A DNA stretch of 64,000 nucleotides from Haplodiscus bocki. Its lineage: Eukaryota. The stretch spans positions 129,394,001-129,458,000 of the forward strand of contig OZ296648.1 in the NCBI GenBank assembly GCA_965655095.1. The letters are read 5' to 3'. This document shows, piece after piece, positions 1 through 64,000 of this stretch (positions within the stretch are counted from its first letter, which is position 1; each line of letters starts with the position of its first letter). The position numbers and the translations under genes are program-made. The notes under the pieces were generated by a model. That model was given only the letters and a program-made list of their open reading frames with translations. It had not been told where the DNA came from and did not search any database.

Positions 1-1468
1 AAAACAACAAAAATTCTCTTAATTTACAACCCTGCGCTGTGAGATCTACATAAATACCTTGATTTGTTTGACTCAAAATTGCTCGAAATTCGACATGGTT
101 GTTGAATCGAGAAACCCCCCTCATTTTCATTTGACCAAGTCCGCGATAACTTTGGGAGCGGGACATGCCCAGACTGCTGGATCTACTAACCAGTCCAGTG
201 GGGGAGCAGTAACTCCAGGAGGTAGAGTTGTTGATTTTGATGCCATGTCAGTGGAAGACATTGGAAGTTCCGCCCATTCAACTTCTTCCAACTACGGCGA
301 CGAAGAAGAGGTTAGTACATGTAATGTTGTTTCCAACTTCCGAATTCTTTTTCCTCTCATACACCTCTCAGCCTTTGTCGAAAACGAATCTTTAATGCCG
401 ATGTAGATTCTTGAAAAATCGGGAGCTAAGATTCTTTTTAATTTGACTAAACTTGTCGGAATTATAATTATTACTGCAAGAAAAAATTGTTCGTAAATAC
501 GCAGCAGATTATGCTCCAAAAGTTAGAACATCTTCTAGTTGATTGTAGGCGGAGTCTCAAACGGCTTGACATGAGAAATCAATTGGCCACGTGGTTAGAA
601 AAAAATCATCTCTAGGGTGGTTTTTGGGGTATACCGTCACGTGACTTTCACTTGAAGTCATTTGTTTTGAGGTCACGAGATTTAAGTTCTTGGAATTAAA
701 GTTTTTTGGATTTTACATGGAATTTTTCAGAGTTAAATTGTTTTAACAGCAATCATTTTGACAAAAACGAGCTAACAAAAATAATGAGGTTCAACATTAA
801 TTGCAAAAGTTGAACGTTTTCTCGTAAACCTGAGTTAAAGTGAAGCTTCTTTATAATATCCATCGAGAACTTCATAATTTCATGTTTTCCCTTTGCTTCA
901 GAGTTTTTGCCTAGTTTTGTGTATTAGTTATATAGAGCTTTTTAAGCTAAGTGCACTTGAAATTGTCATTTTCGAGGACATATTGGTCTCAAAAATATTC
1001 TCTCAATAGTCCTCGTCTAATTTTTTTAAATGTATCAACTGTATCTGTAGTTTTAAATTGTATTTGTGATAGATGTGAGAATCTCTATAAATGTTGATTT
1101 CTCGTTCTTCATGATATTTTTAAAAAAATATTCATGAGAAATTAATCTTCACAATTTCGCATTGTATGTTGAGTGAACGTCTTACCATGAACATTTTTTT
1201 CCTTTAATTTTTAAGATTTTTGTTGAAAAAATGAAATTTTCATGTCGATAAAACATTGGAAATGTGCAAACCACATCTCAATAACTCCAAAACAGAAATA
1301 GATACGTTCGATTTCAAGAATTTTTTTCAGGTCAAATATTTTGAGAGCTCAATTACAACTACCTTTTTTTGAGGAATAGAATATTTTCAGTACAACAGGT
1401 TTTTGAAACCTTAGTAAGTTAGTGCTGGTAGCAGTGCTATATTTGGAACAAGTCGTCATTAATCTACA

Positions 1469-2247
1469 CCCGGATTGGAAAAACATGGCTGCCATGCCAT
1501 GATCATAGCATGATCATGGCGAAACATGGTCATGATCATGCCATGATAACGGCATGGCGGACATGTTTCTTGCCATGGTCGTCATGATTCATGGAATGAT
1601 CATGGTATGATTATCATGTTTTCCATGATTATTACCATGATCATGGTATGATCATCATGTTTATTTTTGAAAAAAAGGAGTGATTGTCAATGTTTTCTCA
1701 GATATTTGATACCATATTCCACTATACGGCAAACTTCACTGCGTTTAGAGGTATTTTCGCCTTCAAATATGCGAGTCAGCAAAATTAATCGCAAGACTCC
1801 ATAAAGACTTGGAGTTTACTTCGATAATAACCAATCAGCAAATTCTGATTAAAAGAAGAGTTTCAATATAACATACATATTGCAGCTTTTTGTTATTTTT
1901 AATAATTCCGAAATTTTGGGAGAGAGATCGATTTTAGTTAACGTCTTTCGGGTAGTTTCTGATGGGTTCGTTCAACATATTCCGCATTAAAATGTACCGA
2001 ACTACCACCTGGTTACTAATTAACAAAGTTGGCTGGAAAGTTAGCGTCCTGACTACGTTATAATAATGACCATGGTCACCATGACATGATCATGCTATTT
2101 TCCAATACGTACATGCCATGATCATGCTATATTTCATGATGACCATGACATGATCTTACCATGATCACACCATGGCGAGTATGAATCACCATGATCATAC
2201 CATGTCATAGCATGATCGTCATGTTCGACCATGGCTGTCAACCCGGG
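1469..2247. mobile_element. MITE-like element with CATGAT-rich subterminal arrays
   Basis: Termini CCCGGATTG / CAACCCGGG; arrays of catgat/catgg at ~1485-1660 and ~2065-2235. Confidence 0.7.
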
Positions 2248-4120
2248 CATGCTGCTTTCGGTGCACAGTATCTTTACTGCTTTTGAGAAACAGAATTGCT
2301 CTAGAGTCGTAATTCGTCCTATATTGAATCGCTCATAATCAATCAAAAATGTGTTCAGTTGAATGCACTTCTCAAATTCCAAACCATCATTCAGCAGCAT
2401 AACATCTTTACGTCAAATCGAAAAGCGTTAGTCCGTGAAATTTCTGCTATTGCAAAAGCTTGAGTCATTTTTGATCTAAAATGTTCGATTTGATAGTCTA
2501 GTAAGACGAGAAAAGTTGCCTTAAAATGCAAAAGGAGATGACTCCCAACAAAGTTTGGCCTAACTACCACGAAATGTAGGAATCAGGATTTCTACTAAAA
2601 AGTTCAGGAATTCAAAAATCTTGACAAGATTTCCAAGATTTCCCTAGATTCCTGCCGAGAGATCCAAGAATTCAAGAATCTTGGGAGTAACGTCAAGATT
2701 TCTGAAAAATCAAACGTTAAGAAACTTTGGATGAAAGAAATTTCGGAGTTGAAAATGTTCAACGAAGTGGTGTCTATCGAATCAACTTCAAATCGACATC
2801 GTTTGCTATCCAACAATTGAGTTTTTCCTATTGCAAAAAGAGTATTGCAATGCATTTTTTTCAGAATTTAGTTTTTGTGTGTTTTACTGCATTTTTAGAG
2901 TACTAAAGAATGGTATAGAGAGAGTTTGAAGTGTTTCAATCTGCGATTTTGCTTTACATTATTTATGACGATATCGGTATATTCTGTCATTTTATTTAAT
3001 TAGTTGTACTTTGAATGCCAAGTTATTTTTATGAAATTAACTTCAAAAGATTGTACGTTTGTGTTGTTTTGAAGACGTTTATCTTTTCTATATTCAATTG
3101 ACCCCATTGGCAATTTTCTGCCTAAATTTCATATCATTTTTCAATCAACATTCACATTTCTTTTACATAAATTTTGCTAATGGCGTGATCGTCTTGTGCA
3201 CCATGACCAAGTGCACTTCACTATAAATACAATGACGTAATCAGATATTGGCTTCTGATTGGACTAGACAAAAACCGCAGGAAACTTTAAGCTTATAGGA
3301 ATTGAGTGTTCAAATCTTAATATCGAGGTTTTGTGGGAATTATATGGCTTGGAGGTTAATGCAATAATGCGTGTACGTCCCAGTGGAACTGCAAAGGTTG
3401 TCAGTTCGAGTCGCGGGAGAAATGAAAAACTTCAACAATTTTACATCGGGCTAAAAATATCCCGGAGGTAGCCAAGCGTGCTTTTCACGCTTCCTTTGTC
3501 TGATACTCAGGACGTGCTCCAAATAAAAAAAAACTGTCCACTCGAAAGTGTCCACAGCCCTTATGAAACCTACTTATTTTCCTTTGACGTAAACTAAGGG
3601 ACCTGTCGCAACACGTCTGCGAAGACTGCGGACAGACTCTCCCTACAAAAAAGAACATTCCCGGACCCTCCAGAGACTGAAATAGACTTTACAAACACTA
3701 GACTGTATGTTTTATTTATAAATTAAACGTATTTAATATATCTGATACGGAGAAGTTACGTATTACGTCATTTTATAAAAATTGCATGTAATCAATACGT
3801 ATCATCTACGTAGAATCCCAGTGTACTGATCCAGATTGGGACACAACTGTTACACAACAAAACGAAAATTCATACAAGTCTATGTCCCTATTATAATCTA
3901 CTTTAGTGTGCTACTTTTCTTACTTATTTGTGTACTGATCATACAAATCCACCTTTTCAAAAGTTCAGTGCAGTAATTTGAAACGAAATTGACAATGTCA
4001 ATAAGTTTGATTAGATTACGACGGCAAAATATAGAGCTTGACTTAAAAGTGAATATTTGTTTCGTACGTGTTCCGTCGCTACCAATCTGGTAACGTCAAT
4101 TCAATTTCATTCCTTTGTGC

Positions 4121-4290
4121 TACTATGCTGTGTCACTTCTAGCCAAATACGGAACAGTTCCGTATTTACTCATTATCACTCCTATTGCCGCACTGCTACA
4201 AGCAGTGCTACAAAATGAACGCGGAACCGTTCCGGAACGACCTAGGAGAAACAAAGAACAGAACAGTACTGGCTAGTAGAAAACATAGTA
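4121..4290. mobile_element. Short palindromic MITE-like element
   Basis: Inverted ends TACTATG...CTAGCCA / TGGCTAG...CATAGTA and an internal perfect hairpin AAATACGGAAC-A-GTTCCGTATTT. Confidence 0.55.
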
Positions 4291-4881
4291 CCAAAATGGT
4301 CCGAAATGATGATGAAATATGTATTTCGAGCATGTAACTTGAATCTTTGTATTATTCTATGTGATCAGACCAATTGCTATTATTATTTTCATACTCAGGG
4401 AAAAGTGTTTAAATTTTTGTTTATATTAGTACTTATTGCGCTGGCGCGGAAATAAGCACTTTGATGTCCATTTTTGACGGACTAGGCTCGTACTTTCCGT
4501 CGAAAGATGGAAAAGACGCAGCCTATGAGGGAAGAAATGGATTGAAATGTGTTTATTTCCCGCCAGAGTCGGCATCTTTTATCTTTATAGTTATTATGAT
4601 TAAAGTACTTCTCCCTATTTGCACCTTGACTTGGCGTGTATACAACTACGTTTCCCGCCAAGGAAAAGGTATAAATACGAAAAATGAGCGTACTATTGTT
4701 AGTATAAAATATTGCAGTGTACTGTATACCCAGCTTCGAGTTCTTTTCAATTTGATTAACTGTTGTTGACCGGAAACCTGCTTTTGTTAAAAAACAACAT
4801 TGTGAGTTGTGTTAATCTTAATTTGAGAAATAAAACAATTCAGTCTTCACAACTGCTGAGATTTCTTCCCTCTTCCAGGAC

Positions 4882-5404
4882 TATGGCAACGTTCAGAAAA
4901 GAGCGGAAATTAGCAGCTATGGCTAGAGAAACACATAAAGAGTATCCTAGGAACAACCAATCACAAACCTCAGCTGCTCCTGGAATCGCTGAGGATTATA
5001 TAGCACAAGTTTCCGAAGAGATTGAGGGAGGGGTTACTATGAGACTATCCCAGAAATTCAGCAGGACAGTGTCCGGCATCTTGGGCGCACTGTCCAAGTT
5101 TGACAAATTTCTCTTGTACCCACAAATACGGACATTCTCCGGAACCATTCCGGGAATATTCCGGAACGCTGAGGTAGAAAACCAGGAACCAAGCGGGGAT
5201 CGTTCTCAGAATGATCCCCATCTTGAAGTGGAGTTCTCTGCCTATCTTTCTAGCAATCTAAATGACTCAGACCCGGACGAGACCTCTCACCGGACCATAC
5301 GTGCAAAAAGTTCATCTAGCTTGGTCACTTTTCCCAGAGGTTTCTGCGATTTTACGACATCAGCAAGGCTCATACCTCTTCCGATCATTTTGACAGTTTT
5401 TTAA
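4882..5404 (+). CDS. ORF of unknown function, probably repeat-derived
   Basis: Longest ORF outside the identified elements (MATFRKERKLAAMARE...). It has a helical charged segment and TATAAATA at ~4670. No recognised domain. Confidence 0.3.
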
Positions 5405-8400
5405 TAATCAATTCACTTTTTCAAAAAAAGAATCGGTGCTTTTCGTTAAAGATGTTGATCAATATATTGGCTAGTTAAATTGTTCTAAAAACAATGGACT
5501 TGAATTGAATAAAATCATGAGACCGTTGTATTTTGCTATTTTTATTTCACTGCACGTAATGATTATCATAAGCAATGTGGAACGTTTGAAAAGTCGAGAA
5601 CGTCAAAGAAACCTTTTACATATACAAAAAGTCTGCAACTTGAAATCCCAGAGAAAATTCGAACCCTAAAATTGTTTGAGACATCGAAAACGAATGGCGA
5701 TTTTTCCCCGAAACGCACTATCCAAAAGTTTTGAGTAATTTTGCATATTCCAGATTTTTTTTGAGACAAACACTAAAGTTTTTCGTAATACTCGGAAGTG
5801 AGTGCCCCATTTTTGCTACTAAAATACTCACTGTTTCAGGCAGTGTACAACTAACTATACAGTGAACCCTCTACGAATTGATTCTCCCAACGGGATTTTT
5901 TTGTGTACTAAACTTTTCAGCCCAAAAAAGGCTATGTAGCCTTGAAGGTTGCACAAAATGACTCAAAAAGTTTACTGTTAGTGCGAATCTCATTACAACC
6001 AGTTCCAGTTATTTCTTTTCCATCTCGATCAAAATTTTAATATTTAGCTACTATGTTATTTGTAAAAACATCATGAGGTTTTAGACTCTAACTCAATTAA
6101 GCCGTAATACCGTTACCCAGAGATGGAGAACACAGCTGAGATCCACAAAAAGATTTAAAACCACAATTGGAACAAAAGATTTCGTTACTTGAGTGCAGTA
6201 GGATACTCTGCAAAGTAAACGCCTAACCCTTTGAGTTACAGCTAAATGCTCAATGGAGTCTCGGGATGCTGTTTTCTAGAGCTCTTGCAGGTATATTGAT
6301 GAAAATGATGGTTTCGCAACAAAGAAGATTTCATTCAATTAAGGGAGCTCGAAATTGTTTCATGGAAACATAATTTTTCATGAAAAAGAAAAAAGTTTCA
6401 AGTAACTTCAGTTGTAAATGTGACGAATAGTAAAATAGTAGACTATTAGAGCAAACAAAATGAGGCGCATGAGGAGGAGGAATGAGAGTGTGGTTTTTGG
6501 AAAGATAGGTAAACATGCAAAATTTTGTAATGTTTTCGGCTACCATTTGTTTGTTAAAATGACTTTTCGAAGACGTTGAAGTTGGGTTACGCTCAAGTAG
6601 CGTAGCTGAAAATGCTACTGACACACTGCCGCAAACCATGGTTTTTGCAAATGTCGTTTTTCTGCGGTTTCCTTTTTGTGATGAGTATTGGATTACAAAT
6701 CAACACTGCTGCCGAGAAAACAAATTATTTCTCAAACTTTTTCACTTAACACTCAACTCTGATCGAACAAGTGCTCGCCAACTCTGATCGAACAGAAAAC
6801 TGTTGTTTTTTGTCCCCGGGCACAAACAAATTTAATTTGATCGCTAAGAAAGTCGAAAAACACAGATTGCCCAGGGATCCCTAACTTCAGTCCCGGACTA
6901 AGTCATTACATAACTTTTCCGGCTCAAGCAAAGCAGCAACTGTCCCACATTTCATTTTGTTTGGCACGCCTCTTCTGGTTTCGGCACTATTGGTTTGCCT
7001 TTTCTAACTCCAAGGGTGCTGCTTCCAGTCTGTTTTCAAAATCGTCATTTTTGCTCCTCTAATAGAAAATTACTTTTTACACTAATTTCTGGTTTTCAAC
7101 AATGATCAATTACATTCGCCATTAATTGGTACTCATTAGGGGTCCAATATAACACGATGACTAAGTGTTAGTTGGTCGCCACCGCTTGAAAAGTTTCAAA
7201 AGAATCAAGTGACTGTTTGTTCATCATTTCGTTTCAAGTCGTATAAGTGTAAATCATGATTGATAAGTTCTTTCTTCCGATGTGTGGGTCTTCCTAATTC
7301 TTAATTGTAGTTGCGTATCATGAAAATGATCGATTAAAAAGTCTTTCATAGCTGGCCTCAATATCAAATTCATGCAAAAAGATGACCAAGACAAAGGTTA
7401 AATTTTATTGAAAATTCAATCAATAGTTGTATCTAACAGAAACACACGGGGTAAAACCTGAGCGAAATGTTACACGCTGTTTCTGATTTAGTTTTTACCA
7501 CAATACACTTTGATAGACTTTTTTCAAAATTTTTGGTCGAAAATTGCAATCTTCCGTAGGTAGTCAAAAATTCATGCTCCAAAGGTTGTTTTTTGGTCAC
7601 TTTGAGGTCTTTTTTTCAGGATAAAGTTTGTTCGAGAATAGAATGGCTTTTTACTGTTACTCATTTCGAAAACAAATATTTCAAGCAAAAATGAGTTCTT
7701 CGGCTGGTTTCAACAAAAATTTATTCAGTTTATTGCAAAACTACTGTTTCCTGACCTTTTTCAATAGCTAGGTCCGCTTCAAAGCCAATTTTCTCAACAA
7801 ATGTGAAAAAGTACAGAAAATCATTAAACATTTCGTGGCAGAAATTATTTTGAGCATTGGGTGTAAATTTGAGACCCCTATTGGCGAAAATGTGCGTGCG
7901 GTACAAGCCGTTTTGCAAGTCGCTATTTCCAGAAAAGCGTCTTTTTAGCTACCTGTCTTTCAACGGGACTTGGATTTACTCTATTCAGCTAGCCAAGCTT
8001 GTTCTAAAGTCCTCTATCATTCATAATGTTGATACGATCTCTAGTGTTAAAAATTCCGTTGAATTCTTTTGACTATTTGTGGACTGAGAAGCGATTACTT
8101 TCAATTTTTGACAAATTTTGGCTCATTTGATTGTTTTTTAACGTTTGCGACTCTTGATCTCTGAATTGAGTGAACATAAACAACCCTTTTTTGCAAAGAT
8201 TATAAACCGTTTAAATATCTTTCACGTAACATATTTCCGGGATTTTTTCTTCTGTGGTTCTTTCAGAATAAAATGCTAAATGAAGTGATTTTCCAGGTTT
8301 CGGCTAAAACTTCCAATGAAATCTTATTCGTAACAGTTTTTCACCATATTTTTTGCCCCAATTTTGCCTATACTCGACATTCATTTTCCACTTTGAATTT

Positions 8401-10277
8401 AATTTGGAATGGTGGAAATCGTTTGTCGATTTCTTGTTTCATCTTCGAGAACTTTGGATGCGAATTTTGGGACCTATTCAAACGAAAGTACCACTTTTGG
8501 GATGCCTCAACGTAAATAAGTTATGTCGTGGAGTGGTGGCGCAAACCGCTCCAAAATCACTCCTTTTGTAATTTTTTTTTTGACAATCGTCTTCATTCCG
8601 CCTTTGGTTTTATGCACTTTTCAGATTGTAATTGAGCTGAGATTTCAAAATTTTACTAATTTACGGACCTTAATATTTTCAATGTGGTTTTTCGGTATCT
8701 TCTAAATTTTCTATTTTATTGAAGTTTACACGTTATTTTCGTCTTGAAATATAGTTTCTTTTTTGAAATTCATTTTTGTCTATCTATATTAGTCTGTCAA
8801 ACAAAGGCCATTGAAGTTCGAATTCGGATTAGAGATGGGATAAACTTTTATGCTGCGGCAATTTGGCTATGTTAAGGCACGTGTGAAGGTCACTCCAAAG
8901 TAGCTAATACTTGCTGAGGCGTTTTTTTTTCATTGCAGCGTGTTGTTTATTTAGTTCAGTATTCACTTTTCACGTATCTTCGCTAAAATTATGCGAACTA
9001 ACATAGAAATTGAAATCTGATCGATTTGGATACTAATTTCAGGCCCTCCAACCACTTCGAATAAATAATTTAGTCACTTTTAACAGTAATTAAAGGATGA
9101 ATAACATCGATGACAGTTACAATTTTAATAACAAAAAAAGACGTTTAATACACCTTCCACATTATATTTGGTTTATTGAAAAATTTGGGACCGTTTAGTC
9201 TAGAAACATTTTTACCGGCACTTCTACTTCCTTGATTTAAAAAGTTAGAAATTTTGGCATGACATGCTCTTTTAAATGAATCATTTCTTTGGAAAATGAA
9301 CGTTTTTCTGTGATGCCGCCTGAGCGTTTGAGATCGGAGGACAGCGCCGATTCTGAGCCATCTCGGTTTGTTGTGACTCACGACGCACTATTTTTCAGAA
9401 ACTGTTCTCAACCGCAGTTCTAATTCTTTTAATCGATTAATGCGATCACAGATTTGAGGTGATTGAACTGATTTTATTCTTAAGTTCATTCCCAGAGATT
9501 TCCAAACAGAATGAACTTAGTTTTCGCAGATTGACACAAAGTCAGTTCTTGAAACAGATCAAATTTAGGAGATTGCGTATTATCCGAAATTGTTGAAACT
9601 ATCTGCATAGAATCTACACAGACAAGACTTTCGCACTTTTGGTAGTGAAATCAGCTCCAAGTAACCAAATTTTCTTGATAAATCATGGTTTCTAAGAGCA
9701 TTGGTTATAATTTACGCTAATTCAGTCGAAATATTTCTCACCAGCCTCCCAGGTGCAGCTTCAGAAATCAAATCCAGGAGCTTTGGTCTGGATTTTACAA
9801 TCTGACAGGATTGTCAGCTGGTCAATTGGCTACTTCACGGATTTGGCCCGCCTTTGCACCGGATTATTCGCTCTCCGTCAAACAGTACGTTGCCAGTCAC
9901 GTCAATGCCCTTCTGGTAACTAAATCATATAATCAGTTTCACCCTCAATTATCAATCGAACATATAACAAGTTTTATAAACTTTCAATGAGAAACGTCAG
10001 AAATATGAAAATGAGTCCAATCCAAACTTAATGAGTGAACAAAAGTCGGTGTGGGATTCACAAAACTGAGTTGAACTTTTGGCCGGCCTATATGCTTGAT
10101 GGAGGTATTGGCAAAAAATGTTGTTATTCAACAAACCTACGCTGATTATCTTACGTGATATAATTATTATAAAAGCATGTAAGAGGAAAATTTTGTCTTC
10201 ATCTCACGGTATTCGGAAAATCTTGTCATTCTGATCTTAATTTAGTTGGAACTACACAAATAATTGAAAATGTTAGA

Positions 10278-11592
10278 TATCATGATACCCAAAGTCACAA
10301 TACCCAATGCCATAATACCAAATGTGATTTAATACCCAATGCCCCTATACCCCATGCTATGATAGCCAAAATTAAAGTATAATTGCTTGCTCGTTAATTA
10401 GTAATCAAGTAATAACCAGCGTATACTAAATTTCGTATTTCTCGTCTAAAAATTTTCGAAAACAACTAATTTTCGTATTTCTCGTACAAAAATTTTCAAA
10501 AACAATACGTAATTTCGTATTTCTTGTCTAAAAATTTTCAGAAACAATACGTAATTTCGTATTTCTCATCCAAAAATATTCAGAAACACTTAAAACCCAC
10601 TCAAAAGTCCAAAAAAATTCCCTTTTGTGATTTTGACACTGGAGTATTTTTGACTTATAACCAAATATTTAAAATGGTGTCAGGTCAAAATCTCCTAAAT
10701 TGAAATCTCCTACGTCAAAATCTCCTTTGCCAAAATCTCCTTTGTCAAAATCTCCTAAATTATTGAATAAAGATATTGGCTCAAGAAATTAAATGATTGA
10801 GCTTAAAGCTGAAGTAATTTAGTCTAATTACCTTCAATTATTCAATTATGACTACCATTATATGTCACATTGGGTATTATGGCATTAGGTATTTCAGCAT
10901 TGGGTATTATAGGTTTGGGTATTGTGTCCTGACACCCATTTCTTAGTATTTGTTCATTTCAAAAACACTTCTGTACTCGACCTGAGGTATTTTAAGTATA
11001 CCGGGCATTCACAATTTTCCAATAACTTCAGTTTTGGCAAAGGGTTATCGCAAAAAAATTTGGTAATCGTTTTTATAATGCAAAAGGTTTTTTCGAAAGT
11101 TTCTCTTATTTGCTTTTTTAGTTTTTGAGTCCACAAAAATGAAATTCGACAGTTGGGGTTCCACATAAACATTTTGAAAGTCAAATCACGAAATACAATT
11201 GTTGAAAACGCAAAAAAAATTTGAAAACCACAATTTTTGCCTGCTGTTCATGGGACCATTCGTAAGCTATTTATGCACAATCTATCGATGTAATTTCCAG
11301 ACCATTTTCTTACTTAGTTGTGATTAGTTTACTAATTAACTTAATCAGGTTCATGCGTCTTGACATAAAAAGAGTTTAAGAGATTTTGGCATAAGAGATT
11401 TTGACCCAGGAGATTATGACTTGGCAGATTTTGACATGTAATCATTTGAAATGTGTGAGAAAATACAAGACGCTGGTAATTACGTAATGAAGAAATAGGC
11501 AGAAATTATTCTTCAATTTCGCGTATTATTGTTTATTATGACATTGGGTATTATGACATTGGGTATTATGACTTTGCGTAATATGTCCTGAT
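10278..11592. mobile_element. Cluster of nested non-autonomous inverted-repeat elements (MULE-like ends)
   Basis: ATACCCAATG arrays (10280-10370) have inverted CATTGGGTAT arrays at 10868-10937 and 11535-11592. AAATCTCC arrays (10677-10760) have inverted GAGATTTT arrays at 11378-11440. The GGTGTCAGG/CCTGACACC ends match the MULE at 55227. Confidence 0.65.
10428..10590. repeat. Tandem repeat, ~41-bp unit x4
   Basis: (t)aatttcgtatttctcgtctaaaaattttcgaaaacaa repeated four times. Confidence 0.85.
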
Positions 11593-14230
11593 GTGAGACA
11601 CATTAATCGTAATCTGGAAATTAACCCTAAAACATTCGAAAACTTTGCGGATGCGCCAATTGCTATTTCAACTGACGCCTAATTTCGAAAGTCGTAAATT
11701 GAAGGGCGAGCAATTAAAATGAAATTGACTTCAACTAAAATCATCTGATATGTATTCAACAAACCCTAAATCACCGATAACTTTTACAATTGGTGCAAAG
11801 TATATTACTCAGCTTGACAAAAAAATTTTTGGTGGACTTCGAGTCCACTCAAAACATCTTTATAAGGTAACTAAACACTGAAAAAATTACAGGAGCGAGA
11901 AAGTCAAATATTGAGTTTCTGATTGGCCTGGGCAATTGATCAAAAGTACTGAAATTTCAATCCCTCTTCAAGTTACACCGAAATTCAAAGAAAATCAAAA
12001 CTTTGACTAAGACGAAAATAGAACGAGCGTTCTTAGATCAAATAATTCTCGCAAATTGGCATGTGAGGTGTCCAACGGGGTTGACGTATCATGGGACACC
12101 TCTCATATAGAATGGCATCAACGCCATGATAAAACTGAAAAAGTTCGAATAAAAAGTATTTTTGGGTTAGTTTCTGAGGTTTTTGCAAATTTTGTGGATT
12201 TGTCCGACTGTTGCTGCGATTTAGTCTGACACATGTAATTCAGACCCGATAGGCGATCTAAAATACGCTCGCTTTTCGTATAGATAGGACCGCTGAAAAC
12301 GGATGAAAATACCTGAAACCTGAGCAGTCCGGGAATATCAAAAACGCTCTCGAGTACGTGGAAAACGTGAAAATTGGGATTCCTTCGAATGGTCGACCGT
12401 TGCATTAGTTGGGTTTTTTCATCAAACACATTCTTTTGGATTATTTGGAGTTTGGAAGCTAGGGTTTTGGTCTGCCGCTTCAAGGACCGGCTTGAACGTC
12501 TGATTTTGTGAAGTAAATTTGAGTAAAACTTTTTCAGGAGCTTCGTATAAACCCTCCTATTTGGTAATTTTGAATCAACCATGGGAAGTAGTTTCTGAAA
12601 ATCTGTTTTTTTAATGAGTCAAAACCCGATAAGTTTTTCTCAAATTGTTTTCTCAAAATTTCCGTTTCGAACTATGACAATCGTTTCGCTGGAGAGTGCT
12701 TCTACCTTTAACGGTTTTTTTAATTGTAAAGTTTTGCTAACCCGGGATGTAATTTTTGTAAATTGGGCGTTTGGCCGAGTTTCGTTTTGATAAACAAACG
12801 AGTGGAGATTCATTTTCCCGGGTGGTTAGTTTGTAAATATCCGAGACGAACTAGTATTTCGTTGGCTACAACGAGCCTACTTTGTCAGTTTTATTTGGTA
12901 AACTTTTGGCGTGGTGTTTTGGCCCACGGTCAATTGGGTCGTAGGAAAGAGCTACTTCAGTCATAACCTAAGTTGTGCTCGAATGAAAGCAACCCGTCTG
13001 CAAAGAGTTTGTTACTACTGGAATTGGTGCGACGTTTAGGAGTATTAAGAAGAATCCACTCTATCCCGGATGAGTAAGAATTATGTAGAAGCCGCTTACG
13101 TTTTGGTCCACCAGAGGTTGATTGAAAAGCATGAGTCAAGAGTCAGTACAGTACCAACGTAGCATCTACTTGTCGGAAATCAAGTAGACAATACAAGGTC
13201 TGCAGTACTGGCTAATGCATGGTTGCGAAGTGGACGTCTCGTTCTCATCCCTAATGTTGTAGAGTGATTTCTATTGTACATTTTTCGGAAATTTTTCGAA
13301 GCTGTCACTAGAGCTTTTAATTAAGTGGGTACAATTTAAAGCCAAGGACCGCCTAGTCCATCTTTGTTAAAAGAGTAACTTTGAGGCGCGATATTCTCAG
13401 AGCACTCTCACCGATTAACCTCTTACCACCAACGGGATTTGTGAGTAACCCAAAACTTTCGGGTCTGTAACCCTGCACCTGAGGAACTGTAGCCCTCCTT
13501 GGCTGATAGGTGTGAATTTTACACCTGACGCCACTTGAAAATTGGGAAATTAAACTTAAGAGACTCCACTGTTAACATAATTTTCAATCTACCACAGTAA
13601 CGTCCTTTTAGAAGTTCAAACTTGTAACATATACATTGCAGGCAGCAAACAGAAAATAAAATGACTAAATATTAGCTAAATTATTCATGAACAAAGGAGA
13701 GGAAGTTTCAACAATAATTATACAATAAGGGTGAATTTTCAACAATCGGGAATGACTCAAATTGGAGTGGCTTGAACATTTCATGAGCCAGTTCAAGTCG
13801 TTTTCAAGCAAACAGGCGAAAAAGTGAAAATTCAACTGTTATTTCAGTTCGAATTCATCACCCTAAAAGTCTGGCTTGTTTTACTACGCAGCGACTAAAA
13901 ATACCATTCAAAGAAAAAGAGCACGATCAGCTACAAACGATGACTCAACTGCTTCACACGTGCCAACTTACTTGGGAAGAAGTAGATTCGATATTTTCGA
14001 GACCATTAACAAAATTGATGGAAACTATACTTGAAGTAATTCTGTTTTATAACAAGATCCTTAAAATTTAAAACATGTATATAATCCCATAATAAAAATA
14101 AAAAGAGAAATTCTTTTTTGAGTTTCTTCACTGTATTCGTAAAATGTATGCAGCATGTTTTCATCAATTTACTTTTATAACGCAATCAACAGCTAACGAT
14201 TGATTAAACTATTTCTGTCTGAATGTCTGT

Positions 14231-15011
14231 GGGTTGACGTCCCAGATGTAATCAGCGCAGAGCAACGCTGATTCAGAGATTTGACGTCTTTTAGAACTGC
14301 TTAGCGTTGATTCAGAACTGATCAGCCGTCATTTTTTTGAATCAGTGCTGTTCAAAACCGAAAAATTCAGCACTGATCAGCGCACCCTGCTGACATTTTT
14401 AACTCTGAAAAATAGAGTTTTCAGCACTGAAGAGCGCTGATTTTCTCTGAATCAGCTTTTGTATATACACATGTTAATGAGAACATCAAAATTTGATAAG
14501 GTAGTCAAAAAATGTTGAAAAGGCATAAAGTGGTTTAATGACCCCCGTATTTTAAAAATGTGACTTTCGGCAATTTTCTTTCCGCAAATGACAGCATACA
14601 TTCAATTTTTCAGAGACATTTTCAAAAGTTCCTCCAACTAAACTGAAAAGTGCTAGAATAAATCTGAATTGTATAAGTGCTGCAACTTTAGCAGTCTCGA
14701 AAAACCCAAAAAAAATTCAGTTTTAGTTATGTCGATGGCGCTAAGAAATTTTTTTAACAACCATTTTTTGTAATGTTCACTTCTTTTCCTAAATGTCCGC
14801 TGAAAATCAGAATTCGGTTACTCAAATTTGTGGTACTTTGAACTATTTCGAAGAAAATTGAAAAATCAAGAAAAAAATTATTCTGCGACTGAAAAAATCA
14901 GCGCTGCTCAGAGCTTTTCAGTAATGTACAGCGCTGAAACAGCGTTGGTCTTGACTGATAGTTTCTGATAAAAAGTTGATCAACGCTAAAGTTCTCTTGA
15001 GACTTCAGCCC
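14231..15011. mobile_element. MITE-like element with CAGCGCTG subterminal arrays
   Basis: Ends GGGTTGACGTCCCAGA / TCTTGAGACTTCAGCCC; same family as the copy at 62945. Confidence 0.7.
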
Positions 15012-15876
15012 CAGTCATTAATAAAACAGATCTTCACTATAAAGGCGTGCTATTTTCACTTCTTGGAAATTTACAAATTCTTTCCTCGTCTCATAGCCAG
15101 CACGTTGTAAACTTTTAAGGTTAGCTTGTTAAATGGAAACTGCAGCAACCGAAGATAGGCAAAAAGCCGCCACTGCTGATTTTTGCTTCAACAGTTTGTG
15201 AAACGGAAAATCGAAAAAAAAGTACCAAAAGTATTTATTTTAATATAATATAACTCGGAATCGAGTGAATTTCCCGAAAACTCAGCCGAAAAGGGTTTCT
15301 GCAAATTTCGCAGCCGTAGAAGCAAAAAAAATACAATAAAAATTGAAAAATCACAACATTTTTTCGTCGGCGCTTTTACTAAAATGTGAAAGTGCCTGAC
15401 TATTACAGTGACTTTCCTTCTTATTTTTTTGTTAGACGCTTTCATGTGTTGGAATCGGTCCAATTTTAGTCTAAAGTTCACGAATTTTTGAAACGCTGGA
15501 AAAGCTTGCTTAAAGAGGCCCAAATTCTGCATGATAACGCTACGGTGTTACAGGCACTGTGAGACAAAGTTGTTCGGGAATACTATTCGAAAATTTTTCG
15601 AGATACCCATCCTACATGGATAACATTTTTTAAAACGTCAATACCAAAAATGCTTGTGATACCACTCGCAATTCGCGAATACTCAAGAATTCCAAAAAAA
15701 AACGATTATCAAGTGTTTTCATCAAAAGTTTCCATGATACCCCCTTTGCAAAGTCAAAAAGCACCCAATAAAAATTTTTTCTACTTCCGAGTTTGCCAGT
15801 TAGAAATTAAAGTTTCAAAAATTCCTATGCAAAATAAATAGGCGCTGAAAAACTTTGGAAAAAAGATCGTGATATT

Positions 15877-16070
15877 GAGTTTGACATTTTTTTTCGGAAA
15901 ATCATTTTTCAAACTTGAAAAGCTTCCTTCCCACTAGTATTTTGAGCAGACGTGGGTCGATTCCGGCTTGTTTTGAAATATGAATGGTTTTTGCTTCAGT
16001 TTTGGCCAATGAAAAAAGATTGGCCTTCAAAGAACTATCGATTTCGATGTTTTTTCACAGGGTTTTCAGG
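15877..16070 (+). repeat. Dispersed repeat, second copy at 18520-18713
   Basis: gagtttgacattttt...ttcaaacttg..aagctt.cttcccactagtattt.gagcaga occurs at both loci. Confidence 0.8.
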
Positions 16071-18243
16071 GCAATTAACTTGGTATCACATACAAACAAA
16101 TCCATGCTCTGCACCTCACACCGAACTTTCAAAAAGCAAAGAATTGCTTTTTTAGATAACTGAAAACACAAAAGTGTTTTTCTAAAGAACGATGAAGTCT
16201 CATATTAAGTCAAAATAAATTGTTGCTTGGATGCAACGTCAAATTCCCATTTTTTTGTTGTTTGTTCCTTTTTGAGAATTTAATTTGGTGTGGTGGTAGC
16301 AAAAGAAGCAAGGAGTTGAAACTGTTTACAATTTTGCGCTCGGGGCCCATGCTTGACATTTTGAATCAAGTAGTTGCTGTATAAAAAGGAACCTATATTT
16401 ATCTAGCATAACCTTGATAAGGTCTTTCTGACACCTTATCTTGATCTAACACCTTCATCTTTTCATACCATAGTTTGAGCTTTTACGTTCTTTTTTTGCT
16501 CGTCCCAAATTAGTACCTGAAAGTATTTGAGAAAAATTCCTTAAAATGGATATTACAGAAGTCACAGAATTGTTCATAGAATTCTTCTCGGGTGAAATGT
16601 TGAACTAATTCATCTCTCTTTAAAAATTGAACTTTTTTTAAATTTCTGCTTTGCCTAGCTAGCTATCATGCTTTGGTTCAAAAAACTTTTTCTTGTCAAA
16701 TGTTAAGATTGTCTGCTTAGTTTATTTTTAAAATAGTTACAGATTTTCAGAGCATTTTCAAGAAATTAGTCGAAGAACGATTTGAAGTCAATCTTAACAA
16801 TTTTCAGGAAGCCTTCAGTTATTTATTATGATCAGATAATTCAAATAATTCATTTGGACATAGTTTGTAGCACCAATTTTTAAAGTCTTACAAAGTTCTC
16901 AAAGATTTATATAAATGCTCAATTACAGCAAAGAATAAACTACAAGTCCCAAAGTCTCTGTCCTAGAGAAGCCATTTAAAATCAGAATTCGTCAAACGTC
17001 TTGAATACGTTGGGTTTTCCTAAAAGCAGAAGACGGATAGGAAACCCAGGGCGGTTATCAGGTTTTGCGTCTGGACATTACGTTCATTCTGGATTTGTTG
17101 TTTGTGGCAAATTGTTCACTCAAATGCAAAAGTATTTTCAAGTGCAATTCAAAAACATACCCTTAGTACATAGATCTTTTTAGCAGCAACTATCAACTAC
17201 AGAAATATGGAAACACACGACGCCCCGCTATCTGCGGGATATTTTCCGCAGATTTAGAATTAACACGAACCTCCACTTCTTGCGGCACCCCAGCTCACTA
17301 CTTTTATACTCTCATCAGGCCTTATAAGAAGTATACATTAACCTCTAAGCCATCTAGCCCAATCCTGAATTTCCAGATTGGAATAGTCTATTCTTATTGG
17401 CTAAAAATACGCAAGGCTTTCATGTCTCGTCCAATTCAGAATTGAGTGTTTGATGACGTCATTTTTTAGAGTGACAGTCTTCCGGCACTTTTGCCTCAAC
17501 CAATCAGAGTCAAGTATTCGCTGACGGTGGATAGGTTGTAAAAAAACTTGAAACTTGAACGTTGAACGAATGATTTTCCTTCCAACTATTAAAAATTGCG
17601 CGGAAAACAAAAAAATTACCATCATTATAGACACTTCCGTGGTTTCCAGATTTTGAATACTCTGGATAACCGATAATCGAGCATATGGATAATTGATAAT
17701 TGAAAACTTCACCGTTCGGATAATCAACAGTCCAAATTTTTGGGTGCCTAAGTATTCGAGGATCTTGACAACCCAGTATTCACTCTACCATGTTTTTAGT
17801 TTACCTTGACAAAGAGAGCTTAATGTTTTGAAGTTATTCAGTAGTACAGTCATGCCAAAATTGCGTTCATTATTCCGGCAAGTTAAAGATTATGGCATAT
17901 ATAAATGTAAAGATTGGCTAGACGTAGAAAAAAAAAGAAAACAAGATAGCAGACGAACGGTCAAAGCAATCTAGGTCTCAGACTCTTCCAAATCAGGGTT
18001 AGTAGCAAAAAACCGAGTGTTTCCCGTTGAAAAATAACCGAATACAGTGACATAACAACAACCTACAGGATAAACTACATCTGATTGAATTGAATCAAAC
18101 AAATTATTTGCTGGCATCGCGAAAGCCAGTAAGATATCTGAATATTGTAACTGGAGTTTGTTGGGTTTGTACAGAGACCTTTTTAATGTTGAGTTTCCAC
18201 ACAGACCTTTTTAAAATAAAAAAACTGCATTGGAACAGATTTA

Positions 18244-18512
18244 TTGAAACAAACGTCGGAAGGCTACGAAGAAGTTGCCAAAAAGCCGACTACAAGATGG
18301 GAAGCACTATTGGCAGAAAACCGAATAGTAGTACAAAAAGTTTTGCTGCAAACGTTGAAAAAACTACCACAATTTGGACACCGGGGCATTAACAAAATAT
18401 GCCAAGAGGCTCTTATCTTCCGGCGGTTTGGGATGCGGAAAAATATTGGAATCAAAGCAAAAAATTATACCGCTTACATGAGTGCTTGTATAAATTTAAC
18501 ATGTCAAATTGC
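18244..18512 (+). pseudogene. Gypsy integrase zinc-binding-domain remnant
   Basis: LLAENRIVV...QFGHRGINKICQEALIF..GMRKNIGIKAKN resembles LLIAVDKIVLP...FGHPGSTKMLAEANIFWWAGMR of the second element. Confidence 0.7.
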
Positions 18513-21500
18513 TGAAACCGAGTTTGACATTTTTGTCGGAAAAGTATTTTTCAAACTTGCAAAGCTTACTTCCCACTAGTATTTGGAGCAGATGTGGGCT
18601 GATTACGGCTGGTTCTGAATTTGAACGGTTTTTTTCTTAATTTTTTTTCCACTGAAAATAGACCGGTTTTCAAAGAATTATCGTTTTCAATGTTTTTTCA
18701 CAGGGTTTCCATGGCAGAAATATAAGTATAATAATTAATCATATTCGATTACTAAAGTTAAAAAAATGTGCCTAAGAGGGAACAATCACATCAGATTCAG
18801 TAGAAAACGGAACGCAAAAATTGATTTTGAATGCAGCACAGCAATTCTTCATTTTGCCATAGGATTGTTTGAGCAGTCAATCCAACCAATGGAAAAACTT
18901 GATTTATAGATTTGGAAAACAATTTGAGTTCACGCTATAGTTTGGACAGAGCACTGGAAAGTACGCTAGTTAAGGTGCATATAGAGCTCTAAAAGTTGCA
19001 AGTTGAATTATTTTTCAGACGCAAGCCACACACCGTCATAAGTAGTTTACTTAACCAAATACCGAGTAAGAGACTTGTGTTTTCTTAAAAAGAATCTCCA
19101 GTATAGATTGAAAGAAACAATGCAGGCAAGATCACTGAATATATCATAATGATGAAAAAACAGCTGGCACAAGAATAGGGCATACAGCGGAATGGACGAT
19201 CCAACGGAAGAGCCCTGCTTTTTCGTGAGGTAAAAGTGGTATATTTGGCGATTTTTCATATTTCTTGATAAAAAGTCAAAAGATTTCATTATGGGGCAGC
19301 AAATTTTCAAAGCGTCTATAAACACCGCTATCAAGTACTAATCATATGGTGGCAACGGTGAAAAATAGTCTTCAACTCCGTATAATAAAATCTACTCTGG
19401 TTTTCAAGTAAAAATTGCCGAAGAAATTGAAAACATGGTCAGATAACAAGCCGTCAACGTCTGCACCTGACAACAACAGTAACAACAATTTACAAATGGA
19501 TGAACCCCAACGAATTCATGGGAATATGATCGGATAAACAAGCGGACTTGAGAATCGGTGCTGATGAAGACTTTGATTGCTCATGAGGAATGCCTATGAG
19601 AACGTTTCCAGAAGACGATGTGGTGGCTATTACCAATTTCAAGAGATTAAAATGAACCGAAGTCACCAAAGTCGTGTACTGAAACGATAAAAAACAAGAC
19701 GGCGGGCTACCACCGGCAGATTTTGCGCCATCCCATTTTCGTAAAGAAGGCTTTTAAAAAGAAGAAAACGTTTTTGTCTCGAAAAAATACGCTTTCTTTA
19801 TCATATTTTCTAATTTTTCCAAATGTTAAAAATTTTCTGATTTTTTGCCAAAAAACCTGATAAGGTGGAAAAGACATTTTCATGAAATATTACCAATTGA
19901 GACGCGTTCTACAGCAAATTTGCCACCTTTAGCGATTTTGAAAAAAAAAATCAAGATTTTTCTTCAAAAAGCCAAAAAGCCCATCTGTTTCTCCAAAAAA
20001 GACCCAAATTTTGAACATCTTGATAAATCTTACTGTTTTAGTCGCATTCTACGGCAAATTTGCTACAATGTGGTGAAAAAATTTTACGTTCAAAAACGTG
20101 AACAAACGAACAAACTGCCGATGTGGCGTGAACGGAATTGGCAAACATCGGGTAGAAAAAACGGCTGATATGGCCCATTTGAGCGCAAGATTTTGCTTCC
20201 ATATTATATAATATAGCGCAAAATAAAAAGAAATAATTGATTGGGAACAATCAGAACCGTAAAATAATGGAATCAACCGTAGATTTCAGAAAAGAAGAGA
20301 GTTATCAGAACCATAGGATAGATGCGATGCAGAGATATTTACGAACCGTTACTAAATGGTTTTTGTATCTTTTTAGATATTATAGGAATTGTGTGGACCG
20401 CTTATGAGAAAAAAAGAGGATCTGGCTAAATAAAAGTCTCTTTTAAAAAACGGACAAGGGGAATGTTGTGATGGCATGAAAAAGAGCAATTGCTTAGTAT
20501 TTTTTAAGCCTTCACAAAGTAGAAATTAACGAAAGCAAATTATTTTTTGTTTCTCAATTAGCTAATTGAAGTACCCAAGATACAGTCGATCAAAATACAT
20601 TATTAGATACAATTTATCCCATTTATCACACTTACATCGTTGTTATTTTTTCTTCAAATGGTCTTCCGTCGATTGCGTAAACAATCAAATGAATTGTGCC
20701 TACGGAATTTATTACGTAGGCGTGTCAAGTAAATTGCTAAGTGATTCAATTTTATAGCAGCACTGAGGCAAGTACCGAATTGACACTCCGTCACGTTCTT
20801 TTCGCTTTACCCTAGCTCAACTTTGCCTATTTCATTGGATTTCATTAGCTATACCAAACGATCAAGGAGGTTCGGTGTGTCTTACTGTCCTACTCGCATG
20901 CCACAACTGTGAAGGGGCGCAAAAATCGCAGTTGGGACAAAGTTATGCTTTGCTTCACAGCTTTTTGACGTCATCAAATCCAACTTCATGTCTTGTATAT
21001 GAGCTGGTATAAAACTTTAGACTACCTTCCCGGTTGGAAGTCTTGAAGTCTTGGCTGACTGGCCGTTTGTGGAACAACGTCAGATTGTGAAGGTTGATGT
21101 TGTTTCTGCGCCGTTGATTGCAACCGACTTTTCAGAAATGAGCATATAAAGTAGGTACATAAGTGGAAGCACGTACACAAAGTATATAGAAAACACAAAA
21201 GTAATCACCGAGGGACTGAAATTCGATTTAATAAATATTAGCTAGACCTCAAGACATTATCTGCGTACAAGCTTCTGCGCTTTCTCATGCGCAGAATATA
21301 GAAATGGAATTATTTTAGGATTTCAGATTCGATCAATCAATTTCAGAGGTTTTCGGGTCGGAATAGGTTGTTGTTGTCAATTTGCACTCTGGATTTTTTA
21401 AACGTTTCCGATATGCACAGCAAAAAATGACGTTTATGCTGGATTATTGTCTGGAAATTTAATAGTTGAACTCAAAGAATTACTTGGACAGCAAAAATTA

Positions 21501-22288
21501 GGTCAGAAAATTTTTTCTCAAACTTGAAAAGTTAACTTCGCGATGAGATAACGCGATCCTGACCGGAAGATCTGGTTCGATATCACGAACGAGATTCCGC
21601 AAAATTTTCACCGCTAAAAACCCGAGCATCAGGAGCCAGCGCAAAGAGACTGAAATTTTCGCAAAATTTCAATTTTGAAAGAATTTTGGAATTGCTTAAG
21701 GTACAACATCGACTGAAATGCGGCTCTATTTGGATCAAATTAAATTGTGCGAAGACTTGTCCGTTTGCCAAACCGTACGGTTGCGCAAGGCAATATGAAA
21801 TGAATTTTAGAAATGTTCACGGTGTTATTCAACAGTTTACAAATGGTTATTGTGCAAAAACTCACTCTACCATATAAGTAATGCTTCTTTTTCGATTTTT
21901 TTAGTCAATAATTCTGTGAAAAAAAAAGAATCAATTTTTGTAAAAAATCGTTTTAAACATGAAAAGTGTCGTGAATTTTAAACCTGGCTGGCTGTATCAA
22001 CGAGCCGTATGCACGTCCCTTTTTCGCGCCTTAAAAAAACCGGTAGTTACCATGTTTAAGAAGCTGACGTTTTGTTTCCCTGGAAAAAACAGCAGCTGTT
22101 GAAAACGTCCTGCTGAAAACAGCAAGTCGAGAACGGCCAAAGTCGGCGCCGCCGTCAGTTTCAAAATTTTCATGGACTCTTTTTTAGATTGGTTTTTTGA
22201 CGGACGTTTTTGTTCAATTATTTATTTTGGACTATTTTTGGTAAAATTGGTTTATGAGAGGAGAGGGCTATTTAAAAAGATGTGGTGG

Positions 22289-24858
22289 TGTCGCGTTATA
22301 GCTAACGCTTAAACAGATATATTATATTTCTTAAGAACATGCAGTAAGCTATTAAACAGGAAATGACTAATGTATAACAAAAGAACTGCAGACGGTATTG
22401 ACTAACCTGGGAGCTGCTGGAGGAATGAAAAAACGCGCAGTGTAAAAGAAAGCTGAAGAATTGGAATTGCACAAAGGGGAGGAAAAGGAAAATTTCTAAA
22501 AGCGTTGGAATGTGGTTCAACACGATTGGCTTGTACGGTCACGTGATCGGTGACGTAGTATAGCTTCATTTTGGAGCTGGTACGGGAAAGCGGCTCGATC
22601 ATTACTTACTTACTCGATTACCGGACGGCGGCCATACTTTCCCTTTCTTTTACTCCTTTTCCTTTTTACCTTGCTTTCTCTTCCTTCTTGCTTGGTTAAA
22701 ATTAATCTGAATTCTCTTCCTTCTTTCCTCGGACGGAAATATTCTAAGACACTTCCAAATTTGTCTTAGCCGCAAATTCTGCTTACAGAGTCAACCTACT
22801 CGTTCTCGATTTCTCAACAAATGATCCTATTGGCTCTCGCCAAAACTGAAAAATACGTGAGCATTCGAGTGAAAACACCCAGCGCACAACCATAATATTC
22901 ATTCGCTTGCTACCACCAACTACCCTACTTCCCACATCTCACACCTAACTATTCAGGAAATCTCTTCACTTTTCTTCCACCAGCAAGCCCGCAAACCATC
23001 AGCACCCGAAAATGTTCAAAGACTTTTTCGCCTGCAGAATTGTCTTAGCCGCAACTCACCAATATCCCGGAATTATTCAAAGACTTTCCCAGCAACAGCA
23101 ACCAGCAGCAGCAATCAGCAGCAGCGACCAGCAACAGCAATCAGCAGCAGCGACCAGCAACAGCGATCAGCAGCAGCAACCAGCAGCAGCAACCAACTGC
23201 AGCAATCAGCAGCAGTAACCAGCAGCAGCGATCAACAGCAGCAACCAGCAACAGCGATCAACATCAGCAACCAGCAGCAGCAACCAGAATTCGTCCTAAC
23301 AGCACCACCTATACGATCAACGCCGGCATCTGTTAGTTATCACTACGGTTCCTAGCCTAGCAGAGGATATCCCGCTAGCAGTTGACCTAGGTTTAGCTGC
23401 CCGGTAGTGGAGTGTAATCACCGCACCGAGGCCCATTTTTGTTACTTTTCCCCTTTTCTAAAATCCCTTTTTGTGACTTTTTTCCCTTCTTGCTAAGACT
23501 TAGAACTGATTGGTAAAAATAAAACACATAATAATCACGACCAGTTGACAGTCCTTATAACTTATGTCCTGGTCGCAGAAAAAAGAGAATAAAATTTAAT
23601 TGCTGGTGTCCCGTGGGTCCAGACTGTATCGGCAGGTGACTAAAAACCAGCTTGAAGATTACGACTGGACGAGTGGAACATCCATACGGTGGTCTTTTTT
23701 TATATTAAGGGTAGTGTAAAATGCATTCAAGGTAAAATCCATGTAATTTGATCTCCCTTTCTCTAAACACTGGCCTATCCAGCTTGAGAATAAAACACGG
23801 ACTAGGAGTTTTAACCCGTTAGCCTAGAAATCTAGAGAAAGACGTGGTTTAGCTAAACGTAAAACAAACCGTAAAATGACTGGCTAAAAAAGGCAACTAG
23901 ACAAGACGGAAAATGTACATCACCCGCACTAGTCAAAAAGTAAAATGGTATATGTCTTTGCTCTATTCACAGACTTTCCAGGTTCAACAGCAGCTATTGT
24001 GGATAATGGTCGGCTTTAATTTTAATATTTTATAATTTTATAATTTATTGGAATTAAAATTTGAATAGTCCAAGATTCTAATTGTGATAATACAGTTTAT
24101 AACTCAATTGGACTGAGTTGAACGAGTCCAATTTCTATCTATGATTTATAGTTTCTTAATTGATTTCAAATCAATTATTTCAACTTTTATATTTGAATTT
24201 ATAATTTTAATTCAGACTAAATTAAAGTAGTCTGAATTAGTTGATGTTTATTACATTTTCACTCCTAAAGTGGAATTAACTCAACGTTAATTAATTTTCG
24301 TAACAGTTTGTGGCATCCCCTTTTCAACTCCTCGTTTAATCTTCTGACTTCTCGTTGAATAAAATTTGGTAACTTCACTAAAGTCACGGGTTAAATTTAC
24401 CTAGAATTTGATAAGATTGAAATGTTGAAATTTTATATAAATTGCTATGCTAATGTTGATAGAAATTAAAAGAGAGAAAGTCAAAAAAATATACTGTAAC
24501 TGTATTGCGTAAAATTTAAGACCTTGTGGCAATTTTCCGTGTGCTATCCCGCACTTACAGCCTCCGACAAACCTGAGTAATTTCCTTTTACGTACGTGCA
24601 GTCATATTTCCTTCAGCAATTCAACATACTGAAATACGTTCACTGATAATTTAACTTTCCTTTGTATTATTCTCCACTATTAGCTCACAAGTCCTTGCTT
24701 GAATACAGGCAATCCCTTTGTTCGCACAGTTATGCAAGGCATACTAAATTGAGACTTAAAAAGACTAGCCGTCGCTACAACGCAGCAGTGCTGACTGAGT
24801 CAACCGCTAGCACAACTAAGTAAATATTAGATTTTCAATACACCTACCACGTGCGACA
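22289..24858 (+). repeat. 5' LTR (2570 bp)
   Basis: TG...CA ends with 6-bp inverted termini (TGTCGC/GCGACA); direct repeat of 40454-42972. Confidence 0.95.
23090..23286. repeat. Imperfect CAG/CAA trinucleotide microsatellite in the 5' LTR
   Basis: Run of cagcagca(a/g)c units; a shorter counterpart sits in the 3' LTR. Confidence 0.9.
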
Positions 24859-24861
24859 AAC

Positions 24862-24880
24862 TGGTGCGACCAGTGGGGTT
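24862..24880 (+). promoter_or_regulatory. Primer-binding site, tRNA-Leu-like
   Basis: TGGTGCGACCAGTGGGGTT starts 3 nt after the 5' LTR. Its complement AACCCCAC-TGGTCGC-A-CCA reads as T-loop/T-stem CCCAC, acceptor strand, discriminator A and CCA, as in tRNA-Leu. The isoacceptor identity is inferred. Confidence 0.8.
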
Positions 24881-25430
24881 TTTGAAAGAACTATAATTGT
24901 GAAGTGTCAAATAATCCTTTCTACACTTTCCCAACCTGGTCATTTCTAATTTTCAGCTTAATCCCGATATTGAGTGCTTTCATTTCATTCATTACAGGTG
25001 CTTCATTTGGTATAATATTTGACTGGGTCTATGATTTTAGCCGGAGCATTTTCTACTCCAACCGACAAAGAATCTAACCCCATGAAGTATTTCATCGAGT
25101 TTGAACCCTCCAATTGAGCTTTACCCCTGTTTTCTATGAATCAATTCAATTTTTGAGGAGATGAATCAAGATTTAATAATTTATTTATATTTAACGCTTT
25201 TAATAGTATTGGTTTTATTGCTAACTCCTCCCCTTTTGGCTGCACTTTTCGAGTTTGACGACACTCTGAATAACAGAAACTCTACTGGTTGGATATGAGA
25301 GGAAACATTGTGCTTTTCCTATATCTCCTGCTGATTCTCTTATTATCTCTACTCTTGGGACCCAACTATATTCTTGCAGTAATTGAACTTGGGCAAACCT
25401 TGAACAAGCATTCTGACGAATAACTGATTA

Positions 25431-25787
25431 ATGGCTCTGGAACTTGGAAAGGATCCTAACCACCACTGGTATTTCTTTGAATTCAACGAATTGAAACCTA
25501 TTTTTCTTTTCTGCCCGTGGACGTTAGAAACCACAACTGAACAATTGAAAGTGATAATAACGAGGATTGATTTCACTCTCAAAAGACAGTTTCGACTCCG
25601 ATTACAAGTTTATCCTGAAGAAGAACCCCTATTCAGTAATTTCATTACATTGACGAGATTCCACGAGCATTTTGCCTCAGCACTCGCCGCTATTCAACAT
25701 TATTACAATTTTCCTGAACTTGGGTTTTCCGAATTGGATCTAATAGTTATCAAATCACTCCTAACTGACCCAGTGGTGAACCAATAG
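25431..25787 (+). CDS. Accessory ORF A1 (118 aa), unknown function, paralog of A2/A3
   Basis: ATG-initiated open frame between PBS and gag. It shares the pattern CPWT...IIT..F...V(Y/H)P....S..I...H....FPE with the next two ORFs. Confidence 0.7.
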   Translation: MALELGKDPNHHWYFFEFNELKPIFLFCPWTLETTTEQLKVIITRIDFTLKRQFRLRLQVYPEEEPLFSNFITLTRFHEHFASALAAIQHYYNFPELGFSELDLIVIKSLLTDPVVNQ

Positions 25788-25830
25788 ATAACCTCAATAG
25801 TACACTATATTAAATTCTTGTTACAATCTG

Positions 25831-26184
25831 ATGCCCCAAAAAATTGAGAGTTCGATAACGCATTTGGACGAGCTACCCGACGAAGAGTGCAAACATATTC
25901 CACTAAATTGCATCTGGCCTATCACCCCCCAAGACACGAATCTAACGGTCATCATAAACTGTTTAAAATGGACCTTCAGTTTTGAACTTTGTGTACGAGT
26001 AACAGCCTATCCATTGGGAACACCAAGCATTTCTAAGCGAATAGACATAGACGATCATCATCCTCTGCTTAGATCGTTAACCGATGCACTCCATTTATAC
26101 CAAGCTTTCCCCTAACCTCATTTAATTTCCCATCAACTCGAAAACTTGGAAGATCTAATGGAATATCTGCATTTCAAATTCTGA
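25831..26184 (+). pseudogene. Accessory ORF A2 with one nonsense codon, paralog of A1/A3
   Basis: MPQKIE...CKHIPLNCIW...WTF...VTAYP...ISKRIDIDDHH. TAA at 26113-26115 replaces the Glu of A3 'PEPHL', and the frame continues PHLISHQLENLEDLM to TGA at 26184. Confidence 0.8.
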
Positions 26185-26192
26185 AAAATTAA

Positions 26193-26534
26193 ATGCCACA
26201 AAAAAATGAGGACCTTCTAACAAATTGGGATAATATCGAAAAAGAATGCCAACATGTTCCACTGACTTGTCCGTGGACCATTACTTGCGAAGGCGGAACC
26301 CTAGCATTCATCATTACGAGTTTGGAATGGACTTTCAACTATGGCTTTTGGATAAGTGTGACTGCCCATCCAAAAGAAAACCCAAATATTTCGAAACAAA
26401 TAAACATAGACAAACATCACTCTTTACTTGAATCTCTATCAGAGGCGCTAAACGATAACGTGAAACTTCCTGAACCCCATTTGAACTCCCACCAACTTCA
26501 TATTCTTGGAGAATTACTAGATTTCTTCTTCTGA
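26193..26534 (+). CDS. Accessory ORF A3 (113 aa), paralog of A1/A2
   Basis: MPQKNE...CQHVPLTCPW...WTF...VTAHP...ISKQINIDKHH...PEPHLNSHQL aligns end to end with A2. Confidence 0.8.
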   Translation: MPQKNEDLLTNWDNIEKECQHVPLTCPWTITCEGGTLAFIITSLEWTFNYGFWISVTAHPKENPNISKQINIDKHHSLLESLSEALNDNVKLPEPHLNSHQLHILGELLDFFF

Positions 26535-26553
26535 GAAGATATAAACCCCTAAA

Positions 26554-27965
26554 TTGGCCAATGCTCATCTAGCTTATCCAGACTTGGCTCTGGACAAATT
26601 TCCTGGCACAGACCCAGAACAGGATGCCGAAGCATTCATCCGCTTGATAGAGTGCAAGATTAATTTTGCTCTCGGAACCGAACCAGACGAAGCTGACGAC
26701 GCACATGTTATCTATCTTTTCAGAAAGAAGGCTCTATTTTCCTCATTGCTTAGAAGACCAGCAGCTTAATGGTAAGGGAGCACTATCCAAGATGCAATGA
26801 CTTGGAATGAAGTCCGAACACTGTTCATAACCAGATTTTCAGACAGAGGGAAGAAATTTAGACACAGAATGGAAGTTGAACATTGTATACGAGCTGATTG
26901 AGAGGAGATTCGGAACTTTCTCCAACGAATAAAGAAAACAGTGGAAAATGGCTGGCCCGACGATATGGCTGGAGTTGTAGCAGCTGAACAGGCCGCTGAA
27001 CGCACCGCACAAGCTCGCCAGAGAAGACAAAGTTACATCGATTACACACTAAAGGGACTTAGACCAAGATACCTTCAACGAAAAAGCTGAAGAATACTTG
27101 ATGGAACACCCAAATGCAATTTGGAATGATTTTTCAATACACTTAGTTAACAAAGATGAATCTTATCAAGTCTCTACTAGCTTCCTAAATGACGAAGAAC
27201 AAAACAAAGCTCAAAAGGCCTCTTTGGCACAAGAACTAAAAACCTACCAATTGAGCTGAAGAAACACAGAGTAAACGCTTTAAGAGGGAAACCAGAAACC
27301 TATTGAACCTAACCAGAAAGGAAGACAGAATGCCACACGGTTTTGCGGACATTGTAAAACCAAAGGTCACACTCCTACTTTTTGCAGAAAAAAGATATGA
27401 GATGAAGAAGTCAAGAAGTTGCAGAATGAAGCCACAGCCGAGAAAAAAGGTTACGTTCACCCAAGATTACAACAAGAGACGAGGACCCTCCCACAGATCG
27501 GGGAATGGGACTAGACGGAACGATGATATTGGGGCTATGATGTGAACCCCACGATCATTTACTACAGGAAAATTCCGGCCAAGTAATCAGAGTTCCAGCA
27601 GACCTTTCGAACGAAGAGACTAGCTGAATAACAACAGTGATCGATATAAAGACTACAGAGCGAGATCACAGTATCAGTCAGACCAAGACCAATCCACGAA
27701 GTGGGGAAGTAACGATAACTATTCACGATCGCCTTCAACCTCACGACGAGAGTCCTCATTGACAGAGTTCCGCAGACAACCCTGATCAAATTCGCTTAAC
27801 CCTTCAGTGTTTAACTGGTTTGGAAAGCGAGACCCGAGCGACAATATATAATACGATAAGAAGTTCCCAACTTACAAAGACGGAAACGAGCCAAACGTGG
27901 TTCGATTCACTACAACAGGCGATGAAATTAAAGAACTATCGGGACAATGCCCTATAAATTACTAA
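26554..27965 (+). pseudogene. gag: gag (disrupted by stops and frameshifts)
   Basis: Capsid-like segments (LDKFPGTDPEQDAEAFI, TWNEVRTLFITRFSD, EEIRNFLQRIKK) and a CX2CX4HX4C knuckle CGHCKTKGHTPTFC at 27344-27385. Ends at TAA 27963-27965. Confidence 0.88.
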
Positions 27966-30900
27966 GGTCTCCGAGTTCAGCTACTAATTAGTCCAAGAAA
28001 TCAAGACTCAGCTTCAATTTTTTCTACTTCGCCACCGGAGACACTCAAAAAGATAGTGGCTTAGAAATTGACTTCATGCTAGATGCTGGAGCTTCTAGCT
28101 CAATCATAAACTATCGAACCTTTTGGGAAATCTGCCAAACCCAACATCCAATCACGGTCAAAAGAAGCACTACACAAACAAGGACTTATTCTGGTCAAGT
28201 TATACCTATGATTGGTTTTGCAACATTAACATTAAGTTACGACCCACATGGACAATTTTTTTCCCTCTAACCGTCTGGAAAACCGAAATGAAACCTCAGA
28301 ACCTTCTAGGCATGGACTTCTGTCAGAAGCAAGTATCTGGCTTTCATTTTGATTTATCTAGAATTGCACTTAAAGAGCCATCAGAAACTGTGTGTTATGG
28401 AAGCCTCCATCAGAATAAATTGTATCCTTTCATTTCGCAAAACCTAAGAATACGAACTCTGCATGCAATGCACATTGCAGCCAAGAGCGCAAGATGCTGG
28501 AAATATTCTCCTGAAGATCCTCACGCTCATTTTCCTCCTGGATCCACTTTTCACCCAAATCGCAATGCTTTCGCTACTGGACTATCCTTTGTCAACGTGC
28601 TATGTACTCAACCAGAATCAAAGCTACCTATACTAATAGAAAAAAACAAGAATCACCAAGTTATTTGCCTAAAAGCCGAATTGGCTTTTCATCCCTAGAT
28701 GCCTCCGACAAAGATGAACCAAAATATCAAATACGAGATCTTTATGAGCTGACAAAATCAATCCTCTCAACACATCAACAGTACAACGATTGTTTCCTAC
28801 TACTTTCTACAATTTCTTCCCAGTTACCCGACGAATTCTTGCAAATAGTCTATGGTAACGAAAATTCGATTCTTGAACAGCCCAATTCGATCGGACATTG
28901 TATCACCGCAGATGCTCAGATGAGTAAAGGGTTTGCGCCATTCTTATCAGAAAGAGTTCCGCGGTTAAGGAGAACATGTAGACGAGCCAACCTTCTTAAA
29001 GACCAAGTATTCCCCTTCTGGGTTTTTTCTTCAAGTCGACACATCTATAACCTTGTGACAAAGGAGAATAATTCGGATAAACCTTACCTGCAAACTCTCG
29101 TTACAACATTACAAAATATGCAAGCACACGTTACAATGCACGGAGTTTCAACAATTGCCATACCAAAGATTGGATGTGGTCTTGACCAGATGAACTGGCA
29201 GGATGTAGTCAAACTCCTACGAAATATCTTTGCGTATTCAGATTTACAAATCGTGGTTTATTCATTGGGGGAACACGCAATTCATGCTATGTCAGCTGAG
29301 GGAGATCCGGAGTTCTATGCCAAAAATCAAATAGACCGATATAGCGAAGAATTTCATATGAACGAAAGAGAATCGGAAACCAATTCTATCAGTGACGCTA
29401 AGTCCTGTCAACCAGATTGCGACGAACAATTTCCCATTTTACGCCCGAAAGAGCAAAACGAAGCTCTTATGGAGCACTATCTTCAATACCAGCCTAAAAA
29501 GTTAATTGATTACTTTAAACAATTTGATTTTCAGAACTCAGACGAAACGGATTACCAAATGACTCTTCTCATTGATATGCTAATCGACTCGAAGGTTGTG
29601 TATTCCCTCCACAAGTTCGATGTTGGGAAAACCCCGGCAGAAATTTCATGTTACATTGAAACCGAATGTGGAGTTGAAACGTCAACAAGCGAGTAATGTT
29701 CCGCTACACTTGAAAGTCAAACTTGAGAAACTACTAACACAACCTAAGGACGCCGATATCTTTCGAGAAATGGGCGATGACGGCGAAATGAACTAGTGAT
29801 TGATGCTCATTACCTGAAATCAGTAACTGACCTCACAAACTACTCTTGGCCGTTAGAACCAGTTCAGATGATTATGACCAGAGTGAACGGAAAGTTCTTC
29901 TCAGTCAGTGACTTGTCCTGTGCCTACCATCAGGTACCCCTTAGCTTCGAAACACAGAAATTGACAAGCTTCATCATCGGCGAAAGACAATTTACTTCCA
30001 CCCGAGGATTTTACGGTCTGTGTGGCCTACCAAATTTCTTCAGTCGCTTAATGACGATTCATTTCGACCCACTGATCAAGAAAAAACAGGCAGTTATCTA
30101 CATTGATGGCACCATCATGCAATCGCAAACCAGAGGTGAGATGTCCACCATCATCAATGAGTATCACACCCTTCTGCGGAAGGCTGGCTTAAAAGCTGCC
30201 CCAGACAAGACGTTCTTCTTTCTGAGAAAAGTAAAGTTCCTGGGACACGTTATTTCACCAGATGGGATTCAACCAATAGCAAAACGCGTAGACGCCTTAC
30301 GGAACCTCAAGTCACCCCAGAGTAAGCGACATGTTATGAAGGTCTTGGGATGTCTTGGTTTCTACAGCTGCTACATTATGAACTTACACGTTGATAGTCA
30401 GCCTTTGTATGACTTAATTAAAGATTCTACCCTATTCCACTCGACTGAAGAACATGAAAAATTGTTTAACTCCATTAAGGAACGAATTCACAGAGAAACA
30501 ATTCTAGCAATTCCTTCTACTGATTACCCGTTTCATGTTCACGTGGACTCTTCAAATGTTGGTACAGGTTGTATTCTTATCCAACTAATCCCTGAGGGAA
30601 AGAGAATTATCTCGTTCAATTCGCGTGTACTTGACAAAGCAGAACAAGAAATGTCCACTCTTCATCGAGAACTATGTGGAATCGTATCAGCTCTCCAGAC
30701 ATACGAACACTATATTATTGGATCACCATTTCCCATCTATCTCTATTCTGATCAAAAACCAATTCTTTATTTATGGGGAGGCAAAGAACAACTATCACAT
30801 TGCTTTTTCCGATATCAGGTGATCATTGCAAAATTCCAAAACTTGAAGATCACTTGGACGCCTGGCTCCAACTTAGCCTTTCCGGATATACTCAGCAGAA

Positions 30901-33389
30901 ATGTCACGATCGAGGAATATCAGACGCACCAATTGCAACACAAACGTATTTCGCGTGACATTGGGTTCTTTGACGAACATGCCACTCCGGCCACATACCA
31001 AAATCAACATGAAGACAACCCTAATGATACCTGCAACGACTTCTACCCAATAAAGTACAAACGTGGCAAGGAAGGCAAAATTATGAGATTACAAAACGAC
31101 GGCGAGGACTTTACCGTCAGTAGCAGGCTTGACAAATTTCCAATCACCTCAATCCAACAGGCTTCAGACTGTTTCCAGACGGGAAGATTTATCAATCAAT
31201 TTACACAAATATGTGGGCGAGAGACCCAATCAAATGCATCCGTCAAAACATCTAACACTGAGTATAGTTCAATCACCTCTTTTAGCCCGTCCGAAGATGA
31301 TACGGCAGACTCGACGAGCCCCGGCGATGACTCAAACCTCGTCAGTACAGACTCTGAAGATGACAACATTGTATGTGATATCAGTATTCAAGCTGACCAA
31401 GCCCGACTCTGTCAAGCCAAACAAGCTCACGACGTGGTGCTCGGGAAAACAGATGCTTCGCTAGTCAAGAAATTCCTAACACCTTCTCATGCTCCTCATC
31501 TGGAAACCAAGGCATTAATCCAGAAACTTCACGAAGTTGCGAAGACAGCAGATATTGATGTATCAACCATTCTTGCAGATAAAATGAATGACCAGTACTT
31601 GGTACTGTACATTCTTGGATTCGTAAAAACACTCCTCCCGATATTAAATCACCAGAGATACAAAAGTCTAAAGGTCTTTTACGATATTGCCACGAATTCA
31701 ACAAACTTCTCATCGAAGAAGGTCAGCTCCTTTGCTATAATGAACCGTCAGACAAGCTAGAAGAGCAAAATCTCCGTTTTTGTCTCCCTTTATCCCTATT
31801 CCTTGCATGCTTCCGACTGGGACACTACAACGAAACGGGTGGACACATGGCAGCAACCAAAACCTCTGCCAATGCCAAGAGTTTTTACTCTTGGCCTCGA
31901 ATGTTTGATTGGATGTGTGCTTTGACAGCCGATTGCCTTACCTAAACAGAACAACAAACCTAAACCGAAGCATCGAAACCAAGTTGCACTCGAAGAATGG
32001 CAAAACGAATCCGTTCCTTTCCGCACTGTACACATCGATTACAAGGGACCCATTCACCCGACTAGTGCTAGTAACGTCCATTGTCTTTTAATCGTTGATG
32101 CACTTTCTCGATTTTTGATGGTCTGCCCAGTACGTAATACAACAGCTCTAGCAACCATTACAGCTGTTGAAAAGTGGACCTTTTCTTTTGGAATCTCACA
32201 ATCAATCAACCACGACCGAGGTACTGTTTTCATCAATACAGAGTTCATCAACTGGACCAAAGAACTTGGAATTACTCTATGACTTCGTACAGCTTATTCA
32301 CCCTGGACAAATGGTGAAATTGGAACCCAGAACCAGCATATTGCTCGATACTGGAGAAACTTTCTCAATGATGCCGGAAATAACTGGTCGTCACTAGCAC
32401 CGAAGATTGTATTCGCCCACAATTCAAGCGTCAACAACACAACTGGGAAAACCTCATATGAAATTGTCTTTGGGACCAAACCACAAATACCTATGTCACT
32501 CAAGCTGGGACTTTATCGGAATAAACACAAACTTTGCTGTTCTAAGTTTTGTAAGGACCCCCTTTCTCAATCTCATGGTGAGAACAGCTTGAAAAACAAA
32601 TTGTTGGACAACCTACTTCAACCGCAATTATCACAAGCTCTTTTAGAAAGAGAACGAACCTTTAAACGAATTTATTCCTCAAACTTCGAACGATGCCGAG
32701 AACAGACCGAGCAATCACACGCTTATCGCAATCGTTTCAAGTTGAAACACCACCTTGAGATAGGACAGAAAGTACTTTACGAAAATCACAAACAAGATCT
32801 CACACGAAGCCAAAAATTTCAACAGCGAAGACTCGGACCCTTCACCGTTACCAAGCGCATCACCAATACCCTCTATCAAATTCAGGACGATAAAGACCCT
32901 ACAGTTATCAAAACTGTTCATCGAAACCACCTTGTCGAAAACTATCCTAAAGAAAGATCTCTACCCGCAATGATAGAGGAATACGTACCTTTTAGTCATC
33001 AGGATTATAACTTGTACGAGCGTTTCATGGAACAAAGCACCGAGGATCTAAATAACCCAAACACAACAGAAGATCATGTCACCTTCCAATTCCCAATTCA
33101 ACCGTTACGATCTCTTTCGTCCATAAACAAGCCAAAACGATCGAGTATGCATAGTAACGATTCAGGAATTACTTCCACATTTGTTTCTTCTTGCACCCCT
33201 GTGCTATCATCTGCAACTATTATGGAAACGTCGACCCCCTATTCATCTTCTTCTCAACAAGCACAAACTGCTCAATTGTCAGCCCGGGAACATCTTAGCC
33301 CGATTCGACAATTTATTCGTAACAGTGCCACACGCATGGCTAGAAATAGCATTGAATCGCGCTCTAAGGGGCCGAAATACAACCGCTGA
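27962..33389 (+). pseudogene. pol: pol polyprotein: protease - macrodomain - RT - RNase H - spacer - integrase (disrupted)
   Basis: Protease LDAGAS...LLGMDF. RT DLSCAYHQ, FYGLCGLP, YIDG (30099-30110, decayed YIDD) and VKFLGHVI, with an apparent deletion near 29795. RNase H VDSSNVGTG, RELCGIV, SDQKP, PDILSR. Integrase GH..GGH..W..C, HIDYKGP, HDRGTVF, SPWTNG, GPFTV...VHRNHL. Confidence 0.95.
28842..29261 (+). other. TARG1/OARD1 (C6orf130)-type macrodomain embedded in pol
   Basis: SIGHCITADAQMSKGFA, IYNLVTK, KP..L, IAIPKIGCGLDQMNWQDV and IVVY match the TARG1 motifs SLAHCISED.RMG.GIA, IYYLITK and MPRIGCGLDRLQW..V. The domain is open and in frame. Confidence 0.9.
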
Positions 33390-33619
33390 CAGCCCAACTA
33401 CCACGATCCACAATTATTATTTCAAACCCGCACTCGACAGGGCTATAAACCCTGATCCCCTTTACACCATTGCCACATTATTTTCTACGCGAGATTATTG
33501 CTTTTTTTGATTCCCAATTACATTGAACAAGATGGCTACAATCCTTCAACGACGCCCCACAGTCCTTTTGTAGCCATATTCTATTCTTATTCTTATCTTT
33601 TCAATCTTTTACCAAATTA

Positions 33620-34305
33620 TCGCAAAAAAACCAAAACGATTTTTATTTGTTGTGCAATTCCAAAGAAGAAAGCCGTACAGTAAACTACGGGACATGGCAT
33701 ATAAAAAGCCGCCGAGAGCTAAAAGGCCCCCGACCACCGTTATAGCCAAGCGACTTACTCAATTTCGAGGAAGCCGCCCAACTTCGCCCACAACCGTATT
33801 TTTGCTGCTTTTTCGGCGGCCGACCAGCCTTCAAAATACTGTCTCAATAAACTTTTGTTCAGACTGGTCAACCTGAAATCACCGGCACTATAAGCCAACA
33901 TTTGATCAAACGCACGGCTGCAGGCTGCAAGAATTTAACTTCCCACTGTCGACCGTGGAAATGCTGCAGGAAAGCCCAGAAATTCCTTGACATCATGGGC
34001 GCCTCCACCACATAACTTTCTTCGTTTATTTGGGCCCTCGTCTCTACGGCCCAGTTTTTCAGTTCAAGGACATCAGCCTTATTAAAATAATTGAGGAAGT
34101 TTGTCCCGTCGTCTGACAATTCCCAGATGGGGGACGAATTGCCGACGGGAATCGGCGCAGGATGAACGGGAGAAGGAGATTCTGGCTGCGGCGGAGGAGA
34201 CGCCGGGAATTCATCAGTATCTACATTTACGTTAATGTGTAAAAACCCAGCGCCCTCTTCAGAATCGGAACTTTCCCCCTAAAAGGATTCATTGTCGCTG
34301 TCCAT
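33620..34305 (-). pseudogene. Decayed antisense accessory ORF inside the element
   Basis: The minus strand from ATG at 34305 reads MDSDNESF*GESSDSEEG...PASPPPQPESPSP. After frameshifts it continues WELSDDGTNFLNYFNKADVLELKNWAVE... and FRLTSLNKSLLRQYFEGWSAAEKAAKIRLWAKLGGFLE. TTTTGCAG|G sits directly before the ATG. Confidence 0.5.
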
Positions 34306-34789
34306 CCTGCAAAATTTTTACCTTAGCCTTTGGAACCTACGACCCCCCCGCTCTTAACGCGACGCCTTTATCCTATTCAGAACAACGTTGCTTCCTCCTG
34401 CCAACAGCTCAATGATACGAAATCAAAGCGTTTCCGACAAGAGGTAGGACTACATTAGTCCCGAACCCAAAAACAGTGCTCAAGGACTCAAGGATTCTCC
34501 CACAGTTGTTGATTAGAATTTTGTCTTACACTTACCAACGCCTATTTTACGCTTTCACCCCCGGAAGGCCCTGCAGTGACGAGCACAGCAGAACGAGGAA
34601 ATGAAGAGGATGGCACCAAAGTTTTGTTCGTTTTACATAAATTATTTGGTTTTTTTAATTAATGTTACGAAAAACCTAATTTCTTAAAACTCCTGAAGTT
34701 TAGATAGTACATAGTTACCTTATATTTGTAGTAAATGCCTAATTTGTACATCGTTTGCATTGAAATAACTGAAGAGTACATTCTCAGAT

Positions 34790-35023
34790 TTGCTATGGAA
34801 GATGTATGTCAAAAATGACGAAGAATTAAAGTCAATAAAAAGAATCGAGTTGAAATCCGACGCAACAACGATCCTCGTTCACACTATAACAGAAGAGGGA
34901 CAAGAAGAAGAATACAAGTGTTTTTCTGACTCTCCTAATTATTGCCATCTCCGCTGTCTATTGTCTGCAGACATCTACATTATCAGTGATATTATTTGTG
35001 GCAACAAGGGGCATATTTTTTAA
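34790..35023 (+). CDS. Accessory ORF B1, unknown function, paralog of B2
   Basis: Open frame (first ATG at 34802); aligns with B2 using a single gap. Confidence 0.55.
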   Translation: MLWKMYVKNDEELKSIKRIELKSDATTILVHTITEEGQEEEYKCFSDSPNYCHLRCLLSADIYIISDIICGNKGHIF

Positions 35024-35245
35024 TTGACACTCATACTCCTCCGAATTGACAATCAATTTCAGTGTATTGCGGGCTTAACGTTCATCACAGGAACGAAAGA
35101 CTTCATGGTAACAACCCAATCTACTAACAACGATCAGATAACAACCTTTATTTGCTCACCCGAATCAGCTCATTATCCTCTCATTGAAGCTATACTCAAG
35201 AACCCTCCCCCGAACCACATTAAAAGACAGAACGGAAAATGTTAA
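35024..35245 (+). CDS. Accessory ORF B2, unknown function, paralog of B1
   Basis: Directly abuts B1. Shared pattern D-x5-I-x13-V-x-T...(Y/F)xCxx(D/E)Sx(N/H)Yxx(L/I)xx(L/I)L. No ATG start. Confidence 0.5.
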   Translation: MTLILLRIDNQFQCIAGLTFITGTKDFMVTTQSTNNDQITTFICSPESAHYPLIEAILKNPPPNHIKRQNGKC

Positions 35246-35314
35246 ACGATTGTTTGCAACAGACATTTTTTTCCAGCAGACCTGGAGTGTGGGAACACAG
35301 AACCCATCTTTTGA

Positions 35315-35725
35315 ATGCATCAATTAGGGATATCAATCTCACAGTCACACACAAACACACCACTCAACAGAGTTAATTTCAATTGTAAGTGGACTTCAAC
35401 TAATTTGGGAGAGTGCAAAATCACTAATATTTGTCGGCTACCCAACGGGAGCACCTTACTAGTGCGAATTGACCCGATTGTGAATCTACCCACTGTATTA
35501 GTTATCCCAATACCTGCACGCACAGCAGAATTCGTCAACCTCTTTGTGACCCTCACAATTGCCGGTCGGAACATGGCCACTCCGACTTTGGACACGACGG
35601 AAAACCAAAGTTTGGTAGATCTCTTGGCGTATATGAAAGATAACCTTGGGACCTACACTGGGGTGTCACTGATAAACCTATTGCACGAAACTTGCAATCT
35701 TTCCGACCTGGAACTCAAACGATAG
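35315..35725 (+). CDS. Accessory ORF C (136 aa), unknown function
   Basis: ATG-initiated open frame with globular-protein-like composition, between pol and env. Confidence 0.5.
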   Translation: MHQLGISISQSHTNTPLNRVNFNCKWTSTNLGECKITNICRLPNGSTLLVRIDPIVNLPTVLVIPIPARTAEFVNLFVTLTIAGRNMATPTLDTTENQSLVDLLAYMKDNLGTYTGVSLINLLHETCNLSDLELKR

Positions 35726-36176
35726 ACGAGGAAGGTAGGTGAGTTGCTCAAAACCCCTACGAAGTCTACAAATCAATCAATCTACTTCACCAATAAAAAA
35801 ACCTCTGATGGTTCGACGTAACGGCCAACTGGGAACTACAAATCATCAAGACCCAGATAGTTGGACGTGCGAGCCAATTGGGAACTACAATCACCTATTA
35901 CCTATGGTGGAGGTAAGGTAAATTTTAATTTTGGCACCTCTTTGCGACACTGGTTTTAGTCCGGCGCACTTTTTGGTAATACCGGTTTTAGTCCGCCACC
36001 CCTTTACAAAAATCTCCACGTAGTTATTTAGAATAGTGTAGCGACTCTATAAATATAGTGCTACCGCTTCGGTGTTAGTGCCTACGAAGTAGCCGGTAAA
36101 ATATACTACGACTGTTCCTTTTCTTTTGGTAGTTGTGATGAAAAATTTCACTCTACCCTTCCCATTTGCTAAAGCA

Positions 36177-38341
36177 ATGCATGTAAAAAACCAGGTTTTG
36201 TTCTTCATTATTTTAGCCAGCTTCATAAGTGGCAAGCTCGAAAACTCAGATTTGCACAACATAGCCTGCCACCTCAAAGTGACACATGACTGTAGAGACA
36301 TGACAGAGAATAACCTCTACGCTTTAAACTAAGTTTCCAAATGCAACATTGCTCCCGAGAACCTAGAAGCCAGCAGTGCAAAATTTACGATGTACACAAA
36401 ACATTTTCGACAAGAAATCAACGCAGCAGTTTGTGGAGTCAATAATCAGAGTGGAGAATGGCACTGTGGCTCTGGAGACAATTCAAGCACGGACGCCCAT
36501 CATACAGGAGGAATAACAACAGACTTAACCGTTACAGCATCTCAATGGAGAACCTTGGCGAGAGGAGGTTCAATCACTTTAAAAGATGAGACACTCGAGT
36601 TCAAGAAAGGAGTATAAACAACGGTAGTTAAACACACAGATTGTGATGACGATGGAGCGGACCTCAGCGACAAATACAGAAATGAATGCAACTCAATTGG
36701 ATGGGTAAATCGCAAAACATTTGAATGCCATGTATAAGACGTCGTGCTTAAAGTACGTACTAAGAATGGGAAAGTTATGAGCAAAGACGGACTACAATTA
36801 ACGTTCCCTTTGGGACAACTTAGATGCGATGCTGCCTCATTCGACCCTTATGCATACCCATGGGACGCCCCTGACAACTGCGTATTAGCTATTCAACAGA
36901 AAAAAGACGTTAACATGATCAAACAAGAAAAAACAACTAGTATATTGTCAGTGGACGAAACAACACCAGTCAGTATCTGTTCGAAGTAAAAACGAAAACC
37001 GAAGTTTTCTGTAGCAAGCCAGTACAAGTATACCCAACCAACTACGATTCATTACACGTGGTTATCGTTTTTGGCGGATTCGATCTAGTTTCTAGGAACA
37101 AAATGGGATTCTCAGGAGGAACACAACACTTACAATACTACCAGCCTTCAGTTTCATCTGGCGGCAGGCTATTCGTACACAAACCTGAGTCACCCCATAC
37201 AGATAATCCTAACTCAGAAACGCCTCATTACCTTAACCTAGACTACGAACTCCATCACGGAACAAAACTGGATTATCTGTTCTTCGAAAGCTCAAAGATG
37301 CTTGAAGGCTCCGAGATACATCTTCTAAAGAATTTATGCGAACAAGAAAGAACTCAAATTTTGACTACTCGGTTGCTTTCAATGGAAAACTTACGTTTAG
37401 CTGGTTATATGCTAACTGGGAATCGCTCCATGTTCCTCAGTACCGATGGCAGCCTCGCTTTGTTATATCACTGCCCTCTGATGCGTTCTCCACCACAGGT
37501 GATGAACCAATGTTATAATAAATTTCCTATATTCTACAAAAATGCAATCCTCTTCGTCGACCCAATCACTCGACAAACATACCCAGATGCTCAAGTTCAA
37601 AATTGTTCTGACAGGATAAGGAACCTCTTTCAATTCGACAAGGAAGATGAGAACTCGTAGTTCACTATTACACCCACTCTAGAACACAGGAAACGACCAG
37701 CAAAATTTGGACCAAAAGATGTAACCCCTGTATACAGAAGAGCTTTTGGTGGAGCAGGAGATGCTGGAATCTACACACGAGCACAGTTATCTGATTTCTG
37801 GGACAAAATCCTTATCAGCGCTGCTTCAAGGAAAGCTTTGCAAAAATTTTCAAGAGAACTCATTGTCCTCAACACAGCAATTCATGGACCAGAACAATTT
37901 TCTTATTATGCCCCAAGAACGGATTTCTATGTGGACAACATGATTTCCCCCAGTTACTTCAAGAATCAGTTCATGGACACGTTCGGATCTGTTGCTTATG
38001 TTTTGGAACTTTTTGGAACATATTTCTCTTGCTTTCTGTGTATCAAACCCATCGTTGATCTTATAGTCATGATTTTGCGACACATGGAAATTAACCGTCT
38101 TACTGGTGCGTCACTTGGATTTGGCCAGACACTACTGAGCGTTTCTTACAACTTATTTTTAACGTCTATTCCAACGTCAATGTTCAACCCCCAAGCTCCC
38201 TTTTTGCAAGCGTTGGAACCTGAACCAACGCCCACAAGAATAGAAGACGAGACTAGAGATCCAGCAGATGAAGATAAGAAAAAGCAAGAGCATCTTTGTC
38301 CAACTGTTCATTGCCCCACTACGGCTCGTTCCCCTGTTTGA
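36177..38341 (+). pseudogene. env: env-like glycoprotein related to Chuviridae glycoprotein (class III fusogen-like); 4 stops and 1 frameshift
   Basis: Signal peptide VLFFIILASFISG. Cys-rich ectodomain motifs HDC, WHCGSGDNSS, LRCD...YPW...DNC, TKLDYLF, LCEQER, HCP...QCYNKFPI...FVDPITR...NC and AGIYTRAQL. C-terminal TM segment VAYVLELFGTYFSCFLCIKPIVDLIVMIL. About 720 codons when the fragments are joined. Confidence 0.82.
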
Positions 38342-38442
38342 TTAGAATAATATGAGCGTTATCCTTGATGGCTTTTCCAATAAATCATTAATTTCATTTT
38401 TTAAAAAATCTTTTCTAGAATTCAGACGACCAACCACTAGCT

Positions 38443-39054
38443 TTGCTGGAACACGACGAAATCGACGCGCTGCTCAACGGAATTGACTGGCACCAACCCT
38501 TATCTCCACTTGATTTAAATTTGCCAAAGGAAACAGATAATATTACCCTTCTTTCTTCTTCATCTCCTATCTCTCCAGTTGTTTTGCCGAATCAGCCACC
38601 AAACCCGTTAATCGACAAATTCTTCCAACCCTTAACAAATACCCCGATCCAATTTACAGATCACCCTGCGACCTCACGGCAAGTGTCACGAGTCAAAATG
38701 TTATTGCCTTCACTGCGTAGTTCCAAAGCTCATTCTAATAAAACCCAATCGGAGGAATCACAATCTAATCCTTCTTCGTCGAGACGACTCCGCTCTAATT
38801 CAAAAGCTCTGGGAACATCGACTCAAGACGCTCGAGCATCTCTTTCACGACCAAGTCGATTTCAGCGAAATCAGCAAATTTCCAGACAGAAGCTGAGAGA
38901 AAGTCGTTATCAGCGTTGCAAATCTGTTCGAAGGCCTCGATACAACACCTATTTACACTACCAGCTAACTAACGCATTTTCTTCTTGGGAAATCGTATTT
39001 TGGGATTATAAAAGACAGGAGTATACCATTCAGAACTCTGTTTTATCATCATAG
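38443..39054 (+). CDS. Accessory ORF D (203 aa), Pro/Ser-rich then Arg-rich, unknown function; C-terminus probably truncated
   Basis: Long open frame between env and the TRAF gene; non-ATG start. Confidence 0.5.
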   Translation: MLEHDEIDALLNGIDWHQPLSPLDLNLPKETDNITLLSSSSPISPVVLPNQPPNPLIDKFFQPLTNTPIQFTDHPATSRQVSRVKMLLPSLRSSKAHSNKTQSEESQSNPSSSRRLRSNSKALGTSTQDARASLSRPSRFQRNQQISRQKLRESRYQRCKSVRRPRYNTYLHYQLTNAFSSWEIVFWDYKRQEYTIQNSVLSS

Positions 39055-39173
39055 AGACTTGTGGTACCCCTGAGAGCTATCGAAGTACAGCTCGTCGATT
39101 GACACTGAGTCCACACGCACCCATATTCAAGCCGACAAACTGATCACGATTATTTACAATATATCGTTCTCAG

Positions 39174-40400
39174 TTGCTTACAGAAAAGGATGCATCTACT
39201 TCACAAGATAATATTGATCTTACTTTTACGACCAAATGTCCTAAAACTTCTCCGGATCTCAATAGCCCTACAGTATCACAGCAACTGCATCTATTAACCA
39301 CTCAAGTCAACCAACTTAGAATAAACTCTGAACAAGCACTGGAAAGAACAAAGCCCCTAATCCGAACCTTTCCGTTAGCTAATATCAAGCATTTCCAGTA
39401 TCTTCACGCAGTTCAACATCAAGTAGCTCAGTTCTTCGTAGATCTTAACACCGAGAAAAGCGAACGCCTTAAGCTACGCACAACTATTTGCCAACTTGAA
39501 GATGAGCTAACCCAATTGTGTCGACAAGTAAATGAACCATCATCTTCTTCACTTCCTGTTTCCTTTACAGTCAACCCACCGAGCTCTGCTGCTTTTCAAG
39601 ACTCTGGTGCCCTAGACAATATCCAAATATCGAGGCCTAGGGTCACAATTACTTCAAAAAGAACATCGAGCACTACGTCTCGATCTCGGCTAATTGAATC
39701 ACCATAAGCTCCCCCATCAACTCAAACAATATCTGGACCTTCTTTAGATCTAGAAACCCGAGTCCGACAATTGGAAGAAGAAATTACCAAGGCAAGGGAT
39801 GGTCGCGAAACGATTGCATCCATTTACCGACCTCAATTCGACTTTCTTGATGATAGAATTCGAGCCTTGGATTCTGGAGGCACAGACACTATCTTGTGTA
39901 AATTAACTTCATTGAAATTGGTCTTCGAAACCGCCAAATCTTCTGCTTGGCTGGACAATGCTGCCCAACACCCCAGTACTCATTATAAGAGCTCAGTGTA
40001 CCGCACACACCCTTACGGCTATAATTTCTTTGTTCAGTTCTTCCCATACGGTCTCGACTCTGCCGCTGGAAATCACGCTTCAATTATGTTCGTCTTAATT
40101 CCCGGCGATTACGATGGTTTACTAACGTGCCCGTTCCCCAAAACGATTCAACTCTCGGTCCGCGATCAACTCGACCCCCAAAATGCGTGGACTATTGCCT
40201 TCGCACCCTCCGAGAAGATATCCTTTCGAACGCCTACCAGAGAACCATTGCCTACCCTGATGAACTTCAACTTCTTCCCAAACAGCAAGATGTTCAGCAA
40301 AACTCAAAACTTGCTTTTAAAGGATGCATTTTATGTGGAGATAAAATTCACCGACCTACCCAGCCGTGAAGTCGCCACACCTTCCTCATTTAAACCATGA
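39174..40400 (+). pseudogene. Coiled-coil + TRAF-C (MATH) domain protein with no RING or zinc fingers; one internal stop
   Basis: ORFs 39174-39707 and 39771-40400 are in the same frame, split by one TAA. Heptads are visible (LRTTICQLEDELTQL, LETRVRQLEEEI). The MATH domain at 39885-40349 has YRTHPYGY, GNHASIMFVLIPGDYDGLLTCPF, LSVRDQ, SFRTP and DAFYVEI, matching TRAF motifs FYT..YGY, GTHLSLF.V...G..D.LL.WPF, L.L.DQ, SF.RP and D.IFI. Confidence 0.9.
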
Positions 40401-40453
40401 TGCTTTTTATAGAACCCCCCTTTCATTTTTCCATCCCTGTAACCCCGGTGAGT

Positions 40454-42972
40454 TGTCGCGTTATAGCTAACGCTTAAACAGATATATTATACTTCTTAAG
40501 AACGTGCAGTAAGCTATTAAACAGGAAATGACTAATGTTTAACAAGAGAACTGCAGACGGTATTGACTAACATGAGAGCTGCTGGAGGAATAAACTAACG
40601 CGCAGTGAAAAGAAAGCTGAAGAATTGGAATTGCACAAAGGGAAAGAAAAGGAAAAGTTCTAAAAGCGTTGGAATGTGGTTCAACACGATTGGCTTGTAC
40701 GGTCACGGTGACGTAGTATAGCCTCATTTTGGAGCTGGTACGGGAAAGCGGCTCGATCATTACTTACTTACTCGCTTACCGGACGGCGGCCATACTTGTT
40801 TCCTTTTATTTTACTCCCTTTACTTTTTACCTTGCTTTCTCTTCCTTCTTGCTTGGTTAAAATTAATCTGAATTCTCTTGCTTCTTTCCTCGGACGGAAA
40901 TATTCTAAGACAACTCCAAATTTGTCTTAGCCGCAAATTCTGCTTACAGAGCCAACCTACTCGCTCTCGAGTTCTCACCAAATGATCCTATTGGCTCTCG
41001 CCAAAACTGAAAGAATACGTGACCATTCGAGTATAAACACCCAGCGCACAACCATTATATTCATTCGCTTGCTACCAACAACTACTTACTTCATCGAGGC
41101 GAAACTCTCCTACCCACAGCCCTCACCTAAATATTCAGTAAATTCTTCACTTTTCTTCCACCAGCAAGGCCGCAAATCATCAGCACCCGAAAATATTTAA
41201 AAACTTTTTCGCCTGCAGAATTGTCTTCGCCGCAAATCACCAATATCCCGGAATTTTTCAAAGACTTTCCGAGCAACAGCAACGAGCAGCAGCAACCAAC
41301 AGCAGCAATCAGCAGCAGCGACCAGCAGCAGCAATTAGCAACAGCGACCAGCAACAGCAATCAGCAGCAGCGACCAGCAACAGCGATCAGCAGCAGCAAC
41401 CAGAATTCGTCCTACAAGCACCACCTATACGATCAACGCCGGCATCTGTTAGTTATCACTACGGTTCCTAGCCTAGCAGAGGATATCCCGCTAGCAGTTG
41501 ACCTAGGTTTAGCTGCCCGGTAGCGGAGTGTAATCACCGCACCGAGGCCCATTTTTGTTACTTTTCCCCTTTTCTAAAATCCCTTTTTGTGACTTTTTTC
41601 CCTTCTTGCTAAGACTTAGAACTGATTGGTAAAAATAAAACACATAATAATCACGACCAGTTGACAGTCCTTATAACTTATGTCCTGGTCGCAGAAAAAA
41701 GAGAATAAAATTTAATTGCTGGTGTCCCGTGGGTCCAGACTGTATCGGCAGGTGACTAAAAACCAGCTTGAAGATTACGACTGGACGAGTGGAACATCCA
41801 TACGGTGATCTTTTTTTATATTAAGGGTAGTGTAAAATGCATTCAAGGTAAAATCCATGTAATTTGATCTCCCTTTCTCTAAACACTGGCCTATCCAGCT
41901 TGAGAATAAAACACGGACTAGGACTTTTAACCCGTTAGCCTAGAAAACTAGAGAAAGACGTGGTTTAGCTAAATGTAAAACAAACCGTAAAATGACTGGC
42001 TAAAAAAGGCAACTAGACAAGACGGAAAATGTACATCACCCGCACTAGTCAAAAAGTAAAATGGTATATGTCTTTGCTCTATTCACAGACTTTCCAGGTT
42101 CAACAGCAGCTATTGTGGATAATGGTCGGCTTTAATTTTAATATTTTATAATTCTATAATTTATTGGAATTAAAATTTGAATAGTCCAAGATTCTAATTG
42201 TGATAATACAGTTTATAACTCAATTGGACTGAGTTGAACGAGTCCAATTTCTATCTATGATTTATAGTTTCTTAATTGATTTCAAATCAATTATTTCAAC
42301 TTTTATATTTGAATTTATAATTTTAATTCAGACTAAATTAAAGTAGTCTGAATTAGTTGATGTTTATTACATTTTCACTCCTAAAGTGGAATTAACTCAA
42401 CGTTAATTAATTTTCGTAACAGTTTGTGGCATCCCCTTTTCAACTCCTCGTTTAATCTTCTGACTTCTCGTTGAATAAAATTTGGTAACTTCACTAAAGT
42501 CACGGGTTAAATTTACCTAGAATTTGATAAGATTGAAATGTTGAAATTTTATATAAATTGCTATGCTAATGTTGATAGAAATTAAAAGAGAGAAAGTCAA
42601 AAAAATATACTGTAACTGTATTGCGTAAAATTTAAGACCTTGTGGCAATTTTCCGTGTGCTATCCCGCACTTACAGCCTCCGACAAACCTGAGTAATTTC
42701 CTTTTACGTACGTGCAGTCATATTTCCTTCAGCAATTCAACATACTGAAATACGTTCACTGATAATTTAACTTTCCTTTGTATTATTCTCCACTATTAGC
42801 TCACAAGTCCTTGCTTGAATACAGGCAATCCCTTTGTTCGCACGGTTCAGCAAGGCATACTATTTAGACTTATAAAGAATAACCGTCGCTACAACGCAGC
42901 AGTGCTGACTGAGTCAGCTGCCAGCACAACTAAGTAAATAATATATTTTCAATACCCCTACCACGTGCGACA
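40454..42972 (+). repeat. 3' LTR (2519 bp)
   Basis: Direct repeat of 22289-24858, followed by the GTGG TSD. Confidence 0.95.
41272..41402. repeat. Imperfect CAG/CAA microsatellite in the 3' LTR
   Basis: Homologous to 23090-23286 but shorter. Confidence 0.9.
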
Positions 42973-45844
42973 GTGGTCAAATTTCTGAAAAAATATATGG
43001 TTGGTGGCTGATTTTTTTGAAGAAAACTCTTTGATTTTAGCCATTGTTAAAAGTATGTATCAGGAAAAATTATATTTGGTTACTGTTATTTGGAATCTTT
43101 TCTGTTAACCGTATGGGACCTGTCGTAATGGTTTAGCTCACGCGCGAGTGAATTTTAGCCAATCAGAGACGAATCCACTTCTGCGTGGGAGGTGGGGTTC
43201 ATATTCTCGTTACTACTGGTAGAGGAGAGTTAACATAAAGATCCGTTGTATGTTATCTAGAAGCTTTTTTGGTAAGTTCTACAGCTCTAGGGGAAGGCAG
43301 CAGTCGAGCCGTAAAATTATGGTTAAAAGAAGAAATGTAGTAAGCAATGTGAGTTCATCCGTCAAAAAAATCAAGTAGAGTAATAATCGATATTTTAGGT
43401 AAATTACATAAAGGATGCGCTTACTGAAAACCTGTTGACTGTGTCAAAAATTTACAGCTAAATTTCCAGATGTTGGATGCCACTCAAACTCAAATGGCAT
43501 TTAGAAAATTCGAATGCAACTTGAACACCATTTTCACTTGTTGAAATGTTCTCTTGTTCACGGGTGTGTATTTTTTGTGCCTCAGTTAATGGTGAGTGAT
43601 TCTTTTTCGGCAGTGATGTATCACATCAGTCAATCAGTCAAGCAATAAATAGGGTGGCAATCAAACGAAAACAATTTTGTCGAGCAATTTATGGCATATC
43701 AACGTCATAGCGATTGTTTACGAGAAGTGAGCATAAAAAGAAAAAAAAGATTAAAAATTCAAGACACAGGATTTTAGCAAAAAGAAGAAAGAATACTCAC
43801 CAGGCGTAAATCACCACTGGATGTGCGCTCTGGATATTTTGTCCAAAAATCAAACGATAGAAATGGATGTACTCATTTTTGACACTCCTCTGGACCTGTT
43901 GTGTGCAGTCAACGTGTTTTGTCTGTTGAACTGAATTGTGCATGAGCATTCAAATTGGCTAGTTGAGCTGTCTAATTATATGAGAGAAAAAATTCATTTT
44001 CTGATTTGAAAAACTTGGCAAAACAAGATTCTGATTCAATGCTTGGTTGGTTAACATGTGATGACAAAGGTACATATGTACGATTTAGCAAGTAAATGAC
44101 CAAATTTCTACCCCGATTTTTCTTAATACCATCCATGAAGCGGCTATTATTCGAAAGTTTTCGAATTTGCTTAGATCAAAAAAATAATCACACAATGTCC
44201 CTAATTGCAATGTGTTTTTTGGAAAATTGCCGGCTCGTATAATTTCAATGTTTAAAAAACAAACTATGCAAAAGGGCGTACTAGAAAAATTTCCCTTTGT
44301 CCTGATATTCAAAGATATTGATTGACTGCTAAAAGTCTGCAACTTAGTTTGAGAAAAAAAATTGTGTGACAAATTTTGGAAAACCCTGCAAATGTCTTTT
44401 GACTATCGTTTTTGAAAGCAGAACACGATAAGGAGGTTGCAAGTTTTTGCTTTTTTTCCGAGTGGCTTGAAATGGAATTTCGTCAGCAATTGAATCTTAC
44501 GATCTCTGGGTGAAACTTGCATAAAATACATTTCGTTCTCAAAAACTTGCTTCTTTCTCTTTACACGCTTTCGGAGAACCATATTTCCAGTAGTCTATAT
44601 ATAGTTCACTGAGAAATCATATTGGATCGTATATCTAGATTTTAGCTCCATAAAATGAAGTTAATACCCAAGATATTTCAAAGATTTCCTACACAACTCT
44701 TGTTTGAATGGAATAATCTTGCGTGTATAGAAAAATCTTTCAAGTTCCTTGAAAGAATCTTGCCAGGACATTTAAGAATCTTCCAAGGAGCTTGCAAGAT
44801 GTCTGATCAACTTACCAGAAGTTATTCGCAAGGAAGTTGAACAAATCAGAAGTCTCGTGCTAAAATCTTCCAAAACATGGCATTTCTTGAAAAGTTCTTT
44901 TAATTTTACAGCAAAGCTAACTCCAATTTTGCAAAAATTTTGCAAAAACTTGAGAAAAGAAATTTCTCAAGGATCATATATGTTCTGTCTGACAGATTAA
45001 CCAGGGTGTGTAACTTTTCACAAGTTTGGGGCTCGGGTTGCATGGGATAATGGTCTGGTTGCTAAAAAGAATAATTCGTGTTATTAGCTGATGTTCAGCT
45101 GTTATGAGTTACATTTTCAACGTTTTTCATCTTCGCAATTCAATCTATCTTCCATAATCGTGCACCAACTTATCATATTTTTAAAAGACTGAACTTTCAC
45201 CATGTTATTGTCTCATCATTTGCAAAAATGAACGTAAAATTCACCACCAAGATTAACTGAAGTTTTCCAATGCACTTGCATAACCTATTTAATCAGTAAT
45301 GCATATCATCGATTTTTCAAATTCTCTCGCATTAAACTCTTTTCTTTGACTTAACTCCGACTTTGCTCCGGTTTTTGGTCCCGGTTTAACGCTTTTCACG
45401 ATGGAAACCAGAGTGTTACGATACTTGCATTACTAACTAAGTCAAACTCCATTGGAGGTAACCGTTTTTTCTGAGCATCGGTGACGGCTGGAATCAAATG
45501 CTTCCAGCTTTGCAGCATACTTGACAATACATGTTTTGTCAATACGGATGAGAGTTAAGACAAGTTTTGCCATCAGTTTTAGGAGACAGTTGCTTTCTCT
45601 ATCGTGTATCTTGAAAATCATGACCCCTTATAATGTCGTGAAAACTGATATAACCTGAACGCATACCTTTATAAAAACGGAAAGAATCTTTAATAAAAAA
45701 ATAAAAGCCTCAACGAACCTCCCCAAGAAAAAAAAATTGATTGCAACTTTTGAACGCTTCTGTACCAATCAAAATATGTTTTTCTCAAAGTTTTATGGAA
45801 ACTGACCTTTGAAACGAACCTCGTTTTGATATTTCACTTCATAT

Positions 45845-46076
45845 TGTCATACAGTGAACTCCGTTAATACGGTCATGCAACCGTACTGAATTAGAAGAGA
45901 CAGAAACTAAACTTGGAAACTTGTTTATGTACAAAGTTGTAAGCAACATATTGCGCTTTATTCGGAATACCGTAAACTGATATATCATCATCACCGATTA
46001 CCGAAGAAATCTTATATGTTACAATTAGAAATTAGAAACACAATTGCTTTTTTATTTACTTAGCCAGAATAGAACA
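45845..46076 (+). repeat. 5' LTR of second element
   Basis: Diverged direct repeat of 50561-50778. Confidence 0.9.
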
Positions 46077-46094
46077 TGACGCAGTAAGCAAGAA
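46077..46094 (+). promoter_or_regulatory. Decayed PBS, tRNA-Ser-like
   Basis: TGACGCAGTAAGCAAGAA lies directly after the LTR and resembles TGGCGCAGTGAGCAGGAT, mostly through G>A changes. Confidence 0.55.
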
Positions 46095-46219
46095 TTTTTA
46101 TTGTCAATTAACCGAAACTTACCGTACACTTCGAACCAATTATCAGACCGAAAGAAAATGACCGAAGGCAGAATACGAATACCATGCCTGGACAAGAGAA
46201 GAATAGATTTTCACTCTAT

Positions 46220-49200
46220 CACCAAGACAGCGAAAATTGATGGAACGGACAAAGAGTTTATTGTGGATACCAGATCACCAGTTACAGTGATGCCAGCATG
46301 TATAGAAATGATAAAGAACAAGAAAATTTCATCGATAACAAAGAAGAACAAGACGTTATAAAAAACGCAGTGAAACTTGCCGTAAAGATTACAGTAGAAG
46401 CCGAGAGTAGGGGACTTGGAAAGAACTTGAGCATGCTTCCTACTAAACAAGAAGACAAAATGCCACTACTCGGTATGGATTGGTTACGAGAATTCATTGT
46501 ACGATACGAAATATTGAAAGTACGACGACAACAACCGACCAATCAGAAAAGGCAAAATATTCGTAAAATTTGAAAAACTAATCAAAACGAACCGAACAAT
46601 AAAAGATATCGGGAATAAAAAACAACTGAAGCCAGGACACCCGCCGGTGAAACAGAAAGCCAAAATCAAACAATATCATTTACCAAGTTATGAAGAAAAA
46701 CAAAGTAACAAAATAATTAAACCGGACACATAGAAAAAAAAATAAAATTTAGAAGAGGACTGTTTCGTATCTCCGGTAGTAATAACTGTGAAGAAAGACA
46801 AATCACTAAAAATTGCAATGAGTTCAAGCAAACCAAACGACAGTTGTAACAAAAAGAGACCACACATGCTAAACATAGAAAAATTAATAAAGCAAATATC
46901 GACCGAAACAACAAAAGTACAAAACAAACCTTTACGGATATCGAAGATTGATCTAGAGTACGCATAAGAGGCAACTAAATTCATGCGAAGCAATAAATAG
47001 ACAATGCAATTTTGCAATACTGGGACGAAGTATAAACGGATAGCAAAGATATAAAAAAACGATTCTACAATCTATCTGCATACGGACATTTTTCCAAAAG
47101 AAAATAGACCAAAACTTCCCTTACCAGACACCCGTGTGACTAGACGATATAACATTTGTGACAAAGGGGACAAAAAACACCGGAAAAAACTATTTCCGGT
47201 ACTAGAGGAACTTCAAGATGCTGGATACCGAGCGAGCGAGCGAAAACCCGAATTGTTTCCAAAAGAAACAACTTGGCTGGGACACAGGATCAACGAACGC
47301 GGAATAAAACCGAATAGCGAAAAAATTAAAGCCATCTTACATTAAAAACCACCGACATCAAGTACAGAAATAAAATCACTCTTGGCAGCAATACAAAAAA
47401 TTGCAAAAATTCATACCCAAACTTTCGGAAAGATCTGACCGAATGAAACTGCTGTTAAGAAAGAAAACGGAATGGCAATAAGCCTAAAGAAAGGAAAAAT
47501 ACTTCAATTAAATAAAAAAAAGAAAATTAGAAACGCCATGCTTAGCACATTTTGCAAGAGACCGAGATAATATAGCAACAACCAATGCGAATAGAGCGGG
47601 ACTCGGATCTATGACAAAAACAATCGGACAACAAAATCCGGCTAATAACATTCGGCAAGAGATTTTTGAACGACGCTGAAAAAAAGCATCCAATTGAAGA
47701 GTTAGAAATTTTAGCAGTGGTATGGGAATTAGAAGAATTTTTTCTCCACTTATACGGTAAAGTAGTATATCTTTAGACAGACCATCAAGCTTTAGAACCT
47801 AAAATCAAACGTAAACGAACCTACCGACATAACAGAGTACGACTAATAAGATGTCTAGAAAGACCACCACACTTCGATTTTTCAATAAAATACACGGCCG
47901 GAGAAAATATAAAACTTAGGGACTTTTTGATCAGAAACTCAATAGAAGAACCTTCAACCGGAGAAAACTACGAAGAAGAATATGTTATCAATAACCTCTC
48001 AAAAGTTTTCAAACTAAATCACAAAGACGGTCAACTATTTAACACGGACCAGAAAATTCTAACGACCAACCAATCACCGAGCATGGCTTTAACGACGAAC
48101 GGAGAGTCGACCAGTGAGATTGCCTCACCGAAGAAATTCATTCGAGACATCAAATCACAAAATTTCACGCGCGAACTAGCACAAACAATTAGATCAAGTA
48201 AAAGAACCATAAACCTATTGACAAAAAAACAAGCTTGCATTTACCGATTCGAATCTGGAAAAGAAATTTGCTTATGAATACCACCACTGGGGAGCCAACA
48301 AGAAGATAGTGGACATCATTAATAAACAAGACAAAAGCCCCGAAATTCTTCGGTTGATAGAAAAACGACAATAACTAAAGAAACCCGACAAGTTTCGGTT
48401 TCAATTTGACAGCAACTTTAACCGAAAGGCGTGGGTACCCAGTTTACCGGACAAAAGAAGAAAGAAATGAAGTGGTGGAAATCGATTTGGAATTACTGTT
48501 TAGGAACAACGAAAGGAGCAGATGATGCAGTGGATATTTCGAGTTCAACGAGCCGAGGGCCAGCACGAGTACTGAGAAGAACCAAAAAAAAACCCACCGA
48601 AAAAAAGGTCAAGCACAGTGGGAAGTGAAGTAGCTCGCCCGCCAGCCAGTTTCCCTATCGTAGATCTGAAAGATTACAACATCGTTAAAAAAACAATTTA
48701 TTATGTCCAGTTGAACCATATGATCGAAAAGCGAAAAATTGTCAGCACCGAATCAGAAAAGATTTTAAAGAAAATTGAGTTCCATTTCATGATGCATTCA
48801 AAAACCTTAATCCACAAAACTTCGGTTTATCCCAAATTGCTACAGCTGAAAATATGCTCACGAAAAAATAAAAAGAAACGAGCCCCCGAAAAATTTTCTC
48901 CGATTTTCACCAAACTCACCGAAAGATTCGTTCTACTAATTGCCGTTGACAAAATTGTACTACCGGAGGAGTTAAAGAAACAAGTGGTAGACGCCACCTA
49001 TTTCGGACACCCCGGGTCGACAAAAATGCTAGCCGAGGCTAACATATTCTGGTGGGCCGGGATGCGAAACGATAGGGAAGAAAAATGCAGCACATGAACA
49101 GTTAGCGTGAGCCCCGGTAGGATTTCAAAATACCAATCACCGATGACCGAAAAGTCTACCGGTATTGACAGAACCGGGACTTGAAATACAACTCGGTTTT

Positions 49201-50323
49201 CTTGACAAATTACATAACAAACATGTAACCGGCGAACTGTATATTCTTATCGAAACTGATCGATGTAGTAAATGATCCGTAGTTTGGATATGCAAATCAA
49301 CCGAGGCGGTAGAAATCATCAAATTTCTAGAAAGTTTCATCAACCTGTACCGACTCCTGGAGAAAAAAAAATCGGATAGAGGGAGCGCATTCATGTCCAA
49401 AGTTTATCAGGAATTTTCCAAAAATGGGAATATTGAAATAGAACATAGTCAACCGAGGCTACACATTGAAACGGGGGCAGTCGAAGGTGCAATACAAACG
49501 CTAGAGACTTTGATCATTGCCAACTTAGAAGATAAGATCGGCTTTACAGAGAGCGAAAACCTGGCTCTGCGAGTAATGCAATTTACTATACATACCGGAC
49601 TCGAAGTGAGCTCATTTGAACTGCATCATGGCAAAAAACCGAGAACCGAATTAACTAACATATTAAAAAGTAATAGGAGCTACCTGTCCGACTGGAAAAC
49701 GATGAACGTTTCAGTACCACCGAATCAGAACCCAATTTACGTAGCGCCAACTGAGAAAGGAGAATTAACGGACCAGATCATAATGGCTAGGAAAAGAAAG
49801 ATTCCCTGCTGTCCATCCCACACATCGCCGAACAGAAAGCCAGTGAAGAACGGTTAGTGGAAATTTCTAACACCCGTATACATTTTTAGAGAAGAGAAAT
49901 CAGAAAAAATCATTGGGAGAGAAGTATGAGGAACAACAGAAAATTGCCATCGATGGCACTGAACACACGGCCCTTACAGCAGACAATAAAGTTTTACACC
50001 GGAAATTAATATCAACGCCGCCTAATTTTCAGAAATCACCGAAAAAAGACGTGTCACCGAAAAAAGACACACTGAGAGGACACAACGGAAAAAACATGAG
50101 TGCTTCGGAAAAACCAAGGAAGGCGGAAGAAGAAGGAACAATCTCCACGTCCAAACCAAAGGTCCGGAAGGTAGAATCCGACGAATATGACAGCTATTTT
50201 GAAAGCTACATTAAATCCGATGATAAACCGGTACACGTCGACATCGACAAAGAGGTCACCGAAGTAGGGCCGGCACTGGCATTACTACCAAACAAATCGG
50301 AAAAAAGAGGAAATAAATATTAA
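46220..50323 (+). pseudogene. pol: pol remnant of second element (PR-RT-RH-IN)
   Basis: FIVDTRSPVT, LLGMDWL, FVSPVVITVKKDKS, SKIDLEYA, LDDI, TWLGHRINERGIKP, ELEILAVVW, YTDHQAL, FGHPGSTKM...FWWAGMR, SDRGSAF and GAVEGAIQTL; many stops and frameshifts. Confidence 0.9.
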
Positions 50324-50560
50324 CGGCGAGGCAATGGGTAGGGACGGTAATGTTAGTGAACGCAGGTCTAACCGAATATTTAAACCACTGGACCGATTGG
50401 GCAGCGTACCATATTTTTGAAAGTAATATTTAATATTTGATATTAACCGGACCAACCCGAAAAGAACCACCAAAGCCCAGATTGATAACTAAGGAGGAGA
50501 TAAACACGAATGAAGACTGCGCTCCGAATAACGACAAGTGAATAGATGGAAGGAGGAGAA

Positions 50561-50778
50561 TGTCATACGGTGAACTCCCTTAGTCCGGTCATGCAACCAA
50601 ACTGAATTAGAAGAGACAGAAACTAAACTTAGAAACTTGTTTATGTACATATTTGTAAACAACAGACTGTGCTATATTCGAAATACCATAATTTGATATA
50701 TCATTATTACCGAAGAAATCTTAGACGTTATAATTACAAAAACAATTGCTTTTTTAGTTACTGAGCCAGAGTAGAACA
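50561..50778 (+). repeat. 3' LTR of second element
   Basis: Preceded by the purine tract GAATAGATGGAAGGAGGAGAA (50540-50560) and followed by the TSD. Confidence 0.9.
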
Positions 50779-53700
50779 CATATGATCTTGAAATATATCT
50801 CAAGAATAATTGTATTTTTTGATCCTCTTGGAAATAAAATATTCCTCTTCCTTATGAATTGTTTCCCAATTTCTGATTTTCTCATGCTTTTAATGTCTAA
50901 AAGTGACTTCTGTGAAACTTTTCTGTCTTCTTTTGTTTGAAAACAATGCCAATCTCATACATTACCTAATTTCTCATCCTAGTTGCAATGATTTATCTTT
51001 GGGACACTGATTTTCGAAGTGGAGATAAATCTGCTTCGACTCCATTGTTCTATGTCAGGATGTAATCATTCCGGGAAACTGTATTTTAAATAAAAAACTA
51101 ATGCAATTTCTATTCGTTGGGGTATTAGTCAAACAGGTAAGAGTAATCTCCGATGGGAGGGTGCGGCGACGTAAGGTATTTCAAGTTACATAATGAATTC
51201 AGGTCGTTCTCCAAATCCCTTCAAGACAAAATTCTCGGGGGACAAACCGCGTCGATGTATGATGACTAAGTGCAAAATTCAATTACAACCTGATTGCGGC
51301 GCAATAAGTATTCAGCCATCCGTGGCTTATGGGCTGCCCTATCCCTATTACTTGATGTGCAACAAAATGTAATTGTTTGTGGGTAAAATTTCCTGACCAT
51401 GCCCGCCTCCTAAGTTCATTTAACTTTTGATGGAGCTCATTTTATTTTCGGCAGCAAAATTTTAAAAGGAAAAATTTTCTTATCATTTCAAGCATCATCT
51501 TATGTCAGGTGTTTTCAGGAAGGTGTTTTGCATGTCACCGCCTGTGACCGTGGGACTCATGTGCAAAGCAACTAATGCCAAAGCAGCCCTTTAGAGGTTT
51601 GCAACTTTGAAATCCTAATTTATTTGACATTCACTAAAAGTTTCCCAGCTGATTTTTTAGGAGGCCTTTTTGAAGATTTCATGACGAAGCAACCGGATGA
51701 TTGCATTTAGATTTCCATCCTATTGATATCAAAACCCTCAACATATTTTTCAAGAATCCAGACGGCATCAAATTTTTAAATAAAAATATTTTTAAACTTC
51801 CCAATACTAAATTAAATCAGAATTTCGCTCTCTGAGAGTTAAAGAAAGTCATTGTTTCTTTTAAAAAAATGAACAAAAAGAGAAATAGTGAAAAAAAGTA
51901 GAGTTTGTCTGAATGGAGTGTCAGTTTAAAGGAGTCGATGAGTCTTTACAGGAGATTTTGGTTATTTTCCTTGGGAAAAAGACTGTTCAGAGTCAATTCC
52001 TCATTAGCAACCGCATAGAACTCCAATGAAAAGCTCCGATGCGTCAGGACTAGATGTCAAGCATTGCAGTCACCTTCTACTGAAACGTTTCACTTGATTC
52101 ATTCATTAATTTTTCCATCTTCAATGACGTTGCGCTATACAGGTTCGGTCACAATTGCTGAAAAATTTCCTCAATAAAAAATATTGTTGGACTTCCAGTT
52201 ATCAACAGTGCTACTAATTTTTCCAATTACTAGCCCTGCATCAAATTGGAAGTTCATGAAAATATAAAGGATCCAAGCAAATTGGTTTTCAAAACATTCT
52301 GAAAAATCCGTGACAATTTTGAAACCAAGGAACTTGTGTCAATCGTTATATCGGCCGTCTATCAACTGTTCCAGCAAAAATTTCGCTGACAAACACCTGG
52401 GTGATGGGAGCGTAAAGTTACAGTAAACGCCACGGAACCTACAAAATTAATCAGTCAATACAAAAAAACTATATTCAGTTTTGAGTCAGATATTTTTTTT
52501 TATTTTTTCTATATAAAAAGGGGCGATTTTTTAATATATCTGGAAATTTTCGGAAGAAAACTCATTTTAAATTGGCCCCAATGTTTGTGAAACAAAAATA
52601 GAAAACAAATATCGTTCGTACTGGCATTCAAGTCAAAAGATTTTATGGCTGATGCCATGAGTTTTAATGTTTTTTCATCGATTTTCTTGAATAATTGTTT
52701 CATGTCGCCCCATCTGGTTGCTTAAAATAATTGAACATGGGTCTGTAAGTCCTCGCCCTCTGGCATTTGAGCCTGGTTCTCACGCCTGTCGGCCCTCAAA
52801 GCTGTACTCCAATGTCTTTGAGCCTCCAATATTGAGGTTCAGATATGCTCCGCAATCATGTGGAACTCCAATGAAAGGCACGAATGAGTCAGGGCTTGAG
52901 ATTAAATTTTGTAGAAATCACCTTCGAATAAAATTGTGTCATTCGTCAAGTTCTTCATTGAATTTGTGTCAGACATGCATGTTCAAAATTGCTTAAAAAA
53001 CTTGATAACCAAAAAAGTTTTGAAGCTTCCAATTTTCAGCATGGCAACCAACTTGTCCAATTGCTATCTTTGTCCAAAATTAGACTCCATTTTGAAAAAC
53101 GGCTTCGAAGAAAGACACTTCAAAGTATTTTGAAACTTCCGCAACTAATTGGAAGCTTCTCAACTTGTCTCAAAAGTTAATTAGCCCTTGAGTCAACCAC
53201 TCCAAACCAAGAGTCTGGCGTTGCTGGCGATCGACGTTCAAAAACACACCAACGCTGTAGAATTTACAAGATTACTCGGCTTTTTTATAGATGTTGTACC
53301 TTGCAGGTAAGCTGAATTACTTCTTGTCATCCGCCATTTAGAATTTCAATTTTAAAAGTCGGTGAGTTTTTTCTTTCAGATGGGAGTTTTTGAAGAATGT
53401 TTGTAAAATGATCTTGGATGAAACCCGCTGACAGCAAGGTCGGAATATTTTTTTCTCTAAAATTATGAGTTTACACGTATGTAAGATTGATATTTTTTCT
53501 AAATGAAGTCCTAATGTCAATCCATGCGGCTACTTAAAACATTTAGCAACCACGTGGAACTCCAAGGAAAAGCTCCGTTGAACAAAGGGAGGAGCTAAAA
53601 CTTTTCAAGTGTCATGTTCAAACAAAATGTTTCATACTTGCTTCTTTCTGTAGAAAAGACTTTTTTCAAAAACGTTGGTTCAAGTTCAGAATGTTTCAAT

Positions 53701-55226
53701 AAATTTCTTCAAAGGAAAAAATTATCGCGGTTTCAATTTCAGCAGAGCTACCAATCAGGCCAATTGGAAGTTGTATTTAGACTGGATGTCTTGTTGAAAC
53801 TGAAAGCTGTTTTTGGTTTTACCTTTTGGAACCATTTCATTGTTTTATGAAGCTTTTGAGCTTAACTCAAAGCTGGAATGCCCGTGACACAACTATTCCT
53901 ATTATAGAAAATGTTGATACATAGCATTCCAGTTTTCAAACCTGAAACAAAACCTCAATTCTGAACGATACGCGATGGAAGCAAAAGCCGGAATGAGTCA
54001 CTATATAGAATTTGCATCTACGGGAAGTCAAACTGCAAGAGAGAAATCTTTTTGAAACTAGATTTTGCGTAAATAAATGGGCGAACGTTCTTTCAATTAA
54101 TTCGTGGAATATGTGTAAAAGCCCGGTACTAAAACGGCTTCTACGTAGGTAAATCAATCTTGAAAGACACTACTTTCTACTGGTATTTATGTTAATGTTG
54201 GTGCACTGATTATTATTTTCGGTATTAATTTTATTTTTAGAACAGTCAATTCAATGCGCGATTGACGGACCTTTCTGAAAGTATTTTCCACTATTAACGT
54301 TCCATTTTTCGCTTCAATGCCCTCTGCCCTTCAATATTTATTTTCAAACATATGTTTGATTGTTCCTATTTTTCTTTCCAGAACTTGAGGGAAATGTCAG
54401 ACGAAAAATTGAGAAGTTAGATTGAGAACATGTGGTATTTATAAATAAGAACATCTGAAAATCTTATGAAAAAAAAAGAGTTCCATTTTTTACTCCGGCG
54501 TTGAGGCCTCAGAGGGTATTCAGCGCTGCCAGCTCTGATTGACGATTTATCAGTGGTATTCACCGTTTTTTCAGCGCGTATTTTTTTAAAGTCTCAACAG
54601 AGCTGAAATTGAGCTTTGATATGTGCTGAACTGAAAGATTCACGATAGCATATTTTGTTAAATTTTTCGAGGTAACCCTGTGGCAACGAAAAGATTTCTA
54701 ACTTCAGAGCATAATTGGAAAAAAGCGAACAATAAACGTTTTGAGCTGTTTTTATCTTCCTTTTAGTCAAATAAGTGTAATGCCCTTATTTTTGAGTTGT
54801 TCAATAATATCAAAGTAAGAACTGTTACTGACTCAAAAATGTTTAGAAGTCAATAATCCTAATTAAAAAATTTGAAACTTCTACACTTTTTGGATTTTTT
54901 TTGAAATTTTCATATTTCTGTGAACATTTTATCTGATTTCGTCGTTTTCTTGCATGCAGAACAAAATCGCTCATTTTAGAGTGGGACAAAACAGCCGATT
55001 TCGGAAACTGGACAAATCGCCGATTTTGATGAGACAAAACCGCCGAATTTCATCAGACAAAACCGCCGATTTTAAAGCGGGACAAAACCACCGATGTGTG
55101 ATAATACAGAACGCTAGTCTTTGCGAAGATAAAAGTTGTTCTTGATAAAAACGTCTGTGCCTAATTATCGATATTTAGTAATTGAAATACCAATATACTA
55201 ATGAAATAGTTCTACCTCAAAATACC

Positions 55227-57707
55227 GGTGTCAGGACATTTCACCCCGAAGACAGTTCTCCCAGGGACATTTCACCCCAGTGCATTTTACCCCAAAGACA
55301 TTTCACCCCGAAGACACTTCATCCCACGGACGTTTCACTCCATGGACATTTCACACCACTTTTTGAAAAGCGAAAACAATGATTCAAGCGGAATAAAAAG
55401 AGTGATTAAATATTGCATGATTGATGTGTAAATAATGGAACAATTTCGATCAAAAGCCTTGACTTCAAAACCGTCCCTCGCTTTTTGAACGCATATTGGT
55501 AAACAACTATGAACCAGAATTAAGCATTACGTCAACAACGCAAAAAAATTTTTTGATACGCTAATCACATAATTTTACGTTTCAACACAGCAAAAGCTTG
55601 TTGTTGTGACATATACCTACACACATTCTATTGATGAACAAACTTTTCAACACGTATTGTAGATTCAATAGCTAAGTGGTAAAGCAGTTGCAAGTAGGCT
55701 AACATACATGAGTTCGTTTCTAGTCCAGCCCCGAAGTTTTCTAATTTATTCAAGACTTCCTGATTCCCGATTTTCCCAGATTCCCAGTTTCCGGCAGCTG
55801 GAAAGTCGCGATAAAGTGAGGTGCAAAAGAAGAAACTCTGATATCGTCTTAATTACTAAGTTAAAGTTTCGTTGGGAAAAACTTTGTTGTTTTCGAGAAA
55901 ATTGAATTCTTTGAAAATTCAGGCACGATACACGCAAAATTTATCATATTTTTCATTCATAAAACTCAAATTGACATTGACAAAGAAGCCATAGCTCTGA
56001 GAAGGTCAATTGTATTTCCATCATGATGACGTTCAATTGCGTTTTTCACCTCCGCCTCCAGTTCTCTGTACATATTTTTCTTCGAAAACTCCATACCTGC
56101 TGTTGACTGCAAATACAGATCTTTTGGGTTGCAGCATCCTTCCTCAGATTTTCCAACATTCTCCACAGACTTGGATGTGAGCGCAAAAAAACGCTTGGCT
56201 ACCAAACTGCCAACTCTCAACCACGTTCGTGGTTCTAGCAACTCTGTCTGATGCAGCTGTTCTTTTGTTCCAAGCCGAAGGGGGAAAAGGCTCTCTCAAT
56301 TTTTTCCCATGCCAGTATTCTGGAGTATGATCACAATTCACAATTTTTTTTCTACCTAACTGGAGTAGGGGAGAACTGCTAGCAGAATATCTTCAACGAC
56401 CAGCCTGAAAAAAAATAACACTTTCAAGTTTTTTCCAAGGCCAAAGCTGGTATAATTTTCAAAGCCAGCGACAAGTCTGTTTTCGATTGGTACAATTTTT
56501 GTTAAAACCCAAGTTCGCCTATTTTCTGGATAAAATTCCGTGATATATGGAAGAATGATCCCAATATCGTGGCATTGAGCAGTGCCTTTTCAAAGGCTTC
56601 CATAGCAGCTAGCTCAAAAACCATCATAATTTCATCGGCAGCTGGATTCGGAAGGAGTGACTAGAAAATAGCCAGAAAACGTTTACATAGGCCATCTGTT
56701 TTGTTTGGTATAAATCCGTACACGCAAATTGGCGCTATTCCATAACCCTGAATGTGAACGGTATACAGCCGGTGAAAACATTTTTGGGCTCAATTTAAAC
56801 GTATCATCTCCCAGCCATGATGGAAATGAGTGCAAATATTTTACAATTTTTTTGTCGCCGAAAACCATTATTTTTTCCGGGTCTTCTTTTCCAGTGTCGT
56901 GCGCTGAAAATGAAAGCAATTCTTTAGACACGTCAAAGTTTCGGTTAGCAGGGTTTAGCTTTTTCTGTGTCACCCGTTGAGAAACTTTGAGGAGATTGGC
57001 TTTGGAGTGAAGTGTCACTTGAGTTGTCTATTCTTCCGTGACTTCCAGCAATGCCGATGCAATTGAAACTACAGGGCTGAAACTTAACTTAATTCTTTGA
57101 TATTTTCAAAGATTTTTCTCGATCCAACTTCTCCCAAAAAATATCGTAGTTGTGGTTCGCTCGAATCGAATCAGCTGCTTGCTACTTGTAATTGCAGTGG
57201 TTCGGCAGCTGCATTTCTCATATTGGGCCTAATTACAGGCTGTGGTTAATTTATTCTCCCTTTTTTCGTAATACTCGTAGCCCTCGACTACAAGGATTGT
57301 TTTCGATTCACTAGATGGCAAAAATTCCATCTTACTTAATGTTGTAATGTTTTTGAGTTCATTTGTTTAGTGATTGAGTTCAAGATACCTTGTCGCATGG
57401 TGGTTTCAAGCTTTGTTTTCACAATTGTTTCAAGGCAGCAAAAATGAAATGCGTCGCTTTTTTGTTTAACGTCTACTTACTTTTTCAAATTGCATCTACT
57501 AACGCGGAAAAAATAATGTTCTCATAAGGAACGCTAAATAGTTTTAATTGTTGAGCATATTTATAATAATTGCTGCTATTGCTTTATACCGACTGTTAAT
57601 AGGCCACAAAAATTCCACAAATTGGGGTGACATGTCCTTGGTGTGCAATGTCCGTTGGATGAAACGTACGTGGGGTGGAAAGCACTGGAGCGAAATGTCA
57701 TGAAACC
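55227..57707 (-). mobile_element. Mutator/MULE DNA transposon
   Basis: TIRs GGTGTCAGGACATTTCACC... and ...GAAATGTCATGAAACC are built of ~15-bp subrepeats. Perfect 9-bp TSD CAAAATACC at 55218-55226 and 57708-57716. Confidence 0.9.
55966..57330 (-). pseudogene. FLYWCH + MULE transposase, disrupted
   Basis: N-terminus MEFLPSSESKTILVVEGYEY...C.C (FLYWCH-like), then WLGDDTFKLSP, QLYTVH, PNKT, IMMVFELAAMEAF, SFFHIS and FPPSAWN...RTTNVVESW. Confidence 0.85.
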
Positions 57708-60700
57708 CAAAATACCAAACCCGAAAAAGCCGAACCCAAAATACCCAAAGACTAAGAACTTGAAAGTAAACTTTGAATTTCTCTAGCAAATCAAATTTAC
57801 ATTTTCGGACGGTGACGAACAGAAAACTATGGAAACTGATAATCTTAATATCTGCAATACTGAACTGTCTGTTATATAAAGAAGTGCCAATGCAACTAAA
57901 CTTCTACAATAAAAAAAAATCATGATAAAAATCTTGCGCGTATAAGTTTCTGTTTTTTCCCGACACCTCGTTGCATGAACCGAAAATATCCGATAGGGCA
58001 ATTTCTGAATAATTTGGTTGATGGCATTTTGTTTTTCACAAGAGAAGTTTTAGTGATTAAGAAAAGTCCGCCACACGAAAGATTGATGAGTTGGAAGCAA
58101 TAATTTAAATCAATTCTTTGTTATTGACATTTCAAAATCTTATCAGACCAAAAAATTGAAAGAAATTGACTTCAGCTAACGGTATTTCAGTTTCTATTAG
58201 TAATTGTTTTTATAATTGCTAGGCATCAATAACTCGGCAAAGCTGTTTTTATCGGAGAGAAAAAATTTGGATTGCAGTTTGTTCTCGTTTGCAAAAACGG
58301 CGGTTTTGTCCCACTTTAAAATCGGCGGTTTAGTTCTGCTCCCAGTTTTTTTACTACCTTAGCTCCTAATGGCACATAAAAAAACAAAGCTGTTTCAAAT
58401 AGGAAATCTTTTACCGGAGGTTAGAGCACCGTTGATCGGCGCTGAAATTATCGGTCGTCAGAAACACTGATCACCGATGATATTTACTACATACTGTTAA
58501 CCAGCGCTAAATATCGATGATTTGCTCTAGCTGGGATTCCATTCCGGACTTTTTAGGTGAAACGAAGTGAAACGCTTCGCGAAGCTTCATGGAGATTTCA
58601 AAATTGCACGTGGTTTCTGGGCGAGTGGAGTGATGCTTATTCGCTCCAGGACAAGTCAAAATGACTTCGTTTTTCATCCCGTCCGTGAAATCCCTCTGCG
58701 TTTCATCCCTTTGATTCTAAATTTCTTAGCACCTACTAATAAAATTCATTCAAATTTCTGCTACACTACAATTGGTTAAGTATCTACCAAATATTAACTT
58801 TCTGGCCGCTAAATTTTTTTTGGGCGAGTTATTTGAGGAGAAAATTCACTTTTTAGGTTTTATAGAGGGCAAAGGCTATACTATTGAGTCCTGTCTTTAG
58901 AAAAAAGCCTTGAAAAGCTAATATTTTTGCAATGAGCGGTAGAACACCAATCAGTTCAGCGGCTCCCCCTGATTAATTTTGCCACTTTTTTCGATCAATT
59001 TTAGTGGAAGGAGTGCGGAATTTTTCGATTTTTTTGGAATTGATTTGGTATACATCAATGCCAACTGCGTTTTTTAAGTTTGACGCCCATTTTTCCACAA
59101 ACTCGTTAGTAGGTTTCGTTTGCTTATTGGTTAGTTGCATTAATAAGATGGTGATTGACCGGACTCGAAACAATTGGCAGCTAAAAGTTTTTCGCAGCCG
59201 ATCTCATGGCGAAAACAATTGGTAAAACCCTGATTTTTCGAAGGCAAATGCTACGTTACCGCACTTTTCTGGCCTCAAAACAACACATGTATGGCATCTT
59301 AATGCTCTTTAGGCGCAATGGAATGTGGAGAGTAAATTGCTTTCAATTTTTAACCGAATTTTTTCTGTTTTTTTCCACTAAGTTTCGGCCGCAAACTTCC
59401 CGAAAAAAAAGAGTTTTCAAACACATTTTTGCATTTCAGAAAAATTAGCGCAATCAGCGTTACTCAATTTGATGTAATTTGTTTGAATTAGAAAATAGAT
59501 AAAAAATTTTGTATGGTAATGGGTTTTGATTCAAGTTTCGACTCCGAACGAGCTTTTTTCAAGGATTTGTTGCCGAAAATTTTCGAAAAAAAGGTTTCCT
59601 GGAAACAGCTTCTCTGAAGACCTATTGAACCGGGTTTAGTGACACCCACCAGAATGCCTTCACAAACAGTTGATGGCTTTTAAAAGTACGCTCAGTGGTG
59701 ACAGTTTGGCTGGGCCGAAGTCCTCCTCAGATGTAGAGCTCTTTTTGATCGGTTGTTTTTCCTTTTGGCGAGACTTCACTACCACTCTCAACAGCTAGAC
59801 AGAATTGTGTCAAGTTTTTGCCTTCCAATGTTACTTTTAGCGTCTATTCAGTGTTTTTTCGTCTATCGGCTTACGCTGAAGAAAATTTTTAACCGGTCTT
59901 ATTGAGAAAACATGCCGAAAAAAACAATGAAACTTTGTAACATTTTTTGTTTCCTGATTCGTATGTCCTTACTCGACTTCCTATCTGTCAATTTTTGGAA
60001 AATGGCCCTCCAAGACTACAGTTCTTGAAAAGCGGCCGGCTTTTGTGTACTTTCTTATTGACAAATGTTCTTTTTCAGCTAGATTTTGTTCGAAATTTGG
60101 CTAATTACCTTAAAGCTACGCTTTTATAAATTATGTTTTTTCTTTGCCTATTCTCTCAGGAGTTCGCCCCATCATCCCCGGCATTGTAGAAACATGTGAC
60201 TAGCGCTGTAATTGGAAGTTTAAGCACCTTGGCGAGCCTGTGCTGAAAACCTTAGTGCTTTTGTTTTTTTTTCTTCCTTTCTTGGATTTGTTAGAGCCCT
60301 CTTCGCCTATTGATCTTACAACTTTACATAACAGGTCGTATTGATTGGAAAGTTTGAATTTTTTAAAAAATTCTGTGGCTTCGTTGAAACATACCACGTC
60401 CCAAAACTTTGGCGTCCGAATTTTTTTGGCCGAGACTTTACTAGCAAAAACAACTTGAAAATGCAAAAAACTCTCAGGGCATATCGTTAAACTTTACTAG
60501 CACAAGTAGCCGATGCGCACTATCGTTGCCTATACTAGTGGAGTTTCTTGCAATATCAAGGTTTTTCAACTGCCCACTCTTTCGAAAGTTTTTCTTAGTT
60601 TCTGTCGGACTTTTGGCAAAAAATTAGCAAAAGCAATGAGAAACAGCCTATTTCCGTCATTCGCCCACTTCGTTTATGAACTTCTGCGCCCTAATACTTG

Positions 60701-62944
60701 CTACCGATTGGATACCTGAATCTTTTTTTGTAAATGTAGGCTGGCGAGATTGTCATTGACGATGCCGATGAATTTTGGCCGCGGAAAGACCTTGGCCGCC
60801 AGAAAACAGCCAAAAAAAAGTTGAGAAACACCGTTTTTTCAGAGGGCAGTCAAATAGTTTGTCGCAGCATACAGGGCTAGTATGTGTGAACTACCAATGA
60901 TATCTAATGGATGAAGCAAAAATTTACATTTCGAGTGTTACTTAGCCAAACATGACGGTTTTTTTCGGCTGAGTTTTGCCGAAGATTTCTTTGGAAGAAA
61001 TCAGAAAATTCTTCATGTTTTATAAACTTTTGTCGTTTTTCATGCTTACAAACACCATGGTCGTTTTAAAAGGTTGGTGAACCATTTTGCTGGAGGCAAA
61101 GAGAAATCATGGTGTATGAAAATAGACGTTTTTGCTTTCTTCGGCTGAGCTTTAGCGGAAAACTTTCCAAAAAAAATTGAAAAATCGAAAAAATCATGTT
61201 TTTTTGTACTTTTGTTTTTTTCCGGGCTTGCAAACGCCTTGCTTCGTTTAGACTTTTGCGATCTGGTTCACTGGAGACAAGTAGACAATGTGCTTCATCA
61301 TAAGAAACTTGATTATTTCTTCGGCGGAGTATTGGCTGAAATTTATCCGAGAACAATCGAGAACTCACGTTGTTTGGCATTTTCATCGTTATTAAGTCCT
61401 GCAAATATCTGTTGGTTTCAAATACTAGTGAACCGTTTCTCAGAAGTCAGTGACACAATGTAGTGTGTAGAATGAGTTTCTATATTCTATATTTTACTTC
61501 ACATGTTGTTTTCGCGAAAATTCTTCTGCAAAAAGGAAAATTCTTGTTTTTCAACAAAAATTTTGCCGGTAGGGCTTCCAATTGACTCATTTCCTGTAGT
61601 TTTTTGTTCAATTTTCATCTTGGGCGTGGCTTCTATCTTTTGCGAGTTATTCTCAAAGCACTTTGTGCCTATGTTTTTGCTTTTGAAGCTTTAAAAAAGT
61701 TTTGGGCTCGAGTTACTTCTGCAAAGCAACAGAATGGACAGTAATCAAATCTACAAAAAACTGAAATTTTCAGGAGAAAATTCTAAGTTTTCATGAAACG
61801 TAAAAATAAGTAGATTTTATAAAACGATGAAATCCCCTACTTTGTAATTTACTTACCAGTTTGAGAGATGAGTGGAAAAGCTGTTACGCAGTATCAATTG
61901 ATCCTGCTTTTTCTGTTTTTGACCGAAAATTTTATTAAATGTTTTCTGATTGAGTGAAGTCTACACCATGCATTTTATGTACTTTGTTACATTTCGATAA
62001 AGATTCTCCTTTTCAAAAAGTAATCGATTCGAAAAATTCATTTGAATTGGGAAATGTTTTCCATTAAGTGTGATAGAAAACGTTGACTTAGAACAAAAAA
62101 ATGTGTATTTCAAATTTTTAGGCTGGATGATATCATTCAATACAGTCGCAGCCCGGACTCTGGATACCTTGACCAGTCAAAGTGGGCGGTCTGTGTTGAA
62201 GTGAGGTCTGGATAGCCGGCCACAGTTGCATTGGGAGATTTTTGCCACGATAGAGTGGCTTTTATTGCGCAGTTTTTGTTGCGGTGTAACAAATTAACTC
62301 CAGCTGCTTGAAAATGCGCAGCACGGAGACTGTAAATTCAGAGATCATCTCTCATTAACTTGCCTCTTTTGCTGCCCCTATAAACAAGAACCAAAATTTT
62401 CAAAAGATAAATCCTTCGCTGCTTGATTAATAAATCACCTTTTGTCATGTCAACGCGAGTGCTTTATGCTACTCTATTGTCCTCATTAGCCCTCAAATAC
62501 CATAACACCCCTTTAATGTGAATTGACATGTGAAATGTCTGCGAAAGTATACCGACCAACAATTGCCAACAAGCCAATCCCGCTCATTCCTGGCTGTAAT
62601 CAGTAAAGACTTCCCAAATCCACCATCAAAAACCTCGACCAGACCGATCCGGGATCCGAATTGACAACTTCTTTTCAAACGTCACTTTTGGGTTTTCCTG
62701 TTTTCTAAAGAGTATTCTAAAACCATTTTGCAACAAATAAAGGCTTTGAGTGAGGATGAAATTAAGGCTGCGCTGTGTGTATGTTTTTAGTGCTTCATTT
62801 CGTCATCATTTAAAATTTTATGTCTGAAACGTAGATCAAAGGTTTCTACTTTGGGGTTAGGTACGTATGTTTTGCATGTATTCACGTCGATTCATTATCT
62901 GGGTCTTATAAAAATATACGTAAGTTTTTGAAAGTCTATAAGTG

Positions 62945-63295
62945 CCCGGGTTGAAGTCCCAGAGATAATCAGCTCTGAACAGCGCTGTTTCAGAGTTTTG
63001 ACGTTTTTCAGCGCCGATTCAGAGAACATGAAAAACATTAGCTCTGATCACCGCTGATTTTCTCTGAATCAGCGCTGTTCAGAACTCAACAATTCAGCGC
63101 TGTTTCAGGGAAAATCAGCTCTGAATCAGCGCTGTTCAGCGCTGCTTTTCTCAGCTCTGAAACATTGAGTTTTCAGCGCTGAATCAGCGCTGATTTACTG
63201 TGAATTAACCGATATTAAAACATGCAGATTGGAATATCAAATTGTGATAACGTAGCCAGAAGTGATGAAAATGCTTGAAGTGGTCATTTAAATGC
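62945..63295. mobile_element. Left part of a CAGCGCTG-array MITE
   Basis: Starts CCCGGGTTGAAGTCCCAGAG, has many tcagcgctg units, and is colinear with 14231-14540. Confidence 0.7.
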
Positions 63296-64000
63296 ATGTA
63301 CTGTTACACGACAAAAAATAATGAATACTAAGGTATTATAATTATATAACCCTCTGTATAAGATAGGGTGGCTAATGAAATAGGTAATAAAACAGTTACT
63401 AGGTTTAAGTATATGAGATTTGATTACGGTTTTCGATCATCTTTCGATCATTCTTGAATAATAATCAAAATAATAACCAAAAATGGCTCGCGAGTTCTAT
63501 TTATTTTCAGAAAAATTCTAATTCTTTTTAAATAGACTATTTTCAATTTATTTGTAACCGTTGAAGAAAAACATAAAAATGTGCTCCCGTATTGCTATAA
63601 CTGTTTGAAACTTCAGATAAATTTTCTATATTTTCCGTTCCCAAATGGTAACTTGAAATGTTTTTTCAATTTTGAGGAGTTCTTCAGGCACTCTTTTCTC
63701 TGTTCATTCTTGCGGAGAGCTATCTACTACAGCAACTACAAACCAAAGTGTCAAACTGCGCCAATTCAATAAGAAAGTAGCCAAGCGGGAAAACTTCTTC
63801 CAAGCTGTTGCTATTGTGACTAAGAAATTATACCCATAATTGCGTTGGAAAAATTGTTTTGCTTCGTTCCCATATTAAGTTTCCGCATGTGTTGTTGGCA
63901 GTTGATCGAAAATAGTGTTTGTTTCTGGAAAGTTTTATAAATTCTACTAGAGGTCCTTGACTTCTGTTTACCTGTAATGAGAAACTTGGAATAACTCATA

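Follow-up and report, generated by a model that had tools for sequence, protein, structure and literature searches.

Structure of the element

The window, i.e. the whole stretch of 64,000 nucleotides analysed from Haplodiscus bocki, contains a 20.7-kb LTR element carrying gag, pol, env and nine extra ORFs (Table 1). Endoplasmin of the host is equally similar (60-64% identity) to its cnidarian, mollusc, echinoderm and vertebrate counterparts and 71-74% identical to two unnamed proteins, which points to a long-branch animal, presumably an acoel. The intact 20.7-kb frame claimed in a preliminary description was confirmed by the LTR pair, the GTGG duplication and the primer site at 24862. The two LTRs are 96.9% identical (K2P 0.032) and a 13-bp tandem repeat is located inside the 5' LTR at 23089-23287. 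The same primer site was found in two sister families, B and C (the window element belongs to family A), and 4-bp TSDs also flank copies of these families, the B copy starting with TA. Primer read-through copies were found, CCA included, and the anticodon CAT was visible in extended primer copies; from this anticodon and the usual tRNA shape, the primer is presumably an elongator Met-type tRNA. No tRNA genes were called in L034/L035, and the primer identity derives from the read-through copies. A short G-rich tract, which is not a classical purine tract, precedes the 3' LTR in families A, B and C.

Table 1. Features of the element, with positions in the window; p values are from the comparison of shared with private N/S
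Feature	Position	Strand	Evidence or remark
TSD, left	22285..22288	+	4 bp, GTGG
5' LTR	22289..24858	+	2570 bp, TG...CA
Primer-binding site	24862..24875	+	complementary to 3' end of CAT-anticodon tRNA
preA, CPW paralogue	25431..25787	+	shared N/S 9/21 vs private 80/36, p=1.3e-4; supported by homology
preB, CPW paralogue	25831..26115	+	p=3.7e-3; 53% to family B preC
preC, CPW paralogue, 113 aa	26193..26534	+	p=2.2e-3; 65% to family B, 35% to family C
gag (broken)	26554..27965	+	CCHC knuckle
pol (broken)	27992..33389	+	
TARG1/OARD1-type macrodomain within pol	28880..29270	+	Pfam Macro
Antisense accessory gene (broken in window copy)	33758..34305	-	shared N/S 50/117 vs 134/62, p=1.6e-13
midA, small ORF	34802..35023	+	p=0.018
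midB, small ORF	35024..35242	+	p=1.7e-3; 27% to family B, E 5e-10
midC, distant CPW paralogue, 136 aa	35315..35725	+	45% to family B; E 7e-7 to family C CPW
env (broken), predicted class III fusogen	36138..38341	+	PF24664 (Monjiviricetes_fusion)
postA	38419..39102	+	p=2.8e-5; 39% over 72 aa, families B vs C
RING-less TRAF gene	39099..40400	+	Pfam TRAF-MATH
3' LTR	40454..42972	+	2519 bp, TG...CA
TSD, right	42973-42976		4 bp, GTGG

Three of the extra ORFs are located before gag, four between pol and env (one of them antisense) and two after env. About nine additional ORFs on both strands and in three positions had been described; nine are indeed present, but the macrodomain belongs to pol as one of its domains and does not count among them. 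Downstream of env, the frames of 187 aa and 230 aa form a single TRAF gene split by a stop in the window copy, since copy L004 has a continuous frame of 462 aa. Stops or frame changes also break gag, pol, env, the antisense gene and postA, and preB is shortened by a stop. The view that this copy is dead (stops, frameshifts, RT motif YIDG) proved correct, and the RT damage is private to it, being absent from all eight other copies covering the site. Neither the plus-strand frame 33574-33876 nor the Q-rich LTR frame at 22873 gave a coding signal (shared vs private N/S).

Gag, Pol and classification

Gag was confirmed by Pfam in a sister family, where it aligns to the window. The order in pol is protease, a segment of about 120 aa, macrodomain, RT, RNase H, linker and an integrase with an SH3-type C-terminus; Pfam matches in the window pol comprised Macro, RT, RNase H, H2C2, rve and the integrase C-terminal domain. 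The segment between protease and macrodomain gave no match in the search and is dUTPase-like by position only. Against solved structures, the RT matched Ty3 RT best (E 2.6e-34), followed by foamy (2.4e-22) and gammaretroviral RT (1.2e-14); its identity to most other RTs of the Gypsy type is only about 28%. A Gypsy-type RNase H directly follows the RT, without the tether domain before RNase H that marks the Retroviridae. The pol order PR-RT-RH-IN, the TG...CA LTRs, a TSD within 4-6 bp and the tRNA primer site are those of Metaviridae (Ty3/Gypsy). Since its RT is closest to Ty3, the element is judged from its sequence to be Metaviridae-type and not Retroviridae, and the label 'retrovirus' was too strong, the RT scoring far higher with Ty3 than with retroviruses. 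Membership of Troyka, with CG...CG termini, a 3-bp TSD and no env, was rejected.

The proposed ADP-ribose-erasing macrodomain was found to be TARG1-type by sequence, the family B domain matching human TARG1 with E 8.7e-27, and its catalytic positions are kept, Lys in 7/7 and Asp in 7/7 other copies covering the site. These would be K84 and D125 in TARG1 numbering. Shared N/S in the macrodomain was 4/37 (p=8e-8). Relatives of the RT found in other sources (39-48% identity) have no macrodomain, indicating that it is dispensable for replication in the wider clade; an unrelated Gypsy pol (P0390) bears a C-terminal macrodomain, indicating that macrodomain capture has recurred.

Env

The claim of an RNA-virus-type fusogen was supported by PF24664, by fold matches and by strong constraint. 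Fold searches with a family B env model, poor in quality (mean pLDDT 44), gave class III fusogens as top matches, and Env is predicted to be a fusogen of class III, most similar to the glycoproteins of chu-/xinmoviruses. In three of the four env segments the N/S ratio was 0.05-0.10 against 0.07 for RT-RH; Env is as constrained as RT. No sequence match was obtained in the PDB with single or profile searches, and no relative was found in the viral contigs. A TM segment is located near residue 620-645 in families B and C, while an N-terminal hydrophobic stretch was above threshold in family C only; gag-pol-env with a class III env bearing an N-terminal signal and a C-terminal TM is the arrangement of gB-type ancient errantiviruses. 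Env relatives that are absent from this assembly exist (P0075, best match 70%), and env fragments at 55-91% were observed in three metagenome contigs (L026-L028).

Accessory genes

The identification of a RING-less TRAF was upheld, the two frames after env merging into one gene. It consists of a PAM2-like N-terminal motif, coiled-coil-like segments and TRAF-C/MATH. It matched a host exon at 28% over 337 aa (E 4e-38); this exon is bounded by AG and GT, and the exon end is identical in two host TRAF-like loci. The TRAF gene is related to intron-bearing TRAF-like exons of the host and itself has no introns. The PAM2-like motif, which was called by eye against an LNPxAxxFxP-like pattern and is not a Pfam match, starts the gene in families A and B, family C lacking it; TRAF-C is the only part kept in all three. 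A PAM2 peptide (LNPxAxxFxP-like) binds MLLE, and a search of the genome for MLLE revealed only a partial, HECT-linked MLLE exon.

The genes preA, preB, preC and, more distantly, midC are paralogues of a small-ORF family labelled 'CPW' in this analysis. The CPW protein is predicted to have four strands and three helices (model pLDDT 75). Foldseek gave no match at E<=0.001 and the best Z was 4.8, with PH-like rows among others, so that CPW is not assigned to any fold. The CPW search returned unnamed ENA proteins only, and the ESM Atlas yielded no usable match for preC or for the C-terminus of postA. midA resembles midB, by eye only.

The antisense protein has an acidic, Pro-rich N-terminus followed by a conserved domain and is 34-41% identical to that of family B. 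Among 150 scored family-B-like matches (86-100% identity) its ORF was open in 148, and changes in its length kept the frame; these matches are the top-scoring ones and are biased to intact copies. The antisense ORF of family C showed no evident similarity, by eye, to those of A and B. The postA protein comprises a disordered N-terminus, a basic stretch and a conserved C-terminal domain. In families A and B its frame lacks a Met and a pyrimidine-rich AG lies just upstream; postA might be a spliced exon.

Copies, sister families and selection

Ten out of ten other copies examined were colinear with the window element apart from deletions, one of them being limited to the region from 34280 onwards. 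A search of the window element for internal LTR- or TSD-like repeats found none. The extra ORFs are therefore integral: the earlier considered possibilities, that other copies lack the accessory region or that it consists of nested insertions with their own TSDs, were both contradicted.

Selection was assessed in 29 frames by comparing shared with private N/S between copies. Purifying selection was nominally significant in eight of the nine accessory ORFs, of which preB, preC and midA fail Bonferroni correction over the 29 frames. The expectation of syntenic accessory ORFs under purifying selection thus held for synteny and, nominally, for these eight, but not for midC (p=0.32). The order gag-pol-small genes-env-postA-TRAF is kept in families B and C. 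Between the three families RT-RH is 77-87% and env about 54-56% identical; alignment is lost between the LTRs of A and B. One B copy and one C copy, the only ones examined, had identical LTRs, indicating that insertions in both families were very recent. The element integrates with a 4-bp TSD, its reverse transcription is tRNA-primed, and its accessory genes are kept by selection during multiplication.

Many divergent young families are present in the genome, together with tandem copies and mobilised derivatives lacking env or parts of the accessory region. Short LTR-to-TRAF copies were considered as retroposed spliced RNAs; this was rejected, as the eight deletion junctions inspected lacked GT...AG. 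The junction that is shared between copies has a short repeat instead.

Discussion

The window element is probably a decayed family A copy of a large, multi-family, env-bearing Ty3/Gypsy lineage, organised like a complex retrovirus and equipped with host-directed extras. Pol would result from -1 frameshifting where gag ends, spliced RNAs would serve for env, postA and the antisense gene, and the small genes would be translated by stop-start reinitiation, the splice-site and stop-start patterns having been read by eye without a shuffle control. Env might pass particles between cells within the animal, most likely from soma to germline as in insect errantiviruses. The macrodomain, freed from Pol by the protease, could strip ADP-ribose marks off element proteins or cDNA. 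TRAF may have been captured from host mRNA and may act as a decoy at TRAF docking sites, passing no ubiquitin signal onward; in families A and B it would be tethered to poly(A)-binding protein via the PAM2-like motif. The antisense gene and postA are candidate regulators of expression or RNA export, and the CPW genes may encode a repertoire, growing and shrinking, of small proteins that bind host proteins. Immune antagonism is putative, as is infectivity.

Roles of TRAF and macrodomains in antiviral signalling are well established, and both this and the retention of TRAF-C in three families, with the PAM2-like motif lost in C, argue against a possible, though rather unlikely, alternative in which the extras act mainly in expressing the element's genes (in the export, translation and stability of a polycistronic RNA of about 17 kb, or in assembly) and not against host defence. 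In that case a PABP-binding factor would trimerise on TRAF-C as its scaffold, and the macrodomain would assist RT as a cofactor. The fusion of a PAM2-like motif to TRAF in families A and B, the basic stretch of postA and the stop-start coupling of the small ORFs (by eye) are consistent with this alternative, as is the Rev-like export protein described for the C. elegans Gypsy element Cer1 (PMC10309623).

Host-directed extras could also be taken further, to an infectious, still active 'complex metavirus' lineage of invertebrates, independent of Retroviridae in its evolution, with a PABP-coupled dominant-negative TRAF decoy, a Pol-borne ADP-ribose eraser acting against PARP-type cDNA restriction, an antisense regulator, an accordion of host-binder genes and maybe passage from animal to animal; this we regard as speculative and unlikely. 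A true exogenous virus that passes between animals and endogenises repeatedly appears improbable. The strong constraint on env, its relatives outside the assembly and the many divergent young families would fit such a virus, but the relatives may simply stem from related hosts, and mass intragenomic amplification, mobilised env-deleted derivatives and tandem copies fit a genome-resident element; env retention with long vertical descent is also common according to Chary and Hayashi (PMC13524379). That the extra ORFs were passively captured or nested and have no function is very improbable and already largely refuted by the purifying signal and conserved order in three families, the open antisense ORF in nearly all top-scoring (intact-biased) matches and the lack of internal TSDs or terminal repeats, even though midC was not significant, some ORFs differ between families and derivatives without parts of the accessory region were still mobilised.

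For the preferred reading, a lineage with host-directed extras, most parts have precedents in Burro, in gB-type ancient errantiviruses and in fish ERVs that carry macro domains. What sets this lineage apart as new is its layout of many ORFs, which includes an antisense gene and a family of small genes that is expanding. Complex retroviruses include HTLV-1 with antisense HBZ, foamy viruses and HIV. The likeness to these, in accessory genes around env, an antisense gene and probable spliced exons, is an analogy only, the RT being nearer Ty3 than any retrovirus. Anakin is a BEL/Pao element. Anakin and its kin share a Jingchuvirales-type env in an LTR element (PMC7642597, PMC10084718, PMC12440569), but chuvirus-glycoprotein retroelements are described from mosquitoes and other arthropods, and the parts of these descriptions covered here contain no comparable accessory set (PMC7642597, PMC10084718).

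A literature search with Repbase and subscription journals outside its scope returned no description of this family. An already described architecture was half found in planarian Burro (GYPSM1; Grohme 2018 and Jurka 2007, via PMC6431247), a giant Gypsy element of thousands of copies which, in the sections of PMC6431247 covered, shares MATH_TRAF_C, a mononegavirus-like env, an extra PR-RT segment and accessory ORFs, and which was proposed to interfere with host apoptosis and ubiquitin systems. The layout differs: Burro has most of these parts in a single polyprotein of about 4,900 aa with env between gag and pol (PMC6431247), whereas in all three families pol is followed by env and TRAF as ORFs of their own, TRAF being the last. 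BIR, BCL2, ankyrin and ubiquitin-like domains occur in Burro, for which those sections name no TARG1 macrodomain, antisense gene or CPW paralogues. The gB-type ancient errantiviruses share Ty3/Gypsy gag-pol-env, a class III env, multiple copies, recent activity and non-insect animal hosts, but are described by three ORFs; in the text covered of PMC13524379 the words 'macro', 'TRAF' and 'accessory' are absent, and none of the elements in its table has this primer sequence. Fish epsilon-like ERVs (Basta 2009, via part of PMC4977317) likewise captured a macrodomain, but belong to the Retroviridae and carry it in additional ORFs, whereas here it is in frame within a Metaviridae-type pol.

The element shows that a Gypsy lineage independently attained the gene content of complex retroviruses, with an antisense gene, accessory genes that duplicate and exons that are probably spliced. 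Large retroelements with env, such as Burro and fish ERVs, have captured TRAF-C and macrodomains repeatedly. Since the sister families are very young and frames are open in most top-scoring copies, their natural genes could serve as direct probes, in a little-studied animal lineage, of host pathways restraining retroelements, namely ADP-ribosylation, TRAF signalling and poly(A)-binding protein. A first look at the genome gave 2,967 TRAF-MATH candidates, a warning to annotators that host immune genes will be overcounted through copies carried by elements.

The accessory ORFs are an integral part of the element

The follow-up analysis confirmed and strengthened the observation of a giant Gypsy element. 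The element belongs to a genuine Metaviridae-type lineage that comprises several families, has been active recently and carries accessory genes which are integral to it and under selection. The preliminarily described frame of LTRs, target duplication and primer site, enclosing gag, pol, env and about nine extra ORFs, was borne out; the nine extra ORFs are preA, preB and preC before gag, antisense, midA, midB and midC between pol and env, and postA and TRAF after env. The LTRs are 96.9% identical across 2,494 aligned bases (K2P 0.032), GTGG is duplicated on both flanks, the primer site begins 3 nt past the 5′ LTR, and Pfam analysis of 24 window frames returned Macro, RT, RNase H, H2C2, rve, integrase C-terminal, Monjiviricetes_fusion and TRAF-MATH domains. 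The copy is indeed dead: gag, pol, env, antisense, postA and TRAF are all interrupted by stops or changes of frame. Nested insertion of the extra ORFs is contradicted by the 15.6-kb internal region, in which no long direct or inverted repeats marking such events were found.

Querying the 1.50-Gb assembly with the LTR yielded 6,226 candidates, which are first-look matches and not copy numbers; 40 were scored, with up to ~87% identity along long stretches. An endoplasmin exon of the host was 60-64% identical to cnidarian, mollusc, echinoderm and vertebrate proteins alike, which marks the host as a long-branch animal. When the interval from pol to env and the post-env region were used as DNA queries, 40/40 scored candidates matched in either case, nearly all across most of the query. 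Ten further loci of family A, to which the window copy belongs, were picked from post-env matches, so that their post-env region is present by selection. All ten were colinear with the window at ~74-87% identity, internal deletions aside. The pre-gag region was at least partly present in nine, and one locus spans only 34280 onward. Nine LTR pairs of these copies were 86-98% identical. Some internal breakpoints were common to unlinked copies (window 36497 to ~39970 in L031 and L032; 25106 to 25400 in L010 and L032; a start at 34280 in L017 and L033), and deleted derivatives must therefore themselves have multiplied. TRAF or antisense matches spaced ~16-18.7 kb or ~7.8 kb apart at C8:16.57-16.58 Mb, C7:51.45-51.47 Mb, C1:162.18-162.22 Mb and other sites suggest head-to-tail tandem elements with common LTRs.

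Selection on the ORFs

Nonsynonymous and synonymous variants (N/S) occurring in at least two copies were compared, per codon column, with those private to one copy, which separates selection during replication from later decay. Purifying selection on the accessory ORFs was upheld in part: eight of the nine were nominally significant and midC was not. As 29 frames were tested, significance is no more than nominal for preB, preC and midA and borderline for midB. Three core-gene windows spanning the frameshifts of the window copy gave no selection signal, as expected. When the five alternative frames of each ORF were examined, a signal also came from the opposite-strand frame with the same third positions and from no other; in that frame 3-11 columns were stops in most copies, versus none in the annotated frames (midA: one).

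LTR ends and variant counts in family A copies
Feature	Window position	Ends	Shared N/S	Private N/S	p
5′ LTR	22289-24858	TG...CA			
3′ LTR	40454-42972	TG...CA			
preA			9/21	80/36	1.3e-4
preB			9/14	65/25	3.7e-3
preC			21/26	84/36	2.2e-3
antisense			50/117	134/62	1.6e-13
midA			10/14	56/26	0.018
midB			6/12	61/22	1.7e-3
midC			21/12	87/38	0.32
postA			33/45	162/73	2.8e-5
TRAF N-part			30/44	118/71	1.1e-3
TRAF C-part			19/34	170/61	3.5e-7
RT-RH			12/97	221/123	
env, first segment			9/11		0.095
env, three larger segments			4/23, 12/67, 13/65		

The same test revealed no coding signal in the 33574 + frame or in the Q-rich LTR frame at 22873; for another short frame in the LTR, p was 0.033. The LTR carries a 13-bp tandem repeat (window 23089-23287 and 41272-41403), strongly variable in length among copies, which gives rise to long open frames that are rich in Q and S and lack a clear coding signal.

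Sister families

The env query returned 159 proteins; the 120 matches listed were all ENA entries, and the matches form several groups 46-65% apart. The env of family B (P0035, 55% to family A) had 61 scored genome matches at 98-100%, 56 of them without a stop, a share in which top scorers are biased to intact copies. The one family B copy examined is ~20 kb long with identical 2.46-kb LTRs, and its order is preC, gag, pol, an extra 140-aa ORF, antisense, midB, midC, env, postA and TRAF; apart from the extra ORF, all of these align to the window. This ORF (L022:876-1343, after pol) has a weakly CPW-like start (pairwise E 0.005), CPW being our label for the small paralogous accessory ORFs, and no match in family A. 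The family B antisense frame was open in 148/150 scored matches (86-100% identity). The one family C copy examined has identical 1.67-kb LTRs. Its gag and pol are followed by a short antisense ORF that differs from that of A and B, an ORF that by eye resembles midB, just one CPW gene, then env, postA and TRAF, the last 252 aa long. As this CPW gene has matches to preC (E 1e-21) as well as midC (E 7e-7), preA, preB, preC and midC constitute one family, with four members in A, two (perhaps three) in B and one in C. Database protein P0075 had no close copy in the assembly (best match 70%) and three metagenome contigs held env fragments at 55-91%; the lineage therefore reaches beyond this assembly.

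Pol, Env and relation to known elements

Within pol, the macrodomain is situated between the protease and RT; in families B and C, pol is a single continuous frame that includes it. It is of the TARG1/OARD1 class (family B domain, E 8.7e-27), and its catalytic Lys and Asp positions were kept in 7/7 other family A copies spanning them. The preliminary assignment to a retrovirus lineage was too strong: among solved structures RT-RH was closest to Ty3 (E 2.6e-34; foamy 2.4e-22), which places the element outside Retroviridae. In a search of 1.84 billion proteins, RT-RH was only ~28% identical to most Gypsy-type proteins. Nearer outside relatives at 39-48% RT identity (P0330-P0333 and P0338, from metagenome or run assemblies) form a wider divergent RT clade without the macrodomain, and P0390 (32%) has a macrodomain at the pol C-terminus instead.

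Family B Env matched PF24664 at 130 bits. Its AlphaFold model was poor overall (pLDDT 44) and fair at residues 70-310; 91 matches in the PDB were obtained with Foldseek at E<=0.001, and the rows listed were all class III fusogens (herpes gB, GP64, thogotovirus), as were the best ten VIA rows, with modest Z (4.7-6.2) and high rmsd. Against a viral library the best named matches were chu-/xinmovirus glycoproteins (E ~1e-15), with herpes gB far behind (3e-8). Env has a C-terminal TM, and a search for a furin-type site found none.

Burro of planarians (PMC6431247) is likewise a giant element with MATH_TRAF_C and a mononegavirus-like env, but in one polyprotein. In its working the lineage resembles an errantivirus that has the gene content of a complex retrovirus; it belongs neither to Retroviridae nor to Burro. 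Troyka membership was also excluded (PMC12440569). Env of the gB type is widespread among Gypsy elements and ancient there (PMC13524379, which makes no mention of macro, TRAF or accessory genes), macro domains occur in fish ERVs (PMC4977317), and bdelloid elements, too, have been described with extra ORFs (PMC5408684). A description of this family was not found in the searched literature.

Origin of the TRAF gene

The best PDB matches of the element TRAF were TRAF proteins, and no RING family was reported on the 462-, 503- and 252-aa versions. The two top genome TRAF matches, L037 and L038, are host exons bounded by AG and GT with an identical end point, and no env or postA match occurred within the 3 kb analysed. 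Their alignment with the family A TRAF protein, 28% over 337 aa (E 4e-38), is not confined to the MATH domain. At the position of the host exon end the element gene has no intron and reads on, which suggests capture from a host mRNA; these exons probably represent the donor family. They also share an N-terminal motif with the family A gene. A candidate PAM2-like peptide, judged by motif pattern, begins the TRAF of families A and B, with at most one change in 10/10 copies, and is absent from family C TRAF. The macrodomain and TRAF would most likely have counter-defence roles.

Candidate expression signals and primer site

Splice, stop-start and slippery patterns, read without a control, are candidate expression signals. 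A pyrimidine-rich AG precedes env in 10/11, postA in 11/11 and the antisense start in 9/11 family A copies, with similar sites for postA and antisense in family B. Stop and start abut or overlap at midA/midB (9/11), midB/midC (11/11) and postA/TRAF (9/11, also in B and C). A slippery-type heptamer lies ahead of the gag stop in 5/7 other copies and in family C; family B pol sits in the -1 frame.

At two loci (L034:1480-1530 and L035:1480-1530) an extended primer site of ~45 nt would pair with the 3′ half of a CAT-anticodon tRNA as far as the anticodon, CCA included; beyond it, L034 returns abruptly to the end of the LTR. These sites, two examined of nine genome matches to the pattern (two for the control), are a direct trace of tRNA-primed reverse transcription, in which RT read through its primer.

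Other repeats in the window

A second, unrelated decayed LTR element lies at window 45845-50780; its direct repeats are 4.7 kb apart, and fragments resembling RT/RNase H and integrase were recognised by eye. Clusters of minisatellites that have inverted arms, and a pair of 2.64-kb direct repeats (10280-11590, 54956-58339 and 15888-18716) are probably other small repeats.

Follow-up and report, generated by a model that had tools for sequence, protein, structure and literature searches.

The 64-kb window analysed here contains a 20.7-kb env-bearing Ty3/Gypsy element on the forward strand, in which a TRAF gene is the last gene. The element is bounded by a 4-bp target-site duplication (22285..22288 and 42973-42976), inside which lie a 5' LTR of ~2.57 kb with inverted 6-bp ends (22289..24858, with a PBS-like TGG word near 24862) and a 3' LTR (40454..42972). 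From 5' to 3', it carries small ORFs, protease, macro domain, RT, RNase H, integrase, further small ORFs, env, a reading frame that we call orfX, and TRAF. Specifically, three paralogous small ORFs (25428..26531; 104-119 aa, 27-48% identical, no Pfam match) precede a broken gag-like/pol region (26545..33386) that includes a weakly matched protease (27992-28267), the macro domain, RT, RNase H and integrase. Small accessory ORFs in the pol-env interval (34769..35722), found in 68-75 of the 75 copies sampled below, are followed by env (36037..38338), which encodes a Monjiviricetes-type fusion glycoprotein (PF24664) and has stops and frameshifts in this copy; pol and env are broken here, as TRAF is. 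The LTRs, target-site duplication, protease-RT-RNase H-integrase order and an env 3' of pol are those of a Ty3/Gypsy element with env, and Ty3 was closest to the element RT among solved structures. No tRNA genes were found within the window.

The element has several further features. The LTR pair is a mosaic, with ~94% identity in the first 1 kb and last 0.2 kb and 99.4% over the intervening 1.4 kb; since the target-site duplication is intact, the pattern points to gene conversion between the LTRs or homogenisation during assembly, and it would skew LTR-based dating. The macro domain (28515-29693, in the protease-RT interval) scored above its cut-off (PF01661, 24.5 bits) and is a possible ADP-ribose counter-defence module. 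At least six small accessory ORFs (25428-26531 and 34769-35722) have no Pfam match, and they appear to have been swapped among element lineages: orfA2 is 83-84% identical to that of the window in certain copies for which env identity is just ~55%. In each of the three lineages, a conserved block with a TATA word follows the predicted splice donor and precedes the env start (L016 oriented ~4290 and equivalents); it is possibly an internal env promoter. Tandem copies of the element occur at a spacing of 17-18.5 kb (G000 C7:15.31-15.37 Mb, C271 and C2:46.20-46.22 Mb). Elsewhere in the window, the region at ~47000-50000 is A-rich and decayed; two frames there look like integrase by eye (48720-49097 and 49393-49857), and these frames gave no match to the RT and integrase of the element.

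An earlier note on this DNA had described the TRAF gene as an intronless ORF with a coiled coil and a TRAF-C domain, free of RING and zinc fingers and ending about 50 bp before the 3' LTR. A Pfam profile search placed TRAF-C within 39708-40397 (PF21355, 50.9 bits vs a cut-off of 27.4, E 2.6e-13), with PF22486 as the second match, and the fold agreed. The nearest solved structures to the window TRAF-C are TRAF5 and TRAF4 (E ~1e-11), and the predicted fold of a natural relative with an open frame matched TRAF1 and TRAF4 in Foldseek (E 2e-13). By Pfam, structural relatives, Foldseek and TRAF3 alignment, the TRAF-C (MATH) domain spans 39888..40352. The TRAF-N coiled coil ahead of it (39747..39887) is helix 215-257 in the predicted model and aligns with TRAF3, and further 5' lies a helical/coiled-coil domain common to the host donor family discussed below (39279..39533; E 2e-10 and 4e-10). 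No zinc-finger or RING profile matched the window ORF, which has few cysteines and no intron, and its stop codon (40398-40400) is separated from the 3' LTR by 53 nt. The domains and the missing intron thus agree with the earlier description; a single open ORF does not, as in-frame stops at 39141-39143 (TGA) and 39705-39707 (TAA) break the gene. With these two stops, and with no start codon at the start site of the TRAF family, the window copy is dead. We also rejected 39174, the start given previously: the family start lies near 39099 with a conserved N-terminal segment, and the 5' part thereby omitted is the most conserved segment of the gene. The helical region returned only TRAF-like leads from the ESM Atlas, all below 0.8, and the viral contigs searched for relatives of P0164 held none.

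Next, we asked how the gene fares across copies. A TRAF-C search of the 1.5-Gb genome gave 4078 candidates at first look, and we scored 150 of them; neither figure is a copy number. To avoid selection by the gene under test, we picked copies by integrase, taking every second row of the best 150 of 6261 integrase candidates, and the resulting sample of 75 leans toward well-preserved copies as it comes from the best-scoring rows. TRAF-C was found 3' of env in 73 of these 75 copies. The TRAF frame was open over at least 400 codons in 54/73, compared with 36/74 for env and 41/75 for 3' pol, both of which are longer frames. For sequence comparison we used 54 frames (53 of those with at least 400 codons and one slightly shorter), which form three lineages (36, 9 and 9 frames; 34-39% identical). 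Pairwise dN/dS was calculated at dS 0.15-1.2, with 719 of 1431 pairs omitted for saturated dS and the remaining pairs being non-independent. TRAF-C gave 0.13-0.16, the helical parts 0.11-0.16 and the linkers 0.27-0.49; in the first 12 codons the value was 0.01-0.07, with ample synonymous change. Elsewhere in the element, dN/dS was 0.08-0.09 for env and 0.06-0.11 for integrase. Presence, open frames and low dN/dS therefore identify TRAF as a long-kept component of the element and no chance passenger. The possibility, raised in the earlier note, that the ORF is confined to this copy and evolves neutrally does not agree with 73/75 sampled copies and a dN/dS (~0.15) far below 1.

To find relatives of the gene, we performed a profile-free search of 1.84 billion representatives. 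Distant relatives recovered in this way have the same extra helical domain as the element ORF, and using one of them as a query we found two host genes, L085 and L086, in the same genome. Both have an intron inside TRAF-C, at a site that the element ORF reads straight across, and a spliced relative (P0251) confirms the exon join there; from the missing intron, we infer capture through a spliced mRNA. The upstream exon of L086 encodes the first half of a TRAF-type zinc finger, with a possible start codon 15 codons 5', and the named relative in Convolutriloba macropyga (LOC142342694, XP_075250303.1) lacks a RING and has a single zinc-finger-like word. The ~19 kb upstream of L085 and of L086 likewise showed no RING, and no element marker genes were found within ~10 kb downstream and ~19 kb upstream of them. 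The donor would therefore have been an already RING-less TRAF of an acoel-like host. Because the donor family as seen is RING-less, the element itself probably did not remove the RING; we rejected RING loss as an innovation of the element, and the proposal that its removal created a dominant negative is weakened. The proposal of a transduced host gene stands, given the absent host intron and the retention and constraint described above.

Phylogenetic analysis agrees with this origin. The element ORFs are monophyletic (100/100) with the host genes outside, and the element ORFs together with the acoel RING-less family are separated from four canonical-type TRAFs at 100/99, a value that carries a long-branch warning. 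A clade of the element with canonical TRAFs was rejected (AU p=0.0013), so that in a tree with host TRAFs the element ORFs sit beside the RING-less family and not with the canonical ones. The element protein is a member of the TRAF family and is not a canonical TRAF2-6: it falls outside their clade and differs from them in lacking a RING, zinc fingers and the groove glycine considered below. We show, then, that this env-bearing Ty3/Gypsy family carries TRAF as an accessory gene, which stems from a RING-less host TRAF and is under purifying selection in three old lineages.

Other members of the donor family were also observed. P0259, P0261 and P0262 are intronless 325-aa members that form clusters of 9-104 sequences; they lie on long contigs of another assembly and have no close matches in this genome. 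They are possibly a second capture of the donor family; P0261 and P0259 sit near L086 in the free tree but may share an origin with the element ORF (AU p=0.18), and the intronless 104-member cluster of P0261 hints at more than one uptake of this family by mobile elements. Decayed, dispersed copies of host-type TRAF (L087-L091 and L093) are also present; the 10-20 kb around them contained no element marker genes.

The strand equivalent to the TRAF receptor-binding strand (40254-40274, within TRAF-C) reads TLMNFNF, as previously proposed, and aligns with ASGCPVF of TRAF3. The host strand had been given as ASGCP.F; in the local donors it is SVGILHF, which is the proper reference. The glycine kept in both the donors and TRAF3 is replaced in all three element lineages, the serine loop differs, and the strand differs between lineages with little variation within them. 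Given the lost glycine and these lineage differences, the suggestion of altered specificity holds once it is measured against the donor strand.

Between env and TRAF lies orfX (38419..39099; ~205-227 codons, dN/dS ~0.28), with one internal stop in the window copy. A predicted splice acceptor (38410..38418), consisting of a pyrimidine tract and AG, marks its start in 54/57 open orfX frames. Ahead of env, a predicted three-codon exon end (Met-Val-Glu) with a splice donor (35904..35917) is present in 69/74 copies and in all lineages, the donor-like GT following Met-Val-Glu in the same phase. The orfX frame is Met-free in 54 of the 57 open frames, and AUGs are depleted in all frames of orfX (1.4-2.8 observed vs 5.2-7.7 expected), a depletion that TRAF, env and pol do not show. 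In 40/43 copies the TRAF start overlaps the stop of orfX, with two geometries. Donor, acceptor, AUG depletion and stop/start overlap fit a spliced bicistronic message, which would carry orfX and TRAF. This predicted two-gene layout was missed in the earlier note, as was the N-terminal motif described next; the note had allowed that a spliced transcript might add RING exons, and as far as tested the predicted exon adds three codons, leading into orfX and not into the TRAF frame. The orfX product begins with an acidic, Leu-rich segment, contains a stretch rich in Arg and has a conserved aromatic block at its C-terminus; it gave no usable match in Pfam or the ESM Atlas, and by its motifs presumably resembles Rev/Rec-type export proteins.

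At the TRAF N-terminus, a PAM2-like motif (39099..39134; degenerate and without its start codon in the window copy) stands in place of the donor's zinc-finger end. Its family form is M-x-L-N-P-x-A-x-x-F-x-P, and it is the most conserved segment, with 66-72% identity between lineages compared with 50% for TRAF-C and 6-18% for the adjoining linker. The motif word occurs in all 54 open frames defined independently of the motif, in 0/134 env, pol and orfX frames, and in 49/20000 shuffles; a separate count of 54/54 is partly circular because a looser form of the motif had set the gene start. PF07145 (PAM2) was the sole Pfam match in four of eight N-terminal peptides (13-18 bits vs a cut-off of 20), with no match in the other four. 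The PAM2 consensus is LNxxAxEFxP, with L, N, A and F as anchors and a Glu that faces solvent in the LARP4B complex (PMC7356810). The element keeps the four anchors and the following Pro and does not keep the Glu, and its TRAF N-terminus is predicted to be disordered. Though under the Pfam cut-off, the motif is PAM2-like by its anchors, and we predict from sequence that it binds MLLE domains. These domains are reportedly restricted to PABPC and EDD/UBR5 (PMC9753129). We found a UBR5-type MLLE-HECT gene in the genome; an MLLE homologue search returned just two UBR5 fragments of identical sequence, and an exon-wise search, which may overlook it, did not locate a host PABPC MLLE. One PABPC candidate (L234) turned out to be another RRM gene. 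The host UBR5-like gene (L084) has a PAM2-like word of its own directly 5' of its MLLE exons.

Our favoured reading, to which we assign a probability of about 0.5, is that the TRAF protein is an MLLE-docked trimeric adaptor for TRAF-C clients. A spliced subgenomic message that omits env would carry the gene as its second cistron, reached by leaky scanning or by stop-restart where orfX ends, and by analogy with the TRAF family the protein would trimerise. Three flexible N-terminal PAM2 motifs per trimer could then dock on MLLE domains, and multiple PAM2 motifs may work by concentration (PMC11754739). The TRAF-C groove would hold a host client, which would be retained on mRNP granules or ubiquitinated to the benefit of the element. 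We favour this reading because it is the only one that explains the strongest constraint in the gene, on its new N-terminal word; this constraint could also serve another partner. As for the MLLE protein, PABPC on poly(A) mRNPs is a tentative candidate, and the HECT ligase UBR5 a somewhat less probable one.

A different possibility is that the protein is a decoy of host TRAF signalling via JNK or cell death, acting through mixed trimers or by occupying receptor sites, with the N-terminal motif merely localising it. The coiled coil and TRAF-C are both under selection, as a decoy would require, and the host genome has 10 TIR-domain matches and at least one zinc-finger TRAF gene with a RING-adjacent exon (L113), so a decoy for outputs other than NF-kB is possible; planarian Burro elements, moreover, combine TRAF, BIR and BCL2 motifs (PMC6431247). 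We nevertheless consider it doubtful, since the RING was probably missing before capture, a groove strand that has lost its glycine and varies by lineage fits poorly with mimicry of a host ligand, and the strongest N-terminal constraint is left unexplained. A 2026 survey also reports that TLR, MyD88, IRAK and NF-kB are absent in acoels (PMC12849515), which makes an NF-kB decoy unlikely if the host is an acoel, as its homologues suggest, and weakens the earlier suggestion of dampened TLR signalling to NF-kB. The words TRAF and TNF are not in the main text of that survey, which does report NFAT-type Rel domains in acoels. Because such domains are known there, we discount our own Rel-domain search of the genome, which had no match and was too insensitive to count.

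Less probable still is a self-serving assembly factor, in which TRAF-C would bind a product of the element itself (Env tail, Gag or orfX) and PAM2 would bring the polyadenylated RNA of the element to where assembly takes place. A groove strand that varies between lineages and little within them is what would be expected of a partner co-evolving inside the element, and the TRAF gene is coupled to orfX; to our knowledge, however, most LTR elements assemble without a comparable protein. That the gene is a neutral passenger, or that the host genes were domesticated out of the element, is highly improbable and largely refuted already: the window copy and 19/73 others are broken and the host genes contain a single very large exon, but dN/dS is far under 1 at all distances, the host genes fall outside the monophyletic element ORFs, and they have relatives in other species and retain introns and a zinc-finger word.

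The predicted MLLE-docked adaptor can be compared with several known systems. Among RING-less TRAFs, vertebrate TRAF1 was the top Foldseek match of the model; it is only ~24% identical and works in the NF-kB pathway reportedly missing in acoels. The acoel TRAFs L085, L086 and XP_075250303.1, in which we found no RING, have the helical domain, the coiled coil and TRAF-C in common with the element ORF. They differ in having introns, the SVGILHF groove strand and, where seen (L086 and XP_075250303.1), one zinc-finger word, and the sequences available for them lack the N-terminal PAM2-like word. PAM2 proteins such as Paip1/2, eRF3, ataxin-2 and LARP4 likewise carry an L-N-x-x-A-x-x-F-x-P word in a disordered segment, whereas the element word is without the consensus Glu and sits on a TRAF protein of a mobile element.

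The closest precedent is Burro/GYPSM1, giant planarian Gypsy elements described as carrying MATH_TRAF_C and a mononegavirus-like fusion env and suggested to meddle with apoptosis and ubiquitination (PMC6431247). TRAF capture by Gypsy elements is thus already known, and both elements are large, high-copy and equipped with an env of similar type. According to the published description, however, the Burro TRAF is part of the ORF1 polyprotein or of an ORF located upstream, its env is in frame between gag and pol, and BIR and BCL2 accompany TRAF. Here, TRAF is a separate last gene 3' of env with a PAM2-like motif and a donor in the same genome, and no BIR or BCL2 match was found in the frames scanned. 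We consider it probable that the capture described here was independent of Burro. In a literature search of incomplete coverage, Burro was the sole TRAF-bearing LTR element and no PAM2-TRAF fusion was found; acoel repeat annotations may already list the present element. The present element differs from Burro in the position of the gene, its traceable donor, and the combination of TRAF with a PAM2-like motif.

Captured genes of LTR elements are mostly known as bare domain matches; here, a single genome shows the donor family, the lost intron, selection in three lineages and a likely expression route. A retained TRAF with a putative docking tag points to host mRNA or protein-disposal machinery over a classic immune pathway. 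Innate signalling in acoels is largely unexplained, and a long-kept TRAF on a very abundant element points to what such elements must counter. It is a speculative possibility that an acoel retrovirus-like family uses PAM2 to recruit UBR5 (or PABPC) to the clients of a captured TRAF, much like a lentiviral accessory protein that recruits a ligase. If true, the TRAF-C client would mark an anti-retroelement pathway that acoels use in place of NF-kB.
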